From Candidatus Iainarchaeum sp. (GTDB lineage: Archaea > B1Sed10-29 > WALL01), in contig JAGMCR010000012.1 of assembly GCA_023129115.1 (NCBI GenBank), positions 1-64,000 on the forward strand: a DNA stretch of 64,000 nt, written 5' to 3'. Below the pieces are notes generated by a model. That model was not told the origin of the DNA. It searched no databases and was given only the letters and a program-made list of their open reading frames with translations. The position numbers and the translations under genes were made by a program. Below, piece after piece: positions 1 through 64,000 of the stretch (the stretch's first letter is position 1; each line of letters begins with the position of its first letter).

Positions 1-9
1 GGAGACAAG

Positions 10-84
10 CGGGCCCGGAGGGATTTGAACCCCCGATCTCTCGCTCCGAAGGCGAATGCCTTGTCCAGGCTAGGCTACGGGCCC
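10..84 (-). tRNA. tRNA-Arg(TCG)
   Basis: Reverse complement folds as a cloverleaf GGGCCCG...GGTTCAAATCC...CGGGCCCG; anticodon arm TTCGC-CT TCG GA-GCGAG. Confidence 0.92.
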
Positions 85-115
85 ATTAAAGAAAAGTGGT
101 GGCGGGATATTTAAA

Positions 116-562
116 CTAAATCCCGGAAACAAGTCGCTCGCTGTACTCCTTGTCGCAGTAGTCGCACTTCAGCCGCAGCGGGTTGCTGCTCACGGTGAAG
201 CTCGTCGCAAGGGGCTCGCGCTCCGCGTTCGTCACGCACTTTGGGTTCAGGCACTTCAGGTAGCCCTCGATGCGCTTGGGCATCTCGACATTGTGCTTCT
301 CCACGAGCTTGCCGTTCTTTATCGTGTTGATGGTCGCCTCCGGCGCGACGAGCGCGATGATGTTTCGCCTCTCCTTGTCCACGAAGACGTCGGCCATTTT
401 GACTATGTCCTTCCGCCCAAGGCGCGGCGACTTCGCGTTCAGCAAAAGCACTGCCTGCCCGTTGTTCGCGCCGCCGAGCAGGGTGTACACCACCAGGCCC
501 TTGCCCGCCGGGATGTGGTCAATCACTGTCCCGTTCTGGATGGGCTTTACCTCGAGAGTCAT
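116..562 (-). CDS. pyrI: Aspartate carbamoyltransferase regulatory subunit
   Basis: MTLEVKPIQNGTVIDHI and zinc motif CLNPKC...CDYC; ATG at 562 overlaps the pyrB stop. Confidence 0.95.
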   Translation of the reverse strand: MTLEVKPIQNGTVIDHIPAGKGLVVYTLLGGANNGQAVLLLNAKSPRLGRKDIVKMADVFVDKERRNIIALVAPEATINTIKNGKLVEKHNVEMPKRIEGYLKCLNPKCVTNAEREPLATSFTVSSNPLRLKCDYCDKEYSERLVSGI

Positions 563-1458
563 TTCGCCACCCCCAAAAGCATTGCTATGAGCGCCATTCG
601 CGTTGGCACGCCGTAGAAGGCCTGGTTGAAGTAGACACAGCGGGGGTCGGCGTCGCACTCCCAGCTGATTTCGTCCACGCGGGGCAGGGGGTGCATCACG
701 ATGCTCTTTTTCTTCATGGTGGACAGTGTCTTGGGGGTGATGACGTAGCTGCCCCTGACTTTTTCGTAGTCTGTTGCGTCCGAGAAGCGCTCGGCCTGGA
801 TGCGCGTCATGTACACCACGTCCGCGTCCCCGACGTCGAGCTCGGTGAACTCGTCGTACTTCAGGCCCTTCTTGTACTCCTCCGGCATCTTCAAGAGCTC
901 CGGCGCAATGAACCGGAAGTCTGCCTTGTACTGCTTGAGCGCGCCCACCAGCGAGTGCACGGTGCGGCCGTACCTCAAGTCGCCAACGATTGCGATTTTG
1001 AGGTCGTTCAGCGTGCCCAATTCTTTCTTGATGGTGAACAGGTCGAGGAGGGTTTGGGTGGGGTGCTGGTGCGAGCCGTCGCCGCCGTTGATTATGGGGA
1101 CGGTCGAGACGTCGCTCGCGAGCTTCGCGGCGCCGTCCATGGGGTGGCGCATCGCGATTATGTCGGAATATGCGGCGACCGTGCGGATTGTGTCGGCCGT
1201 GGTCTCTTTTTTCTTGAGGGACGTGCCCTTGGGGTCCGAAAACCCGATTACAGAGCCGCCGAGGCGGTGCATCGCGGCCTCGAAGGACAGCCTCGTTCGC
1301 GTGCTGGGCTCGAAGAAAAGCGAGGCCAGGACCTTGCCGTGCAGCATGTCGCTTGAGCCCTTGGTATTAAGGATTTTGAGCATCTTGTCGGCCTGGCCGA
1401 GAACGAGGTCAATGTCCTTGTGCGAGAAGTCTTTAATGGAGATTACGTGCTTGAACAC
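559..1458 (-). CDS. pyrB: Aspartate carbamoyltransferase catalytic subunit
   Basis: FFEPSTRTRLSF, HPTQTLLD and MHPLPRVDEI motifs. Confidence 0.97.
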   Translation of the reverse strand: MFKHVISIKDFSHKDIDLVLGQADKMLKILNTKGSSDMLHGKVLASLFFEPSTRTRLSFEAAMHRLGGSVIGFSDPKGTSLKKKETTADTIRTVAAYSDIIAMRHPMDGAAKLASDVSTVPIINGGDGSHQHPTQTLLDLFTIKKELGTLNDLKIAIVGDLRYGRTVHSLVGALKQYKADFRFIAPELLKMPEEYKKGLKYDEFTELDVGDADVVYMTRIQAERFSDATDYEKVRGSYVITPKTLSTMKKKSIVMHPLPRVDEISWECDADPRCVYFNQAFYGVPTRMALIAMLLGVAK

Positions 1459-1548
1459 AGGAACACCTCTGAATTTGAGGCTGGTGAGGTATAAAAAGCC
1501 AGCACAGGAAAAGGCTTAAAAAAGGCGGGAATTACAACAGTCAACCCC

Positions 1549-2844
1549 ATGTGGCTTAGGAGCGCAGCCGGCGTGCTTGTGTTTATTGCTTTTGTCGCCC
1601 TGTCAGCAGCGGCTTTTACCTATTTTGAGCCCTATATCATGTTCTCGATTAGCTCGGCCTTGTTCATCACGCAGGCAGCGATTTTCCTGATGGCGCTCGA
1701 GGACGCGGACCTGAAGGACCCGAAGCCCAAGCGGTACCCGTCCCTCACGATAATGGTGCCCGCGTACAACGCGGGGGAGACGATTGTCGAGAGCATCAAG
1801 AAAATCAAGGCCATGGAGTACCCCCGGAAGTTCAAGATAATCGTGATGGACGACGCGAGCACCGATGATACCTATGACAAGATAAAGGATATTCCGGGAA
1901 TCAAGATAATCCGCAACAAGAAGAACCGGGGCAAGGCGGCGAGCCAGAACCAGGTCCTGAAGATTGTGGACACCGAGCTGGTGGCGAACATTGACTCGGA
2001 CACGTTCCCGCGCAAGGACGCGCTCATGAAGACCGTTGGGCACTTCAACGACCCGAAGGTGGGTGCGGTCACTGTATTGATTCTCCCGACGAACACGAAG
2101 AACTGGCTGCAGAAGGTCCAGCTGTTCGAGTACTACAACGCGTTCGGGTTCTGGCACAAGAGCATTTCGTCGCTCGGCGGCATGTACGTGACTCCGGGGC
2201 CCATGACCGTGTACAAGACGCAGGCGCTGAAGGACGTTGACGGGTTCGACCCCGGCAACATCACCGAGGACATGGAGGTCGCGCTGCACATGCAGAAGGT
2301 GGGGTGGGACATCAAGTGCAGCGTGAACACAAAAGTGCTTACAGAGGTGCCGGACACGCTGAAGAGTTATTTCCGCCAGAGAATCCGGTGGTACCGCGGC
2401 AAGTTCCTGAACGGAGTGAAGTACAAGGGATTGCTGTTCAACCCGAGGCACGGGAACCTCGGGCTGTTCATTTACCCAATGAGCTTCATCGTCGAGATAC
2501 TGTCGATGACTGTCTTGATTGGGATACTCACGATTAACGCGGACGGGTTCTTCCGCGCCGTGAGGCACTTCATTGGGGTGGTTACGCACAACGCGTTCAG
2601 CCTCGAGTTCCTCTTTAATTTGGACCCATTGTCGTGGCCGCCGTACCTCGTGTTTTTGGTGCTGACGCTGCTGATTTGGGGGTACCTGCTGTACACCAGC
2701 ATGGGCTTCGACAGCAACCGCCGGCCGAGGCTCGGGGAGCTGCCATACATACTGTTTTATTTAACGTTTTATTCATTCTTCATCACGTTCGCGTACGTCA
2801 TGAGCTTCTTCCACGAGCTCAAGGGAAGTGAGAGAGTATGGTAA
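1549..2844 (+). CDS. Membrane glycosyltransferase family 2 (processive, cellulose/PNAG-synthase-like)
   Basis: VPAYN, DDASTD, DSD, TED and QRIRW (QxxRW) motifs with flanking TM helices. Confidence 0.9.
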   Translation: MWLRSAAGVLVFIAFVALSAAAFTYFEPYIMFSISSALFITQAAIFLMALEDADLKDPKPKRYPSLTIMVPAYNAGETIVESIKKIKAMEYPRKFKIIVMDDASTDDTYDKIKDIPGIKIIRNKKNRGKAASQNQVLKIVDTELVANIDSDTFPRKDALMKTVGHFNDPKVGAVTVLILPTNTKNWLQKVQLFEYYNAFGFWHKSISSLGGMYVTPGPMTVYKTQALKDVDGFDPGNITEDMEVALHMQKVGWDIKCSVNTKVLTEVPDTLKSYFRQRIRWYRGKFLNGVKYKGLLFNPRHGNLGLFIYPMSFIVEILSMTVLIGILTINADGFFRAVRHFIGVVTHNAFSLEFLFNLDPLSWPPYLVFLVLTLLIWGYLLYTSMGFDSNRRPRLGELPYILFYLTFYSFFITFAYVMSFFHELKGSERVW

Positions 2845-3503
2845 GCACTTACGTCAAGGGAATCGCGCTGGGGGCAGTACTGCTGATTGCCAGCATGTCG
2901 GCACTGTGGATACTGGACCAGCAGCGCACAAGCATTTTGTCAAAGGAAATCCAGGACATGACCTGGGAAATCGAGGACTCGCGGCTGTACTTGGAGTATT
3001 TGTCGACGCTGAACGAGGACTCGTGCGCGGTCATGAAGGCGCGTGTGGTGCAGCAGGTCGGCAAGAGCGACGAGCTCGCGAAGAAGATTGACGCGTACAA
3101 GAACGCGAACATGTTCAGCGAGGAGTACTACGCCATCAAGAAGACGTTCATCTACAAGAACTTTGAGCTGTTCCTGAACTTCAAGAGCCTCCGGGACGAC
3201 TGCGGCGAGAACGTGAACTACGTGATTTATTTTTATGCCGAGAACGACCCGGACCAGTCGATTTGCCCGGACTGCGCGGTGCAGGCGGACATCCTGAACA
3301 CGCTCGGCAACAACTGTGAGAACACGTGGATATTCGCGCTGCCGTACAATTCGTACACCGACCTGGTGAACGTTGTTCGGGACCAGTACGGCGTCACGAG
3401 CGGGCCGGCCGTGGTCGTGAACGGCGAGAGCGTGCACCGGGGAATGGTGGAATTGTCGACGCTCGAAGCAGAGATTACGTGCGGCGAGAACCCGCTTGAA
3501 TAA
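2838..3503 (+). CDS. Membrane-anchored hypothetical protein with C-terminal thioredoxin-like CxxC domain
   Basis: N-terminal TM helix; YFY...CPDC...YGVTSGPAVVVNG; overlaps the GT2 stop. Confidence 0.7.
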   Translation: MVSTYVKGIALGAVLLIASMSALWILDQQRTSILSKEIQDMTWEIEDSRLYLEYLSTLNEDSCAVMKARVVQQVGKSDELAKKIDAYKNANMFSEEYYAIKKTFIYKNFELFLNFKSLRDDCGENVNYVIYFYAENDPDQSICPDCAVQADILNTLGNNCENTWIFALPYNSYTDLVNVVRDQYGVTSGPAVVVNGESVHRGMVELSTLEAEITCGENPLE

Positions 3504-3532
3504 AAAGGGAAAGGCACAAAAACTATTTCCTC

Positions 3533-3563
3533 GGGGGGTGTTGCCAATACGGCAACACCCCCC
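3533..3563. repeat. Inverted repeat (hairpin) resembling the first stem of the tRNA-associated element family
   Basis: GGGGGGTGTTGCC-AATAC-GGCAACACCCCCC, 13-bp perfect stem; similar to 12821-12844. Confidence 0.7.
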
Positions 3564-3575
3564 AATTTCCCTAAA

Positions 3576-3648
3576 AGCCCCGTGGTGTAGTGGCCAATCA
3601 TCATCGGTTCTGGACCGGTGGACTCCGGTTCGAATCCGGACGGGGCTA
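3576..3648 (+). tRNA. tRNA-Gln(CTG)
   Basis: AGCCCCG acceptor; ATCGG-TT CTG GA-CCGGT; GGTTCGAATCC T-arm. Confidence 0.93.
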
Positions 3649-3658
3649 CTCCAACCAC

Positions 3659-3733
3659 GGGCTCGTGGTCTAGTCTGGTTAGGACGCGACCTTCACACGG
3701 TCGAAATCCTCGGTTCAAATCCGAGCGGGCCCA
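3659..3733 (+). tRNA. tRNA-Val(CAC)
   Basis: CGACC-TT CAC AC-GGTCG anticodon arm; GGTTCAAATCC. Confidence 0.93.
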
Positions 3734-3734
3734 T

Positions 3735-3793
3735 TCCAACCCTTTTCCTGTTACTCGCTTCGCTCGCCCGGTGGAAAAGCGTTGACGGAAAAG
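3735..3793 (+). repeat. Dispersed hairpin repeat, family C copy 1
   Basis: TCCAACCCTTTTCCTGT...CCGGTGGAAAAGCG...GGAAAAG; near-identical ends to 9191-9247 and related to 25626-25684 (reverse). Confidence 0.8.
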
Positions 3794-4282
3794 ATGCCTA
3801 TGCTCCCACGCTCTTTTTACGCACGTGACACCGTCAAGGTAGCGAAAGGCTTGTTGGGGAAAGAGCTCGTGTGCGACGGCAGGAAAGGCATCATCACCGA
3901 GACAGAGGCGTACAAAGAAAACGACCCAGCGAGCCACTCGTGCCGTGGGTTGACCAAGCGGAACAGGCCGATGTACGGCAGGGCCGGGCACGCTTATGTA
4001 TACCTCTGCTACGGCATGCACTGGATGCTTAACGTGGTTACGGAGAGCGAGGGCACGGCGGGCGCGGTGCTAATCAGGGCGCTGGACTCTGTAAACGGGC
4101 CGGGAAGGGTCACCAAGCAATTGGGGGTCGACAAGCGCTTCAACGGCCACGACTTGACGAAAAAGCCACTGTTTGTTCGGGACGGCGTGGAGCCACGTAA
4201 AATCACTGCCTCGCCCCGGATTGGGATACGGGAGGGCCTGGACAGGGACTGGCGGTTCTACGTCCCCAAAGGCACTTTGTAA
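3794..4282 (+). CDS. 3-methyladenine DNA glycosylase (MPG/AAG family)
   Basis: IITETEAY, AYVYLCYGMHWMLNVV, AVLIRA, NGPGRV and PRIGI motifs. Confidence 0.92.
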   Translation: MPMLPRSFYARDTVKVAKGLLGKELVCDGRKGIITETEAYKENDPASHSCRGLTKRNRPMYGRAGHAYVYLCYGMHWMLNVVTESEGTAGAVLIRALDSVNGPGRVTKQLGVDKRFNGHDLTKKPLFVRDGVEPRKITASPRIGIREGLDRDWRFYVPKGTL

Positions 4283-4333
4283 CCGCACAGTGGTGAAAAC
4301 GCTTATATATGCTGCCTTCGTTATTGCGATGGC

Positions 4334-6862
4334 ATGAAGAAGACGGCAATTCTATTGGGGCTTCTGCTTGTCTTGAGTGGGGCATTCGCAGCTGTTGACA
4401 GTGTCCAGACGTACCGCGACGCCAATTTTACGGTTCTTGGTTCGGTCTTTAAGGACGGTGCCACGGTTTATGTCATGGGGTGGGACGGCGTAAAGAACGG
4501 AAGTGCGTTGCCGTCCACAACTGAGGGAGTTGTGAACCAAGCCAACACATCAATTAGCATAGGCTTCAACATTTTTGACGATGGGGGGACTGCCGCCCAA
4601 AGCTCAGACAACGCTACTGACGGGTTGTACCTCGGTAAATTCCAGATAAGTTCCACTGTATGGAGCGACCCCCTAGACACAATAAAGCTCCAGCACGGCG
4701 AAAAGGCCGAGATTGAGGTCGATATTGACACAAGCAGCGATGCTGGATACGCCAACATCACGGCGGACTACATCAAACCAAACATAACCAGCTGTAATGT
4801 CACCCCCTCTAAGCCAACGTGGCTTGGGTTTGGGCAGAACTTCAATGTCACACTCACTGGCGAGGCAAACGGGAGCGCGTGGTACTACTACAACAGCACG
4901 AACCAGACAATGACAGAAGTCTCGCCGGGTGTCTATTCGGCAAACTACACGGTTGGCTGGCCGGAATCCCACAAGGGCACCATCAGTTGCTACCACGCCG
5001 ACACCGCGGGCAACGAGGACAACGCGACTACGGCGGAAGAGCTCTGGGTGGACACTGCCGCACCAGTAATCTCGAACGTTCTCCCGTCCTGGTACACGTG
5101 GACCAACAACAACATGACCAACATCACTTTCAACGTGACGGACGCCGCGAGCGGCGTCAAGAACGCTTCGATAACTGACATTGTCGTGGGGAACTATTCT
5201 GTCACTAACGTTGGCAGCGCTTATACCGCGACGACCAACGTGGCACTGCCCGAGGGGAACGTTAGCTTCAACATCACGGCATTCGACAACGTCGGCAACA
5301 TGATAATCTCCTTCCACCCAAACCACTTTGGCGTGGACAGGGGCGCCCCCACAATAACAACGTACAGTCCGGTGAGCACGACTTACACCAATTGGTCGGT
5401 GAACTTCACTGTGAGCGCGAATGATACGTTTTCGCCGACAGTGGCCTGCACATACTACGTTGAGTCCACGGACATCTATGGCACAGTCCGGAACAGTACT
5501 TGGTGGGACACTATCCTCACGAACGGCAGCAACAGCACGACGAGTGTGTGGGTGAACGAGGGCTGGCAGAACGCCACCTACAACTGCTCTGACGAGGCGG
5601 GTAACGAAGTAAGAGGTGCCTTCCCCGCCTTCACGGTGGACATGCTCGCGTTCCGCACTGCCTGGATGGACATGAACAACACGTACCTGAGCAACCAGTC
5701 GTGCGCGTCCATAGATGGCTGGGTCGTTGACGACTACTCCAGCATGAGCAACATCATTATAGAAATCGGGGGCGTCGCCATCAACAGGACGTGGAACGGC
5801 ACCAACTTCTCTGCATTGTTCTGCCCCGACAACTCAACCGTGTGGCCGGACGGAGTGTACGACGTGAACGCCACGGTCAATGACACGGTGGGGAATATTG
5901 AGGAGATTCACTTCTATGACGTCACCATCGACAACACGCCGCCATCGTTCGTCTCGTACTTCCCGACCAACGGGACCGTATACAACGACTCCGTGGTCAA
6001 CTTCACGGTAACTGTCAGCGAGCCGGTCAGCACATGCAGCCTGTACGTGAACTCCACGACAACCGGGCTGATGCGCCTTTGGGCCATGCCCACAGGAAAC
6101 AACACGTTCAACGGCACGACCCTCCTGCCAAATGATGTCTATGTGGCTTGGTTCAACTGCACTGACTACACCGGCAATGTCAACGTCACCCCCAAGATGA
6201 CCATTACTGTGAACGATGTTACTGCGCCAAGGCGGGTCACCGGCCTGGCGGCGGCGGCGCAGGGCACGACCAAGATAAAGCTGGGCTGGGACATGAACCG
6301 CGCCCTGGATCTAGTGATGAACTACACTGTGTACCGCGCGACAAAAAGCGGCGGGCCGTACACGGCGGTGACCACACTCAACGCGGTCACATACACCGAC
6401 ACCGGGCTCACCGCGGACAAAAAGTATTACTACGTCGTGCGGGCGAGGGACTTTTACGGAAACCTTGGCCCCGCGTCGGCAGAGGCCAGCGCCAAGACGA
6501 AATCGGGCACCGGCGGGACAGGGGGCACCGGGCCCACTGGCGGCTGGATGCCAATAGCGACGCCGGACTCCAGCGACGACGTGCCCACTCCAACCCCAAC
6601 CCCCGAGCCAGTGCCGCTGCCGCCTGTCGAGGAGCGGGAGGAAGTTGTCGAAGAGCCGGTTGTGGAGCCAGAGGAAGAAGAGGCGCCCGCGCCGGCCCCA
6701 ACGCCTTTGCCCCCCGCCGCGCCAAAGTCGCCAGTGACAGGCCTGTTGTTTTCCGAGGGGAGCCTCATGTGGGGGCTTGCCGCGCTGATGGCGCTCGCCA
6801 CGATTTGGATGATGTGGGGCGTCAGCAAGAGAATGGCGAAGCGCAAGTGGTACGAAAAGTAA
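4334..6862 (+). CDS. Large secreted surface glycoprotein with Ig-like repeats, fibronectin type III domain, Pro/Glu-rich linker and C-terminal TM anchor
   Basis: Signal peptide, repeated D-x-A-G-N / VDTAAP Ig-like motifs, many N-x-S/T sequons, FN3 (YTDTGLTADKKYYYVVRARD), TM helix with basic tail. Confidence 0.85.
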   Translation: MKKTAILLGLLLVLSGAFAAVDSVQTYRDANFTVLGSVFKDGATVYVMGWDGVKNGSALPSTTEGVVNQANTSISIGFNIFDDGGTAAQSSDNATDGLYLGKFQISSTVWSDPLDTIKLQHGEKAEIEVDIDTSSDAGYANITADYIKPNITSCNVTPSKPTWLGFGQNFNVTLTGEANGSAWYYYNSTNQTMTEVSPGVYSANYTVGWPESHKGTISCYHADTAGNEDNATTAEELWVDTAAPVISNVLPSWYTWTNNNMTNITFNVTDAASGVKNASITDIVVGNYSVTNVGSAYTATTNVALPEGNVSFNITAFDNVGNMIISFHPNHFGVDRGAPTITTYSPVSTTYTNWSVNFTVSANDTFSPTVACTYYVESTDIYGTVRNSTWWDTILTNGSNSTTSVWVNEGWQNATYNCSDEAGNEVRGAFPAFTVDMLAFRTAWMDMNNTYLSNQSCASIDGWVVDDYSSMSNIIIEIGGVAINRTWNGTNFSALFCPDNSTVWPDGVYDVNATVNDTVGNIEEIHFYDVTIDNTPPSFVSYFPTNGTVYNDSVVNFTVTVSEPVSTCSLYVNSTTTGLMRLWAMPTGNNTFNGTTLLPNDVYVAWFNCTDYTGNVNVTPKMTITVNDVTAPRRVTGLAAAAQGTTKIKLGWDMNRALDLVMNYTVYRATKSGGPYTAVTTLNAVTYTDTGLTADKKYYYVVRARDFYGNLGPASAEASAKTKSGTGGTGGTGPTGGWMPIATPDSSDDVPTPTPTPEPVPLPPVEEREEVVEEPVVEPEEEEAPAPAPTPLPPAAPKSPVTGLLFSEGSLMWGLAALMALATIWMMWGVSKRMAKRKWYEK

Positions 6863-6894
6863 TAAAAAGGCTTTTGGGTAGAATTAGCCCCAGC

Positions 6895-6969
6895 GCTCCC
6901 GTAGTCTAGTCCGGTCAAGGATAACAGGTTCTCAACCTGTCGACGTGGGTTCAAATCCCGCCGGGAGCA
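6895..6969 (+). tRNA. tRNA-Glu(CTC)
   Basis: ACAGG-TT CTC AA-CCTGT anticodon arm. Confidence 0.93.
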
Positions 6970-6971
6970 TT

Positions 6972-7030
6972 TGCCTCTCGGGGGGCTTTATGCCCCCCAA
7001 AGTCTACCGCGCCAGCTCAGGTTTGGGCTG
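6972..7030 (+). mobile_element. tRNA-associated hairpin element (family A) with 16-nt direct repeat of the tRNA-Glu 3' end
   Basis: TGCCTCT-hairpin-AAGTCTACCGCGC-CAGCTCAGGTTTGGGCTG; AATCCCGCCGGGAGCA at 6954-6969 and 7031-7046. Confidence 0.7.
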
Positions 7031-7049
7031 AATCCCGCCGGGAGCACTC

Positions 7050-7112
7050 CAGCGTCCTGGGGGGCGCAGCCCCCCACTACCCTGGGAAGCGTCCCCCCAG
7101 GTGAGTAGGTAA
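7050..7112 (+). repeat. Dispersed repeat, family B copy
   Basis: CAGCGTCCTGGGGGGCGCAGCCCCCCACTACCCTGGGAAGCGTCCCCCCAGG closely matches the reverse complement of about 39250-39304. Confidence 0.75.
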
Positions 7113-7137
7113 GAGCTCGCTGTCGCTCGCGGCTTTT

Positions 7138-7222
7138 TGTCTCTGGGAGCCGCTAGGCTCCCAAGCCTAACGTGCTGTACCGTGAATCCCAACGGATTTG
7201 CGGTTGTCCTGAGTTTCAGGCG
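7138..7222 (+). mobile_element. Family A hairpin element (degenerate, with inner module)
   Basis: TGTCTCTGGGAGCC-GCTA-GGCTCCCAAGCCTAACGTGC...GAATCCCAACGGATT...CCTGAGTTTCAGG. Confidence 0.6.
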
Positions 7223-7262
7223 ATGGAAAAGGATTAAAAACGCGTAGTGAGTGAGGCTAGTG

Positions 7263-8084
7263 ATGAACCCGTACGTCGAGATAATCCGCCCCGTGAATGG
7301 CGTGATGGCCATGATAGCCGTTGCAGTGGGCTTCTTTGTCGCGGCCGGGCAGTTCGCCTTGCCGCAGGGGCTCTTCTTCGCCATGGCGTCCGCGTTCCTG
7401 ATTCTCTCGGCGGGAATGGCCATCAACGACTATTATGACTACCCCATCGACAGGAAGACCAAGAAGCAGCGCCCCATCCCGTCCGGGAGGATGGGCCTCG
7501 GGGCCGCGTGGAGGTACTCCGCCGTGCTGTTTGTGGCGGGCCTGGGCCTGGCGTTCCTCGTGAACATAGAGGCATTCGCAATCGCAGTAGTGGCAGCAGC
7601 CACGCTGTTCCTCTACGCCAAAGAGCTCTCCAAGAAGGCGTTCACAGGCAATTTCCTGGTGGCGCTGAACACCGCGCTGACGTTCGTGTTCGGCGCGGCC
7701 GTGGTTGGAGTGGTGTTCTCGGTCGAGGTACTGGCCCTCGCCGGGATGGCGCTCTTCGCGACCCTCGCGCGAGAGATTTACGGCAGCATCAGGGACATGA
7801 AGGCGGACAAGGGCACGCGCGAGACGCTCCCGATGAAGATTGGGGCCAGCAAGTCCATCATGATTGCCGCGTTCTCGATGGGCACCGCCATCATGCTCAG
7901 CCCAATCCCATACTGGGCAGGCGTGTTCGGCGGGACTTACCTCTTGCTCGTGGCACTGGTGGACGCGGGCTTTCTTTATGTGGTCTTGAACAGCTTCAAG
8001 ACGAAGAACTTCGCGCGGGAGGCGCATTACTGCAGGGTGTTCCAGATGGCCGCCCTCATCGCCTTTTTGGCAGGCGCGCTTTGA
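7263..8084 (+). CDS. UbiA-family prenyltransferase, probable digeranylgeranylglyceryl phosphate (DGGGP) synthase
   Basis: IIRPVN, INDYYDYPID..RPIPSGR, AREI..I.DMKAD motifs; multiple TM helices. Confidence 0.85.
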   Translation: MNPYVEIIRPVNGVMAMIAVAVGFFVAAGQFALPQGLFFAMASAFLILSAGMAINDYYDYPIDRKTKKQRPIPSGRMGLGAAWRYSAVLFVAGLGLAFLVNIEAFAIAVVAAATLFLYAKELSKKAFTGNFLVALNTALTFVFGAAVVGVVFSVEVLALAGMALFATLAREIYGSIRDMKADKGTRETLPMKIGASKSIMIAAFSMGTAIMLSPIPYWAGVFGGTYLLLVALVDAGFLYVVLNSFKTKNFAREAHYCRVFQMAALIAFLAGAL

Positions 8085-8155
8085 ACAAATGGGCAGCAAA
8101 AAGCGTTAGGCTTAAAAATGGTGTCCAACAAAACAATGGGTGCGAGGTAATCCTA

Positions 8156-8608
8156 ATGGAAAACGTTGACGATACTGACATAGCCATACTGCGTGCCCTC
8201 ATGAGGAACGCGAGGGCGTCCTATCGCGAGATAGCCCACGAAATCGGGGTGGCGGTTGGCACTGTCCAGCACAGGATGCAAAAGCTGGAGAAGAAGGGCA
8301 TACTCACGGGCTTCATCCCGGTGATTGACTATACCCAGCTGGGGTATGGCATCAACGCAATAATCGCGCTTCACGTCCCGAAGGAAAAAAACGACGAGCT
8401 CAAGAAAATGCTGAAGGAGAACCCTAACGTGAACAGCATTTACCACACCACCGGGGACACTGACATGTTCATCAGGGTCAAGTTCAAGACCGCGGAAGAG
8501 CTTTACAACTTCCTCACCAAGGAATTGGCTGACGAGTACGTCAAGAGTAGCAAGACGTACACCGTGCTCTACAAGTGGAGGGAGTACGGGAAGCTTTTGA
8601 AGGAGTGA
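8156..8608 (+). CDS. Lrp/AsnC family transcriptional regulator
   Basis: DDTDIAILRALMRNARASYREIA HTH; TTGDTDM in the RAM domain. Confidence 0.92.
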   Translation: MENVDDTDIAILRALMRNARASYREIAHEIGVAVGTVQHRMQKLEKKGILTGFIPVIDYTQLGYGINAIIALHVPKEKNDELKKMLKENPNVNSIYHTTGDTDMFIRVKFKTAEELYNFLTKELADEYVKSSKTYTVLYKWREYGKLLKE

Positions 8609-8614
8609 GCTGCA

Positions 8615-9064
8615 ATGGGACAAATCGAGTTCTTCGCTGACGCAGGAAAATTCAGGGCGGTCAAGAAGCTGAAGGTCGATGAAAACACCGAGCCCATGTT
8701 CGTCGCGCGGTTTTTGGCTTCTGTGCAGGACACGCTTGTGCGGAAGACGCGGGACTACATGGGCGGGGACCTGCCCATGGACAAGCTGGACGAGATTGTT
8801 GGAGAAATTTGTGGCGCGGAAAAGGGAAGAAAGGGCTGGAAGCTCAAGGGCCGGGTGAGCGAGGAAAAGATAGGCCAGTGCCTCGCGGCCGCGCGCGGCT
8901 CCAAAGCAACGCGCATGATTAACGAAGTGGTCGAGGGCAAGAAGGCGCGGGAGCTCGCGAAGGCGTATGTATTGCAGACCACGCTAAACGTGCTGGGGTT
9001 CCCGCTCGCGATTGACGCGAAGCTCTTCGAGAAGTTCCTTGAGGAAAAATCGTTACGGGAATAG
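8615..9064 (+). CDS. DUF2666-like hypothetical protein
   Basis: N-terminus IEFFA..GKFRAVKKLKVDENTEPMFVARFLASV resembles the archaeal DUF2666 family (from recall). Confidence 0.6.
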   Translation: MGQIEFFADAGKFRAVKKLKVDENTEPMFVARFLASVQDTLVRKTRDYMGGDLPMDKLDEIVGEICGAEKGRKGWKLKGRVSEEKIGQCLAAARGSKATRMINEVVEGKKARELAKAYVLQTTLNVLGFPLAIDAKLFEKFLEEKSLRE

Positions 9065-9116
9065 CCGCGTTTTTGCGGGTGCATTTATATTGCGCTAGTT
9101 TGATAACTAGCTTCGT

Positions 9117-9189
9117 GGGGTCGTAGGGTAGTTTGGCATCCTGCGAGCTTTGGGGGCTCGTGACCTGAGTTCAAATCTCGGCGACCCCA
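9117..9189 (+). tRNA. tRNA-Pro(TGG)
   Basis: CGAGC-TT TGG GG-GCTCG anticodon arm. Confidence 0.93.
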
Positions 9190-9190
9190 C

Positions 9191-9247
9191 TCCAACCCTT
9201 TTCCTGTGGCGGCTTCGCCGACCGGTGGAAAAGCGCTGGCGGAAAAG
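9191..9247 (+). repeat. Dispersed hairpin repeat, family C copy 2
   Basis: Same 17-nt start and CCGGTGGAAAAGCG block as 3735-3793. Confidence 0.8.
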
Positions 9248-9252
9248 AAGAA

Positions 9253-9336
9253 GCGGGGGTACCAAAGTGGACAAATGGGAGGGACTTAAGATCCCTTGGC
9301 TCAGTGCCTTCAAGAGTTCGAATCTCTTCCCCCGCA
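9253..9336 (+). tRNA. tRNA-Leu(TAA)
   Basis: AGGGA-CT TAA GA-TCCCT; long variable arm. Confidence 0.92.
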
Positions 9337-9458
9337 TCCCTCCAATTGCGATTGGAGCAACCGCAGACTAAAGCGGGGCCAAAGGCCCCGCAAATAGGCA
9401 TATGCCGCCGGGAGGCCTTGTGCCTCCCTCGTCGAACGTGCCAGCTGAGTTTCAGCTG
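9337..9458 (+). mobile_element. Composite family A element with duplication of the tRNA-Leu 3' end
   Basis: Ends AACGTGC-CAGCTGAGTTTCAGCTG; ATCTCTTCCCCCGCA at 9322-9336 and 9464-9478; 9365-9400 is an inverted near-copy of 14065-14101. Confidence 0.65.
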
Positions 9459-9491
9459 TTTGGATCTCTTCCCCCGCACGCCTTTTCTTGC

Positions 9492-9565
9492 GGGCCCGTG
9501 GTCTAGCTTGGATATGACTCAACCCTCCGGAGGTTGGAGCCCGGGTTCGAATCCCGGCGGGCCCG
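9492..9565 (+). tRNA. tRNA-Arg(CCG)
   Basis: CAACC-CT CCG GA-GGTTG anticodon arm. Confidence 0.92.
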
Positions 9566-12304
9566 CTATTTCACAATTTCTTGTTTATTGAATCCACCGC
9601 GACTGTCACAATACGTTGACGGTGCTTTGCCGAATAGCCTGGCTTTTTCTGGCAAGCCGTCGTGTAGCTTAAACCCCATTTCTTTCGCCTTTTTCTTCGC
9701 GAACTTGTGTATCAAGTCGTGCTGTCCGCTGCGGGAGCTGTAGACCCTGTCGAGGGCTAGCGCCCAATTGTTGCCTATCTTGATGAGGTGTAGCGCACCG
9801 CGGGCCTGAAGGCGCCCGCGCTCGTCGTATATCCCAATCACTTTTTTGGTGGCGTCTGCGGCAAAAGATATGAGCCCACGGTTATGTATGTCACTGCTCG
9901 ACCAAGACTGGCACGTGCCAAACCTCTCGCCAATGTTGTAGTACTGGGCGGGATGGAACGCGTCAGACATTACGTAGCTTTTGGGCTTAACGTTGAGTTC
10001 GTTGATGATTCTCGAGACCTGCGCCAAATGGTTCGCGGCAAGCTCCTGGCCCCCGTCACGGAGCCGGAGTATGAGCGAGCTCACCATGGATTGAGCACCT
10101 TTTCCGTCCTCCGCCCGGATTCTGACCTCGAGCTCACCAAGCTCTGGAGTCGGCGACACAAGGTGCTGTTTGCAGCCCTCGAGTTGGGCCAGCAGCGAAT
10201 CCACCGGGAACGCCTTTAGCTCCTCTTCCGTGGGCAAAACAGTTGTATGGCTTGTCTTGCGCCACTCCTCCGCAGCCTCCTTACTAAGCCCCTCATTCTT
10301 CATCAGCGTGTCAAGCTCTGAGTACTTCCAGTCCTCCAGCCCCCGCAGATTGGCGTACTCCTTGAGCATCCTCTGCACCAAGCCTTTTTCGATTACCCAC
10401 TTGTGCTGCCCATAATGCTTTATTAGCCTGTTGCTGATGCGCGCGAGGTTGAGGGACGCCTTGTCCCAGCGCTTCTTCGCCAAGAACTTTTTTGCCTCTG
10501 CATCAGTCATGTCGAACTTTTTCTGTACGCCGTTCCGCAGTTCTTCCTGCAGCTGTTTTATGGTTCTGGACAGTGGCTGGTTGTAGTCAATTTTGGCCTG
10601 CTTTTCCATCAAGTCAGAGTAAATATTGATTACCTGCGCAGCCCTTGGAATGTTCTGAACCTCTTTCTTGCCCTTGCCTGCTTTTTCCAAAAGGAGGCGC
10701 TCTATGGCTGGCTTGGTTGCTTTCGACACACTAAGTGCCTCGCTAATCCCCCTGATCCAATTCATGCTTCTCGCAGGCTTCTTGTCCAAAAGCTTAACGA
10801 TGGCGGTAGAGGTCTCATCACCAAGGTCAGTGAACAAGTTGCTGAAATCGCTGCAATTCTTGAGAGTATTTTCAAACCCGTGCACATCAATGAGCTTTGA
10901 CATCAAGTTAGGGCCAAACCGGTTTAGGTTCTCGAAGTACATTAAGCGCCAATCTACGGTCATGCCGCCGTAACCCTCTTGGTAGTTGTCAAGCAAGTCT
11001 TTTACGCTTATTTTTCCCCACAGCGCCTTCAGGTCGCCGTCGTGCCTGAACGTCTCGAAGAACCTTGAGTCCTCCATCTTGTAAAAAAGCTCTTTTTTGT
11101 CCTTCACTCCTGCGGCCTTCATCCATTCGGCGAGGCGCTCGCCAGAGACGTCTCTCAGGGAGTCATATAAGTGGTGGGAAGCATGCAACCAGTCGGCGTG
11201 CTGAATTAGCTCTTTCAGAATCTCGAGGGTGAGGGGGGCGCCAGTGAAGTCATGGAACTCCTTGAAGTTTTGTAGTGCGCTCCTAATGCCCTTCTCGAAT
11301 TCCTTGTTGCCTTTGAGCTTCAACCAGCCCTTGACCGGGATATCCTGTGTCTGTTCCTGCAGCCTTTTGTCGTTGGAGAACAGGTTGCTGTAGCCGCCGT
11401 TGACGAGCTTGAACACGAAGTCCTTGCCGTCTTTTGGCTTGAGCTCTTTTTCCCATTCCTCGCGGCGCTCTTGGGGCATGCCGCTGTAGCTCTGGGCCAG
11501 CTTCTCGAAATCATCGTGCTTGGAGATGAGCGTTATCAAGTCCTCCATCGTGAACTGTTCCTGCAGCTGCTTCGGGAACCGGTTTAGGTTCCCCACTATT
11601 CCTGCTAGGACGTTGGCGTTTAGGTTGTAGCGTTTGTCCTCCCGCCCGAAGTTCAGCAGCCCCATCAACTGGTCGGCAGTCGCGGTCTTCCGCACCTTCG
11701 TCGGCAGCTCCTTGACAGCTGGAATGACTGTGCGGTGCAAGTCCCAGAGCGCGACACTGTCGTTTGCAAGCTTCTCTTTCTGCTCCTCTGTGAACCGGTC
11801 GCTGAGGTACTTTGGCAGGCTGAAGAGGATTTTGTCGACGAAAACTTCGTTGCTGGTTTTGTCGAGGGCGAGGTCCATGAACTCTTCGGCGGTCAGCGTC
11901 TCTGCGATTCCGGGGAATGACTCCAGCCAGTGAGAGACGGAAAGCATTTTGCCGTATGCCCCTTGTTTTTGTAGCAAGGCCTTGACGTCTTCGAAGGAAA
12001 GGTTGTCGCGGATTTGCTTGGGCAGGTCCTCCAGTTGGTGTGGCAGGCCCACCAGCAAATGGACATTGTCCACATCTTTTAGGAAATCAACCACGTCGCC
12101 AGCCTTTGCCGTGCTCTGGACGCTTTTTGGCATTTTCGAGAACGAGTCCACTATGTATTCAAGGCCTCGGCTCTTTTTCTCCGCAAAGTCATTCATAATG
12201 TCGTTGGTGAAACTGTCCCGCGTGGCCTTTGGGAACTGCTTGATGTGATCCTTTAGCCATTTCTTGCGGTGGGCGCGCGCCCTCTTGCTTTGCACTGCTG
12301 GCAC
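9566..12304 (-). CDS. 912-aa hypothetical protein with N-terminal helical repeats and a C-terminal PcfJ/GNAT-like domain
   Basis: Long open frame; about 8 repeats of the form L..(F/L/M)PK..R....E....L; C-terminal IGE..GTCQ...VIGIYDERGRLQARG.L.L...LALDRVYS. Confidence 0.75.
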   Translation of the reverse strand: MPAVQSKRARAHRKKWLKDHIKQFPKATRDSFTNDIMNDFAEKKSRGLEYIVDSFSKMPKSVQSTAKAGDVVDFLKDVDNVHLLVGLPHQLEDLPKQIRDNLSFEDVKALLQKQGAYGKMLSVSHWLESFPGIAETLTAEEFMDLALDKTSNEVFVDKILFSLPKYLSDRFTEEQKEKLANDSVALWDLHRTVIPAVKELPTKVRKTATADQLMGLLNFGREDKRYNLNANVLAGIVGNLNRFPKQLQEQFTMEDLITLISKHDDFEKLAQSYSGMPQERREEWEKELKPKDGKDFVFKLVNGGYSNLFSNDKRLQEQTQDIPVKGWLKLKGNKEFEKGIRSALQNFKEFHDFTGAPLTLEILKELIQHADWLHASHHLYDSLRDVSGERLAEWMKAAGVKDKKELFYKMEDSRFFETFRHDGDLKALWGKISVKDLLDNYQEGYGGMTVDWRLMYFENLNRFGPNLMSKLIDVHGFENTLKNCSDFSNLFTDLGDETSTAIVKLLDKKPARSMNWIRGISEALSVSKATKPAIERLLLEKAGKGKKEVQNIPRAAQVINIYSDLMEKQAKIDYNQPLSRTIKQLQEELRNGVQKKFDMTDAEAKKFLAKKRWDKASLNLARISNRLIKHYGQHKWVIEKGLVQRMLKEYANLRGLEDWKYSELDTLMKNEGLSKEAAEEWRKTSHTTVLPTEEELKAFPVDSLLAQLEGCKQHLVSPTPELGELEVRIRAEDGKGAQSMVSSLILRLRDGGQELAANHLAQVSRIINELNVKPKSYVMSDAFHPAQYYNIGERFGTCQSWSSSDIHNRGLISFAADATKKVIGIYDERGRLQARGALHLIKIGNNWALALDRVYSSRSGQHDLIHKFAKKKAKEMGFKLHDGLPEKARLFGKAPSTYCDSRGGFNKQEIVK

Positions 12305-12394
12305 GAAATAATTTTATGTTCCCAGTGCCATATAAAGCCTCCTCAGCGCTCCAGAGGCAACTTTTATATACCCAAACCGAATAGGAGTAGTTGT

Positions 12395-12667
12395 ATGCCG
12401 AGTGAAGAGGAGCAGATTATCAACCTGATTGCGCAGGAGCTGATGGCGGGAAAGGGCCAGGGCGCCGTCATCAACGAGCTTGTGCAGGCGGGGCTGCCGA
12501 AGAACGAGGCGGCCACGGTTGTCAATGCAGTGGCGCAGCAGATTTCGCGCCGCGGCGGAGGCGGTGGCGGGGCGGCGCCGATGCCCCGCGGGGGCGGCAC
12601 GAACTGGGGCATGTGGATAATGATTGGCGCCATTGGGGTCCTTGTCTACATCATCTTCCTGGCGTAG
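12395..12667 (+). CDS. Small tail-anchored hypothetical protein
   Basis: TATA-like TTTTATATA upstream, helical N-domain, Gly linker, C-terminal TM helix. Confidence 0.75.
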   Translation: MPSEEEQIINLIAQELMAGKGQGAVINELVQAGLPKNEAATVVNAVAQQISRRGGGGGGAAPMPRGGGTNWGMWIMIGAIGVLVYIIFLA

Positions 12668-12706
12668 AAACGCTTAAATTCTATTCAGTCAAAAAGAGTA
12701 GCCACT

Positions 12707-12780
12707 GCCTCAGTAGCTCAGTTCGGTGGAGCGCTACCTTGGTAAGGTAGAAGTCGGGGGTTCAAATCCCTCCTGAGGCT
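12707..12780 (+). tRNA. tRNA-Thr(GGT)
   Basis: CTACC-TT GGT AA-GGTAG anticodon arm. Confidence 0.93.
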
Positions 12781-12813
12781 CTAAATCTTTTTTCTGTTAC
12801 GGCTACGTTTGAA

Positions 12814-12875
12814 TGTCTCTGGGGGGTGCCAGCCGGCACCCCCCAAGCCTACCGCGCCAGCTCAGGTTTGGGCTG
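12814..12875 (+). mobile_element. Family A hairpin element
   Basis: TGTCTCT-GGGGGGTGCC..GGCACCCCCC-AAGCCTACCGCGC-CAGCTCAGGTTTGGGCTG; degenerate flanking repeat AGGCT...CTTTTTTCT at 12776-12795 and 12876-12896. Confidence 0.7.
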
Positions 12876-12936
12876 AGGCTTTCAACGCTTTTTTCTCCAA
12901 AAGCTTAATATACCGTGGCTTGTTTTTTGTGTGTAG

Positions 12937-13161
12937 GTGATTTGGTTGAAAGTGAAATTCCACAAGCTTGACAAAAGCACAAGGCATTATTGGGTGTTCA
13001 GGCGCAAGGGAGAGGGAATCCTGATGATTTTCATTGGCGCCCTCTGGGCCATGCAAATCGCTGGGTGGTTCAGCATGATGCCATACGACGAGTACTTCGT
13101 CCCTGCAGTCCTCTTCGTTGCAGGGCTTATTGAAATCATCCGGGCTTGGCAGCACGAGTAA
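12937..13161 (+). CDS. Small membrane hypothetical protein
   Basis: Two predicted TM helices; upstream TTAATATA; start uncertain. Confidence 0.55.
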   Translation: MIWLKVKFHKLDKSTRHYWVFRRKGEGILMIFIGALWAMQIAGWFSMMPYDEYFVPAVLFVAGLIEIIRAWQHE

Positions 13162-13197
13162 CCCCCTTTTATAGTATCATTTGCATAAGTAAGCGGA

Positions 13198-13863
13198 ATG
13201 GAAGTCTTAGGTTTTGACTTGGTCTACCTGCTGGTTACGGTGGGGTTGGCAGTCGTGTTTACGCTTGCGGTGCTGACCATAATTGGGATACTTTTGGTGC
13301 GGCACTTCGACAAGACGGGCGTGGCGCTGTTCCCGAGGCTGTTCATGTTCATACTGAACCTCGTCGAGACCCCAATCAAGAACCTGCTGTGGCTGTTCAA
13401 CCTTGACGCCAAAACGCTTTTCCTCGTCCGCTCAAACCTGATTAACGCGATTTACAGGCACCGGTTCGCGGCAGTGCCGGTTAAAGAGCGCGCGATTTTT
13501 TTGCCGCAGTGCCTCCGCAACCAAAAGTGCCCCGCCAACACGGACGAGGAAGGCCTGCACTGCAAGGGGTGCGGCAAATGCGAAATCGCCGACTACAAGA
13601 AAGAAGCAGAAAAGCTGGGCTACAAGTTCTTCATCGCGCCCGGCGGCACCATGGTCAAGCGCATGATAAAGAAGTACCGCCCGAAGGCAATAATTGGCGT
13701 TGGCTGCGAGAATGAGATACAGATGGGCTCCGAAATGGCGATAAGGCACGGGATAATCCCAATGACCATACCCCTCGCCAAAAGCGGGTGCGTCAACACT
13801 ATCGTGGACTGGGACGAGGTAAGGAGAATCACGAACCTGACGCCCCAGAACGTGAACGATTAA
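13198..13863 (+). CDS. DUF116 family protein
   Basis: FLPQCLR..KCPA....GLHC..CGKC.I and IIGVGC...GCVNT.VD motifs. Confidence 0.88.
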   Translation: MEVLGFDLVYLLVTVGLAVVFTLAVLTIIGILLVRHFDKTGVALFPRLFMFILNLVETPIKNLLWLFNLDAKTLFLVRSNLINAIYRHRFAAVPVKERAIFLPQCLRNQKCPANTDEEGLHCKGCGKCEIADYKKEAEKLGYKFFIAPGGTMVKRMIKKYRPKAIIGVGCENEIQMGSEMAIRHGIIPMTIPLAKSGCVNTIVDWDEVRRITNLTPQNVND

Positions 13864-13892
13864 AAAGGCGGTTGCCTCAAAACTTGTTTGCT

Positions 13893-13997
13893 GCCGGCCT
13901 AGCTCAGTTGGTTAGAGCGCCAGACTCATAGGGTTTCAACCGATGGGTTGCTTCCGGAGACATCTGGAAGTCGCGGGTTCAAGTCCCGTGGCCGGCA
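13893..13997 (+). tRNA. tRNA-Met(CAT), elongator type, with 31-nt intron at 37/38 (13931-13961)
   Basis: GCCGGCC acceptor; CCAGA-CT CAT A[intron ...GAGAC]A-TCTGG; relaxed BHB. Confidence 0.88.
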
Positions 13998-14064
13998 CTC
14001 CAAGCCTTTCTTTAGAAAAGAAAGGCTACGGGCTACCCAAAGAAACTATTTGAATAATACAGCC

Positions 14065-14125
14065 TGCCTATTTGCGGGGCCGAACGGCCCCGCTTTAGTC
14101 TAACGTGCCAGCTGAGTTTCAGCTG
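14065..14125 (+). mobile_element. Family A hairpin element after tRNA-Met
   Basis: TGCCTATTT-GCGGGGCC..GGCCCCGC-TTTAGTCTAACGTGC-CAGCTGAGTTTCAGCTG followed by CCGTGGCCGGC (tRNA-Met 3' end copy, 14128-14138). Confidence 0.7.
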
Positions 14126-14148
14126 TTCCGTGGCCGGCGCTTAACCCT

Positions 14149-15531
14149 TCAATCCAGATTCTTGACAAGGTCTTCCAGAGCATCAAGTTCGCCCACCTGT
14201 TTGCCATACATCTTCAGTGCCAAGTCTGCCATAATCTCATCAGGAACTTTAGTTTCAAGACCGTACCCCGCTTTCTTCACTTCCTTTATCATCATGTCAG
14301 AAACAGTTTTCTTTTTCTTAAGCATTTTATGAAGAGGGTTGACAACATCAACATACCTATCGTGCATCAGTTCCTTGGAGAAGCTGAAGAACCTCTTGCA
14401 GTAGTTATAAACATCCTTATTCTCAAGCCCCTCGTATGCACTGTGGTACTGCAAGTGTCTCCTTACATGAGTATGTGGTGGGATATACACTGAGTTTCCC
14501 TCAACCTTAAAGGGTTTTTCCAGCCCAATCTCAGAGGGAATAACCTCCATGAAGTCCTGGTGAACCTTTCTTTGCGCATACTTCATCAGCACACTCATGG
14601 CAATCATGTTACTGAGAAAATTTGTATCTCCTGAACGCTGCTCCAGTGTGCCCAATTTATTTATCCTAACCGGTCCCCAGCAAAGATCGAGTATGCTCCT
14701 ACATTTTTTGATATCTTCAGGAGAAACGCCCTGCTTCTTCAGTTCCCTCTTCACCCTGTTATACCTACTCTCCATAGTATATATCAAATCAGTGAGCGTC
14801 TGCTTGTAGGGTGGCAGCCCACCGTACTGCTGGAATCCAGTGTATTGTCCCTTCATGTATTTCAGTGCCCTGCCCCCCCTATTAATCACAACCCTGGAAT
14901 CCTTTGCCAGGAACTTGCCGTCGACAAAAGGAGAGGATTGCAGGAACGTAATGAATACTGGGTCCATAGCTATGGCCAGATTATAACTGTCTATCAAAGT
15001 TTTCTTGATCTTGGGCCCTAACATGGGCTTCAGGAACTTCTTTTTCTTATCAAACACTCCACGGGGCAAAGTATAGTGGCAGTGAAATCCGAGCGTCCTG
15101 CTTCCCAGCCTGTTTTTTTCAGCACCAACCAGTTTCTCGTGCATTATGTATCGATTATCTCTTCTCATCTCTTCCTCAAAGTAGCCAGGATATGTAGAAA
15201 GCGGGTAAATCAGGATGTTGTGCCCTTCGGCAACTTCAATAAGCGTCTTATAGCTCTTTATTATATCTAGTGCAATGTTCTGAACCTTTACAGATGGGAA
15301 GGAAGTGAGCTCGACCATATGTTTTGCTTCTTCTTGTACAATGGGCATCTCTTTATCTCTCTTCTTGCATTCCCTGATAACCAGGTCTGCTTTGTTTACA
15401 ATATAGCCTTTCTCATCCAATGTTTGAATCTCAATCTCAATGCCTGTTTTTGACCTCTTAAGAGGAGATTTCTCTTTCTTTTTAATTTCAGACCCCTCCT
15501 TTTGGTTTCTTGAACCTGAATAAATCCTCAA
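14149..15531 (-). CDS. Glutamate-cysteine ligase family (GCS2-like carboxylate-amine ligase)
   Basis: GIEIEIQTLD, EEAKHMVEL, GFHCHY, SSPFVDG..AKDSR, WGPVRIN.LGTLEQR; AT-rich; start uncertain (TTG 15531 or ATT 15486). Confidence 0.8.
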   Translation of the reverse strand: MRIYSGSRNQKEGSEIKKKEKSPLKRSKTGIEIEIQTLDEKGYIVNKADLVIRECKKRDKEMPIVQEEAKHMVELTSFPSVKVQNIALDIIKSYKTLIEVAEGHNILIYPLSTYPGYFEEEMRRDNRYIMHEKLVGAEKNRLGSRTLGFHCHYTLPRGVFDKKKKFLKPMLGPKIKKTLIDSYNLAIAMDPVFITFLQSSPFVDGKFLAKDSRVVINRGGRALKYMKGQYTGFQQYGGLPPYKQTLTDLIYTMESRYNRVKRELKKQGVSPEDIKKCRSILDLCWGPVRINKLGTLEQRSGDTNFLSNMIAMSVLMKYAQRKVHQDFMEVIPSEIGLEKPFKVEGNSVYIPPHTHVRRHLQYHSAYEGLENKDVYNYCKRFFSFSKELMHDRYVDVVNPLHKMLKKKKTVSDMMIKEVKKAGYGLETKVPDEIMADLALKMYGKQVGELDALEDLVKNLD

Positions 15532-16600
15532 TGTTTTTAGAAAGTTTTTTCACCTTACGCTTATAAGTTCTACAGTGTTTTTTATCCATGTATAACTTTT
15601 TGTTAATTTCCATGGAGAAGATGAATACATCTGGGAACTGCTTTGCTAGATGCTCTAGTATATATCCCGCTCCAAAAGGGTTGTTTATCAACACTTCCTC
15701 CTTTACTTCAAGCTCAAGATTCTCCTTCATTTTCATTATTATGGGATAGTAGAACCTAGGCGAGAAATCAATCCCAAAGCTGAAGGGGGGCCTATCAGGC
15801 TCGTCTACCATAGAGTGGGCGTCAAATATTATGTTGAACCGGTAGGTATCTATGAGCTGGTTGAGCACATGGTAAAAGTAGTCATACCTCTCCAGTATTC
15901 TTTCCTTCTGCTTGTTTCCCAGGCTCCTTTTCCAGATATTCTGAACTCTCTTCTCTGAAGTGTTGGTGTATACTGCAGACTCCCTACTCCGGTTATAGTC
16001 ACACACAAACCGGGACTGCTTGTTATCTATCCAAATGCCCCCCCTATCTAACACCAGAGGGCCGTAAATTAGATCCGTACCTATGTCCTCCTCCATTAAA
16101 CGTTTTGATTTGCGTAGAGCCATTAAAGACTTAATATACTTCGGCACCCATACTCCAGCATGGGCAGTTATTAGCAGGATGTTGAATTTGTTCCTCTTGT
16201 AGTTGTCATAAATCATTGTTCCATACTTTGTGATTGTGAGCTTTATGTTTGGGTAATTTTTATGGTGATGTTTTATGTCCGCTTTCACAAGCTCGTAGAG
16301 CTCTTTCTCTGGAAAGAACTTTCTGAACCAGAGTGTGTTCCTGTTCCTATAGAAATAGCTAATTGTTCCATCAAGCACAGGTTCGAATGCCTTGTAACTG
16401 TAGAGCAGAGATACAAATGAAAGGTGGAGGTTCTTATCTATTCTCTCATTTACCTTCTTGAGTTCTTGTAGAAAGTCAGCGTAATATTGGAAAGAAAGAA
16501 ACTTTTTTTGTTGATTCATGACAAAAGAAATGGTGGTATGAGCTGAGTTAAACAATGGTTTAAGAAGAGAAGGTACTCTCTCTGCTTCTTTATGTGTCAT
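15488..16600 (-). CDS. N-formylglutamate amidohydrolase-like Zn hydrolase with N-terminal extension
   Basis: LLITAHAG, EEDIGTD, SRFVCDYNR, FDAHSM, INNPFGAGYI and MEINKKLYMD motifs; start uncertain. Confidence 0.8.
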   Translation of the reverse strand: MTHKEAERVPSLLKPLFNSAHTTISFVMNQQKKFLSFQYYADFLQELKKVNERIDKNLHLSFVSLLYSYKAFEPVLDGTISYFYRNRNTLWFRKFFPEKELYELVKADIKHHHKNYPNIKLTITKYGTMIYDNYKRNKFNILLITAHAGVWVPKYIKSLMALRKSKRLMEEDIGTDLIYGPLVLDRGGIWIDNKQSRFVCDYNRSRESAVYTNTSEKRVQNIWKRSLGNKQKERILERYDYFYHVLNQLIDTYRFNIIFDAHSMVDEPDRPPFSFGIDFSPRFYYPIIMKMKENLELEVKEEVLINNPFGAGYILEHLAKQFPDVFIFSMEINKKLYMDKKHCRTYKRKVKKLSKNIEDLFRFKKPKGGV

Positions 16601-16825
16601 CAATAAGCCTCTTAATCTTATTCTAGCTTCTTGTGTTGAAATAGTTAACGGTCTGTTGCAAGTTGCCGGCACTGATGCTTAGCTCAATGTGCCCGTGGCC
16701 GGCACTTTTTCTCGGCAAGGCTTAGTCAATACAAGTTATAAACACCGAATCCCTAAGGCCCAACAGCTAGCTAATCCATAAAAATAACATAAGATTTATA
16801 TATGTGAATATAGCATAAAATTAAC

Positions 16826-17077
16826 ATGAATATTAGTATGCATTTTGAAGGTTTTATGGAAGAAATAATCGAGAGGCTTTTGGAACAAGGAATCGCAAAA
16901 ACAAAGGCTGAAGCACTCAGGCTTGGATTGCTGGAGTTGAACGACAAATACCAACTAGTCGGGATAGACAAGGAATTGAAAGCAGATATACTCGAGATAA
17001 ACAGGATTGATAGGGACATCAAAACAGGCAAAGAAAAAGTGTATTCTGTCAAGAATGTTGATGAGCTGCTGGCATGA
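16826..17077 (+). CDS. Putative antitoxin
   Basis: Small protein overlapping (ATGA) a RelE-like gene; C-terminal DIKTGKEKVYS typical of RelB-type partners. Confidence 0.7.
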   Translation: MNISMHFEGFMEEIIERLLEQGIAKTKAEALRLGLLELNDKYQLVGIDKELKADILEINRIDRDIKTGKEKVYSVKNVDELLA

Positions 17078-17319
17078 AAATCAAAAGAACAGATACATTC
17101 AAAAAAGACATCAAAAAACTGGATTCCCAAAGCAAAAAAATTCTTGGAAAAGTAATTAAAAAAATTCTTGCCAGTCCAGAGAGATTCAAGCCAATGAAAT
17201 ACCATTCAAACATATTCAGAATCAGGTTCAGTAAATTCCGGTTGGTCTACAAAGTTGACCAAGACTTGATTACGTTCATGTTCGTAAGAAAAAGGCCCAC
17301 GGCATATAGAAATGTATGA
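17074..17319 (+). CDS. RelE/ParE family toxin
   Basis: FKKDIKKLD...FRIRFSKFRLVY...VRKR..AYR. Confidence 0.85.
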   Translation: MKIKRTDTFKKDIKKLDSQSKKILGKVIKKILASPERFKPMKYHSNIFRIRFSKFRLVYKVDQDLITFMFVRKRPTAYRNV

Positions 17320-17370
17320 CTTTTCGAGACTTGGGTTACGTGTGTGCCCATTGCCAGCACGTCTTTCTGT

Positions 17371-17601
17371 CTATATGCTTACGGCGTTGAAGCACTTGGG
17401 GTAATTGGTGCACCCCCAAAAATAAGAATGGTTTTTCTTGTTTTCCCGCACCATCATTAAGGCGCCGCACTTGCCGCACTTCTTTGTTTTTGGGGCGTCT
17501 CTCTGGTGCCGCACGCACCGCGGCTCCTTGCTGGAAGCAAAAACCGTTGCAAGCCCTGAGCACACAGTGCACTTTGGGGGGGAGTAAGGGACTTTGCGCA
17601 T
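17371..17601 (-). CDS. Small zinc-ribbon protein (topoisomerase C4-type)
   Basis: CGKCGALMMVR.....FWGCTNYPKC plus N-terminal CTVC..C..H. Confidence 0.8.
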   Translation of the reverse strand: MRKVPYSPPKCTVCSGLATVFASSKEPRCVRHQRDAPKTKKCGKCGALMMVRENKKNHSYFWGCTNYPKCFNAVSI

Positions 17602-17625
17602 GGAAAACGAGTTAAGGAATGAGGG

Positions 17626-18483
17626 TTATATAAGGGACACCCCAATTAGCCCGATTACTGTCAGGACAATCCCTATTTTTTGGTTGAGGTGAATCCTCTC
17701 GTGGAGAAAGATGTAGGCAAGGACGACTGTGACTGGCGTGTAGGCGGCGACTATCGGCGCGACAATTGAGAGCATGCCCATGTCGATGCCTACAAAGAAC
17801 GCAAAAACCCCAATGACTTCAGCCACTGCCACGCTGGCGAGGAGAGGCCATGTGGAGGGGCGTGGCATGCGTAGCTTCGCTTTCTTGAAGAAAGCGATTA
17901 CTGAAAAGAAAATTGCTGACAGGAAAAATGCCCAGAAAAGAGCGGACAAAGCGCCAATATCCGCAATGACGTAGTATGACAAGAAACTGGCCACGCCAAA
18001 GCCAATCATTGAAAGCAGAGCTATTCCAACGCCTGCGCTGAACACCTTCTTTTTCAGGGTTTTCATTTCCACTGATGTGAGGAGGATACCAGCAAATATT
18101 GTGGCTATGCTAACCAACTGGATTAGAGTCAGGTGCTCATGGAGCACTAACAAACCGAGCAGCGCTGTCACCATCCCCCAAGAGCCAGCAATCGGGACAA
18201 CAATTGAAGCAAGCCCCTTGGAAAGTCCCTTGTAGAAACTAAACCACGCCACCACGCTGAATACGGTCGCCGCGAGAATCAGTATACCTGTATCAATTGA
18301 CACAACCGGAACTGTGGTAAAAGCAAGGACGTATGCCACAACAGGAACAGCAGCCAGTATCTTGACGTAGACCACAGCAGAAAAATTGCCGACATCGTCA
18401 ACCGCCTTTTTTGCCAGAAAGTCGCAAATGCCGTAAAACAGCATGCTCACGAAAGCAACCAAGGCGCCCTCAACAAGAGCCAT
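17626..18483 (-). CDS. DMT/EamA family transporter
   Basis: Ten TM helices, two EamA repeats (LHEHLT, LHERIH). Confidence 0.88.
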   Translation of the reverse strand: MALVEGALVAFVSMLFYGICDFLAKKAVDDVGNFSAVVYVKILAAVPVVAYVLAFTTVPVVSIDTGILILAATVFSVVAWFSFYKGLSKGLASIVVPIAGSWGMVTALLGLLVLHEHLTLIQLVSIATIFAGILLTSVEMKTLKKKVFSAGVGIALLSMIGFGVASFLSYYVIADIGALSALFWAFFLSAIFFSVIAFFKKAKLRMPRPSTWPLLASVAVAEVIGVFAFFVGIDMGMLSIVAPIVAAYTPVTVVLAYIFLHERIHLNQKIGIVLTVIGLIGVSLI

Positions 18484-18550
18484 GCAGTCCTTATGGCAGC
18501 CCTCACTTTTATTAACCCTCGCTTCGCTAGATTAGGAAGAGGTGCAAATT

Positions 18551-19192
18551 GTGTCCGAACCAAAGAGGCTAGCGGGAGAAAAAGCCTGTGAATACGTAAA
18601 GGACGGCATGGTGCTGGGCCTCGGGACCGGCAGCACTGTGTATTATACCCTGAAGAAGATAGCCGGGCAAGGGCTTGACGTCATCGGGGTTTGCACCTCG
18701 GTCGACACGGAAAACAAGTGCAAGGAATTGGGGATAAAGACCAGCACCATCGACGAGCACGACCCCGAGCTCGCGATTGACGGCGCCGACGAGATTGACG
18801 CCAACCGGCACTTGATAAAAGGCGGTGGCGGGGCGTTGACAAGGGAAAAAATCGTTGACTACCGCGCCAAGGAATTCATCGTCGTCGCCGAAGAGCGGAA
18901 ATTGGTGCAGCAGCTGGGGGGGACCTTCTTCCTGCCTGTTGAGGTGATTCAATTCGCGTGGAAGCGCACGCAGCGCGAGCTCAAGGAACGGTTCGGGTTC
19001 GAGCGGGTCGAGAAAAGGGATTTCACGACCGACAATGGGAACTACATACTCGACTGCCACGGGAAAATAGGGGGTGCAGTGGAGTGGGAAAAAGAGATTA
19101 ACTCCATTCCCGGAGTGGTCGAGAACGGCTTGTTCACGCGCGACGTCAAGAAAATAATTGTTGGGAGTGGCACAGGGGTGAAAGAGATATGA
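18551..19192 (+). CDS. rpiA: Ribose-5-phosphate isomerase A
   Basis: GLGTGST, DGADEID, KGGGGALTREKIV. Confidence 0.96.
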   Translation: MSEPKRLAGEKACEYVKDGMVLGLGTGSTVYYTLKKIAGQGLDVIGVCTSVDTENKCKELGIKTSTIDEHDPELAIDGADEIDANRHLIKGGGGALTREKIVDYRAKEFIVVAEERKLVQQLGGTFFLPVEVIQFAWKRTQRELKERFGFERVEKRDFTTDNGNYILDCHGKIGGAVEWEKEINSIPGVVENGLFTRDVKKIIVGSGTGVKEI

Positions 19193-19824
19193 AAAAGCTC
19201 GTCATCAACTTCAAGGCATACCAGGAAAGCACTGGGGCCAGTGCCGTGGAGCTGGCGCGCAAAATCGCTGGCGTGAGCAGCGAAGTCATTCTCTGCCCAC
19301 AGTACTTCGACATCAAGGAAATAGCCGGCCTCGGGAACCCGGTCTACGCGCAGCACGTCGATGCCCTGTCGTTTGGGAGCAGGACGGGCTGGATAGTGCC
19401 CGAGGCAGTGAAGGCTGCCGGTGCCGTGGGCACGCTGATAAACCATTCCGAGCACACTGTCGGGATTGGGAAGGCCGGCGAGGCAGTGAAGAGGTGCAGG
19501 GAAGCCAAGGTGCAGAGCCTTGTTTGCGTGCCGGACGTTGCCGCGGTTGTTGAGGCAGCCAAGCTCGAGCCGGACATGATTGCAATCGAGCCGCCGGAAC
19601 TGATTGGCAGCGGCATAAGCGTCTCGCAGGCACAGCCCAAGCTGATTGAGGAAGCGGTCGAGAGCGCGGGGGGCGTCACCCTGCTCTGCGGCGCGGGGGT
19701 CAGCACGGCCGAGGACGTCAAGAAGGCCGTCGGGCTCGGGGCAGAAGGGGTGCTCGTCGCGTCCGCAATTGTGAAAAGCCCGGAGCCAGAAAAGCTCGTG
19801 GGCGAAATGGTGAAAGAATTATGA
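19189..19824 (+). CDS. tpiA: Triosephosphate isomerase (archaeal type)
   Basis: INFKAY, NHSEH, EPPELIG, GVLVASA. Confidence 0.95.
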   Translation: MKKLVINFKAYQESTGASAVELARKIAGVSSEVILCPQYFDIKEIAGLGNPVYAQHVDALSFGSRTGWIVPEAVKAAGAVGTLINHSEHTVGIGKAGEAVKRCREAKVQSLVCVPDVAAVVEAAKLEPDMIAIEPPELIGSGISVSQAQPKLIEEAVESAGGVTLLCGAGVSTAEDVKKAVGLGAEGVLVASAIVKSPEPEKLVGEMVKEL

Positions 19825-20705
19825 TAGTCGTTGGGAAAGACGGGTTCTCGGAAGGGCTGGCCAAAGAGCTGGGAGTGAAACATGTGGAACTTGAGACCAG
19901 GACGTTCCCTAACTCCGAGATAAACCCCCGCGTCATGGGCGAAGTGAAGGGCGAGAAAGCCCTCGTCGTGCTCCGCACCGGCTCGCAGGACAAGCACCAC
20001 CCCAACAAGCTCGTCATTGAAACTTTTTTGGTTGTGATGCAGCTGAAGGAGATGGGGGCGGAGCCCGTTGTGGTGTGGCCGTGGTTCCCGTACTCCCTGC
20101 AGGACGAGTCGTTCAGGGAAGGCGAGCCCAAGAGCGCGGAATACGTGCTGGACATGCTGCACGCGGCTGGTGCCACTGCGTTCTTCACAGTGTCCGCCCA
20201 CATGGACCGCGGCGAAGGCAAGATGGAGTACTACACCAAAATGCCGTGCTACACCATGAGCGGGTTCGAGGCAATCGCCGAATACCTCAAGGGAAAAGTC
20301 GATGCGCCAGTGGTCATTGGCCCGGACTTTACTTCGGGCGAGTCCGCCAAGGAAGTCCAGGCAGTGCTCGGCGGAAAAGTGAACTCCGTGGAAAAAGCGC
20401 GGGACAAGGAGACCGGCGAAACAGAAATCACGAAACACGACGTCAAGGAACTGGGGGGGAAAGACGTCGTGATTGTAGACGACATCGCGAACACCGGCGG
20501 GACACTGGCCGGGGCAATCAAGCTCTGCAAGGAAAACGGCGCCACGAAAGTGGTGAGCTGTGTCGTGCACCCACTGCTCGCGGATGACTGCCTGGAAAAG
20601 GTCTCCGGCGAGGGAGAGTTCGTGGCGACGGATACTATCGATTCGCCCATCTCGAAAATAACTGTCGTGCCTGCGTTTGCAGGGTTTATTCAGAAGCAGC
20701 CCTGA
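19821..20705 (+). CDS. prs: Ribose-phosphate pyrophosphokinase
   Basis: FPNSE, PYSLQD..F..GE, VVIVDDIANTGGTL. Confidence 0.92.
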   Translation: MIVVGKDGFSEGLAKELGVKHVELETRTFPNSEINPRVMGEVKGEKALVVLRTGSQDKHHPNKLVIETFLVVMQLKEMGAEPVVVWPWFPYSLQDESFREGEPKSAEYVLDMLHAAGATAFFTVSAHMDRGEGKMEYYTKMPCYTMSGFEAIAEYLKGKVDAPVVIGPDFTSGESAKEVQAVLGGKVNSVEKARDKETGETEITKHDVKELGGKDVVIVDDIANTGGTLAGAIKLCKENGATKVVSCVVHPLLADDCLEKVSGEGEFVATDTIDSPISKITVVPAFAGFIQKQP

Positions 20706-21318
20706 GCTCCGCGATTGCCGCGGCGCGGTCTTGTTTTCCAAAGATTGCAGTGCCAGCGACGGCAACGTCGACGCCTGCGCCGACGACTCTTTTGATGTTG
20801 CCGGCGGTGATGCCGCCGTCGACCTCGATAGTCCCGGAAAAGTTTTTCTTGAGCCACTCGATTTTCTGGATTGACGACTCCATGAATTCCTGGCCGCCCC
20901 ACCCCGGGTTGACGCTCATCACGAGCACGACATCTGCCTCGGAAAGCACCGGCTCAATGGTTTCCACGGGGGTCGGCGGGTTGATTGACACTCCGGACTT
21001 GATGCCGTGGCCGCGGATTTGCCTCAGGTGCGCGGCGAGGTCGGTGCTCGCCTCTGCGTGGATGGTTATCAAGTCGCTCCCCGCGTCGGCGAATGCTTTG
21101 ATTTGCTTTTCCGGTGACTCAATCATTAGGTGTGAGTCGAAAAATAGCTTGCTTTTTTCGCGTAGTGACTCCACTACTTCAACGCCGAAGGTCGTGGGCG
21201 GGACGAATTTGCCGTCCATCACGTCGAAGTGCAGCCAGTCCGCTGACTCCACTGACTTGACTTCTTCCGCGAGCCGGGAAAAGTCGGCGGCCAGCACGGA
21301 AGGCGCTATCAACACCAT
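20686..21318 (-). CDS. rpe: Ribulose-phosphate 3-epimerase
   Basis: IAPSVLAADF, HFDVMDG, MSVNPGWGGQ, EVDGGI. Confidence 0.96.
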   Translation of the reverse strand: MVLIAPSVLAADFSRLAEEVKSVESADWLHFDVMDGKFVPPTTFGVEVVESLREKSKLFFDSHLMIESPEKQIKAFADAGSDLITIHAEASTDLAAHLRQIRGHGIKSGVSINPPTPVETIEPVLSEADVVLVMSVNPGWGGQEFMESSIQKIEWLKKNFSGTIEVDGGITAGNIKRVVGAGVDVAVAGTAIFGKQDRAAAIAELRAASE

Positions 21319-21357
21319 ACGCGTTTTTAATGAAATCGGGGTATAAAAGCTTGCACC

Positions 21358-21430
21358 GCCTCGGTAGCTCAGCTGGTAGAGCGCTGGTCTTGTAAACCAG
21401 AGGTCGGGGGTTCAACTCCCTCCCGGGGCT
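21358..21430 (+). tRNA. tRNA-Thr(TGT)
   Basis: CTGGT-CT TGT AA-ACCAG anticodon arm. Confidence 0.93.
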
Positions 21431-21433
21431 TTG

Positions 21434-22039
21434 ATGAATAGCACGATTGAGGAAGCTGTTTCCGCCATCAGGGAAGGCGGGATGGCCGTTGTGGTTGACC
21501 GCGAGGACCGCGAGAACGAGGGAGACCTCGTCATGGCTGCTGAATATGTTACTCCTGAAAAAATCAACTTCATGCTCAAGAACGCGCGCGGGATAATCTG
21601 CGTGCCCATGACGCGGGAAAGGCTTGGGGAACTCAAGATTCCGCCCATGGTCGAGGACAACACCGACCGCATGGGCACAGGGTTTACTGTGACCGTCGAC
21701 TACCGCGCGGGCACGACGACCGGGGTTTCTGCTTCTGACAGAGCCGCAACAATCAAGGCGCTCGCCGACCCTTCCTCAAAGCCAGAAGACTTCAGCCGCC
21801 CCGGGCACGTTTTTCCTCTGATGGCGAGCCCTGGCGGATTCTCTGAGCGGCAGGGCCACACCGAGGCCGCGCTGGAGCTCGTGAAGATGGTGGGGGTTGC
21901 GCCAGTGGCAGTGATTTGCGAGATAATGGCGGATGACGGGAGCATGGCCAAGGGAAAAGAGCTCGAGGAATTCGCGGAAGCGCACGGCCTGCCGCTGGTG
22001 AGCGTGCCCCAGCTCGCCGGGTACAGGGGTTTGGAATGA
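21434..22039 (+). CDS. ribB: 3,4-dihydroxy-2-butanone 4-phosphate synthase
   Basis: DRENEGDL, TTGVSASDR, RPGHVFPL, GHTEAA, CEI. Confidence 0.95.
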   Translation: MNSTIEEAVSAIREGGMAVVVDREDRENEGDLVMAAEYVTPEKINFMLKNARGIICVPMTRERLGELKIPPMVEDNTDRMGTGFTVTVDYRAGTTTGVSASDRAATIKALADPSSKPEDFSRPGHVFPLMASPGGFSERQGHTEAALELVKMVGVAPVAVICEIMADDGSMAKGKELEEFAEAHGLPLVSVPQLAGYRGLE

Positions 22040-22476
22040 CTGACGAGGGCTTCATGCGGCTTGCAATTGAAGAGTCTGGGAAGAGCAGCATAGACCTGGA
22101 AGATGGTTCTGACAACAAGTTCACTGTCGGGTGCGTGATAGTCAAGGGCGGGGAAGTCGTGGGCACTGGCTACACTGGCGAAGAGCCGTTCAGGACGCAC
22201 GCCGAGGAAACCGCAATCCGGAAGGCGGGCGATGTGGCGGGCGCAGTGCTTTACTCGACCATGGAGCCGTGCAGCATCCGCCTGTTCACCGGCGAAAAGC
22301 CGTGCGTTGAATGGATTATCGGGGCGGGGATTACGCGCGTGGTGTACGGCGCGAAGGAGCCGGGCACTTACGTGAACTGCCGCGGGCATGAACTGCTCGA
22401 GAAAGCGGGGGTCGAGGTTGTGCAGCTGAAGGGCATGGAAGAGGAATGCCTTGAGGCGTGTGGGGCGGGCGAATGA
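22036..22476 (+). CDS. Zn-dependent deaminase (RibD N-terminal / cytidine deaminase fold)
   Basis: HAEE...STMEPC...KPC motifs. Confidence 0.85.
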   Translation: MTDEGFMRLAIEESGKSSIDLEDGSDNKFTVGCVIVKGGEVVGTGYTGEEPFRTHAEETAIRKAGDVAGAVLYSTMEPCSIRLFTGEKPCVEWIIGAGITRVVYGAKEPGTYVNCRGHELLEKAGVEVVQLKGMEEECLEACGAGE

Positions 22477-23324
22477 GCTGGCTCGTGCTCGTGCTGTTGA
22501 GCGTGCTTCTTTCGGGTATCGGCGCGGCCATAAACCGGTACGTGCTCCGCGACGAGCATGTTTATAGCTATAGTTTTCTCTTCACTTTTTTGTCGAGCCT
22601 GTTTTTTGTGCCGCTCATGCTGACAGAAGAAATCATTCTGCCGCAGACGACCGGGGGGTGGCTCATCGTCCTGGCCGCGGGAGTCCTTTGGTGGACCATC
22701 AACATAATCGGGTTCATGGGCATCAGCAAGACGGATGTCACGCTCAGCAAGCCGCTCGCCTCCTCGAAAGTTGTGATTGTTTTCCTGCTGTCCGTGCTCG
22801 TGCTCGGCGAGGCGGTGACGGCGGGGAAGATAATCGGCACGATTCTGGTCATGGCCGGGATGCTCGTGCTGACGTGGAAAAAGGGGTGGTTCACGCACCT
22901 CCGCAGCGAGGGGGTGCAGCTCTTGCTCGCGGCGGCAGTGATTATGTCGGTCGTACACGTGCTCGACAAGTACAACATGGGCGTGGTGTCGCCGAACTTT
23001 TATGGGTTCTTGATGTACTTCATTCCCGCGATTCCCTTGGGCGTGATGGCTGCGTTCCGCCTGCCGAAACTGAAGCAGACCATCCAAAACAAGTGGAAGG
23101 CGGCCGTGCTCGTGGCGGTTTGTTACGGCGCGATGTATTACTTCATTCTCCAGGCGTACAGGCTCGCCGACCTCAACGCCATTTATCCCATACTCCAGCT
23201 CGCGACTTTGGTGACCATGGGCATGGCGTACTTCTGGCTCAAGGAAAAGGCGGAGTTCAGGCAGCGCGTGGCCGGGGCGGCGCTTATGATTCTCGGGGCC
23301 GTGCTAGTGACGCTGGGTGCATGA
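22473..23324 (+). CDS. DMT/EamA family transporter
   Basis: Ten TM helices, LGEAVT and LKEK repeat ends. Confidence 0.85.
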   Translation: MSWLVLVLLSVLLSGIGAAINRYVLRDEHVYSYSFLFTFLSSLFFVPLMLTEEIILPQTTGGWLIVLAAGVLWWTINIIGFMGISKTDVTLSKPLASSKVVIVFLLSVLVLGEAVTAGKIIGTILVMAGMLVLTWKKGWFTHLRSEGVQLLLAAAVIMSVVHVLDKYNMGVVSPNFYGFLMYFIPAIPLGVMAAFRLPKLKQTIQNKWKAAVLVAVCYGAMYYFILQAYRLADLNAIYPILQLATLVTMGMAYFWLKEKAEFRQRVAGAALMILGAVLVTLGA

Positions 23325-23418
23325 CGACCTGCAGACAGGTCAATTATCTGTCCGTGCCGGTTCGCCGCCAGCGGACTAATAGTTTTTATATACAATCAGA
23401 TAGAATAGTCGCGCAAGC

Positions 23419-23493
23419 GGGTCCGTAGGGTAGTTTGGTTAATCCTACCAGCTTCGGGGGTTGGTGACGGGAGTTCGAATCTCCCCGGACCCA
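23419..23493 (+). tRNA. tRNA-Pro(CGG)
   Basis: CCAGC-TT CGG GG-GTTGG anticodon arm. Confidence 0.92.
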
Positions 23494-23508
23494 TTTCACA
23501 ATTAGGGT

Positions 23509-23595
23509 TGCCTCTGGGCACCCTTGCGGTGCCCAAGCCTACCGCGCCACCTGGCGAATCCCCAAGGATTGTCGGGGCAGCCCAGGTTTGGGCTG
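23509..23595 (+). mobile_element. Family A hairpin element with one inner module
   Basis: TGCCTCT-GGGCACC..GGTGCCC-AAGCCTACCGCGC-CACCTGGCGAATCCCCAAGGATTGTCGGGG-CAGCCCAGGTTTGGGCTG, then GGACCCA (tRNA-Pro 3' end copy). Confidence 0.7.
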
Positions 23596-23680
23596 CTTTG
23601 GACCCACTTATTTTTCTCGGCAAGGCGTATACTCGCGCGTATATTAAGGCCTATTCCGTTTTCTGTTTGTGAGAAAAAAT

Positions 23681-24316
23681 ATGATAAAACAGCAAAAAGC
23701 CTGGGTGGGCCCCACCAAAGCCAGGCTAATAGCAAGGCTTATGGCGGACGGAGCCGTCTACAAAGTTAAGTCTAATTATACCATGAAGTATGAGTGCCAG
23801 GACATGAAATTGTTAGAGTCGTTCGCAAATGACTTCAAAGAAGTCTATGGCCTCAAGCCAAAGAAGGAGTGGAACAAATCCGGAAAGACGGGTAGACTGT
23901 TACCAGGTTACCGGGTTAGGAGCATAGATGCCTACAAAGACCTCGTGTCTTACAGCAGTTACTACTCAAGAAAATGGAGGGTGCCACTAGAAATAATTGG
24001 CGCTTCAAAGGATGTGCAGAAGTGCTTCGTCCAAGCATTCTTTGACGATGAAGGCACGGTTCTGAGAAAAGTCAACCTGCTTCGGATGTATTCTATAAAC
24101 AAACGTGGGCTGGAAGATGTGGGGCTTCTTCTCAGGAGCTTTGGCATACCCCACAAAATCCGGCCGGGCTTTGGTCTAAAGCGGAATGTCTACGCCATCG
24201 AAGTTGTTGGTAGAGAAAAAGTGAGGAAATTCTACTTGACTTTTGGCTCGATGTGCCACAAAAAGAAGGCTGCCATGGAAAGCATTGTAACAAAAACTAA
24301 TAAGCAAGCTTTTTAA
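23681..24316 (+). CDS. Free-standing double-motif LAGLIDADG endonuclease-like protein
   Basis: LIARLMADGAV and FVQAFFDDEGTV motifs about 100 aa apart; no intein splice junctions. Confidence 0.8.
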   Translation: MIKQQKAWVGPTKARLIARLMADGAVYKVKSNYTMKYECQDMKLLESFANDFKEVYGLKPKKEWNKSGKTGRLLPGYRVRSIDAYKDLVSYSSYYSRKWRVPLEIIGASKDVQKCFVQAFFDDEGTVLRKVNLLRMYSINKRGLEDVGLLLRSFGIPHKIRPGFGLKRNVYAIEVVGREKVRKFYLTFGSMCHKKKAAMESIVTKTNKQAF

Positions 24317-24344
24317 ACTATCAAACCTAAAAAACAGCTAGAAC

Positions 24345-24505
24345 CCCCGCTTAGCATAGCCCGGTAATGCGGCCGGCTGTTTCTGAGAGAGACTCCGGTT
24401 TCCTCAGAGGTCATAGGAGGATTGATGCGTTCAACGCAACGCGTCGTTCGAGTCCGCATTGCAGACACCGGCAGATCCCCCGTTCAAATCGGGGAGCGGG
24501 GACCA
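24345..24505 (+). tRNA. tRNA-Tyr(GTA) with two introns (24381-24414 at 35/36; 24417-24466 at 37/38) and encoded CCA
   Basis: C1-G72 acceptor CCCCGCT/AGCGGGG-A-CCA; removing both BHB-bounded inserts gives GCCGG-CT GTA GA-CCGGC. Confidence 0.85.
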
Positions 24506-24523
24506 CATTCTTTTGGTGGAGCC

Positions 24524-25234
24524 ATGAGGCCATACACAAAAAAAGCCGCGAAGTACTATGATTTGCTTCATCACCGCGATGTCAAAGACGCGACGCGGCA
24601 GGTTAAATTGATGGCTAGCTTGTGGCGGAAGAAAACCAAACGGGTGCTCGACGCCGCGTGCGGGACCGGGCGGCTGTCGATTCCGCTAGTGAAAATGGGC
24701 TACGAAGTGACTGGGTTGGACATCACTCCTGCAATGATGGAAGTCGCGAAGCAAAAAAAGGGCAGCGACAAGGTAAGGTTTGTTGTTGGGGATATGTGCA
24801 CCTACAAAGGAAAGAAAAAGTTTGACGCGATTGTGTGCGGAAGCAACACCCTGTGCCATTTGATGACGGACAAGAAGGCGGTCGCGTGCCTCAAGAACTT
24901 CCGGAAAAATCTTGTCAGGGGCGGGACCGTTGTTTTTGACTTGTGGAACTGTGAGAAATGGGGGTACAGCCTGGACGGCAGGAAAACGGTCAGGGAAAAA
25001 GGCGTTACAGTGCACTACACCGCAAAGGACAGGATAGACAAGAAGGCAAACATCCACCAGTGGGAAGACCGCGCGAAAATCGATGACCACGGTGAAAAGC
25101 TTGAGCTGGTTTTCGCGGGAAGATTGAGGTGGAGGCCGGCGGACAAGTGGATTAAGATGCTGGAAAAAGCCGGGTTCAAACACCCTGGCGTGAGGTACGT
25201 GAAGGACAAGATTTACGTCTTCGCAAAGGCGTGA
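24524..25234 (+). CDS. Class I SAM-dependent methyltransferase
   Basis: VLDAACGTG, GLDITPAM, VGDM, FDAIVC. Confidence 0.9.
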   Translation: MRPYTKKAAKYYDLLHHRDVKDATRQVKLMASLWRKKTKRVLDAACGTGRLSIPLVKMGYEVTGLDITPAMMEVAKQKKGSDKVRFVVGDMCTYKGKKKFDAIVCGSNTLCHLMTDKKAVACLKNFRKNLVRGGTVVFDLWNCEKWGYSLDGRKTVREKGVTVHYTAKDRIDKKANIHQWEDRAKIDDHGEKLELVFAGRLRWRPADKWIKMLEKAGFKHPGVRYVKDKIYVFAKA

Positions 25235-25282
25235 ACGCACTTATTTAAAAAGGGATTGCTCCATAACTATGCCCATACCCAC

Positions 25283-25356
25283 GCCCCTGTAGTGTAGTTG
25301 GTTTATCATCTGGGATTGTCGATCCCAGGACTCGGGTTCGAATCCCGGCGGGGGCG
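25283..25356 (+). tRNA. tRNA-Asp(GTC)
   Basis: TGGGA-TT GTC GA-TCCCA anticodon arm. Confidence 0.93.
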
Positions 25357-25357
25357 C

Positions 25358-25568
25358 TGTCTCTGGGGGCTTTATGCCCCCAAGCCTAACGTGCCACCTG
25401 GCACCTGGCGAATTGCGCTAGGCAATTGCCGGGGCAAATCCCAAAGGATTGTCGGGGCATAACGTGAATCCCGCAGGACCTGGCGAATCCCACAGGATTG
25501 CCGGGGCACCTGGCGAATTTCCCAAAGGAAAACGCCGGGGCATTCTCGTTTGAGCTGAGTTTCAGCTG
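25358..25568 (+). mobile_element. Expanded family A element carrying a tandem array of inner hairpin modules
   Basis: TGTCTCT...AAGCCTAACGTGC + 4-5 CCTGGCGAAT-N-ATTG(C/T)CGGGG modules + AGCTGAGTTTCAGCTG; flanked by AATCCCGGCGGGGGCGC (25341-25357) and AAACCCGGCCCGGGCGC (25569-25585). Confidence 0.7.
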
Positions 25569-25625
25569 AAACCCGGCCCGGGCGCTCGGGGAGCCGTGTG
25601 CTCCCCTCCCCTCGTGGGTTCTAGT

Positions 25626-25684
25626 CTTCCATCGACGCTTTTCCACCGAGCGGCGGCCTTGTGCCGCCGTAGCAGAAAAGAGGG
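25626..25684 (-). repeat. Dispersed hairpin repeat, family C copy 3
   Basis: Reverse complement CCCTCTTTTCTG...CGGTGGAAAAGCGTCGATGGAAG. Confidence 0.7.
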
Positions 25685-25717
25685 AGATTTTTATACTCTT
25701 TTCTCTTTTCCTAACCC

Positions 25718-25969
25718 GTGGACATTGACTACGACATAATCAAGACCGTGCGGGAGCTCGAGAAGGCGGGGCACTCAGAGCCCATTATCGAGAAAAAGCT
25801 CGGCGAAATGGGCTTCTCTGACTCAGACGTCCTGGAAATAATGCGCCTGGCCCAAAGCGTGGACTCTGTAGAGGGCCAGGGCAAGGCAAAAACCGCCTTG
25901 CTGGCCTTGGGGGGCGGATTCGTGGTTCTCGTGGTCGTGATGGCGGTATACGCCCTGTTATTCACCTGA
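25718..25969 (+). CDS. Small tail-anchored hypothetical protein
   Basis: Helical N-domain (LEKAGHSEPIIEKKLGEMGFS) plus C-terminal TM helix. Confidence 0.7.
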   Translation: MDIDYDIIKTVRELEKAGHSEPIIEKKLGEMGFSDSDVLEIMRLAQSVDSVEGQGKAKTALLALGGGFVVLVVVMAVYALLFT

Positions 25970-25974
25970 AAAAA

Positions 25975-25990
25975 CCGAAACGTTTATAAA
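25975..25990 (+). promoter_or_regulatory. Probable BRE-TATA promoter of the RNA polymerase operon
   Basis: CCGAAA-CG-TTTATAAA upstream of rpoH. Confidence 0.6.
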
Positions 25991-26059
25991 GGGAGATTTT
26001 TACAACTCATGCACGCTCCGCTTACTGCTTTCTATGCAAGTTCTTAGGGGGAAATATGC

Positions 26060-26296
26060 GTGCTAGAAGCTGACTTTATCCTCAAGCATTCGCTTGTGCC
26101 CAAGCACGAGGTAATGTCCGACACTTCTGTTGAGAGGCTGTTCAAGAAGTACAAGCTCAGCAAAGACCAGCTCCCGCGCATAAAGAACACTGACCCGGTA
26201 GTCGACGCCATAGGCGCCAAGAAGGGCCAGGTCCTCAAGATTTCCCGCGACTCAATCACTGCAGGGAAAGCAGTTACTTACCGCATTGTAGTCTAA
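26060..26296 (+). CDS. rpoH: RNA polymerase subunit H (Rpo5)
   Basis: HSLVPKHE, QLPRI...DPV, YRIVV. Confidence 0.96.
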   Translation: MLEADFILKHSLVPKHEVMSDTSVERLFKKYKLSKDQLPRIKNTDPVVDAIGAKKGQVLKISRDSITAGKAVTYRIVV

Positions 26297-26328
26297 GTGC
26301 GGCTGGGGCTGCCGAGTAGGTGAGAAAA

Positions 26329-27798
26329 ATGACCTGGGAAGCAGCTGAAGCCTTTCTAAAGGAAAACACGCTAGTCAAGCAGCACCTTGACTCGTACAAC
26401 CACTTCGCCGACAGGAAGATACAAAAAATCATTGACGAAGTCGGCGAAATCGAGTCGCACCAAGAGGGCATAAAGATAAAGCTTGGCAAAGTGCGGGTCG
26501 AAAAGCCGAGGATACTCGAGGCAGACGGCTCCAAAAGGAAGATACTTCCGATGGAGGCCCGGCTGCGCAACAGGTCCTACGTCGCGCAGGTGTTCCTCGA
26601 GATGGGGCTCGTCCAGGACGGCATCGAAAAGCAGACCGAAGAAGTATTCATCGGCGAGTTGCCGGTAATGCTCAAGTCCACGCTCTGCTACCTCGGGGAA
26701 GTTACTGGCGACGAGCTCATCGAGGCCGGCGAAGACATCCAGGACCCCGGCGGCTACTTCATAATCAATGGTAGCGAGCGGGTGCTCGTCTCAATCGAGG
26801 ACCTCGCGCCGAACAGGGTTATCCTCTCCAAGGAAAAGAGGAGCGGCAAGGACGTCGTGATGGTCCGCATTTTCTCGGTAAAGGACTCGTTCCGCGCCAA
26901 GATTGGCCTCGAGAGGAAGCCCGAGGGCCTGTTCTACGTCTCGTTCCCCGCCTCGCCAAAGAACCTGAACATGGTGCCCGTGCTCAAGGCGCTTGGCCTG
27001 AGCTCGGACAACGACGTGTTCAAGGCATTCCACGACCAGCCAGAGATTATTAACGATTTGCTGCTGAACATGGAGGCGGTCAGCGTCAAGAACACCGACG
27101 AGGCCATCGACTACATCGGCAAGCGTGTTGCCGCGGGACAGCCCGAGGAGTACCGGAAGACCAGGGCGCTGCAAATCCTGGACAATTACCTATTGCCCCA
27201 CATCGGGATTAACGAAGAAAGCCGCATCAAAAAGGCGTATTTCCTCTGCCGCATGGTCGAGAAGGCGACCGCCGTCGCGAGCGGCAAGCGCGACGAGGAC
27301 GACAAGGACCACTACGCCAACAAGCGCGTCAAGCTGTCGGGCATGCTCATGGACGAATTGTTCAGGTACGGGCTCTCGTATTTCGTGAAGGACGTCAACT
27401 ACCAGATTGACCGCGTGTTCGCAAGGGGCAAGAAGCTCCAGATAAAGACCTTGGTCCGGCCGGACGCGATGACGGACAGGATTCGCTACGCAATGGCCAC
27501 GGGCAACTGGGTCGGCGGGCGCACAGGCGTTTCACAATTACTGGACAGGACGACGTACTTGTCGGCGCTGTCGCACCTGCGGAGGGTTATCTCGCCGCTC
27601 TCGAAAGTGCACCCCCACTTCGAGGCAAGGGACTTGCACCCGACGCACTGGGGCAAGATCGACCCCAACGAGACGCCGGAGGGGCAGAGCTGTGGGCTCG
27701 TCAAGAACTTCGCCCTCGGCACGATTGTCACGTCGGACTATCCCGAGGAAAAGGTCGAGGAAGCGCTCGAAAAGCTCGGGGTGAGCTTCAAGAGGTGA
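26329..27798 (+). CDS. rpoB2: RNA polymerase subunit B'' (Rpo2N)
   Basis: QHLDSYN, DPGGYFIINGSE, ETPEGQSCGLVKN. Confidence 0.96.
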   Translation: MTWEAAEAFLKENTLVKQHLDSYNHFADRKIQKIIDEVGEIESHQEGIKIKLGKVRVEKPRILEADGSKRKILPMEARLRNRSYVAQVFLEMGLVQDGIEKQTEEVFIGELPVMLKSTLCYLGEVTGDELIEAGEDIQDPGGYFIINGSERVLVSIEDLAPNRVILSKEKRSGKDVVMVRIFSVKDSFRAKIGLERKPEGLFYVSFPASPKNLNMVPVLKALGLSSDNDVFKAFHDQPEIINDLLLNMEAVSVKNTDEAIDYIGKRVAAGQPEEYRKTRALQILDNYLLPHIGINEESRIKKAYFLCRMVEKATAVASGKRDEDDKDHYANKRVKLSGMLMDELFRYGLSYFVKDVNYQIDRVFARGKKLQIKTLVRPDAMTDRIRYAMATGNWVGGRTGVSQLLDRTTYLSALSHLRRVISPLSKVHPHFEARDLHPTHWGKIDPNETPEGQSCGLVKNFALGTIVTSDYPEEKVEEALEKLGVSFKR

Positions 27799-27802
27799 GT
27801 GG

Positions 27803-29614
27803 ATGGAGGAAAGCAGCGTTTACATCAACGGCAAGCTCGTGGGGTTCCACGAGAACGGCAAGGAGCTCGTGGACAATATCCGCAAGAAGCGCCGCGCCAG
27901 TGAGCTCCCCATCGAGCTCAACGTCGCGTACTACCCAGACGTCGACGAGGTCTACATCAACGTGGACGGTGGAAGGGCGAGGCGGCCATTGATTGTGGTC
28001 CAGGACGGTAAGTCCTTGCTCACCGAAAAGCACTGCGAGGCCCTCCAGAAGGGCAAGATTGCGTGGGACGACCTCCTCAAGGAAGGCGTCGCCGAATACC
28101 TCGACGCAGAAGAAGAAGAGAACGCGTACATCGCCACCACCAACGAAGCGGTGAACGACGAGCACACCCACGTCGAAGTGCACCCGTCCCTGATTCTCGG
28201 CGTCATAACTTCCGCCGCGCCGTTCCCGGAGCACAATTCTGCCCCCAGGGTAACGATGGCGTCGGCGATGCTCAAGCAGGCCCTCGGCCTGTACCAGAGC
28301 AACTTCAACGTGCGCATGGACACGCAGGCGCACGTCATGCACTACCCCCAGGTTCCACTCGCACTCACGAAGCAGAGCAGGATAATTGGTGCGCACAGGC
28401 GGCCGGCCGGCCAGAACCTGGTCGTCGCCATCATGCCGTTCTACGGCTACAACATGGAGGACGCGATTATCCTGAACAAGGCGTCGGTCGAGAGGGGAAT
28501 CGGCCGCACGATGTTCTACAGGACGTACACTGCGGAGGAGCGGAGGTACCCGGGCGGCCAGAAGGACCGGTTCGAGCTGCCCAACCCCGAAATCCAGGGC
28601 TTCCGCGGCGAGGAGGCGTACAGGTTCCTCGGCGAGGACGGCATAATCAACCCCGAGGCGGAAATCGTGGGGGGCGACGTATTGATTGGGAAGACTTCGC
28701 CGCCAAGGTTTTTGGAAGAGGTTGGAGAACTCTCGATGATTGAGGAAAAGCGCAGGGAGAACTCAGTCATATTGAGGCACGGCGAATCGGGGACAGTCGA
28801 CGCCGTAATGATTACCGAGGCGCCGACCGGGAACAAATTGGTCAAGGCGCGCGTGCGCACGCAGAAGATACCCGAAATCGGGGACAAGTTCGCGTCGCGG
28901 CACGGGCAGAAGGGCGTCGTGGGATTGATTGTGCCGCAGTACGACATGCCGTTCAACGAGCAGGGCATAAGCCCGGACATAATCATGAACCCGCACGCTG
29001 TGCCGTCGAGGATGACGGTTGGCCACGTGCTCGAGATTATTGGGGGGAAGGCAAAGTCGCTTTCCGGCAAGGACTTCGACCCGACTGCGTTCGAGCCCAC
29101 GGACTACGAGGGCATGAAGCGGGTGCTGCTCGAGAACGGGTTCCGGCCCAACGGCAAGGAAGTCATGTACGACGGCAAGACCGGCCAGAAGATAACGGCC
29201 GAGATATTCGTTGGGGTAACTTACTACCAGAGGCTCAAGCACCTCGTGAGCAACAAGATGCACGCGAGGAGCCGCGGGCCGGTGCAGATACTGACCAGGC
29301 AGCCGACCGAGGGAAGGGCACGCGATGGTGGACTGCGGTTTGGTGAAATGGAAAGGGATACGCTGATTGGCCACGGCGCGTCTATGCTTCTGCTCGAGCG
29401 CTTGCTCAAGGAGTCGGACCTGGTCGTGGAATTGGTGTGCGAGAAGTGCGGCTCGATTGCCGTCGAGGACCAGATACGCAAGAAGAAGTACTGCCCCGTG
29501 TGCGACTCGACCGACGTACAGCCCGTGGAGATGAGCTACGCGTTCAAGCTCTTGCTGAACGAGCTCAGGGCGCTGGACATTAGCCCCAAGCTAAAGCTGG
29601 AGGACAGGGCGTGA
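27803..29614 (+). CDS. rpoB1: RNA polymerase subunit B' (Rpo2C)
   Basis: GDKFASRHGQKG, GGLRFGEMERD, C-terminal Zn finger. Confidence 0.97.
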   Translation: MEESSVYINGKLVGFHENGKELVDNIRKKRRASELPIELNVAYYPDVDEVYINVDGGRARRPLIVVQDGKSLLTEKHCEALQKGKIAWDDLLKEGVAEYLDAEEEENAYIATTNEAVNDEHTHVEVHPSLILGVITSAAPFPEHNSAPRVTMASAMLKQALGLYQSNFNVRMDTQAHVMHYPQVPLALTKQSRIIGAHRRPAGQNLVVAIMPFYGYNMEDAIILNKASVERGIGRTMFYRTYTAEERRYPGGQKDRFELPNPEIQGFRGEEAYRFLGEDGIINPEAEIVGGDVLIGKTSPPRFLEEVGELSMIEEKRRENSVILRHGESGTVDAVMITEAPTGNKLVKARVRTQKIPEIGDKFASRHGQKGVVGLIVPQYDMPFNEQGISPDIIMNPHAVPSRMTVGHVLEIIGGKAKSLSGKDFDPTAFEPTDYEGMKRVLLENGFRPNGKEVMYDGKTGQKITAEIFVGVTYYQRLKHLVSNKMHARSRGPVQILTRQPTEGRARDGGLRFGEMERDTLIGHGASMLLLERLLKESDLVVELVCEKCGSIAVEDQIRKKKYCPVCDSTDVQPVEMSYAFKLLLNELRALDISPKLKLEDRA

Positions 29615-29619
29615 TTGGC

Positions 29620-32268
29620 ATGAGGATTGTACAGAAAAAAATCGGGAGCGTTGAGTTCGGGATTATGACGCCCGAGGTAACGCGCAAGATGAGCCAAATC
29701 AGGGTCGTGACGCCAGACACTTATGACGAGGACGGCTACCCGATTGAGGGCGGCCTGATGGACCTGCACCTCGGGGTGATTGACCCCGGGCTGCGGTGCA
29801 AGGCGTGCGGCGCCAGGATGGTGAGCTGTCCAGGCCACTTCGGGCACATTGAATTGGTCAGGCCAGTGGTGCACGTGGGCTACGTCAAAATGGTCTACAC
29901 GCTGCTCAAGGCGACGTGCAAGAGCTGCGGCAGGCTCCTGCTGGACAAGAAGGAGCTCGGCCAGTACAAGGAGTTCATCACCGAAGAAGAGCGCGAGATG
30001 GACGAGGACGCGGCGCTCGACATTATCCAGCGGACCAAGAAGAGCAACAAGTGCCCGCACTGCGAGGCGAAGCAGCCCAGCATCAAGCTCATCAAGCCCA
30101 CCACTTTCTTTGAGGAGGACCAACGGCTGTTGCCGAGCGACATCCGCAGGAGGATGGAGCTCATCCCGGACAACGACCTGAAGCTCCTGGGCATCAACTA
30201 CAAGGTCGCGAGGCCCGAGTGGGGCATATTGACTGTGCTGCCCGTGCCCCCAGTCACGACCAGGCCGTCGATTACGCTGGAGACCGGCGAGAGGAGCGAG
30301 GACGACCTCACGCACAAGCTCGTGGACATACTGAGGATTAACCAGAGGCTCAGGGACAACATTGCAGCCGGCGCCCCGCAACTGATTATTGAAGACCTTT
30401 GGGATTTGCTGCAGTACCACGTCACCACGTACTTCAATAATGAAGTTTCTGGAATTCCGCCTGCGCGGCACAGGAGCGGGCGGCCGCTCAAGACGCTGGC
30501 GCAGAGGCTGAAGGGCAAGGAAGGAAGGTTCAGGTACAACCTGTCAGGGAAGCGCGTCAACTTCTCGGCAAGGACCGTGATTTCCCCGGACCCGAACCTG
30601 TCGATTAACCAGGTCGGCGTGCCGCTGCCGGTCGCGGAGGAGCTGACGGTCCCCGAGCACGTGACCGAGTGGAACATGGCCAATATTAAGGAATATATAA
30701 CAAGCGAGAATTACCCCAAGGCCAATTACGTAATCAGGCCGGACGGCAGGAGGAAGAAGGTCACTGAAGTCAACCGGCCCGACATCCTCGAGGAGCTCGA
30801 GCCGGGATACATCATCGAGAGGCAGCTCAAGGAGGGCGACATTGTCCTGTTCAACAGGCAGCCCTCGCTCCACAGGATTTCGATGATGGCGCACATCGTG
30901 AAAGTGCTGCCCGGCAAGACCTTCAGGCTCCACCCCGCCGTGTGCAAGCCGTACAACGCAGACTTTGACGGCGACGAAATGAACCTCCACGTGCCCCAAA
31001 CCGAAGAGGCGCGGGCAGAGGCGTGGAAGCTCATGCTGGTCCAGAACCAGATTATCTCGCCGAGGTACGGCGCGCCCATCATCGTTGGCGACCAGGACTT
31101 CGTGAGCGGCGGCTACCTGATGACGCACCGCGACATGAGCTTTTCGAGGAGGCTCGCGGAGCGCGTCCTCGTGGCAGCGGGGATAGTGAGGCCCCCGAGC
31201 CCTGACCTGCCCAACGACAGGTTCTCTGGAAAGCTTTTGTTCTCGCAGTGCCTGCCCAAAGGCCTCAACATCAGCTACGAGAACAAGATGCTCCGCAGGG
31301 GCTGCAAGAAGTGCGAGAAGCACAAGTGCGACGAGCACGACTCGTTCGTGGTCATCAGGAACGGCAAGCTCCTCAGGGGCGTAATCGACAAGGTGAGCTA
31401 TCAGGGCATCCTGCTCGACACGATTTTCAGGGAGTTCGGCGCAGAGGCGGCGAGGGAGTTCATCGACAAGAGCACCAAGATGGTCATCGTGGCGATGATG
31501 GACCACGGCCTCACGATTTCGGTGTCGGACTACGAAATCGACGAAGAGACCAGCAAAAAAATTGACGCAGTGGTCGCCAAGTCCGAGGAAGAGGTCAACG
31601 ACTTCATCGACAGGTACCGCAACGGCCAGCTCAAGCACATCCCCGGCAAGACGCTGCAGGAAACGCTCGAGGACAACATCATGGCAATCCTCGGCAGGGC
31701 GAGGATGGACAGCGGCGAGGCCGCTGGCGACTACCTCGGCGACAAGTCGTCTCCAATGATTATCAGCCGCGTCGGCGCAAGGGGCTCGATACTGAACGTG
31801 ACACAGATGAGCGCCCTCGTGGGCCAGCAGGCGGTGCGTGGCGGCAGGGTTCTGCGTGGCTACCGCAACAAGTCATTGCCCCACTTCAAGGATGGGGACA
31901 TCGGCATGCGGGCGCGCGGCTTTGTCGAGCACAGCTTCTACGATGGCCTGCTGCCGGTCGAGTACTTCTTCCACGCAATGGGTGGCCGTGAGGGTTTGGT
32001 CGACAAGGGCATCCGTACCGCCAAAAGCGGGTACATGCAGCGCAGGCTGATTAACGCGCTGCAGGACCTGGTGCTCCGGGAGGACGGGACCGTGCGGGAC
32101 GCGACGGACACAGTGGTGCAGTTCGTGTACGGCGAGGACGGCGTGGACCCGATGAAGTGCTACGGCAACAACGCCATCAAGGTGCGGGACGAGGTCATCT
32201 ATTACGACGAGGTGGACAGGGGAGAAAGCACCGAGTTCGAGGAGACGGGCGGTGATGAGTATGACTAA
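29620..32268 (+). CDS. rpoA1: RNA polymerase subunit A' (Rpo1N)
   Basis: Catalytic YNADFDGDEMN; CPGHFGHIEL. Confidence 0.98.
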   Translation: MRIVQKKIGSVEFGIMTPEVTRKMSQIRVVTPDTYDEDGYPIEGGLMDLHLGVIDPGLRCKACGARMVSCPGHFGHIELVRPVVHVGYVKMVYTLLKATCKSCGRLLLDKKELGQYKEFITEEEREMDEDAALDIIQRTKKSNKCPHCEAKQPSIKLIKPTTFFEEDQRLLPSDIRRRMELIPDNDLKLLGINYKVARPEWGILTVLPVPPVTTRPSITLETGERSEDDLTHKLVDILRINQRLRDNIAAGAPQLIIEDLWDLLQYHVTTYFNNEVSGIPPARHRSGRPLKTLAQRLKGKEGRFRYNLSGKRVNFSARTVISPDPNLSINQVGVPLPVAEELTVPEHVTEWNMANIKEYITSENYPKANYVIRPDGRRKKVTEVNRPDILEELEPGYIIERQLKEGDIVLFNRQPSLHRISMMAHIVKVLPGKTFRLHPAVCKPYNADFDGDEMNLHVPQTEEARAEAWKLMLVQNQIISPRYGAPIIVGDQDFVSGGYLMTHRDMSFSRRLAERVLVAAGIVRPPSPDLPNDRFSGKLLFSQCLPKGLNISYENKMLRRGCKKCEKHKCDEHDSFVVIRNGKLLRGVIDKVSYQGILLDTIFREFGAEAAREFIDKSTKMVIVAMMDHGLTISVSDYEIDEETSKKIDAVVAKSEEEVNDFIDRYRNGQLKHIPGKTLQETLEDNIMAILGRARMDSGEAAGDYLGDKSSPMIISRVGARGSILNVTQMSALVGQQAVRGGRVLRGYRNKSLPHFKDGDIGMRARGFVEHSFYDGLLPVEYFFHAMGGREGLVDKGIRTAKSGYMQRRLINALQDLVLREDGTVRDATDTVVQFVYGEDGVDPMKCYGNNAIKVRDEVIYYDEVDRGESTEFEETGGDEYD

Positions 32269-33489
<1,221 letters not shown>

Positions 33490-33493
33490 ACAG

Positions 33494-33811
33494 GTGGTCG
33501 AAGTGGAAGACACCGAAATCATCAAGAGGGTCGTCGAGAACGGCGAGGTGAAGATAGGCTCCCGCAGCGTCAGCAAAGAGCTGAACAAGGGAAAGCCCAA
33601 GCTCGTGGTCGTGAGCTCCAATTGCCCGCGCTCGATCAAGGAAGAGATTGAGGGCAAGGCCAAGGCGGCGAAGACCCCGGTCTACGGCTACACGGGCACG
33701 AGCCTGGAGCTCGGGGAAGTGTGCAGGAAGCCGTTCCCGATTTCCGCGATGGCCGTGGTCAGCCCGGGAGACGCCAACATCGCCCAGCTCGTCAAGGGGG
33801 GCAAAGCGTGA
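33494..33811 (+). CDS. rpl30e: 50S ribosomal protein L30e
   Basis: GTSLELGEVCRKPF; conserved position. Confidence 0.92.
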   Translation: MVEVEDTEIIKRVVENGEVKIGSRSVSKELNKGKPKLVVVSSNCPRSIKEEIEGKAKAAKTPVYGYTGTSLELGEVCRKPFPISAMAVVSPGDANIAQLVKGGKA

Positions 33812-34206
33812 AGCTTGGCATGGACGAGCTGCAGTACATAAGCGTTATCGAGAAGATAACCAAGGCGCGCGTCAAGGACTGCGTCTTGATTGAGGGGGAG
33901 CTCGTGGTTGTCGTGGGCGAGGGCGAGATGGGCCTTGCCATAGGGCGGAACGGCGAGAACGCGGAAAAGGTCCGCGAGACCATCGGGAAAAAGGTATCGT
34001 TCATAGAGTTCTCCGAGGACACGGAGAAGTTCATCAGGAAGCTGTTCGCCCCCGCCGTGCTTGAGTCGGTGGAAGTGGACGGCGAGACCGTGAGGCTGAA
34101 GGCCAGAGAGACCCAGCGGGTCATCGGGAAGGGCGGCAAGCGCAGGAAGCGCGCCGAGACCCTGCTCGACCGGCACTTCGGCATAAAAAACGTGGTAATA
34201 AACTAA
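33808..34206 (+). CDS. nusA: Archaeal NusA
   Basis: KH motifs AIGRNG and VIGKGG; GTG start. Confidence 0.92.
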   Translation: MKLGMDELQYISVIEKITKARVKDCVLIEGELVVVVGEGEMGLAIGRNGENAEKVRETIGKKVSFIEFSEDTEKFIRKLFAPAVLESVEVDGETVRLKARETQRVIGKGGKRRKRAETLLDRHFGIKNVVIN

Positions 34207-34219
34207 AGGGTGATAAAAA

Positions 34220-34645
34220 ATGCCAGGGAAGTTTGCTGCACGAAAGCTCAAGGCCAAGAGGCAGGCGACGAAGTGGAAGTCGCCGGAGTACAAGAAGAAA
34301 GTGCTTAAGCTCAAGAAGAAGCATGACCCCATGGGCGGCTCGCCGCAGGCCAAGGGCATAGTGCTGCAAAAGGTCGCGCTGGAGGCCAAGCAGCCGAACT
34401 CCGGGCTGCGGAAGTGCGTCAGGGTGCAGCTCATCAAGAACGGCAAGCAGGTCACTGCCTTTGCCCCTGGCGACAAGGCAATCACGTTCATCGAGGAGCA
34501 CGACGAGGTAATGGTCGAGAAGCTCCGCGCGTCGAAGCGCGGGACGCTGGGCGACCTGCCGGGCGTGCGGTGGAAGGTCATCAAGGTAAACGGAATCCCA
34601 CTCGAGGAAATGAGGCGTGGCAGGAAGGAGAAGCCGGTCAGGTGA
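34220..34645 (+). CDS. rps12: 30S ribosomal protein S12 (uS12)
   Basis: [15 protein letters not shown]; GDLPGVRW. Confidence 0.97.
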
Positions 34646-34650
34646 TTTTA

Positions 34651-35238
34651 ATGTTTGAGGAATGGGACACTAAGGACGTCGTCGTGAGCGACCCTGGGCT
34701 GATTAGCTACATCAACCTCAAGAGCGCCGGGATGCACAGCCACGGCAGGCACACCGCGAAGCAGTTCGGCAAGAGCGAAATCAGCATTGTCGAGAGGCTC
34801 GTGAACTCAATCATGAGGTCTTGCTCCGGCAAGAAAATCGGCGGCAAGATGGTGCACCACCGCTTCGGCTGCGGCAAGAAGACCGCGGCAATCAAGGCCG
34901 TGCGCGGGGCCTTCGGGGCAATCGAGAAGAAGAGCAAGAAGAACCCTATTCAAGTGCTTGTGGCCGCAATCGAGAACTCGGCGCCCCGGGAAGAGACCAC
35001 GCGCGTCAAGTTCGGCGGAATCACGCGGCACATCGCCGTGGACATCTCTCCGCAGCGCCGGGTGGACTTCGCGCTCAGGAACATTTCCGTTGCGGCCCTG
35101 GGCAAGGCGTACAAGAGCAAGAAGAGCCGGGCAGAGGCGCTTGCCGAAGAAATACTCGCGGCCTCAGAAAACGACAACAACTGCATGGCCATCCAGAAGA
35201 AGAACGAAATGGAGCGCGTCGCTAAGGGAGCGAGATGA
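34651..35238 (+). CDS. rps7: 30S ribosomal protein S7 (uS7)
   Basis: [19 protein letters not shown]. Confidence 0.96.
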
Positions 35239-35239
35239 G

Positions 35240-37432
35240 ATGGGACGGCGTGAAGAGATGGTTGAGCGCGTCAGCGCCCTGATGGACAACAAGAAGCAGA
35301 TCAGGAATCTGGGAGTGGTGGCGCACATTGACCACGGCAAGACAACCATGACCGACAATTTGATAGCCGGCGCAGGCATGATGAGCGAAGAGCTCGCCGG
35401 AAAGCAGCTTGTGATGGACTTCCACGAGGACGAGCAGCAGCGCGGGATTACCATCAACGCCGCGAACATCTCGATTGTCCAGACCTACAAGGACAATGAC
35501 TACTTAATCAACATCATCGACACGCCGGGGCACGTGGACTTCTCGGGCGACGTGACGCGCGCGATGCGCGCGGTGGACGGCGCGATTGTGGTCGTGTGCG
35601 CTGTGGAGGGGTCGATGCCGCAGACAGAGACCGTTTTGAGGCAAGCGCTGAAGGAGAAGGTGCGGCCGGTGCTGTTCATCAACAAGGTGGACCGGCTCAT
35701 TAACGAGCTGCAGGTGACCCCCGAGGAGATGCAGAAGCGGTTCGTCAAGATAATCGCGAAGTTCAACGACTCGGTGCGCAAGATGGCGCCGAAGGAGTTC
35801 AGGAGTGAGTGGCAGGTCAAGCCGGAAGATGGCACGGTCACGTTCGGGAGCGCGTACAACAACTGGGCAATCAGCGTGCCGTACATGCAGAAGGCGGGGA
35901 TAACGTTCAAGGACATTTACGACAGCTGCAAGCAGGAAACGCAGAAGGAGCTCGCCAAGCAGATTCCGCTGCACAGCGTCATGCTCGAGATGGTGTTCAA
36001 CCACCTGCCGAACCCAGAGGACGCGCAGAAGTACCGGATTCCCACGATTTGGAGGGGCGACGCCGAAAGCGAGGTCGGGAAGGCAATGGCGGAGTGCGAC
36101 GAGAACGGGCCACTCGCCATGATGGTGACGAACGTTTCGATTGACCCGCACGCGGGCGACGTCGCGACTTGCAGGCTGTTCTCCGGGAAAATCATGAAGG
36201 GCATGAAGCTCCAGCTCGTGAACGCGGTGAAGGAGAACACCGTGCAGCAGGTCGGCCTTTACATGGGGGCGGAGAGGATTAATGTCCCCAACGTGACTGC
36301 GGGCAACATCGTCGCGGTTACCGGGCTTCGGGACGCCTACGCGGGCGAGACCGTGGCGAGCGAGCGCATCGAGTCGTTCGAGGCCATGAAGCACTTCAGC
36401 GAGCCAGTGATTACGAAGAGCATTGAGGCCAAGAACACTTCGGACCTGCCGAAGCTGGTCGAGGTATTGAGGCAGGTGGGGAAAGAGGACCCGATGATTA
36501 GGATTGAAATCAACGAGGAGACGGGCGAGCACTTGATTTCGGGCATGGGCGAGCTGCACCTCGAGGTTATCGAGGACAGGATTCGCAAGGAGAGGAAGCT
36601 CGAGGTCGAGACCTCCCCCCCGATTATTGTTTACAGGGAAACGGTTTCGAAGGAGTCGCCCGTGGTCGAGGGCAAGTCGCCGAACCGCCACAACCGGTTT
36701 TATATTATCGCGGAGCCGCTGGAGGATGAGGTCTACCAGGCCATGGTCGACGGCGAAATCACTGAGCGGGACGCGAAGCAGTCCAAGGAACTGGCCAAGA
36801 AATTGGTGGAGCTTGGGATGGCCAAGGACGAGTGCAAGAAGCCGTGGGCCGTGTACAACAAGAACCTGTTCCTGGATCGCTCGAAGGGCGTGCAGAACCT
36901 GAACGAGACCAAGGACCTGCTCGTGCAGGGGTTCAGGGAGGCCATGACCAAGGGCCCAATTGCCCAGGAAAAAGTGACCAAGGTCAAGATTATACTGATG
37001 GACGCGAAGCTGCACGAGGACGCGGTGCACCGCGGGCCGTCGCAGACGCTGCCCGCAATCAAGCGGCCGATTTACGCGGCCATGCTTTTGGGGGGGGCGA
37101 TGCTGCTGGAGCCAATCCAGAAGGTGTTCATCACTGTCCCGGCGGAGCAGATGGGCTCTGTGACCAAAGATTTGCAGTCCAGGCGGGGGCAAATCCTGTC
37201 GATGGACCAGGAAGAGGAGCAGATAGTGATTGGCGGGAAGGCGCCGATTGCCGAGATGTTCGGGTTTGCGGGCGATATCCGGAGCGCGACGCAGGGCAAG
37301 GCCTTGTGGAGCACGGAGTACTCCGGGTACGAGAAGCTGCCGCATGACCTGCAGCCAAAGCTAACGCGGCAGATACGGGAGAGGAAGGGGTTGAAGCCCG
37401 AGCCACCTGTTGCGAAGGATTTTATGGAGTAA
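35240..37432 (+). CDS. fusA: Translation elongation factor aEF-2
   Basis: [17 protein letters not shown], diphthamide loop HEDAVHRG. Confidence 0.98.
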
Positions 37433-37493
37433 CGTTAATAAACCACTAAATTAAAAACAAAGGAGTTTTCTTTCGTTTAAAGGAGGGAAGAAT

Positions 37494-38759
37494 ATGGCAG
37501 AGAAACCACACCTGAACCTCGTTTTCATTGGCCACGTGGACCACGGGAAATCCACCCTAGTGGGCAGGATCCTGTACAACACCGGCGCGGTCGACGAGAA
37601 CACTATGAGGAAGCTAAAAGAGGAGGCTGAAAAGCTCGGAAAGGCGACTTTTGAGTTCGCTTTCGTGATGGACAGGCTCAAAGAAGAGCGTGAACGTGGA
37701 GTCACCATCGACCTTGCGCACAAGGAGTTTAAGACTGACAAGTATTACTTCACGATTATTGACGCGCCGGGCCACAGGGACTTCGTCAAGAACATGATTA
37801 CTGGCGCCTCGCAGGCAGACGCTGCGGTGCTGGTTGTTGACGTCAAGGACGGCGTCCAGCCCCAGACCAAGGAACACGCGTTCCTTTCCAGGACTCTGGG
37901 CATCAAGCAGCTGATTGTCGCAATCAATAAGATGGACGCGGTCGACTTCGCTGAAGACAAGTACAACGATGCCAAGTCGGCGGTCGCGACGCTGCTGAAG
38001 ACCATCGGGTACAACACGGACCAGATTCCGTTCATCCCGACTTCGGCTTATGCGGACGCGAACGTGACCGCCAAAAGCGACAAGATGGGTTGGTACAAGG
38101 GGGTCATACTGCTGGACGCGCTTAACACGCTGACAGTGCCCGACAAGCCCACTGGAAAGCCGCTCAGGCTGCCTGTGCAGGACGTCTACACCATTACCGG
38201 GATTGGCACAGTGCCGGTTGGCCGTGTCGAGACCGGTGTGCTGAAGGTCGGGCAGGCCATCGTTGTTTCGCCTTCGGGCGCAAAGGGCGAGGTCAAGACC
38301 ATCGAGATGCACCACCAGCAGATGCAGGAGGCCGGCCCCGGCGACAACGTCGGGTTCAACGTGCGTGGCCTCGGCAAGAATGACGTCAAGCGCGGTGACG
38401 TAATTGGCTCGGCAGACAGCCCGCCGACCGTCGCCAAGGAGTTTATTGCACAGATTGTGGTGCTACAGCACCCGAGCGCGGTTACGGCTGGGTACACTCC
38501 GGTGTTCCACTGCCACACTGCGCAGGTCGCGTGCACTTTGGTTGAGCTCCAGAAGAAGCTTGACCCCAAGACGGGTGGCGTGCTCGAGGAGAACCCCAAG
38601 TTCTTGAAGACGGGCGACGTCGCAATCGTCAAGATTGTGCCGACCAAGCCGCTTTGCATCGAGAGCGCGAAGGACTTCCCAGAGCTCGGACGGTTCGCCG
38701 TTCGTGACATGGGGCAGACCGTCGCCGCCGGAATGGTGCAGAGCGTGACTCCGAAGTGA
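37494..38759 (+). CDS. tuf: Translation elongation factor aEF-1alpha
   Basis: [28 protein letters not shown]. Confidence 0.98.
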
Positions 38760-38763
38760 AACC

Positions 38764-38797
38764 GGAGGGATTTCTTCCCTCCCCCCTTTTAATTTTC
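38764..38797 (+). terminator. Possible hairpin plus T-run after tuf
   Basis: GGAGGGA-TTTCT-TCCCTCC then CCCCTTTTAATTTT. Confidence 0.35.
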
Positions 38798-38808
38798 AGG
38801 AATGATAG

Positions 38809-39129
38809 ATGATGACGCAGGTCGCGACCGTGAAGCTGACTGGGCCGGACTTCAAGAGACTGGACAGTGTATGCAACCAAATCAAGGACATTTGCCAGAA
38901 GACTGGTGCCAAGGTCAGCGGGCCGGTCCCCCTGCCCACGAAGAAGCTTAAGCTGCCCGTCAGGAAAAGCCCTTGCGGCGACGGGTCTGAGACGTTCGAG
39001 CACTGGCAAATGAGGATTCACAAGCGCTTGCTCAACATCGAGACCGACGAACGCACGCTCAGGCAGGTCATGAGGGTGCAAGTGCCTGACCAGGTGCACA
39101 TCGAAATCGAGCTCAAGGAAAGCTCTTGA
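38809..39129 (+). CDS. rps10: 30S ribosomal protein S10 (uS10)
   Basis: GPVPLPT, RKSPCGDG, MRIHKRL. Confidence 0.97.
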   Translation: MMTQVATVKLTGPDFKRLDSVCNQIKDICQKTGAKVSGPVPLPTKKLKLPVRKSPCGDGSETFEHWQMRIHKRLLNIETDERTLRQVMRVQVPDQVHIEIELKESS

Positions 39130-39203
39130 GCCCCTTTTTCTGCAAGGTTTTTTTATAGGGTAGTGCGAAGAATAAACCCACTCAAAGCTGAGGTGGCGGA
39201 ATC

Positions 39204-39303
39204 CAGCTGAAATGTCAGCTGGCACCGTGTGCCTTCGGCTACTATCCACTAGCCTGGGGGGGTGCTTCCCAGGGTAGCGGGGGGCTGTGCCCCCCAAGAC
39301 GCT
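39204..39303 (-). mobile_element. Family B/A hybrid element upstream of tRNA-Ser, duplicating the tRNA 5' end
   Basis: Minus strand reads family B body then GTGC-CAGCTGACATTTCAGCTG; GCTGAGGTGGCGGAATC (39187-39203) vs GCTAGGGTGGCGGAATC (39304-39320). Confidence 0.7.
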
Positions 39304-39388
39304 GCTAGGGTGGCGGAATCCGGTTAACGCGCGCGCCTCGAGAGCGTGTGGGGGCAACCCCATGCAGGTTCAAATCCTGCCCCTAGCG
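39304..39388 (+). tRNA. tRNA-Ser(CGA)
   Basis: CGCGC-CT CGA GA-GCGTG; long variable arm; G73. Confidence 0.92.
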
Positions 39389-39394
39389 CTCAAT

Positions 39395-39454
39395 GCGCAT
39401 TAGGGCACTCGTCCGGCCTTGTGCCGGACAACGTGCCAGCTGAGTTTTCAGCTG
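39395..39454 (+). mobile_element. Family A element with 19-nt exact duplication of the tRNA-Ser 3' end
   Basis: GTCCGGC-CTTGT-GCCGGAC-AACGTGC-CAGCTGAGTTTTCAGCTG; CCTGCCCCTAGCGCTCAAT at 39376-39394 and 39462-39480. Confidence 0.75.
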
Positions 39455-39494
39455 GTTTGAACCTGCCCCTAGCGCTCAATCCCTGGTGAGACTT

Positions 39495-40184
39495 ATGAAG
39501 CTGGCTTTTACTGACATCGACGGGACGCTGCTGGAGGGGTTCATCAGCGTCGGGTTTGTGGACTACCTGGTGCAAAAGGGAGTGGTCAAGCCTGAATACG
39601 GCGAGGCACAGGACAATCTCATGCAGAGGTTTTACTGTGGGGGGGTTGAGTACCTCCCGTGGCTCGCGGAGTGGTGCGGCATTTGGGCAAAGGCATTAAC
39701 GGGCCTCCGCCAGGACGACATAATCAGCGAGTCAAAAGCGTTTTTCGAGCTGTTCAAGCAAAACATTTTCCCGAACTCCAAAGCGCTCGTGGGGCTCCTG
39801 CACGAGAACGGCTTCAAGGCCGTGGGAATCAGCGTTGGGGCGCTTGAGGCCCAGGAGCGCGTGGCAGAAGAGCTTGGGCTCGACCAGGTCTTTGCCACTA
39901 CTGTTGGCGTCGAGGGCGGGGCCTACACCGGCAGCATCACGTCCGACCTCCATAGCGCGGACGGCAAGGAGCGGCTAATCAAGAGGCTGCTGGAAGAGAA
40001 CAACGTGGGGAAGAGCGTCTGCCTCGGCTTCGGGGACACGCTCCACGACAGCCAGATTTTCCTGAACGTGGGAAAACCAATGCCCCTGAACCCCAACCCT
40101 GCGCTGGAGGAGCTGGCGAACCAAAACGGCTGGACAGTGGCGCGGGACAGCGACGTCCTCGAGAAGGTAAGGCCCCTGCTTTGA
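39495..40184 (+). CDS. HAD-superfamily hydrolase (SerB-like, subfamily IB)
   Basis: FTDIDGTL, K, FGDTLHD, NP motifs. Confidence 0.9.
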   Translation: MKLAFTDIDGTLLEGFISVGFVDYLVQKGVVKPEYGEAQDNLMQRFYCGGVEYLPWLAEWCGIWAKALTGLRQDDIISESKAFFELFKQNIFPNSKALVGLLHENGFKAVGISVGALEAQERVAEELGLDQVFATTVGVEGGAYTGSITSDLHSADGKERLIKRLLEENNVGKSVCLGFGDTLHDSQIFLNVGKPMPLNPNPALEELANQNGWTVARDSDVLEKVRPLL

Positions 40185-40226
40185 CAGCCATACAATTTTA
40201 TACATCAGGCGATTCAATACCCCTTG

Positions 40227-41003
40227 ATGCGATTCACGGGGCTAGTCGCATTGTTGCTGTTGCTAGCCGCTGCAGTAGCGTGTGATGCCTCCGTAGGGAA
40301 CATTGTGGTGGGAACAGCCCCAAATTGCCCGAACGGCGTCGCTCCGGGCGACGTGGAGCTTTACGTTGGCGAGGAGTTCCAGCTCTGCGGCGACGTATAC
40401 CTCAAGGGCGAGCTGCTCATGGCGGGCACGGTGAACGGCAGCGCGGAGGGCGTGATGGACGCGAGGGAGCCAATCGTGAACGGGCGGTTCTCGCTGCGCG
40501 GGATGGCCAGAGAAAAAGAGCACAAGTACCACTACATTTCCATTGCCCTCGAGCAGCCGTGCGGGAAAGTGTTCGAGCCCGTGCCGCTCGAGATTAGGGA
40601 CAGCTGCATCATGATGCCGCCGAGCACGATTGAGGCTGTGCCGGACGTGGTGGTGCCGGGCCAGGACTTCACGCTCCAGGTCAAGAACGCGCCGAGGGAT
40701 CTGCGGATGGAATTGTCCGGGCTTTCTACTCCGGTAACGGCGCTCATTAGCGGGGGGGGCAAGTGGTCCCAGTCGTTCGCGTCCGAGCAGTGCAGTGCTA
40801 TGGGGTCGTGCATAATCCACTTCGACTTCACGAGCACAGAGCACGCGCTCTGCACGGCGAGCGCGGACGTGGTGGTGACCGTGAAGGCGCCTGCCGCGAC
40901 CCCACCGGCTGGGGACGATGACGACCAAACGCTTTTGTTCGTGACACTGGCGCTCTTGATTGTTGGGACTGGCGGCGCGGTAATATTCAACAGGTATTTG
41001 TGA
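40227..41003 (+). CDS. Secreted, C-terminally anchored Cys-rich hypothetical protein
   Basis: Signal peptide, beta-rich body with several Cys, C-terminal TM helix. Confidence 0.7.
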   Translation: MRFTGLVALLLLLAAAVACDASVGNIVVGTAPNCPNGVAPGDVELYVGEEFQLCGDVYLKGELLMAGTVNGSAEGVMDAREPIVNGRFSLRGMAREKEHKYHYISIALEQPCGKVFEPVPLEIRDSCIMMPPSTIEAVPDVVVPGQDFTLQVKNAPRDLRMELSGLSTPVTALISGGGKWSQSFASEQCSAMGSCIIHFDFTSTEHALCTASADVVVTVKAPAATPPAGDDDDQTLLFVTLALLIVGTGGAVIFNRYL

Positions 41004-41410
41004 TGCACAAGACGATTGAGCACGAGGCCGACATTGGAATTCTTGGTTCTGGTGAGACGTGGGAAAAGGCCTTTGCCGAGGGCGCTTTGGCGATGCTTGG
41101 CATCATGGCAGACATTGAGAAGGTCGAGCCGGCACAGGAAGTCGGGATACAGGCCCAGGCCAACGACCGGGACGCCTTGTTCGTCGAGTTCCTGAACGAG
41201 CTTTTGTTTTTGAGGGACGCCGAGGACTTGTTTTTGAGCAAGTTCGAGCTGCGGATTGAGGGGAACTCACTGGCTGGAAAGGCGTGGGGAGAAAAAATCG
41301 ACCAGAAAAAGCACGGCGTCAAAATCGAGGTCAAGGCCGCGACTTATTCCGGGCTGAAGACGTGGGAAGAAAAAGGCAAGAAGTTCGTGCAGTGCGTGGT
41401 GGACGTGTGA
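41003..41410 (+). CDS. Archease
   Basis: EHEADIG, EVKAATYSGL, VVDV; directly upstream of rtcB. Confidence 0.94.
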   Translation: MHKTIEHEADIGILGSGETWEKAFAEGALAMLGIMADIEKVEPAQEVGIQAQANDRDALFVEFLNELLFLRDAEDLFLSKFELRIEGNSLAGKAWGEKIDQKKHGVKIEVKAATYSGLKTWEEKGKKFVQCVVDV

Positions 41411-41414
41411 AGAG

Positions 41415-44342
41415 ATGAAAATCGAGGAGACCGAGAAATTCGTGTGGGAAATCGAGCCCTTCGGCGACATGCGGGTGCCCGGCAGGATTTACGCGGACGA
41501 CGAAATCATGGAGCACTTGAAAGAGGACTTGGTCAAGGAATGGAACGCGCTCCAGCAAGTGATTAACGTTGCCTCGCTGCCGGGGATACAGAAGTATTCA
41601 CTCGCGATGAGTGACGTGCACCCGGGCTACGGCTTCCCGATTGGGGGCGTCGGCGCTTTTGACACAAAAGAGGGCATGATAATGGTCGGGGGCGTCGGGT
41701 TTGATGTTAACTGCCTCTCTGGGGACACGAAAGTGCTCCACGAGCACGGCTACACGCGCCCAATCAAGAGCTTCAAGAAAGACTTCAACAAGCAAAGAAT
41801 CAAGTGCGTCAACCCCCACACAGCAGTCAAGAACACCGGCATTGGCGCGTTCATGGAGTTCAAGCCACGGGCGAGAGTGCTGAAGGTGGTGACAGAAAGC
41901 GGGCGCGAAATAATCGCTACTGAAGACCACCCGTTTCTAACTCCCGGCGGGATGAAGGAACTGAAAGAAATAACAAGCGGCGAAATCTCAGTTTACCCTT
42001 TTGAAGGCGTGAAATACGGAGAGCCGCCCGAATTTAGCGTAGTGACGGAAAAGGATGTTAAACGGCTGCCTCTCGAAAAAGACATGAAACCAACCATTCA
42101 AGAGCTAGAAAAAAGGGGTTTGCTGCCCTTGAAGCCGACTAGTGAAAAGTTTCCATATCTTTTGAAGGTGATGGGGTTTGTGCTGGGTGATGGGGGCATT
42201 TACTTCATAAAAAACAAAGGCACTGTCTGGTTCTACGGCGAGAAGGAAGACCTAGAAAAAATACGGGAAGACGTAAAGAAAATTGGCTTCACTCCCTCAC
42301 GGGTTTATTCACGGGAAAGAAGCCACGAAATAAACACGAATTACGGCAAAGTAAAGTTCTCGCACAACGAAAAGTCGTTCAAGACGACTTCCAGCGCGTT
42401 CGCAGCCCTTTTGTGGGCAATGGGAGTGCCCACTGGCAACAAAGCGCGCCAGGACTGGGGGGTCCCAAAATGGCTTTTCAAGTGCCCAAAATGGCAAAAA
42501 AGGCTTTTCTTGGCTGCCTTCTTTGGCGCTGAACTGACTACTCCCTCCGCCGTCAGCGGCCACGGGTTCAACATCGCGTCTCCCATACTCTCCGTCAACA
42601 AAAAAGATGGGTTCGCCAAAAGCGGCAGGAAATTCCTAGAGTCCATCGCCATGCTCCTTAAAGAGTTTGGAGTGGAAAGCAGCATAATAGCAGAAGAAAA
42701 AAAGAGCTACACCAACAAAGAGGGAGAGGCTTCAACAAGGCTTAGGCTGCAAGTGTCGTCAAAGCCGAAAAACCTTATTCGCTTTTGGAGCCGTGTGGGA
42801 TACGAGTACAACCAAAAGAAAGCATTCCTCGCGAACGCCGCGGTACAGTACTTAATGCTGAAGCAGAGAGTAATCAGGGAAAGAGAGGCCGCAATAAAAA
42901 AAGCCCGGAAGATGAAAACAAGAAACACCCCCACCCAGATATACAACGCCCTGGTTTCGAAGCATGTCAACAAAAGGTTCCTAGAGCGCAGCCTTTACGA
43001 AGAAAGAAAAACGCCGCCAAGGACGCCCAACGCCTTTCCCATTTTCAATGACTTCGTCAAAGAAAAAACGCGGGGACTTGGAAACACTGGCCAGGTCTGG
43101 GACAGGATAGAAAAGAAAGAAGCGGTGGACTATATAGGGCGGGTGTACGACTTCACGGTTTCCGACGAAAACCACAATTTCATCGCAAACAGCTTTGTTG
43201 TCTCCAACTGCGGCGTCAGGGTGATGAAGGCGCCGCTCACGAAAAAGGACATCGAGGGCAAGAAAAAAGAGCTTGCCCAGGCATTGTTCGACAGGGTTCC
43301 GGCGGGGCTCGGGAGCACGGGCGACTTGCGGCTCACCGAAGCGCAGATAGACGAGGTATTGGTCGAGGGCGCGAAATACGCTGTCGAGAATGGGTACGGA
43401 ATCGAGAGCGACCTGGAGTACACAGAGGAAGAGGGGAGAATTGCGGGGGCGCTGCCGGAGGCAGTGTCGCACAAGGCCAAGCAAAGGCAGTTCAAGCAGG
43501 TGGGGACTCTTGGCTCGGGAAACCATTACTTGGAAGTGCAGTACGTGGACGAAGTGTTTGACGAGAAGGCCGCGAAGGCTTTTGGATTGGAGAAGGGCCA
43601 GGTCATGGTCGCGATTCACTGCGGGTCGAGGGCGCTGGGGCACCAGGTCGGGACTGATTACCTCCAGACGCTGGACAATGCCATGAAAAAGTACGGGATT
43701 AAAATCAGGGAGAGGGAACTGGTCGGCGCGCCGTTCGAGAGCGAGGAGGGCCAGCAGTACTTCGGGGCCGTGAACGGGGCGAGTAATGTCGCGTTTGCCA
43801 ACAGGCAGGTGATTGCGCACCTGGCGCGGCAGGTCTTCGTGAAGGTGTTTGGGATTGGCGAGGAAGAGTTCACGCAGCTTTATGATATCGGGCACAATAC
43901 CGCCAAACTGGAGGAGCACGGCGGGAAGAAGCTGATTGTGCACCGCAAGGGCGCGACTCGGGCGTTCGGGCCCGGGCACAAGGAAGTGCCGAAGGCGTAT
44001 CGCTCCGTGGGGCAGCCCGTCTTGATTGGGGGCACGATGGGGACTTGTAGCTATATACTGCACGGCACAGAGACCGGGATGAAAGAGACTTTCGGCAGCA
44101 GCTGCCACGGCGCCGGGAGGCGGATGAGCCGCGCCCAGGCCAAGAAAAAGTGGTGGGGGGAGACTGTGCAGCAGGAACTGGCGACCAAGGGGATTATTGT
44201 GCTGGGCCACTCCAAATCAGGCTTGGCCGAGGAGGCGCCCGGGGCGTACAAGGACGTCAACGAGGTCGTGGGCGTGATGCACGAGACAGACATCGCAAGA
44301 AAGGTCGTCAAGGCGCTTCCAATGGTGAATGTGAAGGGCTAA
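41415..44342 (+). CDS. rtcB: RNA-splicing ligase RtcB containing an intein
   Basis: DVHPGYGFPIG, GFDVN|CGVR, GSGNHY, HCGSR, HNTA, CHGAGR, EEAPGAYKD. Confidence 0.96.
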   Translation: MKIEETEKFVWEIEPFGDMRVPGRIYADDEIMEHLKEDLVKEWNALQQVINVASLPGIQKYSLAMSDVHPGYGFPIGGVGAFDTKEGMIMVGGVGFDVNCLSGDTKVLHEHGYTRPIKSFKKDFNKQRIKCVNPHTAVKNTGIGAFMEFKPRARVLKVVTESGREIIATEDHPFLTPGGMKELKEITSGEISVYPFEGVKYGEPPEFSVVTEKDVKRLPLEKDMKPTIQELEKRGLLPLKPTSEKFPYLLKVMGFVLGDGGIYFIKNKGTVWFYGEKEDLEKIREDVKKIGFTPSRVYSRERSHEINTNYGKVKFSHNEKSFKTTSSAFAALLWAMGVPTGNKARQDWGVPKWLFKCPKWQKRLFLAAFFGAELTTPSAVSGHGFNIASPILSVNKKDGFAKSGRKFLESIAMLLKEFGVESSIIAEEKKSYTNKEGEASTRLRLQVSSKPKNLIRFWSRVGYEYNQKKAFLANAAVQYLMLKQRVIREREAAIKKARKMKTRNTPTQIYNALVSKHVNKRFLERSLYEERKTPPRTPNAFPIFNDFVKEKTRGLGNTGQVWDRIEKKEAVDYIGRVYDFTVSDENHNFIANSFVVSNCGVRVMKAPLTKKDIEGKKKELAQALFDRVPAGLGSTGDLRLTEAQIDEVLVEGAKYAVENGYGIESDLEYTEEEGRIAGALPEAVSHKAKQRQFKQVGTLGSGNHYLEVQYVDEVFDEKAAKAFGLEKGQVMVAIHCGSRALGHQVGTDYLQTLDNAMKKYGIKIRERELVGAPFESEEGQQYFGAVNGASNVAFANRQVIAHLARQVFVKVFGIGEEEFTQLYDIGHNTAKLEEHGGKKLIVHRKGATRAFGPGHKEVPKAYRSVGQPVLIGGTMGTCSYILHGTETGMKETFGSSCHGAGRRMSRAQAKKKWWGETVQQELATKGIIVLGHSKSGLAEEAPGAYKDVNEVVGVMHETDIARKVVKALPMVNVKG
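41712..43208 (+). mobile_element. 499-aa intein with LAGLIDADG endonuclease domain in RtcB
   Basis: Starts CLSGDT, block B TEDHPF, LAGLIDADG motifs GFVLGDG and AAFFGAE, ends VYDFTV..NHNFIAN..VSN before C+1; AT-richer than the exteins. Confidence 0.93.
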
Positions 44343-44375
44343 CGTTTTTATAGGCTGGATTGGTTGTTGATATTA

Positions 44376-45077
44376 ATGGTTGACGCCGCAATGGTCAAGG
44401 AAGTCAAGGACCTGCTCGCAGAAGGCTATACCCCCGACAAAGTCAAGGCTAATTTGGTAAAAATAGGGTTCAGCGAAGCAGAGGCAGAAGAAGTGATTGT
44501 CGAGGCAGGGAAAGGCGTGGCTGCTCCAGAGCCAGGCGCTCCCACCCCAACTGGGGGGGCGCCAATGGGCGCCCCCCCAAAAGCGCCCGAGCCAGCGGCG
44601 CCGAAGCCGGAAGAAGCCCCTACGGCGCCAGCTGAACCACTTGAACCAGAGGCCCCAAAGCCGCCTGAGCCAGTGGCTATGCCAGAGCTGCCGGAAATGA
44701 GCCTGGAGCCGGAGAGCGATGAAGAGCTGCTGCTGGCGGCTGGTGGGGAAGAACCTGGGCCCGCGGAATTGCCGCCCCTTGGGGCGCCTGCGGAATTGCC
44801 GCCTGTTGGGGCTGCCGCCCCTGCACCCGCGGAATTGCCTGTGGGAGAAGCGCCCGCTGCAGAGCCAGAGCATCCAAGGCATCACCGCCGCCACAAGGCA
44901 GTGGCACCAGCGGCTGCCCCGGCAGCGGATGAGGGGACTGCACCCGCCACAGAGGAAGGCGAGAAGACAAAGGCCGGCGGCAAGAAGGCCCTGCTGATTT
45001 TCTTCATCGCATTCGTCATAATACTGGCCATGGCGTACTTCATTGCCTTCCCAAAGCTCGGGATTGAGCTGTTTTAA
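44376..45077 (+). CDS. Pro/Glu/Ala-rich tail-anchored hypothetical protein
   Basis: Helical N-domain (LLAEGYTPDKVKANLVKIGFS), PAELP repeats, C-terminal TM helix. Confidence 0.8.
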   Translation: MVDAAMVKEVKDLLAEGYTPDKVKANLVKIGFSEAEAEEVIVEAGKGVAAPEPGAPTPTGGAPMGAPPKAPEPAAPKPEEAPTAPAEPLEPEAPKPPEPVAMPELPEMSLEPESDEELLLAAGGEEPGPAELPPLGAPAELPPVGAAAPAPAELPVGEAPAAEPEHPRHHRRHKAVAPAAAPAADEGTAPATEEGEKTKAGGKKALLIFFIAFVIILAMAYFIAFPKLGIELF

Positions 45078-45096
45078 AGGGGAAACGCGAGGCTAA

Positions 45097-45210
45097 TATT
45101 TTGTTAGAATCCCAAAATCCATAAGCGACCGATTTGATATCAAAGACGATAATGAGATTTTGTTCAGAGTAACCCCAAATAACAAAATAGAATTGGAGGT
45201 TGTGCGATGA
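45097..45210 (+). pseudogene. AbrB/MazE-like DNA-binding protein fragment
   Basis: YFVRIPKSISDRFDIKDDNEILFRVTPNNKIELEVVR*, preceded in frame by TAA with no start codon; its stop overlaps the next ATG. Confidence 0.55.
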
Positions 45211-45431
45211 AACTGAAACTAGCAAAGAGGCGGCCCCCCCTCGATGTTTTTGATAAAGCCATCCTTCACTATCTTTTACACATACCTGGTTGGGCAACAA
45301 CCAATAACATAGCAAATAGGCTAGAAGTAAGTTGGAATACAGCAGATGCTCATCTGAAAAGGTTAGTGGGATATGGTTTTGTAATAAAAAAAGCCACTGG
45401 AAATAAAGTGTTGTGGAGAGTAAACATCTAA
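45207..45431 (+). CDS. Small winged-helix DNA-binding protein
   Basis: TTNNIANRLEVSWNTADAHLKRL..YGFV; GGAGG RBS. Confidence 0.75.
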   Translation: MKLKLAKRRPPLDVFDKAILHYLLHIPGWATTNNIANRLEVSWNTADAHLKRLVGYGFVIKKATGNKVLWRVNI

Positions 45432-45436
45432 TTTAC

Positions 45437-46927
45437 TTATACTAACATTAGATATAGGGGTATTGGCACCATCATGATACTTAGCTTATTAGAGAACATC
45501 CCAAAATCTTGTTTTGTAAGCATTATTTTTGGATGTGAATTAAATGACAGCAAGCCTTTGAAATCTCCTTTTTCTATTTTGTTTTGATATTTGACTTCAA
45601 AACCCATCAATTGGTCTCCTGTATTTAATACATAATCTACTTCAGTATCTTTTTCAGAGAAAAATAGTAGATGGTTCCATGGTTCAAATACATCTCTTGG
45701 ATTATGTGCAAAAGCCACTCGAACTAGATGATCCCCAACAACCGCTTCTACTAAATTAGATTTCAATTGAGTATCCAACAAGAAATTAATTGAATGAGAA
45801 AAAGGGTCTGAAACACCATCGAGATGACCGCGAATACAATGGAAGAAAAAGGGATTGCATACAAAAACCTTCTTTTCATGGGCACGCGTGTCAGGCACCC
45901 TACTCTCAGTTATTCTAAATACTACATGGAGAAAGAACATATCCCGCAGTAAATAACAGTAACTACGAACCGTTTTTAGGCTGCGTCTGATATTTTTTGC
46001 CATTGCACCCCAATTTGTGTCCGAGCCCATGACACTAATAACTTCCCGAAGCACTTCTTCTGTAATAACTATATCCCGTTTAAGAGTTTTCGTGTCTTCA
46101 TTGAGGTATTTCCAATACACATCATAAACAGAAGGAGGGATGGAACGATTGCTGAAAAAATGGTTGACTGCGGGCATAACCCCTCCATTGATTAGATATT
46201 CATCAAAAAGAGTATTCAGCTCAGAAGAAAATGGCCTTAGGGCTTGTAATCCTTTTGGGACCTCCCCCTCAAATAATGCTGCTCTAGCAGCAATTCTTGC
46301 TTCGTTACCGAGAAGGTTATATTCCTCAAGCACGCGTTGTATTTCTGGATTTCGTAAGCCAACGTACTCTGCAAACTTCATGGGTGCTAAGATTTTATGG
46401 GTGGTTAGCCCCTGATATTCACCAGAACGCCCAGTGAAATAATTTAAGGCTTTACCTATCTCAACGGAATGAGAGCCACTAACTAAAATAGAGAGATTTT
46501 TCCTGTGGGTCTCTTTAAATGGTTTAATTGCCTCCCACCAGTTTTCGACGCGGGAAATCTCATCTAAAAAAATGAATTTCCTTCCAGAACTTAGAGTGTT
46601 ACTCCAATCAAAGTAAGTGTTCAGTAAACTGAGTAATTTACCGGGTTTGAGTATTGTATCACAGGAAATATAGCATATATCATAGGGATTAATCCCTGCC
46701 TCAAGTTTCTCACGTATTAGTAATTTCATTAGGGTGGTTTTACCTACTTGTCGTGGTCCTCTAATAGAACCAATAGTGTCCATCTCAAGATTGGCCGCAA
46801 TATACTGCTTTATCCTAGGCTTCCATTTTAGCGGGGCTTCCTCAAATTTTTCAATCTCATAGTCTTGACTAATAGTAGATTTGTCCGCCCACCAGGGGTT
46901 TTGTTTTGAAATATCATTCCAATTCAT
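45437..46927 (-). CDS. AAA+ ATPase (AAA_14 + DUF4143 type)
   Basis: QNPWW, GPRQVGKTT, FLDEI, SGS, NGGVMP, EVDYV...FEVKY. Confidence 0.88.
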   Translation of the reverse strand: MNWNDISKQNPWWADKSTISQDYEIEKFEEAPLKWKPRIKQYIAANLEMDTIGSIRGPRQVGKTTLMKLLIREKLEAGINPYDICYISCDTILKPGKLLSLLNTYFDWSNTLSSGRKFIFLDEISRVENWWEAIKPFKETHRKNLSILVSGSHSVEIGKALNYFTGRSGEYQGLTTHKILAPMKFAEYVGLRNPEIQRVLEEYNLLGNEARIAARAALFEGEVPKGLQALRPFSSELNTLFDEYLINGGVMPAVNHFFSNRSIPPSVYDVYWKYLNEDTKTLKRDIVITEEVLREVISVMGSDTNWGAMAKNIRRSLKTVRSYCYLLRDMFFLHVVFRITESRVPDTRAHEKKVFVCNPFFFHCIRGHLDGVSDPFSHSINFLLDTQLKSNLVEAVVGDHLVRVAFAHNPRDVFEPWNHLLFFSEKDTEVDYVLNTGDQLMGFEVKYQNKIEKGDFKGLLSFNSHPKIMLTKQDFGMFSNKLSIMMVPIPLYLMLV

Positions 46928-46948
46928 ATAAACCAAACAGGACCGATA

Positions 46949-46998
46949 TATGAGTTTGTTTATATATAAAACTGTATCCATCTATGAGTTTGTTTATA
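46949..46998. repeat. 16-bp direct repeat upstream of the ATPase
   Basis: TATGAGTTTGTTTATA at 46949-46964 and 46983-46998. Confidence 0.75.
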
Positions 46999-47100
46999 AA
47001 TGGAAATGGAATGTTCTGGTATGACCTATATTGAGTATACCCCATATAGCATATATCTACAAGAGCGTGTATTGGCGTATCCAGGGCGTGTGTGTGCGTG

Positions 47101-47209
47101 TTGGGGGGTTATTGGGGGGTAGCTGGGGGGTAGCTGGGGGTTGTATATGGGTGACACACAGGTGGTTACCGGGTTGTTACCTGGTTGTCACCGGGTTAAC
47201 CCTGGTTGG
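47101..47209. repeat. Low-complexity G-run and GGTTGTTACC-type tandem repeats
   Basis: Four G6 runs at about 10-11 nt period, then GGT(G/T)GT(T/C)ACC(G/T) units. Confidence 0.7.
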
Positions 47210-47506
47210 ATAGTGCTTGTTGGCCGCTTAATTCTGCTTAGATTTTGGTTATTCACCAGTGCCATCCTGTAAACCCCATATCCATCAAAAGGGAACGCAT
47301 AAGAATGAGGTACGCACAGAATGAAAATGAAAACTGAAAAGGGGGTGAAAAAATGAAATTGAAAGGACAGATTAACACGAAAGAAGGAGTTAGAGAGTTC
47401 GAGTTTGAAGGAAACGCTGGAGAGGTAGGACGGCTTCCAGAACATGCAGAGAAAATAAAGAAAGCATTCGAGAAATTGCTGGAATAGCTCAGAGAGGGTA
47501 GAGGGG

Positions 47507-47749
47507 TTAACCACCCCTCTTAAAGAGCCTATCAATAAACCATAAAAGAAACATGAGGGATACAAGCCACCAACGAGCAGTAGACTCAATTAGCGCAAAA
47601 AAAACAAGAATAATCAAAAGGGCTGAAGTGAGCTTATCTTCAAAATTCTCTGCCGAGGCAAACAGAACGAATAGAACATCCTCAAATATCTTTTTTATCA
47701 AATCAACTATCCAACTGGGAGCACTTTTGAGCCATTCTACAATAGATAT
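47507..47749 (-). CDS. Small membrane hypothetical protein (start uncertain: ATA 47749 or TTG 47701)
   Basis: Hydrophobic ORF in frame with and directly after 47756-47959; GGTGA SD precedes the ATA. Confidence 0.45.
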   Translation of the reverse strand: MSIVEWLKSAPSWIVDLIKKIFEDVLFVLFASAENFEDKLTSALLIILVFFALIESTARWWLVSLMFLLWFIDRLFKRGG

Positions 47750-47755
47750 AACTAA

Positions 47756-47959
47756 TCACCCATTGAGATACTTCAATGAAACATAAACCAGACCCAATCC
47801 AGCAAGTATGAACACCCCTGGAAGCCACCAAATTTCTAGTGATTCTAAGCTTAGGGGGGACAATTTATGAAGCTCCAAAAGCCATTTAGCACCGTAACCA
47901 ATTGCAGAGGCACCAATCAAAGCCTTGATATACGCAGCATCTTTTTTGTTTAGTGGCAT
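47756..47959 (-). CDS. Small membrane hypothetical protein
   Basis: AGGTGA SD upstream of the ATG; two hydrophobic helices. Confidence 0.55.
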   Translation of the reverse strand: MPLNKKDAAYIKALIGASAIGYGAKWLLELHKLSPLSLESLEIWWLPGVFILAGLGLVYVSLKYLNG

Positions 47960-48073
47960 TTTCTCACCTTCTTCTACCAATTACCTTCACCCCCCTTATA
48001 ACTATTTAGGAGTTTATGTGCAGAATCTGGGACTTTGTGTGCAGGCCCTAGTTTATGTGCAAAGCCCCCTTTA

Positions 48074-48089
48074 TGGAAACCTTTATAAA
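48074..48089 (+). promoter_or_regulatory. BRE-TATA promoter of the rpl3 superoperon
   Basis: GGAAA-CC-TTTATAAA about 100 nt before the rpl3 ATG. Confidence 0.65.
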
Positions 48090-48107
48090 CAAAACTATTT
48101 ACAAATG

Positions 48108-48160
48108 TGCCGACTCCCCTGGACCAGGGTGGTCTGCCAATTTCTTGGCATAGTCCGGCA
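48108..48160 (+). promoter_or_regulatory. Candidate structured 5' leader of rpl3 (three-way junction)
   Basis: TGCCG-ACT/AGT-C-CGGCA closing stem enclosing CCCTG/CAGGG and TGCCAA/TTGGCA hairpins. Confidence 0.4.
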
Positions 48161-48187
48161 TTCATTAGCTATGGGTATCGATGCGCT

Positions 48188-49159
48188 ATGGCAAAAGTAA
48201 CCGCCCCCCGCCGGGGAAGCCTGGCCTTCTCCCCCAGGAAGAAGGCAAAGAAGCAATATTTTAGCGCCAGGTCTTGGCAGGCCCACGAAGGCAAAATGCT
48301 CATGGGCTTCGCTGGCTACAAGGCCGGCATGACCCACATCCACGCCATAGACAAGCAAAAAAACAGCCCATCCTTCGAACAGAAAGTCATTCTCCCCGCA
48401 ACCATCATTGAGTGCCCGCCGCTCATGGTGTTTGGCGTGAGGGCATACAAGAAAACCACTGCGGGGCTGAGGTGCATCGGCCAGGAAACCGCTGCAAAGC
48501 CCGCCAAAAACCTCTCACGCAAGATAACAGCGCCCAAGAAACCCAGCGAAAAAACCATTGACGCCTCAACTGCTTCTCAAATCCGGCTGCTCGTCCACAC
48601 GCAGCCAACCTTCAAAAAAACCCCCGAAATCTTTGAAATACCAGTCAGCGGCACCTCTGACGAGGCCTACAAGTACGCCAAAGAAATGCTCGGGAAAGAA
48701 ATAGCTGTCGCAGACGTGTTCGAGGCGGGAATGCTCGTCGACGTAATCGGCGTCACCAAAGGCAAGGGCATGCAAGGCCCAGTCAAGCGGTGGGGCACTA
48801 GGATACAATACAGGAAGGCGCACGGCAAAAGAAGGCACGTCGGCTCAATCAACCCATGGACCCCGACCAGAATCATGTGGACCTCGCTCATGGCAGGCCA
48901 GAAGGGCTACCAGCGCAGGACAGAGTCCAACAAAATGGTGCTCGTCGTCGGGAGCGACGGCAAAGAAGTCACGCCGAAGGGCGGGATACCGCACTACGGC
49001 AACATGAAGTCCAATTACATCATAATCAAGGGCTCGGTGCCCGGGCCCAAGAAGAGGGCGCTCATGATACGCTTCGGCGTGAGGACGCCCACAAAGGAAA
49101 GGGCAATGCCAGAGGTACAGAGCGTGTCAACACTCTCGCAGCAGGGGAGGGCTAGGTAA
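48188..49159 (+). CDS. rpl3: 50S ribosomal protein L3
   Basis: PRRGSLAFSPRK, GYKAGMTH, TKGKGMQGPVKRWG. Confidence 0.97.
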   Translation: MAKVTAPRRGSLAFSPRKKAKKQYFSARSWQAHEGKMLMGFAGYKAGMTHIHAIDKQKNSPSFEQKVILPATIIECPPLMVFGVRAYKKTTAGLRCIGQETAAKPAKNLSRKITAPKKPSEKTIDASTASQIRLLVHTQPTFKKTPEIFEIPVSGTSDEAYKYAKEMLGKEIAVADVFEAGMLVDVIGVTKGKGMQGPVKRWGTRIQYRKAHGKRRHVGSINPWTPTRIMWTSLMAGQKGYQRRTESNKMVLVVGSDGKEVTPKGGIPHYGNMKSNYIIIKGSVPGPKKRALMIRFGVRTPTKERAMPEVQSVSTLSQQGRAR

Positions 49160-49950
49160 TGAAGGCACACATTTACTCTGTGGACGGCAAGAAAGGCAGG
49201 GAAATCGAGCTGCCCGCAGTATTTGGCGAAGAGTACAGGCCCGAAGTAATCAAGCGCGCGGTCCTGTCCAGGCAGAGCAGGGCGCTCCAGAAAAAAGGCT
49301 CCGACGTGCTCGCCGGGTTTAGGACGACCGCGGAATACATCGGGAGGCGCTCTGCGTTCAGGAGCGGCATAAACGTCGCGAGGGCAAGGCTGCCGCGCAC
49401 AAAGCCAGGCGGCGGGGGGCTTGGGAGAGTGGCACGCGTGCCGCACGCCGTGGGAGGCCGCAGGGCACATCCCCCAAAAGTGGAAAAAGTCATAGTCAAG
49501 CGCGTCAACAAGAAGGAGATGGCGCTCGCCATCAGGTCCGCGATTGCCGCGACGGCAAGCAAAGGGCTCATCGAGGCGCACGGGCACGCGACAGACGGCG
49601 TTGCCGAGCTGCCCCTAGTGCTCGGCGACGCGCTCGAGGGCCTCGGCAAGACCAAGGACGCGATAAGCGCCCTGGAAAAAGTCGGGCTCGGCAAGGACCT
49701 GGCTAGGGGAAAGAAAAAAAAGGTGCGCTCCGGCAAGGGCACGCGCCGCGGCAAGAAGTACAAGACCAGGAAGTCCGTGCTCGTCGTTGTCGCCAAGGGC
49801 GGAAGGGCATTGAAGAACGTGCCCGGCGTCGACGTGATGACCGTCAAGGCGATTAATGTCGAGCTGCTTGCGCCCGGGGCGCAGGCCGGCCGGCTCACCG
49901 TCTACACAGAGTCCGCAATAAAAGAGCTGGGGGAGAAGTATGGCAATTAA
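49159..49950 (+). CDS. rpl4: 50S ribosomal protein L4
   Basis: GGRRAHPPK, LLAPGAQAGRLT. Confidence 0.96.
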   Translation: MKAHIYSVDGKKGREIELPAVFGEEYRPEVIKRAVLSRQSRALQKKGSDVLAGFRTTAEYIGRRSAFRSGINVARARLPRTKPGGGGLGRVARVPHAVGGRRAHPPKVEKVIVKRVNKKEMALAIRSAIAATASKGLIEAHGHATDGVAELPLVLGDALEGLGKTKDAISALEKVGLGKDLARGKKKKVRSGKGTRRGKKYKTRKSVLVVVAKGGRALKNVPGVDVMTVKAINVELLAPGAQAGRLTVYTESAIKELGEKYGN

Positions 49951-50206
49951 GCGGGGTACGGCAGTCAAGCACGCATTGCTCACTGAAAAAGCTGTCGACT
50001 TGATTGAAAAGGAGAACAAGCTAGTGTTCAGGGTCGAGAACAGGGCGACCAAGGCAGAGATTAAAAAAGATGTTGAGAAGCTGTACAAGGTCAAGGTAGT
50101 CAAGGTCAACACGTCCATCGACATGAGGGGCAACAAGAAGGCGTTCGTCAAGCTCGGCAAGGAAAGCAGCGCGTCAGACATCGCCACAAAGCTCAACATA
50201 CTGTGA
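49940..50206 (+). CDS. rpl23: 50S ribosomal protein L23
   Basis: TEKA..LIEKENKLVF, KVNT, KKAFVKL. Confidence 0.95.
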   Translation: MAIKRGTAVKHALLTEKAVDLIEKENKLVFRVENRATKAEIKKDVEKLYKVKVVKVNTSIDMRGNKKAFVKLGKESSASDIATKLNIL

Positions 50207-50213
50207 TGCCGTT

Positions 50214-50915
50214 ATGGGAAAGCCAATAACACCACAGAAGAGGGGCAAGGGAAGCCCGCGCTACACAGCGCCAAGCCACCGCTACAAGACCGAGGCCCAC
50301 TACAGCCAGGGGGAGAAGACGGGCAAGGTCATCGGGTTCGAGGACGACCCGTCCAAGACTGGCATAGTGATGAAAGTCCAGTGGGAGGACGGCAGGAAAG
50401 AAATGTACCTCGCGCCAGAGGGCATTCGCGTGAATGACGAGATTGCGCAGGGCGGGGGCGAGCTCACGCTCGGCAGCGTGCTGTCGCTCGCGGACATCCC
50501 GGAGGGAGTCCCAATATTCAACATCGAGAACAAGCCCGGGGACGGCGGCAAGGCCGCGCGGGCGAGCGGCTCGAGCGCATACATAGTCGCGAAGCAGGGC
50601 GTCAAGGCAAGGGTGCGCATGCCAAGCAAGCACATCAAGACGTTCAACGTCAACTGCCGCGCCACGGTTGGGGTTTCGGCCGGCGGGGGCCGGACGGAGA
50701 AGCCCATTGTCAAGGCGGGGACGCAGTTCCACAAGCGGAGGGCGAGGGGGCAGCTGTTCCCCGTGGTCCGCGGCGTGGCAATGAACCCAATTGAGCACCC
50801 CCATGGAGGGTCACAGCACCACTCCGGCAAGGCCACGACTGTCAAGAGGAGCACGCCGCCCGGGAGGAAGGTCGGGCACATCGCGGCCCGCAGGACTGGG
50901 AGAAGGAAGAGGTGA
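50214..50915 (+). CDS. rpl2: 50S ribosomal protein L2
   Basis: RGVAMNPIEHPHGG, GRKVGHIAARRTG. Confidence 0.97.
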   Translation: MGKPITPQKRGKGSPRYTAPSHRYKTEAHYSQGEKTGKVIGFEDDPSKTGIVMKVQWEDGRKEMYLAPEGIRVNDEIAQGGGELTLGSVLSLADIPEGVPIFNIENKPGDGGKAARASGSSAYIVAKQGVKARVRMPSKHIKTFNVNCRATVGVSAGGGRTEKPIVKAGTQFHKRRARGQLFPVVRGVAMNPIEHPHGGSQHHSGKATTVKRSTPPGRKVGHIAARRTGRRKR

Positions 50916-50919
50916 ATGG

Positions 50920-51303
50920 ATGGCCAAGCAGTTCATGTTCAAGGGAAAGACCATTGAAGAGCTCAAGGAAATGAAGCTCGACGACTTTTTCCAGCTCCTG
51001 CCCACGAGGATGAAGAGGAGCTACAAGCGCGGGTGGAGCAAGGACCAGGAAACGTTCCTCAAGCAGGTCCGCCGCGAGGGCAAGGATGTGGTCCGCACCC
51101 ACTGCAGGGACATGATAATCATTCCGGAAATGGTCGGGCGGAAGATTGCCGTCTACAACGGCAAGGAGTTCAACTACCTCGACATCCAGCCCGAGATGCT
51201 GGGGCACTACCTGGGCGAGTACGCGCTCACCCGGAAGGTAGTGAAGCACTCCGCCGCAGGAATCGGCGCCACGAGGTCGACCAAGTTCATATCGGTGAAG
51301 TGA
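50920..51303 (+). CDS. rps19: 30S ribosomal protein S19
   Basis: RTHCRDMIIIPEMVG, MLGHYLGEY. Confidence 0.96.
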   Translation: MAKQFMFKGKTIEELKEMKLDDFFQLLPTRMKRSYKRGWSKDQETFLKQVRREGKDVVRTHCRDMIIIPEMVGRKIAVYNGKEFNYLDIQPEMLGHYLGEYALTRKVVKHSAAGIGATRSTKFISVK

Positions 51304-51304
51304 G

Positions 51305-51727
51305 ATGGCATACTCTTCAAAGGTTGCAGGGGCTAAGGCGTACGGGCGCAGGATAGACATGTCGCCGAAGCACGCCATGGAAATATGCAGCTACATCCGG
51401 GGCATGAACGCCGAAAAGGCGGACAAGTTCCTCAGCAATGTACAGGCCAAGGAAGAGTACGTTCCGCTCAAGAGGTTCAACCGCAAGGTCCCGCACCGCA
51501 CCGGCGGCCAGCCGGGGAGGTACCCCGTGAAGGCGGCGAAGATAATCCAGAAGCTGCTCCGCAACGCCATGAGCAACGCCGAGCAGAAGGGCATGGACCG
51601 CGAGAAGCTCAAGATTGTGCACGCGGCGTCGCACCGCGGGCCAAGCTACGGCCGCAGGAAGCCCAAGGGGCGGTGGAAGCACCACAGCATCGACACCACG
51701 CACGTCGAAATCATAGTCAACGCATGA
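51305..51727 (+). CDS. rpl22: 50S ribosomal protein L22
   Basis: SPKHAMEIC, GRYPVKAA, NAEQKG. Confidence 0.95.
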   Translation: MAYSSKVAGAKAYGRRIDMSPKHAMEICSYIRGMNAEKADKFLSNVQAKEEYVPLKRFNRKVPHRTGGQPGRYPVKAAKIIQKLLRNAMSNAEQKGMDREKLKIVHAASHRGPSYGRRKPKGRWKHHSIDTTHVEIIVNA

Positions 51728-51737
51728 GAGTGATTCA

Positions 51738-52430
51738 GTGATAGAGAGGAAGTTCGTCAAGGAAGGCCTGAACAGGAGCAAGCTCAACGCGTACCTCAGG
51801 CAGCGCCTCAAGCGTGCGGGGTACGTCGGCGTCCAGATACAGAAGACGCCGCTGATGACGCGGCTTGCCATCAGGGTCGAGAGGCCCGGGCTTGTGATTG
51901 GCAGGAAGGGAGCCACGATTAAGGAGCTCACCGAGACCATCCAGGCAAAGTTCAGGATAGACAACGTCCAAATCAAGGTGGACGAGATTCCTGTCCCCGA
52001 GCTGGACTCGGCGATTATGGCGAGGAGGATTGCGTCCTCGCTCGAGAAGGGCATGAACTTCCGCAGGATACTCCACTGGACGCTCGAGAAAATCATGAAG
52101 TCCGGCGCCATCGGTGCCGAGATAGTCGTGTCCGGAAAGCTCATCGGAAAGGGCGGGAAGGCAAGGACAGAGCGCGTGAGCGCCGGCTACCTCAAGAAGG
52201 CGGGCGACCCGGCCAAGATGGTGAACGTGGCGCAGACGCAGGCAATCAAGAAGGCGGGGATTATTGGCGTGACCGTCAGCATAGTCCCGCCGAGCGTGCA
52301 GTTCGCCGACAAGGTGGACGTCAGTACAGCAGTGATAGGAGGAGAAAAGGGTGGCAATACTGAAGCCGAAGGAAGCCAGGAACCTGAGCAAGGACGACCG
52401 GCAGAGCAAGCTCCAGCAGCTGCGGACTGA
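51738..52430 (+). CDS. rps3: 30S ribosomal protein S3
   Basis: RPGLVIGRKGATI, GAEIVVSGKL. Confidence 0.96.
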   Translation: MIERKFVKEGLNRSKLNAYLRQRLKRAGYVGVQIQKTPLMTRLAIRVERPGLVIGRKGATIKELTETIQAKFRIDNVQIKVDEIPVPELDSAIMARRIASSLEKGMNFRRILHWTLEKIMKSGAIGAEIVVSGKLIGKGGKARTERVSAGYLKKAGDPAKMVNVAQTQAIKKAGIIGVTVSIVPPSVQFADKVDVSTAVIGGEKGGNTEAEGSQEPEQGRPAEQAPAAAD

Positions 52431-52878
52431 GCTCTCCAAGGAGCAGGCCGCCGTGGCGAGCGGGACGCGCCCGGAGAACCCGGGGCGAATCCGCGAAGTG
52501 CGCAGGACTATCGCTAGGATACTCACAATAGAGAGGGAGCTGGAGACAGCGCCCAAGGAAAAGGCAAAAGCGGAAAAGCCGAAGGAAGAGAAGAAAGAAA
52601 AGCCGGCGCCCAAGAAGAAAAAGAAAGCCGTTAAGGCCAAGAGGAAGGAAAAGGCCTCGGCGAAGAAGACCAGGGTGAAGGCGAAGAAGAAGGCCAAGGC
52701 AGAGAAGAAAATGAAGAAAAAGACAATCAAGCCCGCCAAGAAAAAGAAGGCTGCCAAGCGGGTGAAGAAGGCGAAGAAATCCGCGAAGCCAAAGAAAAAA
52801 TCTGCGGTGAAGGCCCGGAAACGGCCTTCGACAAAGTCGAAGGCAAAAGCCAAGGCATCACCGAAGAGAGGAGGCTGA
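52351..52878 (+). CDS. rpl29: 50S ribosomal protein L29 with long Lys/Ala-rich C-terminal extension
   Basis: MAILK..E.R, ENPGRIREVRRTIARILT, then about 105 aa K/A-rich tail. Confidence 0.9.
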   Translation: MAILKPKEARNLSKDDRQSKLQQLRTELSKEQAAVASGTRPENPGRIREVRRTIARILTIERELETAPKEKAKAEKPKEEKKEKPAPKKKKKAVKAKRKEKASAKKTRVKAKKKAKAEKKMKKKTIKPAKKKKAAKRVKKAKKSAKPKKKSAVKARKRPSTKSKAKAKASPKRGG

Positions 52879-52887
52879 TGGGCACAA

Positions 52888-53193
52888 ATGACTGAAATCT
52901 GCTCTGTGTGCGGCCTCCCGGAGGACCTCTGCGTTTGCGAAGAGATTGCCAAGGAGTCCCAAAAAATCCGCATCAAGACCGAGATAAAGAAGTACCGCAA
53001 GAAGATGACGGTCATCGAGGGCCTGGACCCAGGCATTGACCTCGACGACCTGTGCAAGAAGCTCAAGCGGCAACTGGCGTGCGGCGGGACGGCGAAGGGC
53101 AAACGGATTGAGCTCCAGGGAGACCACTCGGAGAAGGTAAAGAAACTGCTCGTCTCACTCAACTATCCAGAGGACCAGATTGAAATTGTCTAA
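52888..53193 (+). CDS. Translation initiation factor SUI1 (aIF1)
   Basis: CSVCGLPEDLCVC, LACGGT, IELQGDH. Confidence 0.95.
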   Translation: MTEICSVCGLPEDLCVCEEIAKESQKIRIKTEIKKYRKKMTVIEGLDPGIDLDDLCKKLKRQLACGGTAKGKRIELQGDHSEKVKKLLVSLNYPEDQIEIV

Positions 53194-53470
53194 GGCAGTG
53201 CTTCGTGCGCTCGCCAGCAATGAATTGATTGGCCTGGATGCGAGGGTGGTGAAGAGCTCAGACCCCTCTCTTGAGGGGCTGAGCGGAAAACTTGTCGACG
53301 AGACGATGAACACGCTCGAGCTGGAGACAGAGGGGCGCGTCCGGAAGCTCGACAAGAAGTCGGTCACCCTCATAATCCGGTTCCCGGACGGGGAATACGA
53401 AGTCCCCGGCAGGGAAATCCTGCAGCGGCCCGAAGAGCGGCTGAAAAAGCTGTGGACAAAGGTGAAGTAG
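53180..53470 (+). CDS. Ribonuclease P protein subunit Rpp29/POP4
   Basis: ELIGL..RVV, G.LVDETMNT, RPEERLK; conserved position. Confidence 0.88.
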   Translation: MKLSKAVLRALASNELIGLDARVVKSSDPSLEGLSGKLVDETMNTLELETEGRVRKLDKKSVTLIIRFPDGEYEVPGREILQRPEERLKKLWTKVK

Positions 53471-53472
53471 GC

Positions 53473-53766
53473 ATGGAATGCAATGACAAGAACTGCCCCA
53501 TCCACGCGGGGCTCAAGGTGAGGGGGAACCTCTTCGAGGCCACGGTAGTCTCTGACAAGATGACGAACTCCGTCGTCGTCGAGAGGCACTACCTCAGGAA
53601 AGTGCCGAAGTACGAGAGGCTCGAGCGGAGCCGCTCGCGCCTGACCGTCCACAAGCCCGCGTGCATGGAAGTAAAGGTCGGCGACCGGGTGTTGGTCGGC
53701 GAGACGCGGAAGCTCAGCAAGAGCAAGAGCTTCGTGGTGACCAAAGTGTTGGGGGGAGAGAAGTGA
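53473..53766 (+). CDS. rps17: 30S ribosomal protein S17
   Basis: CNDKNCPIH, KYER, ETRKLSKSKSF. Confidence 0.95.
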   Translation: MECNDKNCPIHAGLKVRGNLFEATVVSDKMTNSVVVERHYLRKVPKYERLERSRSRLTVHKPACMEVKVGDRVLVGETRKLSKSKSFVVTKVLGGEK

Positions 53767-54161
53767 AGGGGATTGCCGCCAAGATAACGAAGGGCCTCCA
53801 GATTGGCTCGCAGCTCAGGTGCGACGACAACACCGGCGCCAAGGAGCTCGAGATAATCGGGGTCAAGAAGTATCACGGCAGGCGCAGGAAGCTCCCCAAG
53901 GCGGGGGTTGGAGACATAATCGTTTGCTCGGTCAAGAAAGGCAAGCCCGAAATCAGGAAGAAAATCGTCAAGGCAGTGATTGTGCGGCAGAAGCAGCCGT
54001 TCAGGCGCAGGAACGGGACTTGGATAAAGTTCGACGACAATGCAGCCGTGCTGATTGACGACACCGGATTGCCGAAGGGCAGTGAAATCAAGGGCGTTGT
54101 TGCCAAGGAAGTTGCGGAAAGGTTCGCGAAAATCGCTACAATCGCCAAGAACGTGGTGTAA
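53763..54161 (+). CDS. rpl14: 50S ribosomal protein L14
   Basis: DDNTGAK, FDDNAAV; GTG start. Confidence 0.96.
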   Translation: MKGIAAKITKGLQIGSQLRCDDNTGAKELEIIGVKKYHGRRRKLPKAGVGDIIVCSVKKGKPEIRKKIVKAVIVRQKQPFRRRNGTWIKFDDNAAVLIDDTGLPKGSEIKGVVAKEVAERFAKIATIAKNVV

Positions 54162-54518
54162 ATGAGGAAGACTGTACAGCCAAGGAAGCAGAGGATTCGC
54201 ATGTACAACGCGCCCCTCCACACGAGGGGGAAGAGGATAGCGTCGCCGCTGAGCAATGAGCTCAGGGAGAAGTACGGCAAGAGGAGTGTCCCGCTTAGGG
54301 TTGGGGACACTGTGGTCGTGCTGCGGGGCAACTTCAAGGGCCACAAGGACAAGGTCACTGCAATTGACAGGAAGGCGTACCGGGTGTACGTCAAGGGCGT
54401 CGTCAACAAGAAGGCCAATGGCGAGGACGCTCCGAGGCCGGTCAATGCCTCAAACCTGCGGGTTGTCGAGCTGGTGCTTGACGACAAGCGCAGGGAGAAA
54501 ATGATTGCGAGGAAGTAA
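54162..54518 (+). CDS. rpl24: 50S ribosomal protein L24
   Basis: QPRKQR..YNAPLH, GDTVVVLRG. Confidence 0.95.
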   Translation: MRKTVQPRKQRIRMYNAPLHTRGKRIASPLSNELREKYGKRSVPLRVGDTVVVLRGNFKGHKDKVTAIDRKAYRVYVKGVVNKKANGEDAPRPVNASNLRVVELVLDDKRREKMIARK

Positions 54519-54520
54519 CC

Positions 54521-55237
54521 ATGGCACGCAAAGGAGAAAGCAAAATCACGAAGCGGCTGGCTGCGCCGAAGGTCGCGAAAATCAAGAGGAAGGGCCAGAG
54601 GTTCGTGGTCCGGCCCTCGCGCGGGCCGCATTCGGTCAAGTCCTCGATTCCGCTCACAGTCGCGGCAAGGGAATTGCTCGGCATTGTGGACAATGTCCGC
54701 GAGATGAAGGCAGTGCTCAACGAGGGCAAGGTCATGGTCGACGGCAAAGTGGTGAGGGACCACCGCCTGCCGGTTGGGTTCATGGACGTGATTTCGTTCC
54801 CGACGGTGAACAAGTACTACCGCGTGCTTTACGACGCGCACGGGAGGCTAGAGCCGAGGGAGATTGACGCGAAGCAGTCAGTGTTCAAGCTGTGCCGCAT
54901 CCGGGACAAGACCGTGGTGAAGGGCGGGAAGACGCAGCTGAACCTCCACGACGGCAAGAACATTCTTTACGAGAAGAAGTGCGCGGCCGGCGACGTCGTC
55001 AAGGTAGAGCTGCCGACGCTGCGCGTAATGGACTACTACCCCCTCACCGAGGGCAGCGTCGCGTACGTCACTGGCGGCAAGCACGCCGGCGATGTCGCGA
55101 CCATCAAGAGCATTGCTGCGGGGACGCAGACGAGGAAGCCACTGGCGGTGCTCGAGAAGGGCGAGAAGACGTTCGAGACGAGGAAGGACTACGTGTTCGT
55201 CCTCGGCGTCAAGGAGCCCGCAATCAAAATTGACTAG
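54521..55237 (+). CDS. rps4e: 30S ribosomal protein S4e
   Basis: KRLAAP, GPH, PVGFMDVI, LNLHDG. Confidence 0.96.
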   Translation: MARKGESKITKRLAAPKVAKIKRKGQRFVVRPSRGPHSVKSSIPLTVAARELLGIVDNVREMKAVLNEGKVMVDGKVVRDHRLPVGFMDVISFPTVNKYYRVLYDAHGRLEPREIDAKQSVFKLCRIRDKTVVKGGKTQLNLHDGKNILYEKKCAAGDVVKVELPTLRVMDYYPLTEGSVAYVTGGKHAGDVATIKSIAAGTQTRKPLAVLEKGEKTFETRKDYVFVLGVKEPAIKID

Positions 55238-55245
55238 GGATTCGC

Positions 55246-55749
55246 ATGATAAAGCTTGGGAAAGTTACTGTCAACATCGGCGTCGGCACGGCCGGCGAGC
55301 CGCTCGAGAAGGCGGAAAAGCTTCTCGAAAAGCTTAGCGGCCAGAAGCCGGTGCGCACGACGTCCAGGAAGAGGATTCCGACGTGGGGCATCAGGAAGAA
55401 GCAGGCCATCGGCGTGAAGGTAACGCTCCGCGGGAAGAAGGCGCTGGACTTCGTGAACCAGGCGATTGAGGCCAAGGAGAGGACGCTCAGGCCCAAGCAG
55501 TTCGACGAGAACGGGAACTTCGCGTTCGGCGTGTCGGAGTACATCGACATCCCTGGCGTAAAGTACGACCCCGAGATAGGGATTTACGGGTTCGACGTGT
55601 GCGTCACCCTGGAGAAGTCCGGCTACAGGATAAGCCGGAGGAAGCGCCAGAAGACGAGGGTGGCCCGCTCGCACAAGCTGACCAAGGAAGAGGCGATTGG
55701 GTGGGTGCAGAAGAACCTGGACATAAAGGTGACTGAGAATGCCGAGTAA
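55246..55749 (+). CDS. rpl5: 50S ribosomal protein L5
   Basis: [27 protein letters not shown]. Confidence 0.96.
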
Positions 55750-55924
55750 GAAGCAGAAGCAGGTGGCCAGGGGCTCCACTGGCAAGAAGAAGCCGAAGAA
55801 GAAGGGCGACAGGAAGTGCCGGATGTGCGGGACAGCCCGCGGGCTTATCCGCAAGTACGACCTGTACATCTGCAGGCGCTGCTTCAGGGAATGCGCGAAG
55901 GAGATGGGGTTCTCGAAGTACTAA
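55739..55924 (+). CDS. rps14: 30S ribosomal protein S14 (zinc type)
   Basis: CRMCG...[19 protein letters not shown]. Confidence 0.94.
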
Positions 55925-55934
55925 GGTGATGTTT

Positions 55935-56327
55935 ATGGTTATGAACGACCCGCTTGCAAACGCCATGTCCGTCGTGAGGAACGCGTCGAACGTGGGCAAG
56001 GACGCGTGCGTGCTCAAGCCAGCGTCCAAGCTGCTGGGCAGCGTGCTCAAGGCCCTGCAGAAGGACGGCTACATCGGCGAGTTCGAGTTCGTCGACGATG
56101 GCAAGGCAGGCTATTACAACGTAACGCTCAACCGCAACATCAACAAGTGCGGCGTAATCACGCCGCGGCACGCGGTCAAGAAGGACGAGTACACCAAGTT
56201 CGAGAAGAGGTTTTTGCCGGGGCAGAACATTGGCATGCTCATAGTGTCGACCCCTTACGGTGTGATGAGCCAGAAGGAGGCCATCAAGCGCAACACCGGT
56301 GGGCAGTTGATAGCGTACGTCTATTGA
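55935..56327 (+). CDS. rps8: 30S ribosomal protein S8
   Basis: NDPLAN, INKCGVITPR, STPYGVM, GGQLIAYVY. Confidence 0.96.
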   Translation: MVMNDPLANAMSVVRNASNVGKDACVLKPASKLLGSVLKALQKDGYIGEFEFVDDGKAGYYNVTLNRNINKCGVITPRHAVKKDEYTKFEKRFLPGQNIGMLIVSTPYGVMSQKEAIKRNTGGQLIAYVY

Positions 56328-56331
56328 GGGA

Positions 56332-56889
56332 ATGGAAATGGTGCTGGCAGCTGAAATCAATGAAGAAGTCGCCGTGCCCGAGGGGGTAACGGTCACGGTC
56401 AGCGGGAGCAGCGTGGCCGTGAAGGGCCCGAGGGGCGAGCTGTCCAGGGACTTCGGCGAGAACAACATAGTGATTTCGCGGGAGGACAGCAATGTCGTGC
56501 TGTCGTGCAAGTTCCCCAAGAGGGGCGACAAGGCGCTCATGGGAAGCCTCACGGCGCACATCAGGAACATGGTCACTGGCGTCACGGCCGGGTTCAAGTA
56601 CGCGCTGAGGGTGTACTACTCGCACTTCCCCATGAACGTCGAGGTCCAGGGCGACAAAGTCCTAATCAAGAACTTCCTTGGCGAGAAGCACCCCCGCGAG
56701 TCCAGGATAGTGGGCCAGTCGAAGGTGACCGCCAAGGGGCAGGACGTAACCGTTGAAGGAACAGACAAGGAAGACGTGGGCCAGACCGCGGCGAACCTCG
56801 TGCTCGCGACCAAGATCAAGAAGCGCGACCCGAGGGTGTTCCGGGACGGCATATTCATAGTCGAAAAGGGGTGTATGGCCAGTGAATAA
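56332..56889 (+). CDS. rpl6: 50S ribosomal protein L6
   Basis: VKGPRG, HFPM, NFLGEK, DPRVF.DGIF. Confidence 0.95.
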   Translation: MEMVLAAEINEEVAVPEGVTVTVSGSSVAVKGPRGELSRDFGENNIVISREDSNVVLSCKFPKRGDKALMGSLTAHIRNMVTGVTAGFKYALRVYYSHFPMNVEVQGDKVLIKNFLGEKHPRESRIVGQSKVTAKGQDVTVEGTDKEDVGQTAANLVLATKIKKRDPRVFRDGIFIVEKGCMASE

Positions 56890-57214
56890 GAAGAAGCCGA
56901 AGTTCAAGAGGCAGCACTCCGACGCAAAGAAGCGCGTCCAGGGGAAGGGCTGGAGGCACCCGCGCGGGATTGACAGCGAGCAGAGGGAGCACCTCAAGAG
57001 CCGCGGGAAGCACCCGCGCATCGGGTACGGCTCCCCAAAGAGCTCAAGGGGCCTGCACCCAACCGGCGTGAAGGAAGTCATGGTCAAGACGCTCGGCGAC
57101 CTCGCGAAGGTCGGCGAGGGAATGGCCGCGCGGCTTTATTCGAAGCTCGGGAAGAGGAAGCGGGCAGAGATAGTTGCGAAGGCCAAGGAAAAAAAGGTTA
57201 GGGTGTTGAACTGA
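56882..57214 (+). CDS. rpl32e: 50S ribosomal protein L32e
   Basis: KPKFKRQ, WRHPRGIDS, GYGSP..RGLHP. Confidence 0.94.
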   Translation: MNKKKPKFKRQHSDAKKRVQGKGWRHPRGIDSEQREHLKSRGKHPRIGYGSPKSSRGLHPTGVKEVMVKTLGDLAKVGEGMAARLYSKLGKRKRAEIVAKAKEKKVRVLN

Positions 57215-57624
57215 TGGAGCTCAACAAGCTGCGTGCACTCGCCGCAAAGACCCTGAAGGTCGGGCAGTCAAGGATAAGGATAGCCAACGCAGAGAAGGCA
57301 TCCGAGGCCATTACGCGCGACGACGTCAGGACGCTGCACAAGGAGGGCGCCATCAAGGTATTGCCCCCAAAGGGCACAAGCCGCGGAAGGGCCCGGGTGC
57401 TTGCCGCCAAGAAGAAGGCGGGCAGGAAGACCGGGGCGGGCAAGCGCAAGGGCACGAAGAAGACGCGCGAGAAAAAGAAGGCTAAGTGGATGACGCAGGT
57501 CCGCGCGCAGCGCAGGGCGCTGAGGAAAAAGAAGCCGCTGAACTACCGCACCATTTACAAGATGATTAAGGGTGGATACTTCAAGAGCGTGAAGCACTTG
57601 GAGTCGTTCATCGCGAAGGAGTGA
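57214..57624 (+). CDS. rpl19e: 50S ribosomal protein L19e
   Basis: AITRDDVR, GKRKG, KGGYFKS. Confidence 0.94.
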   Translation: MELNKLRALAAKTLKVGQSRIRIANAEKASEAITRDDVRTLHKEGAIKVLPPKGTSRGRARVLAAKKKAGRKTGAGKRKGTKKTREKKKAKWMTQVRAQRRALRKKKPLNYRTIYKMIKGGYFKSVKHLESFIAKE

Positions 57625-57629
57625 GCTAG

Positions 57630-58106
57630 ATGGTCCAGAAGACGACTTACTCGATGAAATTCCGCCGGAGGCGGGAGGGAAAGACCGACTACCGCAAGCG
57701 GCTCGGGCTCCTCAAGTCGAGGAAGCCGAGGCTCGTGGTCAGGATTACTGCCAGGAATGTGCTCGCGCAGGTCGTAAAGTACAACGCCAAGGGCGACGAG
57801 GTGCTGGCCACGGCGAGCTCTGCCGAGGTCAGGGGCCTGGGTTTCAAGGGCCACGCCGGCAATGCCGAGGCGGCGTACCTCACGGGCATGCTCTGCGCAA
57901 AGAAGGCAATCAAGGCAGGGGTGAAGGAGGCCATGCTGGACATTGGCCTGCACACGCCGGTCAACGGCTCCAACGTGTTCGCGGCGCTGAGGGGCGCGCT
58001 CGACGGGGGAATGGATATTCCGCACGACGGGAAGTGCTTCCCGGCCGAGGAGCGCATCAAGACCGGGAAGGGCGAGGCGGCCCGGGAAAAGATATTGAAG
58101 GGGTAA
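57630..58106 (+). CDS. rpl18: 50S ribosomal protein L18
   Basis: RRRREGKTDY..RL, AAYLTG, LDIGL. Confidence 0.95.
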   Translation: MVQKTTYSMKFRRRREGKTDYRKRLGLLKSRKPRLVVRITARNVLAQVVKYNAKGDEVLATASSAEVRGLGFKGHAGNAEAAYLTGMLCAKKAIKAGVKEAMLDIGLHTPVNGSNVFAALRGALDGGMDIPHDGKCFPAEERIKTGKGEAAREKILKG

Positions 58107-58112
58107 TGTTTC

Positions 58113-58793
58113 ATGCAGGCAAAGAACAAGAGAGTGCAACGCAAGCCGAGGAAGACGCGGGAGGAGCAGCGGCAGGAAATGCTCGTCGAGTGGGTCCCCA
58201 AGACCAGGACCGGCAAGCTTGTGCTCGCCGGCGACGTCACTTCGATTGAGCAGCTTTACGACAAGAACCTGCCCATACTCGAGTCCGAGATAGTGGACAT
58301 GCTCGTCCCCGACCTGCAGGAAGAGGTCCTGAACGTCAAGGCCGTGCAGAGGACCACTGACTCCGGCAGGAAGAGGAGCTTTTTGGTGACTGCGGCCGTC
58401 GGGAACAAGGCAGGCTATGTCGGCGTTGGCACCGGCAGGGGCTTGAACGTGCGGCCCGCGATACAGAAGGCGGTCGAGAACGCGAAGCTCAACATCATAG
58501 CAATCCGCCAGGGCTGCGGCTCCTGGGAGTGCGGGTGCGGCCTGGGCCACAGCGTGCCTTACAAGAGCAAGGGCAAGTGCGGCTCGGTAAGGATGACGCT
58601 CATCCCCGCGCCGAAGGGCACGGGCATCGTCGCCGGGAGAACGGCAAGGAAAGTGCTCGAGCTGGCGGGAATCAAGGACGTGTGGACCAAGACCAAGGGC
58701 GACACGCGCACGGTGTTCAACTTCGCGGTCGCGACGCTTGACGCGCTGAAGAACATCAGGCGGAAAAAGTTCCCAGTGGGTGAGGCGTCTTGA
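58113..58793 (+). CDS. rps5: 30S ribosomal protein S5
   Basis: WVPKT..G, GCGSWEC, PAPKGTG. Confidence 0.96.
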
Positions 58794-59221
58794 AGCGCAT
58801 TGCAGTAGTCAAGGTGAGGGGAAGCATCCGCGTGCCCCAGACGGTTAAGGACACCATGGCAATGATTAACCTCACGAGGGTGAACCACTGCGTGCTCATC
58901 GACGACCGGGACACTTACAAGGGAATGCTCCAGAAGGCAAAGGACTACATCACGTGGGGCGAGGTATCGCCCAAGAGCATGGAGAGAATGCTCACAAAGA
59001 GGGGCAATGTCACGGACTTTGGCAAGTACAAGACCGTGGAGGCGTTTGTCGAGGCATTCATGAAGTTCGAGGGCGAGCTGGACGAAATACACGCTGGGCC
59101 GGTGTTCAGGCTTTCCCCCCCGAAGAAGGGGTACGAGAGCACCAAGAAGCCGTTCGCGAAGAAGGGCTCGCTCGGCAACCGGGGCGAGGCGATTAACCAG
59201 CTGCTCGCGAGGATGATATAA
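58790..59221 (+). CDS. rpl30: 50S ribosomal protein L30 (uL30)
   Basis: [23 protein letters not shown]. Confidence 0.94.
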
Positions 59222-59613
59222 TGCCGCAGAAGAAGAGGAAGATACGTGTCGGAAAGCAGCTCGGGACGAGGACTGTTGGCAGGGGCAGGAAGGGCAGCCG
59301 CAAGAAGGGCGGCGGCCGCGGCCTCGCTGGGTCGTCCAAGCACAAGTTCTCGTGGATACTCAAGAACAAGCCCGACCACTTCGGCGCAGAGTCCATGACC
59401 GGCGCGAAGAAGCCGAAAGCCGTCAACGTAGGATATTTAAATGAGTTAGCAGTAACTAAAGGCAAAGACGAGCTAAATGCTGCCAGTCTCGGGTTCGGAA
59501 AAGTCCTTGGGAGCGGCGAGGTGACAAGGGCTATTACAGTCAAGGCCAAGCTGTTCACTGCCAAGGCCAAGGAAAAGATTGAAGCCGCTGGCGGCCAAGC
59601 TGTTACGGTGTAA
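59221..59613 (+). CDS. rpl15: 50S ribosomal protein L15
   Basis: GGRGLAG..KHK, KVLGSG, KIEAAGG. Confidence 0.93.
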   Translation: MPQKKRKIRVGKQLGTRTVGRGRKGSRKKGGGRGLAGSSKHKFSWILKNKPDHFGAESMTGAKKPKAVNVGYLNELAVTKGKDELNAASLGFGKVLGSGEVTRAITVKAKLFTAKAKEKIEAAGGQAVTV

Positions 59614-59615
59614 AA

Positions 59616-61139
59616 ATGGCCCTAGAGTTCCTTGACCCGGTTATCCAGCTGCTTCCTGAAGTGAAGAAGCCAGCCCAAAAGCCGGAGTTCAAGAAGCGGA
59701 TTATGTGGGTCGTGGCCGGGATAATGGTCTTCTTCATTCTTGGGCAAATCAGCCCGTTCGGGCTCTTGACGCCCGCAAAGCTTGAGGAAATACGCACCGA
59801 GAACCCCGGGATGTACGCAGAACTCGCCCAGCAGTACGAAGACGTGCTTGGCAGAGTAGGGTTTTTGGAACGTGTGCACACGATTCTGGCGTCGAAGATA
59901 GGCTCGCTGGCAACACTGGGAATCGGCCCGATTGTGATGTCCTCGATTATACTGCAATTGTTATCGGGAGCCGAATTGATACATATAGACAAGGAGAAGT
60001 ACCAGGGAGTGCAAAAGCTGTTCGCGATACTGTTCTGCTTCTTTGAGGCAGGGATATACGTGTTCAGTGGCTTCCTGCCGATTATGCCGAGCGGCGTCTC
60101 GCTGCTGCCGCTGCCAATAATTGGGGAATTGTTTAAACTGAACCATATCCTCGTGCTGACGCAGATATCCATTGGGTCAATCATACTGCTGTATTTAGAC
60201 GAGGTGATATCCAAATACGGATTTGGGTCGGGGATTGGGCTGTTCATTGTGGCAGGCGTGTCGCAGTCCATCATTTTCAGGGCGTTCGACCCAGTGGCGG
60301 GGCTGGTGCCGACGTTCATCACCCAGACAATAAACGCGGGCATCATGGACTTTGACCTGATAGCGCCATTGCTGTTCACCATCCTTGTGTTCCTGGTCGT
60401 TGTGTATGCAGAGGCGATGCGGATAGAGATACCGCTGACCCTTGGGAGGATACGTGGAGTTGGCGGGCGGTACCCGCTGAAGTTCTTCTACGTGTCGAAC
60501 CTGCCGGTGATTCTGGCGGCCGCTTTGTTCGCGAACGTGCAATTGTTCTCGAGCGTGCTGAACGGGCTGGGGTTCCCGCTGCTTGGGACGTTCGGGCCTG
60601 GCGGCAACCCCCTGCCAGAGCTGGTCTTGAGCCTGAACCCGGCCGAGCTGAGCTTCCCCATTGCCTACCTCGTGCAGGCGCCGTACGGGATAATCGGGAC
60701 GTCGTCTGCGATTAACCAGTACATACTCAACCCGACGTACACGCTCCTCGGGATAATCCCGCTGGAGCTGGTGCACCTCCTGCTTTACTCGATAATCCTT
60801 GTCATGGTCTGTGTCGTGTTCGGGATGTTCTGGGTCGAGACCACGGGCATGGGCCCGTCACAGGTGGCGGAGCAGCTGCAGAACGTTGGCTTCTCGGTGC
60901 CCGGCTTCCGGAGGGACAAGCGAGTCATCGAGCGGGTGCTGGAGAGATATATACCAATAATTACTATTGTCGGCTCAGGGGCAGTGGGACTCCTCGCTGC
61001 ATTCGCCGACATCACGGGCGCGCTGGGGACAGGGACGGGCATCCTGCTCAGCGTCGGCATACTGTACCGGCTGTACGAAGAGCTCGCGCAGAGCCAGCTC
61101 ATGGAAATGCATCCTGCACTGAAGCAATTCTTCGGGTGA
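59616..61139 (+). CDS. secY: Preprotein translocase subunit SecY
   Basis: LGIGPIV, SGIGLFI, YVSNLPVIL, PGFRRD, GTGILL. Confidence 0.97.
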   Translation: MALEFLDPVIQLLPEVKKPAQKPEFKKRIMWVVAGIMVFFILGQISPFGLLTPAKLEEIRTENPGMYAELAQQYEDVLGRVGFLERVHTILASKIGSLATLGIGPIVMSSIILQLLSGAELIHIDKEKYQGVQKLFAILFCFFEAGIYVFSGFLPIMPSGVSLLPLPIIGELFKLNHILVLTQISIGSIILLYLDEVISKYGFGSGIGLFIVAGVSQSIIFRAFDPVAGLVPTFITQTINAGIMDFDLIAPLLFTILVFLVVVYAEAMRIEIPLTLGRIRGVGGRYPLKFFYVSNLPVILAAALFANVQLFSSVLNGLGFPLLGTFGPGGNPLPELVLSLNPAELSFPIAYLVQAPYGIIGTSSAINQYILNPTYTLLGIIPLELVHLLLYSIILVMVCVVFGMFWVETTGMGPSQVAEQLQNVGFSVPGFRRDKRVIERVLERYIPIITIVGSGAVGLLAAFADITGALGTGTGILLSVGILYRLYEELAQSQLMEMHPALKQFFG

Positions 61140-61140
61140 T

Positions 61141-61653
61141 ATGAAAATGATTAGTGAACTTTTGGGAGCCAAGCTGCTCTACCCCACTGTGGTGCTGACG
61201 GTCGCGGGAATAGCAATATGCATTACGCTGTTCTCGTCGCTCGTGCACAGGAAGGCCGTGGACCGCAAGCACATGGACGCGGTGCGCGAGCGCATGGAAA
61301 AGCACCAGAAAGAGTATCTGAAAGCGAACGAAGCCGGCGACAAGAAACGGCTCGCCCAGCTCGAGAGGGAGCAGGCCGAGATAATGGGCGCTGTCAAGGA
61401 CAACATGATGGCGTCGCTCAAGCCCACGCTGATGACGATGCCGGTCGTGCTCATCCTGATTTGGCTCATGGGCTCGTGGTACGGCGGGCTTGGGCCGGTG
61501 CTTGACCTGCCGTTCGGGCTGCCGTTCCTCACGCACGCCGTGGAAGAGGCAGGAATAGTGAACGGCGTCGACTGGTTCGGGCTCTACATTGCAAGTGCGA
61601 TTTCGACTGCATTGTTCCTCGAGCTGGTCCTGAGGAAAATCTTCAAGATGTGA
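61141..61653 (+). CDS. DUF106 / EMC3-TMCO1 (Oxa1 superfamily) membrane protein
   Basis: TM-coiled coil-TM layout, W.GLY motif; conserved position after secY. Confidence 0.85.
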   Translation: MKMISELLGAKLLYPTVVLTVAGIAICITLFSSLVHRKAVDRKHMDAVRERMEKHQKEYLKANEAGDKKRLAQLEREQAEIMGAVKDNMMASLKPTLMTMPVVLILIWLMGSWYGGLGPVLDLPFGLPFLTHAVEEAGIVNGVDWFGLYIASAISTALFLELVLRKIFKM

Positions 61654-61660
61654 TGCGCGA

Positions 61661-62230
61661 ATGATTATAGTCGTTGCAAGCCAGCACGGGGCCGGCAAGT
61701 CAACTGCTGTAAACGGGCTTCTGGAAGCATTCTCCGGCATGCGCAAGCTTGAGATGGGGAAAAAGTTCCGCGAGCTCGCCGAGGAAAAGGGAATGACTAT
61801 CGACGAGTTCAGCAAATTCCTCGCGAGCAACCCCGCGGAGTCGGACAGGATTGACCGCGAGATGGACGACTACCAAAAGCGGGAGATAGCAAAGGGCAAC
61901 ATAATCGTGGACAGCAGCCTGGGCGCGATGGCGGCCGAAGGCGCCGACATAAAAGTGCTCCTGACGTGCAATGCAGAGACGCGGGCGCAGCGGGTGCTCG
62001 GGGGCGGGAAGCGCTACGGCGACGAGGGGGCTGGAACCGTTGGCGAAATGGCGCGGCAGCTCATTGAGCGCGACAAGAACGACCAGGAAAGGTACAAGCG
62101 GCTGTACGGCTTCGACATGTTCGACACGGGGAACTATGACCTGGTGGTTGACACCGGCGAAACCACTAAAAACGAGGTCGTCCAAAAGATAGTGGACGAG
62201 CTCAAGAGGAGGAATCCAAATGCTTTTTGA
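61661..62230 (+). CDS. cmk: Cytidylate kinase
   Basis: GAGKST, FRELAEEKGM, RY.RLYG.D...YDLVVDT. Confidence 0.88.
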   Translation: MIIVVASQHGAGKSTAVNGLLEAFSGMRKLEMGKKFRELAEEKGMTIDEFSKFLASNPAESDRIDREMDDYQKREIAKGNIIVDSSLGAMAAEGADIKVLLTCNAETRAQRVLGGGKRYGDEGAGTVGEMARQLIERDKNDQERYKRLYGFDMFDTGNYDLVVDTGETTKNEVVQKIVDELKRRNPNAF

Positions 62231-62435
62231 CGTTGGAAGGGTCTGCGAAAAGACCACTGGAAGGGAAAAGGGAAAGAAGTGCGTAATCGTCAACGTGATT
62301 GACCAGAACTTTGTGCTGGTCGACGGGGAGACCAAGAGAAAGCGCGTCAACGTAAGCCACTTGAAGCCACTGGACCAAGTAGTCAAGATAAAGAAAGGCG
62401 CCAAGACCGAAGAGGTCAAAGCGGCGTTGAAATGA
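62220..62435 (+). CDS. rpl14e: 50S ribosomal protein L14e
   Basis: GRVC.K..GRE.GKKCVIV..ID.NFVLV. Confidence 0.94.
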   Translation: MLFDVGRVCEKTTGREKGKKCVIVNVIDQNFVLVDGETKRKRVNVSHLKPLDQVVKIKKGAKTEEVKAALK

Positions 62436-63307
62436 TTGTCCTTAGGAAAGAAAAAGCCGTCAAGGTAGCGGGGGAAAACGGCGGCTTCCTGATTCTCGAC
62501 AAGCCGAGTGGCCCATCATCGCACGAGGTGACTGCATGGGTAAAGAAGCTCTACGGCGAGAAATGCGGCCATAGCGGGACGCTGGACCCGTTCGCCACCG
62601 GCGTGCTCGTCGTTGCCGTCGGCAAGGCCGTGAAATTACTCCAGGCGCTGGCCAAAAGCGACAAGGAGTACGTGGGCGTCGCGGAATTCTCTGAAAAACC
62701 TGATGAGAAGCGGATTTCCTGGGCGTTTGCCGAGTTTACGGGAGAGATTTACCAGACCCCGCCCAAGGAGAGCGCTGTGAAGAAAGTGCTGCGGAAGCGG
62801 GTGATTCACTCGCTGGAGCTGCTGGAGGTGCAGGGGAGATACGCTTTGTTCCGCGTCGCGTGCCAGCACGGGACATACGTGCGGACGCTGGTGAAGGACA
62901 TTGGGGAAGTGATTGGGGACAAGGCGCGGCTGGTCGAGCTGCGGAGGACCCGCGCGGGGAGCTTCATCGAAGAAAACGCGCTGTTTTTGCAGGACGTTGC
63001 AGACGCGAGCAACCGGCTCGGGGTGCTGCAGCCCATGGAGGCGCTGCCGCTCAAGAAAATCGTTGTTGGGAACAAAGCGGTGAACGCGGTCTGCTACGGC
63101 GCGCGGCTCGCGAGGGCCGGGCTTGCTGCGCTGGACGAGGGCGTTGAGGAGGGAGAGGCTGTGATGCTGCTGACTTCCGGCGGGCAGATTATCGGGCTCG
63201 CAGAGGCATTGATGCCGACGGGCGAGGCCGTTGCCGCGAAGAAGGGCTTTGTCGCGAAGCCGGTGCGTATTGTGATGGGGCGGGACTTGTTCCCGAAGTG
63301 GAAATGA
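62432..63307 (+). CDS. cbf5: Pseudouridine synthase Cbf5 (TruB family) with PUA domain
   Basis: DKPSGPSSHEV, GHSGTLDP, GTYVRTL, ELRRTR. Confidence 0.93.
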   Translation: MIVLRKEKAVKVAGENGGFLILDKPSGPSSHEVTAWVKKLYGEKCGHSGTLDPFATGVLVVAVGKAVKLLQALAKSDKEYVGVAEFSEKPDEKRISWAFAEFTGEIYQTPPKESAVKKVLRKRVIHSLELLEVQGRYALFRVACQHGTYVRTLVKDIGEVIGDKARLVELRRTRAGSFIEENALFLQDVADASNRLGVLQPMEALPLKKIVVGNKAVNAVCYGARLARAGLAALDEGVEEGEAVMLLTSGGQIIGLAEALMPTGEAVAAKKGFVAKPVRIVMGRDLFPKWK

Positions 63308-63900
63308 CCGAGCATTATTACTCAAAGAAGCAGACCAGCAAGCTGATTCGCCGGGAGTGGGCAGTTGAAGTAGGCGGGAAAAAGCTCTTTTTCGAGACCG
63401 CGAGCGGCACGTTTTCGCCGCGGAAGCTGGACATCGGGACACGCGCGCTGCTGAAGTACATGGCTTTGCCTGAAAAAGGCAGGGTGCTCGACCTGGGCTG
63501 CGGGAACGGCGTGATTGGGATAGTGGCGGCGGCTGAAAACCCGCGGCTGGAGCTGGTCTTGAGCGATGTCAATTCGCGTGCGGTGATGGAGTCGAGGAAG
63601 AACATCAAGCGCAACAAGCTCAAGAACGCGAAGGCGATTCAAAGCGATCTCTTTCAGAAAATCACGGGGGGGTTTGACTGTATACTGTCGAACCCCCCCA
63701 TTTCTGCCGGGCGGAAGACCGTGTTCGCGATGGTTGAAGAGAGCTTCGGGCACTTGAATCCCGGCGGGAGCCTGCAAATGGTGGCGCGGAAGACGAAGGG
63801 CGGCGAGATGCTGTCAAAGGAAATGGAGCGCGTCTTCGGGAACGTGGAGGACATTGGCAGGCAATCCGGGTTTCATGTTTATAAATCGGTTAAACAATAA
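63304..63900 (+). CDS. RsmC-like small SAM methyltransferase
   Basis: EHYYS, FS...LD.GT, LDLGCG.G, SNPPI. Confidence 0.9.
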   Translation: MTEHYYSKKQTSKLIRREWAVEVGGKKLFFETASGTFSPRKLDIGTRALLKYMALPEKGRVLDLGCGNGVIGIVAAAENPRLELVLSDVNSRAVMESRKNIKRNKLKNAKAIQSDLFQKITGGFDCILSNPPISAGRKTVFAMVEESFGHLNPGGSLQMVARKTKGGEMLSKEMERVFGNVEDIGRQSGFHVYKSVKQ

Positions 63901-63914
63901 CGTACCGCTTTCAT

Positions 63915-63998
63915 GCTGGGGTGGCGCAATCCGGTACCGCGCAAGCCCGGAAAGCTTGTTTCCTTCGGGATATGTGAGTTCAAATCTCACCCCCAGCG
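63915..63998 (+). tRNA. tRNA-Ser(GGA)
   Basis: CAAGC-CC GGA AA-GCTTG; long variable arm; G73; position 33 reads C. Confidence 0.85.
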
Positions 63999-64000
63999 CT

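Follow-up and report, generated by a model that had tools for sequence, protein, structure and literature searches.

Among the characterized transposase classes, we know of only the IS1634 group as one in which the length of the target duplication varies as much as described below, and this group has inverted repeats. Template switching is not known to us to generate some 50 copies of one family in which both ends are precise. Integration into tRNA genes yields partial tRNA copies that begin in a loop and extend as far as the 3' end, according to the passages on such integration in PMC9897764 and PMC2853133. We analyzed a window of 64,000 nucleotides from Candidatus Iainarchaeum sp. (assembly GCA_023129115.1, contig JAGMCR010000012.1). 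In this DPANN-type archaeon (genome of 1.25 Mb), a gene-less, hairpin-forming mobile element of 60 to 210 nt, designated E, is present in about 50 copies, mainly at the ends of tRNA genes. Unlike the IS1634 group, E has no terminal inverted repeats, as stated in the original prediction.

In most copies, the 5' end of E adjoins the terminus of an intact tRNA gene, and its terminal hairpin is next to a second, partial version of this terminus, here called an echo, which repeats the final 13 to 26 nt of the tRNA (Table 1). The end of a protein gene replaces the tRNA as the target in three cases, also with an echo. When the sequence was read at the ten sites originally listed, the motif was present at all of them, wholly or in part. 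A search of the window for the terminal hairpin with up to 3 mismatches gave 5 matches where 0.24 were expected, a number that none of 100 shuffles reached. Exact or 1-mismatch hairpins lie at 9442, 14109 and 25552, and variants at 7013, 12858, 23578, 32271(-), 39204(-) and 39437. Across the genome, 50 terminal hairpins with 21 sequence variants were found, and nhmmer with the 10 window copies as the query gave 258 matches, merged into 94 intervals on both strands. The earlier count of about 10 copies represents only the window's share of these. The proposal of a single repeated family without ORFs at many different tRNAs was borne out. E matched no Rfam family, as a search suggested at the outset showed, and had no match in the phage, plasmid or viral collections.

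Table 1. Features of the window, with E copies numbered by position
Feature	Position	Strand	Remarks
tRNA-Glu(ctc), intact target	6895..6969	+	ARAGORN; Rfam tRNA 64.4 bits
E copy 1, minimal: TTTGCCTCT, GC hairpin, linker AAGTCTACCGCGCC, terminal hairpin 7013-7030	6970..7030	+	Both hairpins fold, -26.3 kcal/mol
Echo of tRNA-Glu positions 58-73 (AATCCCGCCGGGAGCA)	7031..7046	+	16/16, score 32
Module A (CAGCGTCCTGGGGGGCGCAGCCCCCC...GGTGAGTAGGTAAGAGCTCGC...TTTT)	7050..7137	+	
E copy 2, one inner hairpin, degenerate terminal hairpin 7205-7222	7138..7222	+	Nearly identical A+E composite at G000:C12:84650-84831
Module F (CCCTTTTCCTGTGG..hairpin..GGTGGAAAAGCGCTGGCGGAAAAG) behind tRNA-Pro(tgg)	9191..9252	+	
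tRNA-Leu(taa), intact target	9253..9336	+	
E copy 3: two 5' hairpins, linker, terminal hairpin 9442-9458	9337..9458	+	
Echo of tRNA-Leu positions 54-73 (TTTGGATCTCTTCCCCCGCA)	9459..9478	+	20 nt, 15 exact inside, score 30; only differences C56>T and A58>G
E copy 4, behind tRNA-Thr(ggt) and F remnant 12782-12813	12814..12875	+	Repeat (12876-12896) degenerate, score 20
F-like module and E copy 5 (14065-14125), behind intron-bearing tRNA-Met 13893-13998	13999..14125	+	
Echo of intron-bearing tRNA-Met 3' end (TTCCGTGGCCGGCGCT)	14126..14141	+	Score 24
E copy 6 behind tRNA-Pro(cgg), one inner CCTGGCGA..GGGGCA hairpin	23508..23595	+	
E copy 7, longest, 211 nt, four or five inner hairpins	25358..25568	+	Apical stems of inner hairpins compensatory; 93% identical copy at G000:C2:19704-19915
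Echo of tRNA-Asp 3' end (AAACCCGGCCCGGGCGCT), 18 nt	25569..25586	+	3 mismatches (15/18), score 21
E copy 8, within last bases of 885-aa ORF 29611-32268 (putative rpoA)	32271..32354	-	Repeat gagTATGACTAAa (32258-32270) and gaTATGACTAAg (~32361-32372), score 26
E copy 9, A-type 5' part, terminal hairpin 39204-39221, upstream of tRNA-Ser(cga)	39187..39303	-	Echo of tRNA-Ser(cga) positions 1-17 at 39187-39203, score 24
E copy 10 (39395-39454) and 26-nt echo (39455-39480)	39395..39480	+	Echo of tRNA-Ser(cga) 3' end and 5 trailer bases; 19 exact within 26 nt; score 38

E consists of a variable 5' GC hairpin, a conserved linker (CTAACGTGCC; consensus ..CTA(A/C)CG(T/C)GCC) and a terminal hairpin of 6 to 7 bp, with inner hairpins and the upstream modules A and F as optional parts. 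The 5' hairpin is of at least four interchangeable types, where a single consensus had been proposed; it folds in 24/24 minimal copies despite differing stem sequences. The terminal hairpin is kept through compensatory changes, and its structure is under selection. Its stem has A-T, G-C or G-T at position 2, G-C or C-G at position 3, T-A, T-G or C-G at position 5, and G-C, C-G or T-A at position 6. In 20 of the 24 minimal copies, the minimum-energy fold contained it as a separate hairpin. Of the 10 columns that are invariant in the alignment, 9 belong to the linker and the terminal stem. Both ends of E are defined, the 5' and the 3' end within each subfamily, and a T-run is often found upstream. 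The element limits first proposed were in places too narrow: the repeat-flanked unit is sometimes larger and takes in module A or F (e.g., 13999-14125 and G000:C12:114636-114778). Module A is a second repeat family, often directly behind tRNA ends, including those of tRNA-Gly(tcc), Arg(tct), Val(tac), Leu(caa) and a pseudo-Thr; the module F family occurs in both orientations, in G000 and G001. Chimeric double terminal hairpins (C5:40451, C5:68726 and C1:62087) and tandem echo-E arrays (C9:44341-44536 and C1:39044-39348) were also found.

The flanks of E were scored for repeats (match, +2; mismatch, -3; cutoff, 22). Genome-wide, the right flank repeated the sequence left of E in 27 of the 49 copies tested, compared with 0/49 for the flank 100 nt further on and 4/49 when the highest score from 20 shuffles per copy was taken, an excess well above chance; about 22/49 copies had no repeat. 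The distance from the terminal hairpin to the repeat was 0 to 5 nt in most of the 27 copies. In the window, six of nine scored copies reached 22 and two more had a visible, degenerate repeat, which agrees with the grading in the original prediction. No flanking repeat was found at E copy 2 (7138), and the repeat at tRNA-Pro(cgg) was below noise in the flank test, with only a deleted remnant (cttTGGACCCAc, 23596-23607). The repeats are long and variable, as predicted (12 to ~55 nt). In a strict test, a 13-nt copy of tRNA positions 61-73 was sought downstream and was present at 13/44 tRNAs in the window genome (G000), 6/15 (G001), 4/35 (G002), 3/18 (G004) and 1/7 (metagenome contigs); the tRNA 3' end sought upstream as a control gave 0 matches in G001 and G004. 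All 24 strict echoes start inside the 7-nt T-loop and end at the discriminator, some up to 9 nt beyond, a pattern of one fixed and one floating border. None of the 14 tRNA 3' echoes in G000 had an inverted E. Opposite polarity was seen in 2 of about 30 repeat-flanked copies, one at the rpoA end in the window (E copy 8, one of two cases with the hairpin end against the intact gene) and one upstream of tRNA-Ser in L102. The same architecture was found in three other genomes and six metagenome contigs. It is not an assembly artifact, a concern raised with the prediction, since metagenome contigs agree with the window: a 16,376-nt Logan contig (run X1) covers 7193-23568 and a contig from another sample (X3) covers 14020-14433, each with zero differences.

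Relatives were then compared for empty alleles, as originally suggested, and hold empty sites with a single target copy. The sites at tRNA-Leu(taa), Thr(ggt) and Met are empty in G002. E copy 7 is missing at tRNA-Asp of L098, where the post-echo flank lies directly behind the tRNA, and E copy 10, at the 3' end of tRNA-Ser(cga), is missing in L102 and G002. Conversely, tRNA-Arg(ccg) is filled in G001 and G002 and empty in the window genome. Occupancy is species specific at 10 or more tRNAs. Since related genomes do not share all insertions and some sites are empty, E is mobile or was so until recently. At the read level, neither a free intermediate nor empty alleles within a population came to light. 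Upstream of tRNA-Ser(cga), the 5' echo has retained the acceptor sequence GCTGAGG, also seen in the relative L102, whereas the gene itself now has GCTAGGG. This echo is therefore a fossil of an older acceptor stem, and echoes are relics that do not coevolve with the tRNA.

The echoes differ from their tRNAs mostly in the T-loop. In the 13 echoes starting at T54-T55, 24 of 39 cells at positions 56-58 were unlike the tRNA (counted by inspection), with C56 changed to T, A or G in 10, A57 to G in 4 and to T in 3, and A58 to G in 7; G57 was unchanged in 5/5 cases. The same echoes differed in 2/52 cells at positions 54, 55, 59 and 60 and in 2/169 at positions 61-73. This pattern is common to three unrelated element families and three genomes. 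Echoes starting at 58-61 have errors at C61, so the errors may merely track the junction. Two Leu echoes of one family in G004 both read TTCGAAT, yet one of the tRNAs reads TTCAAAT; the common sequence is consistent with a tail that came from the donor. At the tRNA-Arg(tct) locus, a second E is followed by a tRNA-Leu-type echo (G000:C5:68705-68719), and at least four C7 copies have a common right flank of about 35 nt without any local repeat. The repeats had been described as target-site duplications. They are real, but their origin from a simple staggered cut is doubtful, given the fixed start in the T-loop, the errors at three positions by the junction and at least one echo of a different tRNA.

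E may be a lineage-restricted, non-autonomous element without an ORF that acts as a folded single strand and is copied in by target-primed or template-switching insertion, a reading to which we give about an even chance. New copies would arise by copying, without excision. A 3' end at or just past the end of the target gene would be extended on an E template. Synthesis would pass the terminal hairpin, sometimes continuing a few bases into the donor flank, and would resume on the target 12 to 55 nt upstream, in tRNA genes at the T-loop, a hairpin loop and the sole stretch common to all tRNA genes. The target end would thus be written twice. Such target-primed or copy-choice insertion would be strand specific and carried out by factors supplied in trans, with the linker and terminal hairpin probably signaling recognition or pausing. 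The long repeats would permit tandem amplification by recombination, and precise loss is possible in principle. From sequence comparison, we infer that copying is favored over staggered cutting by the variable repeat length, the fixed and floating borders and the uniform orientation, together with the junction-near errors, the carried donor flank, the chimeric hairpins and the tandem arrays. The two copies of opposite polarity, the copies that have no repeat and the lack of precedent for such a family made by template switching speak against this reading.

Classical DNA transposition, which we consider unlikely, would require a trans-acting transposase or nuclease that recognizes the two different ends of E. 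The target would be nicked twice, within a hairpin loop (T-loop or D-loop) and just past the gene; E would be inserted, and gap repair would duplicate the target. This would fit the defined ends of each subfamily, the clean pairs of empty and filled sites, and the repeats that mostly adjoin E directly; a structure-specific nick would also give the invariable echo start in the T-arm loop. That the linker is conserved from one subfamily to another suggests a protein with sequence specificity, and a dedicated transposase would fit equally well. However, the duplications are too variable for characterized transposase classes other than the IS1634 group, comobilized donor flanks and a foreign echo are unexpected, and gap filling would not be expected to leave junction-near errors. 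No reverse transcriptase, Y1 transposase or Cas1 was found in the genome (88.6% complete), which has one tyrosine recombinase/integrase, and its only high-identity multicopy ORFs are two TnpB pairs. TnpB was rejected as the mobilizer, as its ends are unrelated to E. The mobilizing gene could sit in the missing part of the genome, on a virus or plasmid, or in a host cell.

It is distinctly unlikely that the echo arose at the RNA level as a DNA copy of a modified tRNA. Here, the 3' end of a processed tRNA or other RNA would act as primer or template, and a copy spanning the tRNA 3' end to the T-loop would enter the gene by recombination over 13 to 16 nt of identity. In archaeal tRNA, GCD14/TrmI-family methyltransferases and Trm56 make m1A57/58 (thence m1I57) and Cm56, and the genome encodes both enzymes. 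The substitutions gathered at positions 56-58, the constancy of G57 and the single pattern in unrelated families and genomes are consistent with copying of such a tRNA, and the 5' end of E is often at the discriminator base, the RNase Z cut site. Nevertheless, none of the 13 genomes searched within the order yielded RVT_1, which also speaks against the SINE-like retroposition first envisaged. Opposite-strand echoes of tRNA 5' ends and echoes of protein-gene ends cannot derive from modified tRNA, and some repeats include genomic trailer bases. The C61 errors and the TTCGAAT tails may instead reflect the junction and the donor, and we know of no misincorporation caused by 2'-O-methyl C.

We regard as very improbable, and already weakened, the view that E and its echo are the attR of a decayed plasmid or virus, or a mini cis-mobilizable element moved by integrases. 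Partial tRNA copies from loop to 3' end are a textbook outcome of integration into tRNA genes, and a genuine array exists on C12, where the 24.3 kb downstream of tRNA-Thr(cgt) contain 7 copies of its last 15 nt; an integrase gene lies among them, the core is bordered by inverted repeats, and three E copies sit at att copies. These integrase-type att copies, however, differ in flanking architecture and lack the E-type errors. E is a single family at more than 15 tRNAs with unrelated cores, and also at protein-gene ends and intergenic sites, in a genome with one integrase; its 5' end is precise and adjoins the tRNA, and no larger element has left a remnant there. A family seen at many different tRNAs does not represent a single integrase's att site, as had been argued from the window. 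Scarcely credible is the idea that E, A and F are duplicated, immobile host RNA modules (trailers, terminators or processing signals) with a functional echo: E at gene 3' ends is oriented as the upstream gene in all cases seen but one, often behind a T-run and with maintained hairpins, but occupancy differs between sister species, echoes decay without following tRNA changes, copies also lie upstream of genes, antisense and in a low-GC island, and no Rfam family is matched.

The placement of E at tRNA ends may reflect either "safe haven" selection or true targeting, both of which fit. E together with its tRNA-end copy lies outside every described class of prokaryotic mobile element.

The original prediction was that about 10 structured inserts in the window form one family of small mobile elements. 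Reading the sequence of all ten cited sites confirmed a shared architecture, and these elements are real; the total in the genome studied (G000) is larger, at about 50 copies. The element, which we call E, is 60 to 210 nt long and carries no open reading frame. At the ten window sites its 5' part consists of (T)TG(C/T)CTCT, a GC-rich hairpin and the linker AAG(C/T)CTA(A/C)CG(T/C)GCC. An optional middle part follows, with 1 to 5 inner hairpins of the form CCTGGCGA-stem-GCCGGGGCA plus a GAATCC..GGATTC unit, and the 3' end is the terminal hairpin CAGCTGAGTTTCAGCTG or a co-varying version of it. As first proposed, terminal inverted repeats are lacking: the 3' CAGCTGAGTTTCAGCTG is not the inverted counterpart of the 5' (T)TG(C/T)CTCT with its GC hairpin. 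The exact terminal hairpin was strongly over-represented, with 5 matches versus 0.24 expected, and none of 100 shuffles reached 5. When the ten window copies were used as nhmmer queries against the whole genome, 258 hits were obtained, which merged into 94 intervals. In a genome-wide fuzzy search with five hairpin variants, the element orientation yielded 50 terminal hairpins, which represent 21 different sequences.

The structure of E was assessed by folding copies one at a time and by tabulating the terminal stem position by position. RNAalifold predicted no pairs on the MAFFT alignment because the variable 5' hairpins were misaligned. The 5' hairpin folded in 24/24 minimal copies, and for 20 of these the minimum-energy fold also had a separate terminal hairpin. 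The stem pairs of the terminal hairpin varied at position 2 (A-T/G-C), position 3 (G-C/C-G) and position 6 (G-C/C-G/T-A), and the stem is maintained through compensatory change. At least four unrelated sequence types of the 5' hairpin were found, and nine of the ten invariant alignment columns were in the linker and the terminal stem. Therefore, E has a constant part, the linker and the terminal hairpin, and a 5' part that can be exchanged. A and F, two other repeat families, were frequently found between the tRNA gene and E, at times inside the repeat-flanked unit. Module F seems to be a second mobile family that shares the insertion signature. In another genome, G001, a reverse module F starts with the T-arm-like CGTGGGTTCCAGTTTCCG and sits behind a GC hairpin after tRNA genes, followed by a partial tRNA copy. 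At 25395-25545 of the window, inner hairpins of the long form of E (CCTGGCGA-apical stem-GCCGGGGCA) are arranged in tandem. Their apical stems differ yet are complementary (AATCC/GGATT, AATTGC/GCAATT, AATTTCC/GGAAAA), each unit ends with GGGGCA, and in copies 6 and 8 single units seem to have been inserted behind GCCA. These units may represent a still smaller, nested insertion unit.

The G000 assembly comprises 1.25 Mb in 19 contigs and is 88.6% complete; the window, with 13 to 14 tRNA genes, makes up the first 64 kb of its contig C4. The nearest named relatives of this genome bear the labels 'Nanobdellati archaeon' and 'Archaeon isolate SAG', so it belongs to a DPANN-type lineage; the archaeon is reduced and probably symbiotic. 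BLAST found E-type sequence in 4 of 41 relatives. Among the 31 genomes available for the phylum, E-type sequence was found in 3, with a single fixed-length pattern covering the 18-nt hairpin form only. E is present in at least three related genomes, and related phenomena occur in a sister genus. Searches of plasmid, phage and viral-contig collections each returned no E.

Direct repeats had been predicted to flank most inserts. We aligned the 30 nt to the right of each terminal hairpin with the 400 nt to the left, with a cut-off score of 22. This score was reached by 27/49 copies, versus 0/49 for an offset control in which the flank was taken 100 nt further on, and 4/49 in the best of 20 shuffles, in agreement with the prediction. 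The repeats were 12 nt long at the shortest (CTCCCGAGGCTC, contig C12) and 16 to 26 nt at tRNA genes; the longest, of about 42 and 55 nt, were at the ends of two protein genes. The copy that abuts the terminal hairpin, which we call an echo, is a partial direct copy of the end of the target gene, mostly a tRNA 3' end. In a strict test from the tRNA side, tRNA positions 61 to 73 were sought again within 460 nt downstream. Echoes were found for 13/44 tRNAs in G000, 6/15 in G001, 4/35 in G002, 3/18 in G004 and 1/7 on metagenome contigs, and a reverse control gave 0 in G001 and G004. The same test gave 0/4, 0/6 and 0/2 tRNAs in G005, G009 and G006, samples too small to infer absence. ARAGORN found 6 tRNA genes each in the approximately 220 to 260 kb sampled from G005 and G009, and only 2 in the 322 kb sampled from G006, a genome of the same order (loci L144-L163); the G006 genes may be unassembled or unusual (split or intron-rich). 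Further echoes, degenerate and weaker, were seen for Asp, Thr, Pro, Asn and Leu-caa. Four tRNAs had an echo of their 5' end upstream of the gene, with the element on the opposite strand. A CCA stood behind the echo where the gene copy lacks it in 5/24 echoes, against a baseline of 13 CCA-encoding genes among 123 tRNA genes in these genomes; in 2 of these cases the trailer itself belongs to a longer degenerate repeat, and the CCA is given no weight as evidence. The partial tRNA genes created by echoes confuse tRNA annotation. Assembly artefacts were ruled out as the source of the duplications by independent contigs: one from the probable source run spans 7193-23568 with zero differences, and another, from a different sample, spans the Met element and its echo.

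E is mobile, and its occupancy is species specific. Orthologous empty sites with a single target copy, the check proposed with the original prediction, were found. G002, which is syntenic with G000 at about 80% DNA identity, has no element after tRNA-Leu(taa), Thr(ggt) and Met, and it has one after tRNA-Arg(ccg), where G000 is empty. In the metagenome contig L098 a GC hairpin directly follows tRNA-Asp; in the window the same hairpin comes only after a 211-nt element and its echo. The 3' element of tRNA-Ser(cga) is absent from a second metagenome contig, L102. According to a table of echo occupancy across genomes, at least 10 tRNAs carry an insertion in one species and lack it in another. In read mapping, no clean joint that removed one element and one repeat was found, and no empty allele was seen within the population; the joints obtained connected different E copies or tRNAs by repeat cross-mapping. 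L102 still has the acceptor sequence GCTGAGG, which in G000 survives in the echo upstream of tRNA-Ser(cga); the G000 gene itself has changed to GCTAGGG, and its 3' side has changed to compensate. Echoes are therefore fossils that date from the insertion, and they do not evolve together with the tRNA as functional partners would. The 3' echo of the same gene already carries the new acceptor sequence.

Several features bear on how E inserts. In 14/14 tRNA 3' cases in G000, the 5' end of the unit pointed toward the intact tRNA and its 3' end toward the partial copy; in 12 of the 14, this 3' end was an E-type terminal hairpin. The tRNA 5' cases follow the same rule after rotation, and two exceptions were seen, one at the end of an 885-aa ORF (the rpoA-end copy) and one in L102. 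The echo started inside the seven-base T-loop in 24/24 strict cases, 13 of them at T54-T55 and the others at 54 to 61, and its far border was the discriminator or, in some cases, up to nine bases past it. By inspection, the 13 echoes starting with TT differed from the tRNA at positions 56 to 58 in 24/39 cells, at positions 54, 55, 59 and 60 in 2/52, and at positions 61 to 73 in 2/169. In echoes that start later, the error tends to fall at C61, and in repeats outside tRNA genes the mismatches also tend toward the first few bases behind the hairpin. At the tRNA-Arg(tct) locus a second E is followed by an echo of tRNA-Leu type, and on the low-GC contig C7 at least four E copies share a right flank of about 35 nt without a local repeat. 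A donor flank can thus travel with E. Chimeric copies with a second half-hairpin behind the first were also found, as were tandem echo-E arrays. The strand bias of E relative to GC skew and gene orientation was mixed, for example with agreement on C4 and C2 and disagreement on C7.

The polarity, the one fixed and one floating border, the clustered errors, the donor flank and the chimeras and arrays point to insertion by copying with template changes (target-primed or template-switch), not by a cut with a fixed stagger; this is our preferred reading, and we give it about an even chance. A 3' end near the end of the target gene would be extended on an E template, and synthesis would then go back to the target further upstream, in tRNA genes at the T-loop. 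Apart from the T-loop, no sequence is shared by all tRNA genes; the T-loop is also the loop of a DNA or RNA hairpin. Mre11/SbcCD cleaves hairpins. A conventional transposase, for which no candidate was identified in the genome, is an unlikely agent; we rank it second, as conservation of the linker hints at a protein that recognises a specific sequence.

The search for an enzyme covered several families. Reverse transcriptase (RVT_1, PF00078) was absent from G000 and from 13/13 genomes of the order, one of them 98% complete; the control search found it in 3 reference genomes, and divergent or imported enzymes could escape this search. Neither Y1 (HUH) transposase (PF01797) nor Cas1 (PF01867) had a match in G000, and one tyrosine recombinase gene was found there. 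An all-against-all comparison of the 3,656 ORFs of G000 revealed no insertion sequence related to E; the only high-identity repeats were two pairs of TnpB genes. No nhmmer hit to E lay near these four genes, and their 3' flanks are unlike E. One TnpB-type gene adjoins a GCD14/TrmI-type methyltransferase gene. A four-member paralogue family beside some E copies looks by eye like membrane antiporters, not recombinases. Rfam at gathering thresholds returned only tRNAs. At E <= 5 on 6800-40000, the only matches besides tRNAs were five weak ones, spread over three unrelated families; four of them fell on tRNA genes, and the fifth shared just the last 10 nt of an element copy. E thus matched no covariance model of a known family, including those of self-cleaving ribozymes.

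Alternatively, the echo might not be a target-site duplication on DNA but a DNA copy of RNA, either a mature tRNA with its modifications or the 3' end of another RNA. The RNA 3' end would prime E synthesis, the return strand would be copied back into the RNA up to the T-loop with misreading of Cm56, m1I57 and m1A58, and the product would be fixed in the gene by short-homology recombination. The error-prone positions coincide with the bases modified in archaeal tRNAs (Cm56, m1I57, m1A58), and G000 encodes a GCD14/TrmI-type enzyme and Trm56. The A->G changes at 57 and 58, a G57 that is always kept and a correct T54-T55 are a possible outcome of copying modified tRNA, and the same error pattern recurs in G001 and G004 with unrelated element families. 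However, the RVT_1 result argues against this proposal, echoes of tRNA 5' ends and protein genes exist, the error position moves with the junction, and the tail of one family seems to be donor inherited (G004 Leu-caa, Leu-tag). We consider it improbable. If true, it would mean RNA-primed, RNA-templated insertion in an archaeal lineage without a recognisable reverse transcriptase, and the echoes would be a genomic record of tRNA modification. The retroviral primer-binding site is regenerated by copying the 3' end of the primer tRNA up to m1A58. The likeness, a DNA copy of a tRNA 3' terminal segment ending in the T-loop at modified bases, is an analogy only: the copy made with E is found on the downstream side of the element, mostly has no CCA and in many cases extends as far as T54, and no reverse transcriptase is known in the lineage of E.

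E shares features with several known systems and fails a defining feature of each. Integrase att sites have one specific core per integrase, with integrase-binding inverted repeats around it. Contig C12 carries such an array, in which inverted repeats GGCTCTACAGCCGTA / TACGGTAGTAGAGCC flank the core and three E copies are located at att copies. This array is a classical integration hotspot, and E does not resemble it. An integrase att scar or a mini cis-mobilisable element was rejected, since more than 15 tRNA cores, protein-gene ends and intergenic sites stand against one integrase with its own att array. According to the available part of PMC9897764, which cites Williams 2002 for the att duplications of tyrosine integrases, tRNA-integrating elements likewise leave an intact tRNA on one side and a partial direct copy from a loop (for E, the T-loop) to the 3' end on the other, and several successive insertions stack at one tRNA. 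Unlike the elements in that part of the source, E has 60 to 210 nt and no gene, the same E occupies over 15 unrelated tRNAs as well as sites outside tRNA genes, its repeat length varies at small and large scale, and the copy has clustered T-loop errors.

SINEs and other non-LTR retroposons insert by target-primed reverse transcription, and the TRE elements of Dictyostelium target tRNA genes. E is alike in its lack of inverted repeats, strict polarity, conserved 3' end with variable 5' modules, clustering at tRNA genes, variable target duplications, one specific and one floating border, and carry-over of the 3' flank. The suggested SINE-like behaviour therefore stood for these features and failed for the enzyme, with RVT_1 in none of the 13 genomes. 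Unlike SINEs, E is prokaryotic, has no A-rich or simple-repeat tail, is not demonstrably tRNA derived, and inserts into the tRNA terminus itself, not tens of bases away.

Casposons are archaeal, insert at a tRNA or protein gene 3' end and duplicate that end; they have terminal inverted repeats and a nearly fixed duplication of 14-15 bp and encode Cas1 and PolB. E shares the archaeal host, the gene 3' ends and the gene-end duplication; in contrast, Cas1 is missing from G000, E has no inverted repeats, and its duplications range from 12 to about 55 nt. MITEs have inverted repeats matching those of a transposase-encoding IS and short fixed duplications, and REP and IS200/605 elements depend on the Y1 enzyme and leave the target unduplicated. 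Apart from the IS1634 group, which has inverted repeats, no characterised transposase class is known to make duplications nearly as variable as those of E. Like MITEs, REP/BIME, IS200/IS605-derived palindromes and TnpB guide-RNA ends, E is small, intergenic, hairpin rich, non-coding and trans dependent. Unlike MITEs, it has no terminal inverted repeats, and its repeats, of 12 to about 55 nt, are not short and fixed; unlike REP and IS200/IS605, it has duplications, and Y1 is absent from G000. The predicted distinction from MITEs, casposons and IS200/IS605 is thus borne out. A TnpB guide-RNA end was rejected, since the four TnpB loci have unrelated ends and a guide matching the neighbouring tRNA would target the intact gene, as was an integron attC-like or Xer site, since only 3/13 junctions fit GTTRRRY by eye and E is not an overall imperfect palindrome.

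The available part of PMC2853133 (Kobayashi group) describes 'insertion with long target duplication' of restriction-modification genes, with variable long duplications and no transposase, repeats that often overlap the 3' end of a gene, and a mechanism not known to its authors. The insertions in that part are bacterial kilobase gene cassettes, each unique, with repeats of >30 bp (45-420 bp in the tables), and no archaeal case passed the filters of the study. E falls in this descriptive class by its empty sites, long variable duplication and lack of a mobility gene; unlike those insertions, it is a repeated family of 60 to 210 nt, and most of its repeats are below the 30 bp used there. No description of such an element was found in the literature searched, with poor coverage of subscription journals and supplements, in line with the prediction that no such system is recognised in archaea. 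Per that literature, no mobile element of the form that E takes has been described for prokaryotes.

Other loci were noted during this analysis. A kilobase-scale insertion with target duplication lies beside the small one at tRNA-Met; between its two echoes (14149-16672) there are GCS2-like and N-formylglutamate-amidohydrolase-like (FGase-like) genes and no mobility gene. The syntenic region of G002 lacks a 912-aa ORF of the window and has instead, between tRNA-Leu and tRNA-Arg, an ORF that by eye resembles a nitroreductase. On C7, a low-GC island at 66000-73000 (contig GC 0.516) has five genes each preceded by a common unit, in the order conserved stretch of about 35 nt, inverted E copy and TATA-like AAAAAGGCTTTTATA. 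By eye, the C7 ORF at 71983-73059 has the look of an HTH and Vsr/DUF559-type endonuclease, and that at 60034-61890 of an OLD/AAA ATPase.

Coordinates of features in the window and on other contigs (C) of G000; L015 contains loci of G001
Feature	Location	Strand	Details
Longest repeats (~42 and ~55 nt)	C5:40451 and C9:44341-44536		Protein-gene ends
Module F (CCCTTTTTCTGTTAC..hairpin..GGTGGAAAAGCGTTGATGGAAAA)	Window 9191-9252, 12782-12813, 25587-25660; G001 loci in L015	Both orientations	
912-aa ORF	Window 9566-12304	(-)	Between tRNA-Arg(ccg) and tRNA-Thr(ggt); no Pfam family
Second tRNA-Met 3' end copy (GCCCGTGGCCGGCAC)	Window 16691-16705		2.7 kb downstream of gene; region 13999-16705
Ordinary integration array	C12:74872-99214		Seven recurrences, within 24.3 kb downstream, of the final 15 nt of tRNA-Thr(cgt)
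Tyrosine-recombinase gene inside att array	C12:78765-79238		
TnpB-type (Cas12f1-like_TNB) genes	C3:10561, C3:79611, C3:102282, C13:134192		Two pairs of 80-84% identity

Overall, the predicted family is real and larger than first described. To our knowledge, known prokaryotic mobile elements have recognisable transposases, integrases, Cas1 or reverse transcriptases and make short fixed duplications or none. E has about 50 gene-less, polar, hairpin-built copies and lands on tRNA gene ends, rewriting their last 13 to 26 bases, and no such enzyme was found. If insertion occurs by target-primed or template-switch copying, E would be a prokaryotic counterpart of SINE behaviour, and structured repeats would be able to spread via host replication and repair functions alone. 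If the T-loop errors reflect modified tRNA, they would imply RNA-templated DNA synthesis without a canonical reverse transcriptase. The echoes are also markers of strain-level polymorphism, usable for population studies of uncultured DPANN archaea.
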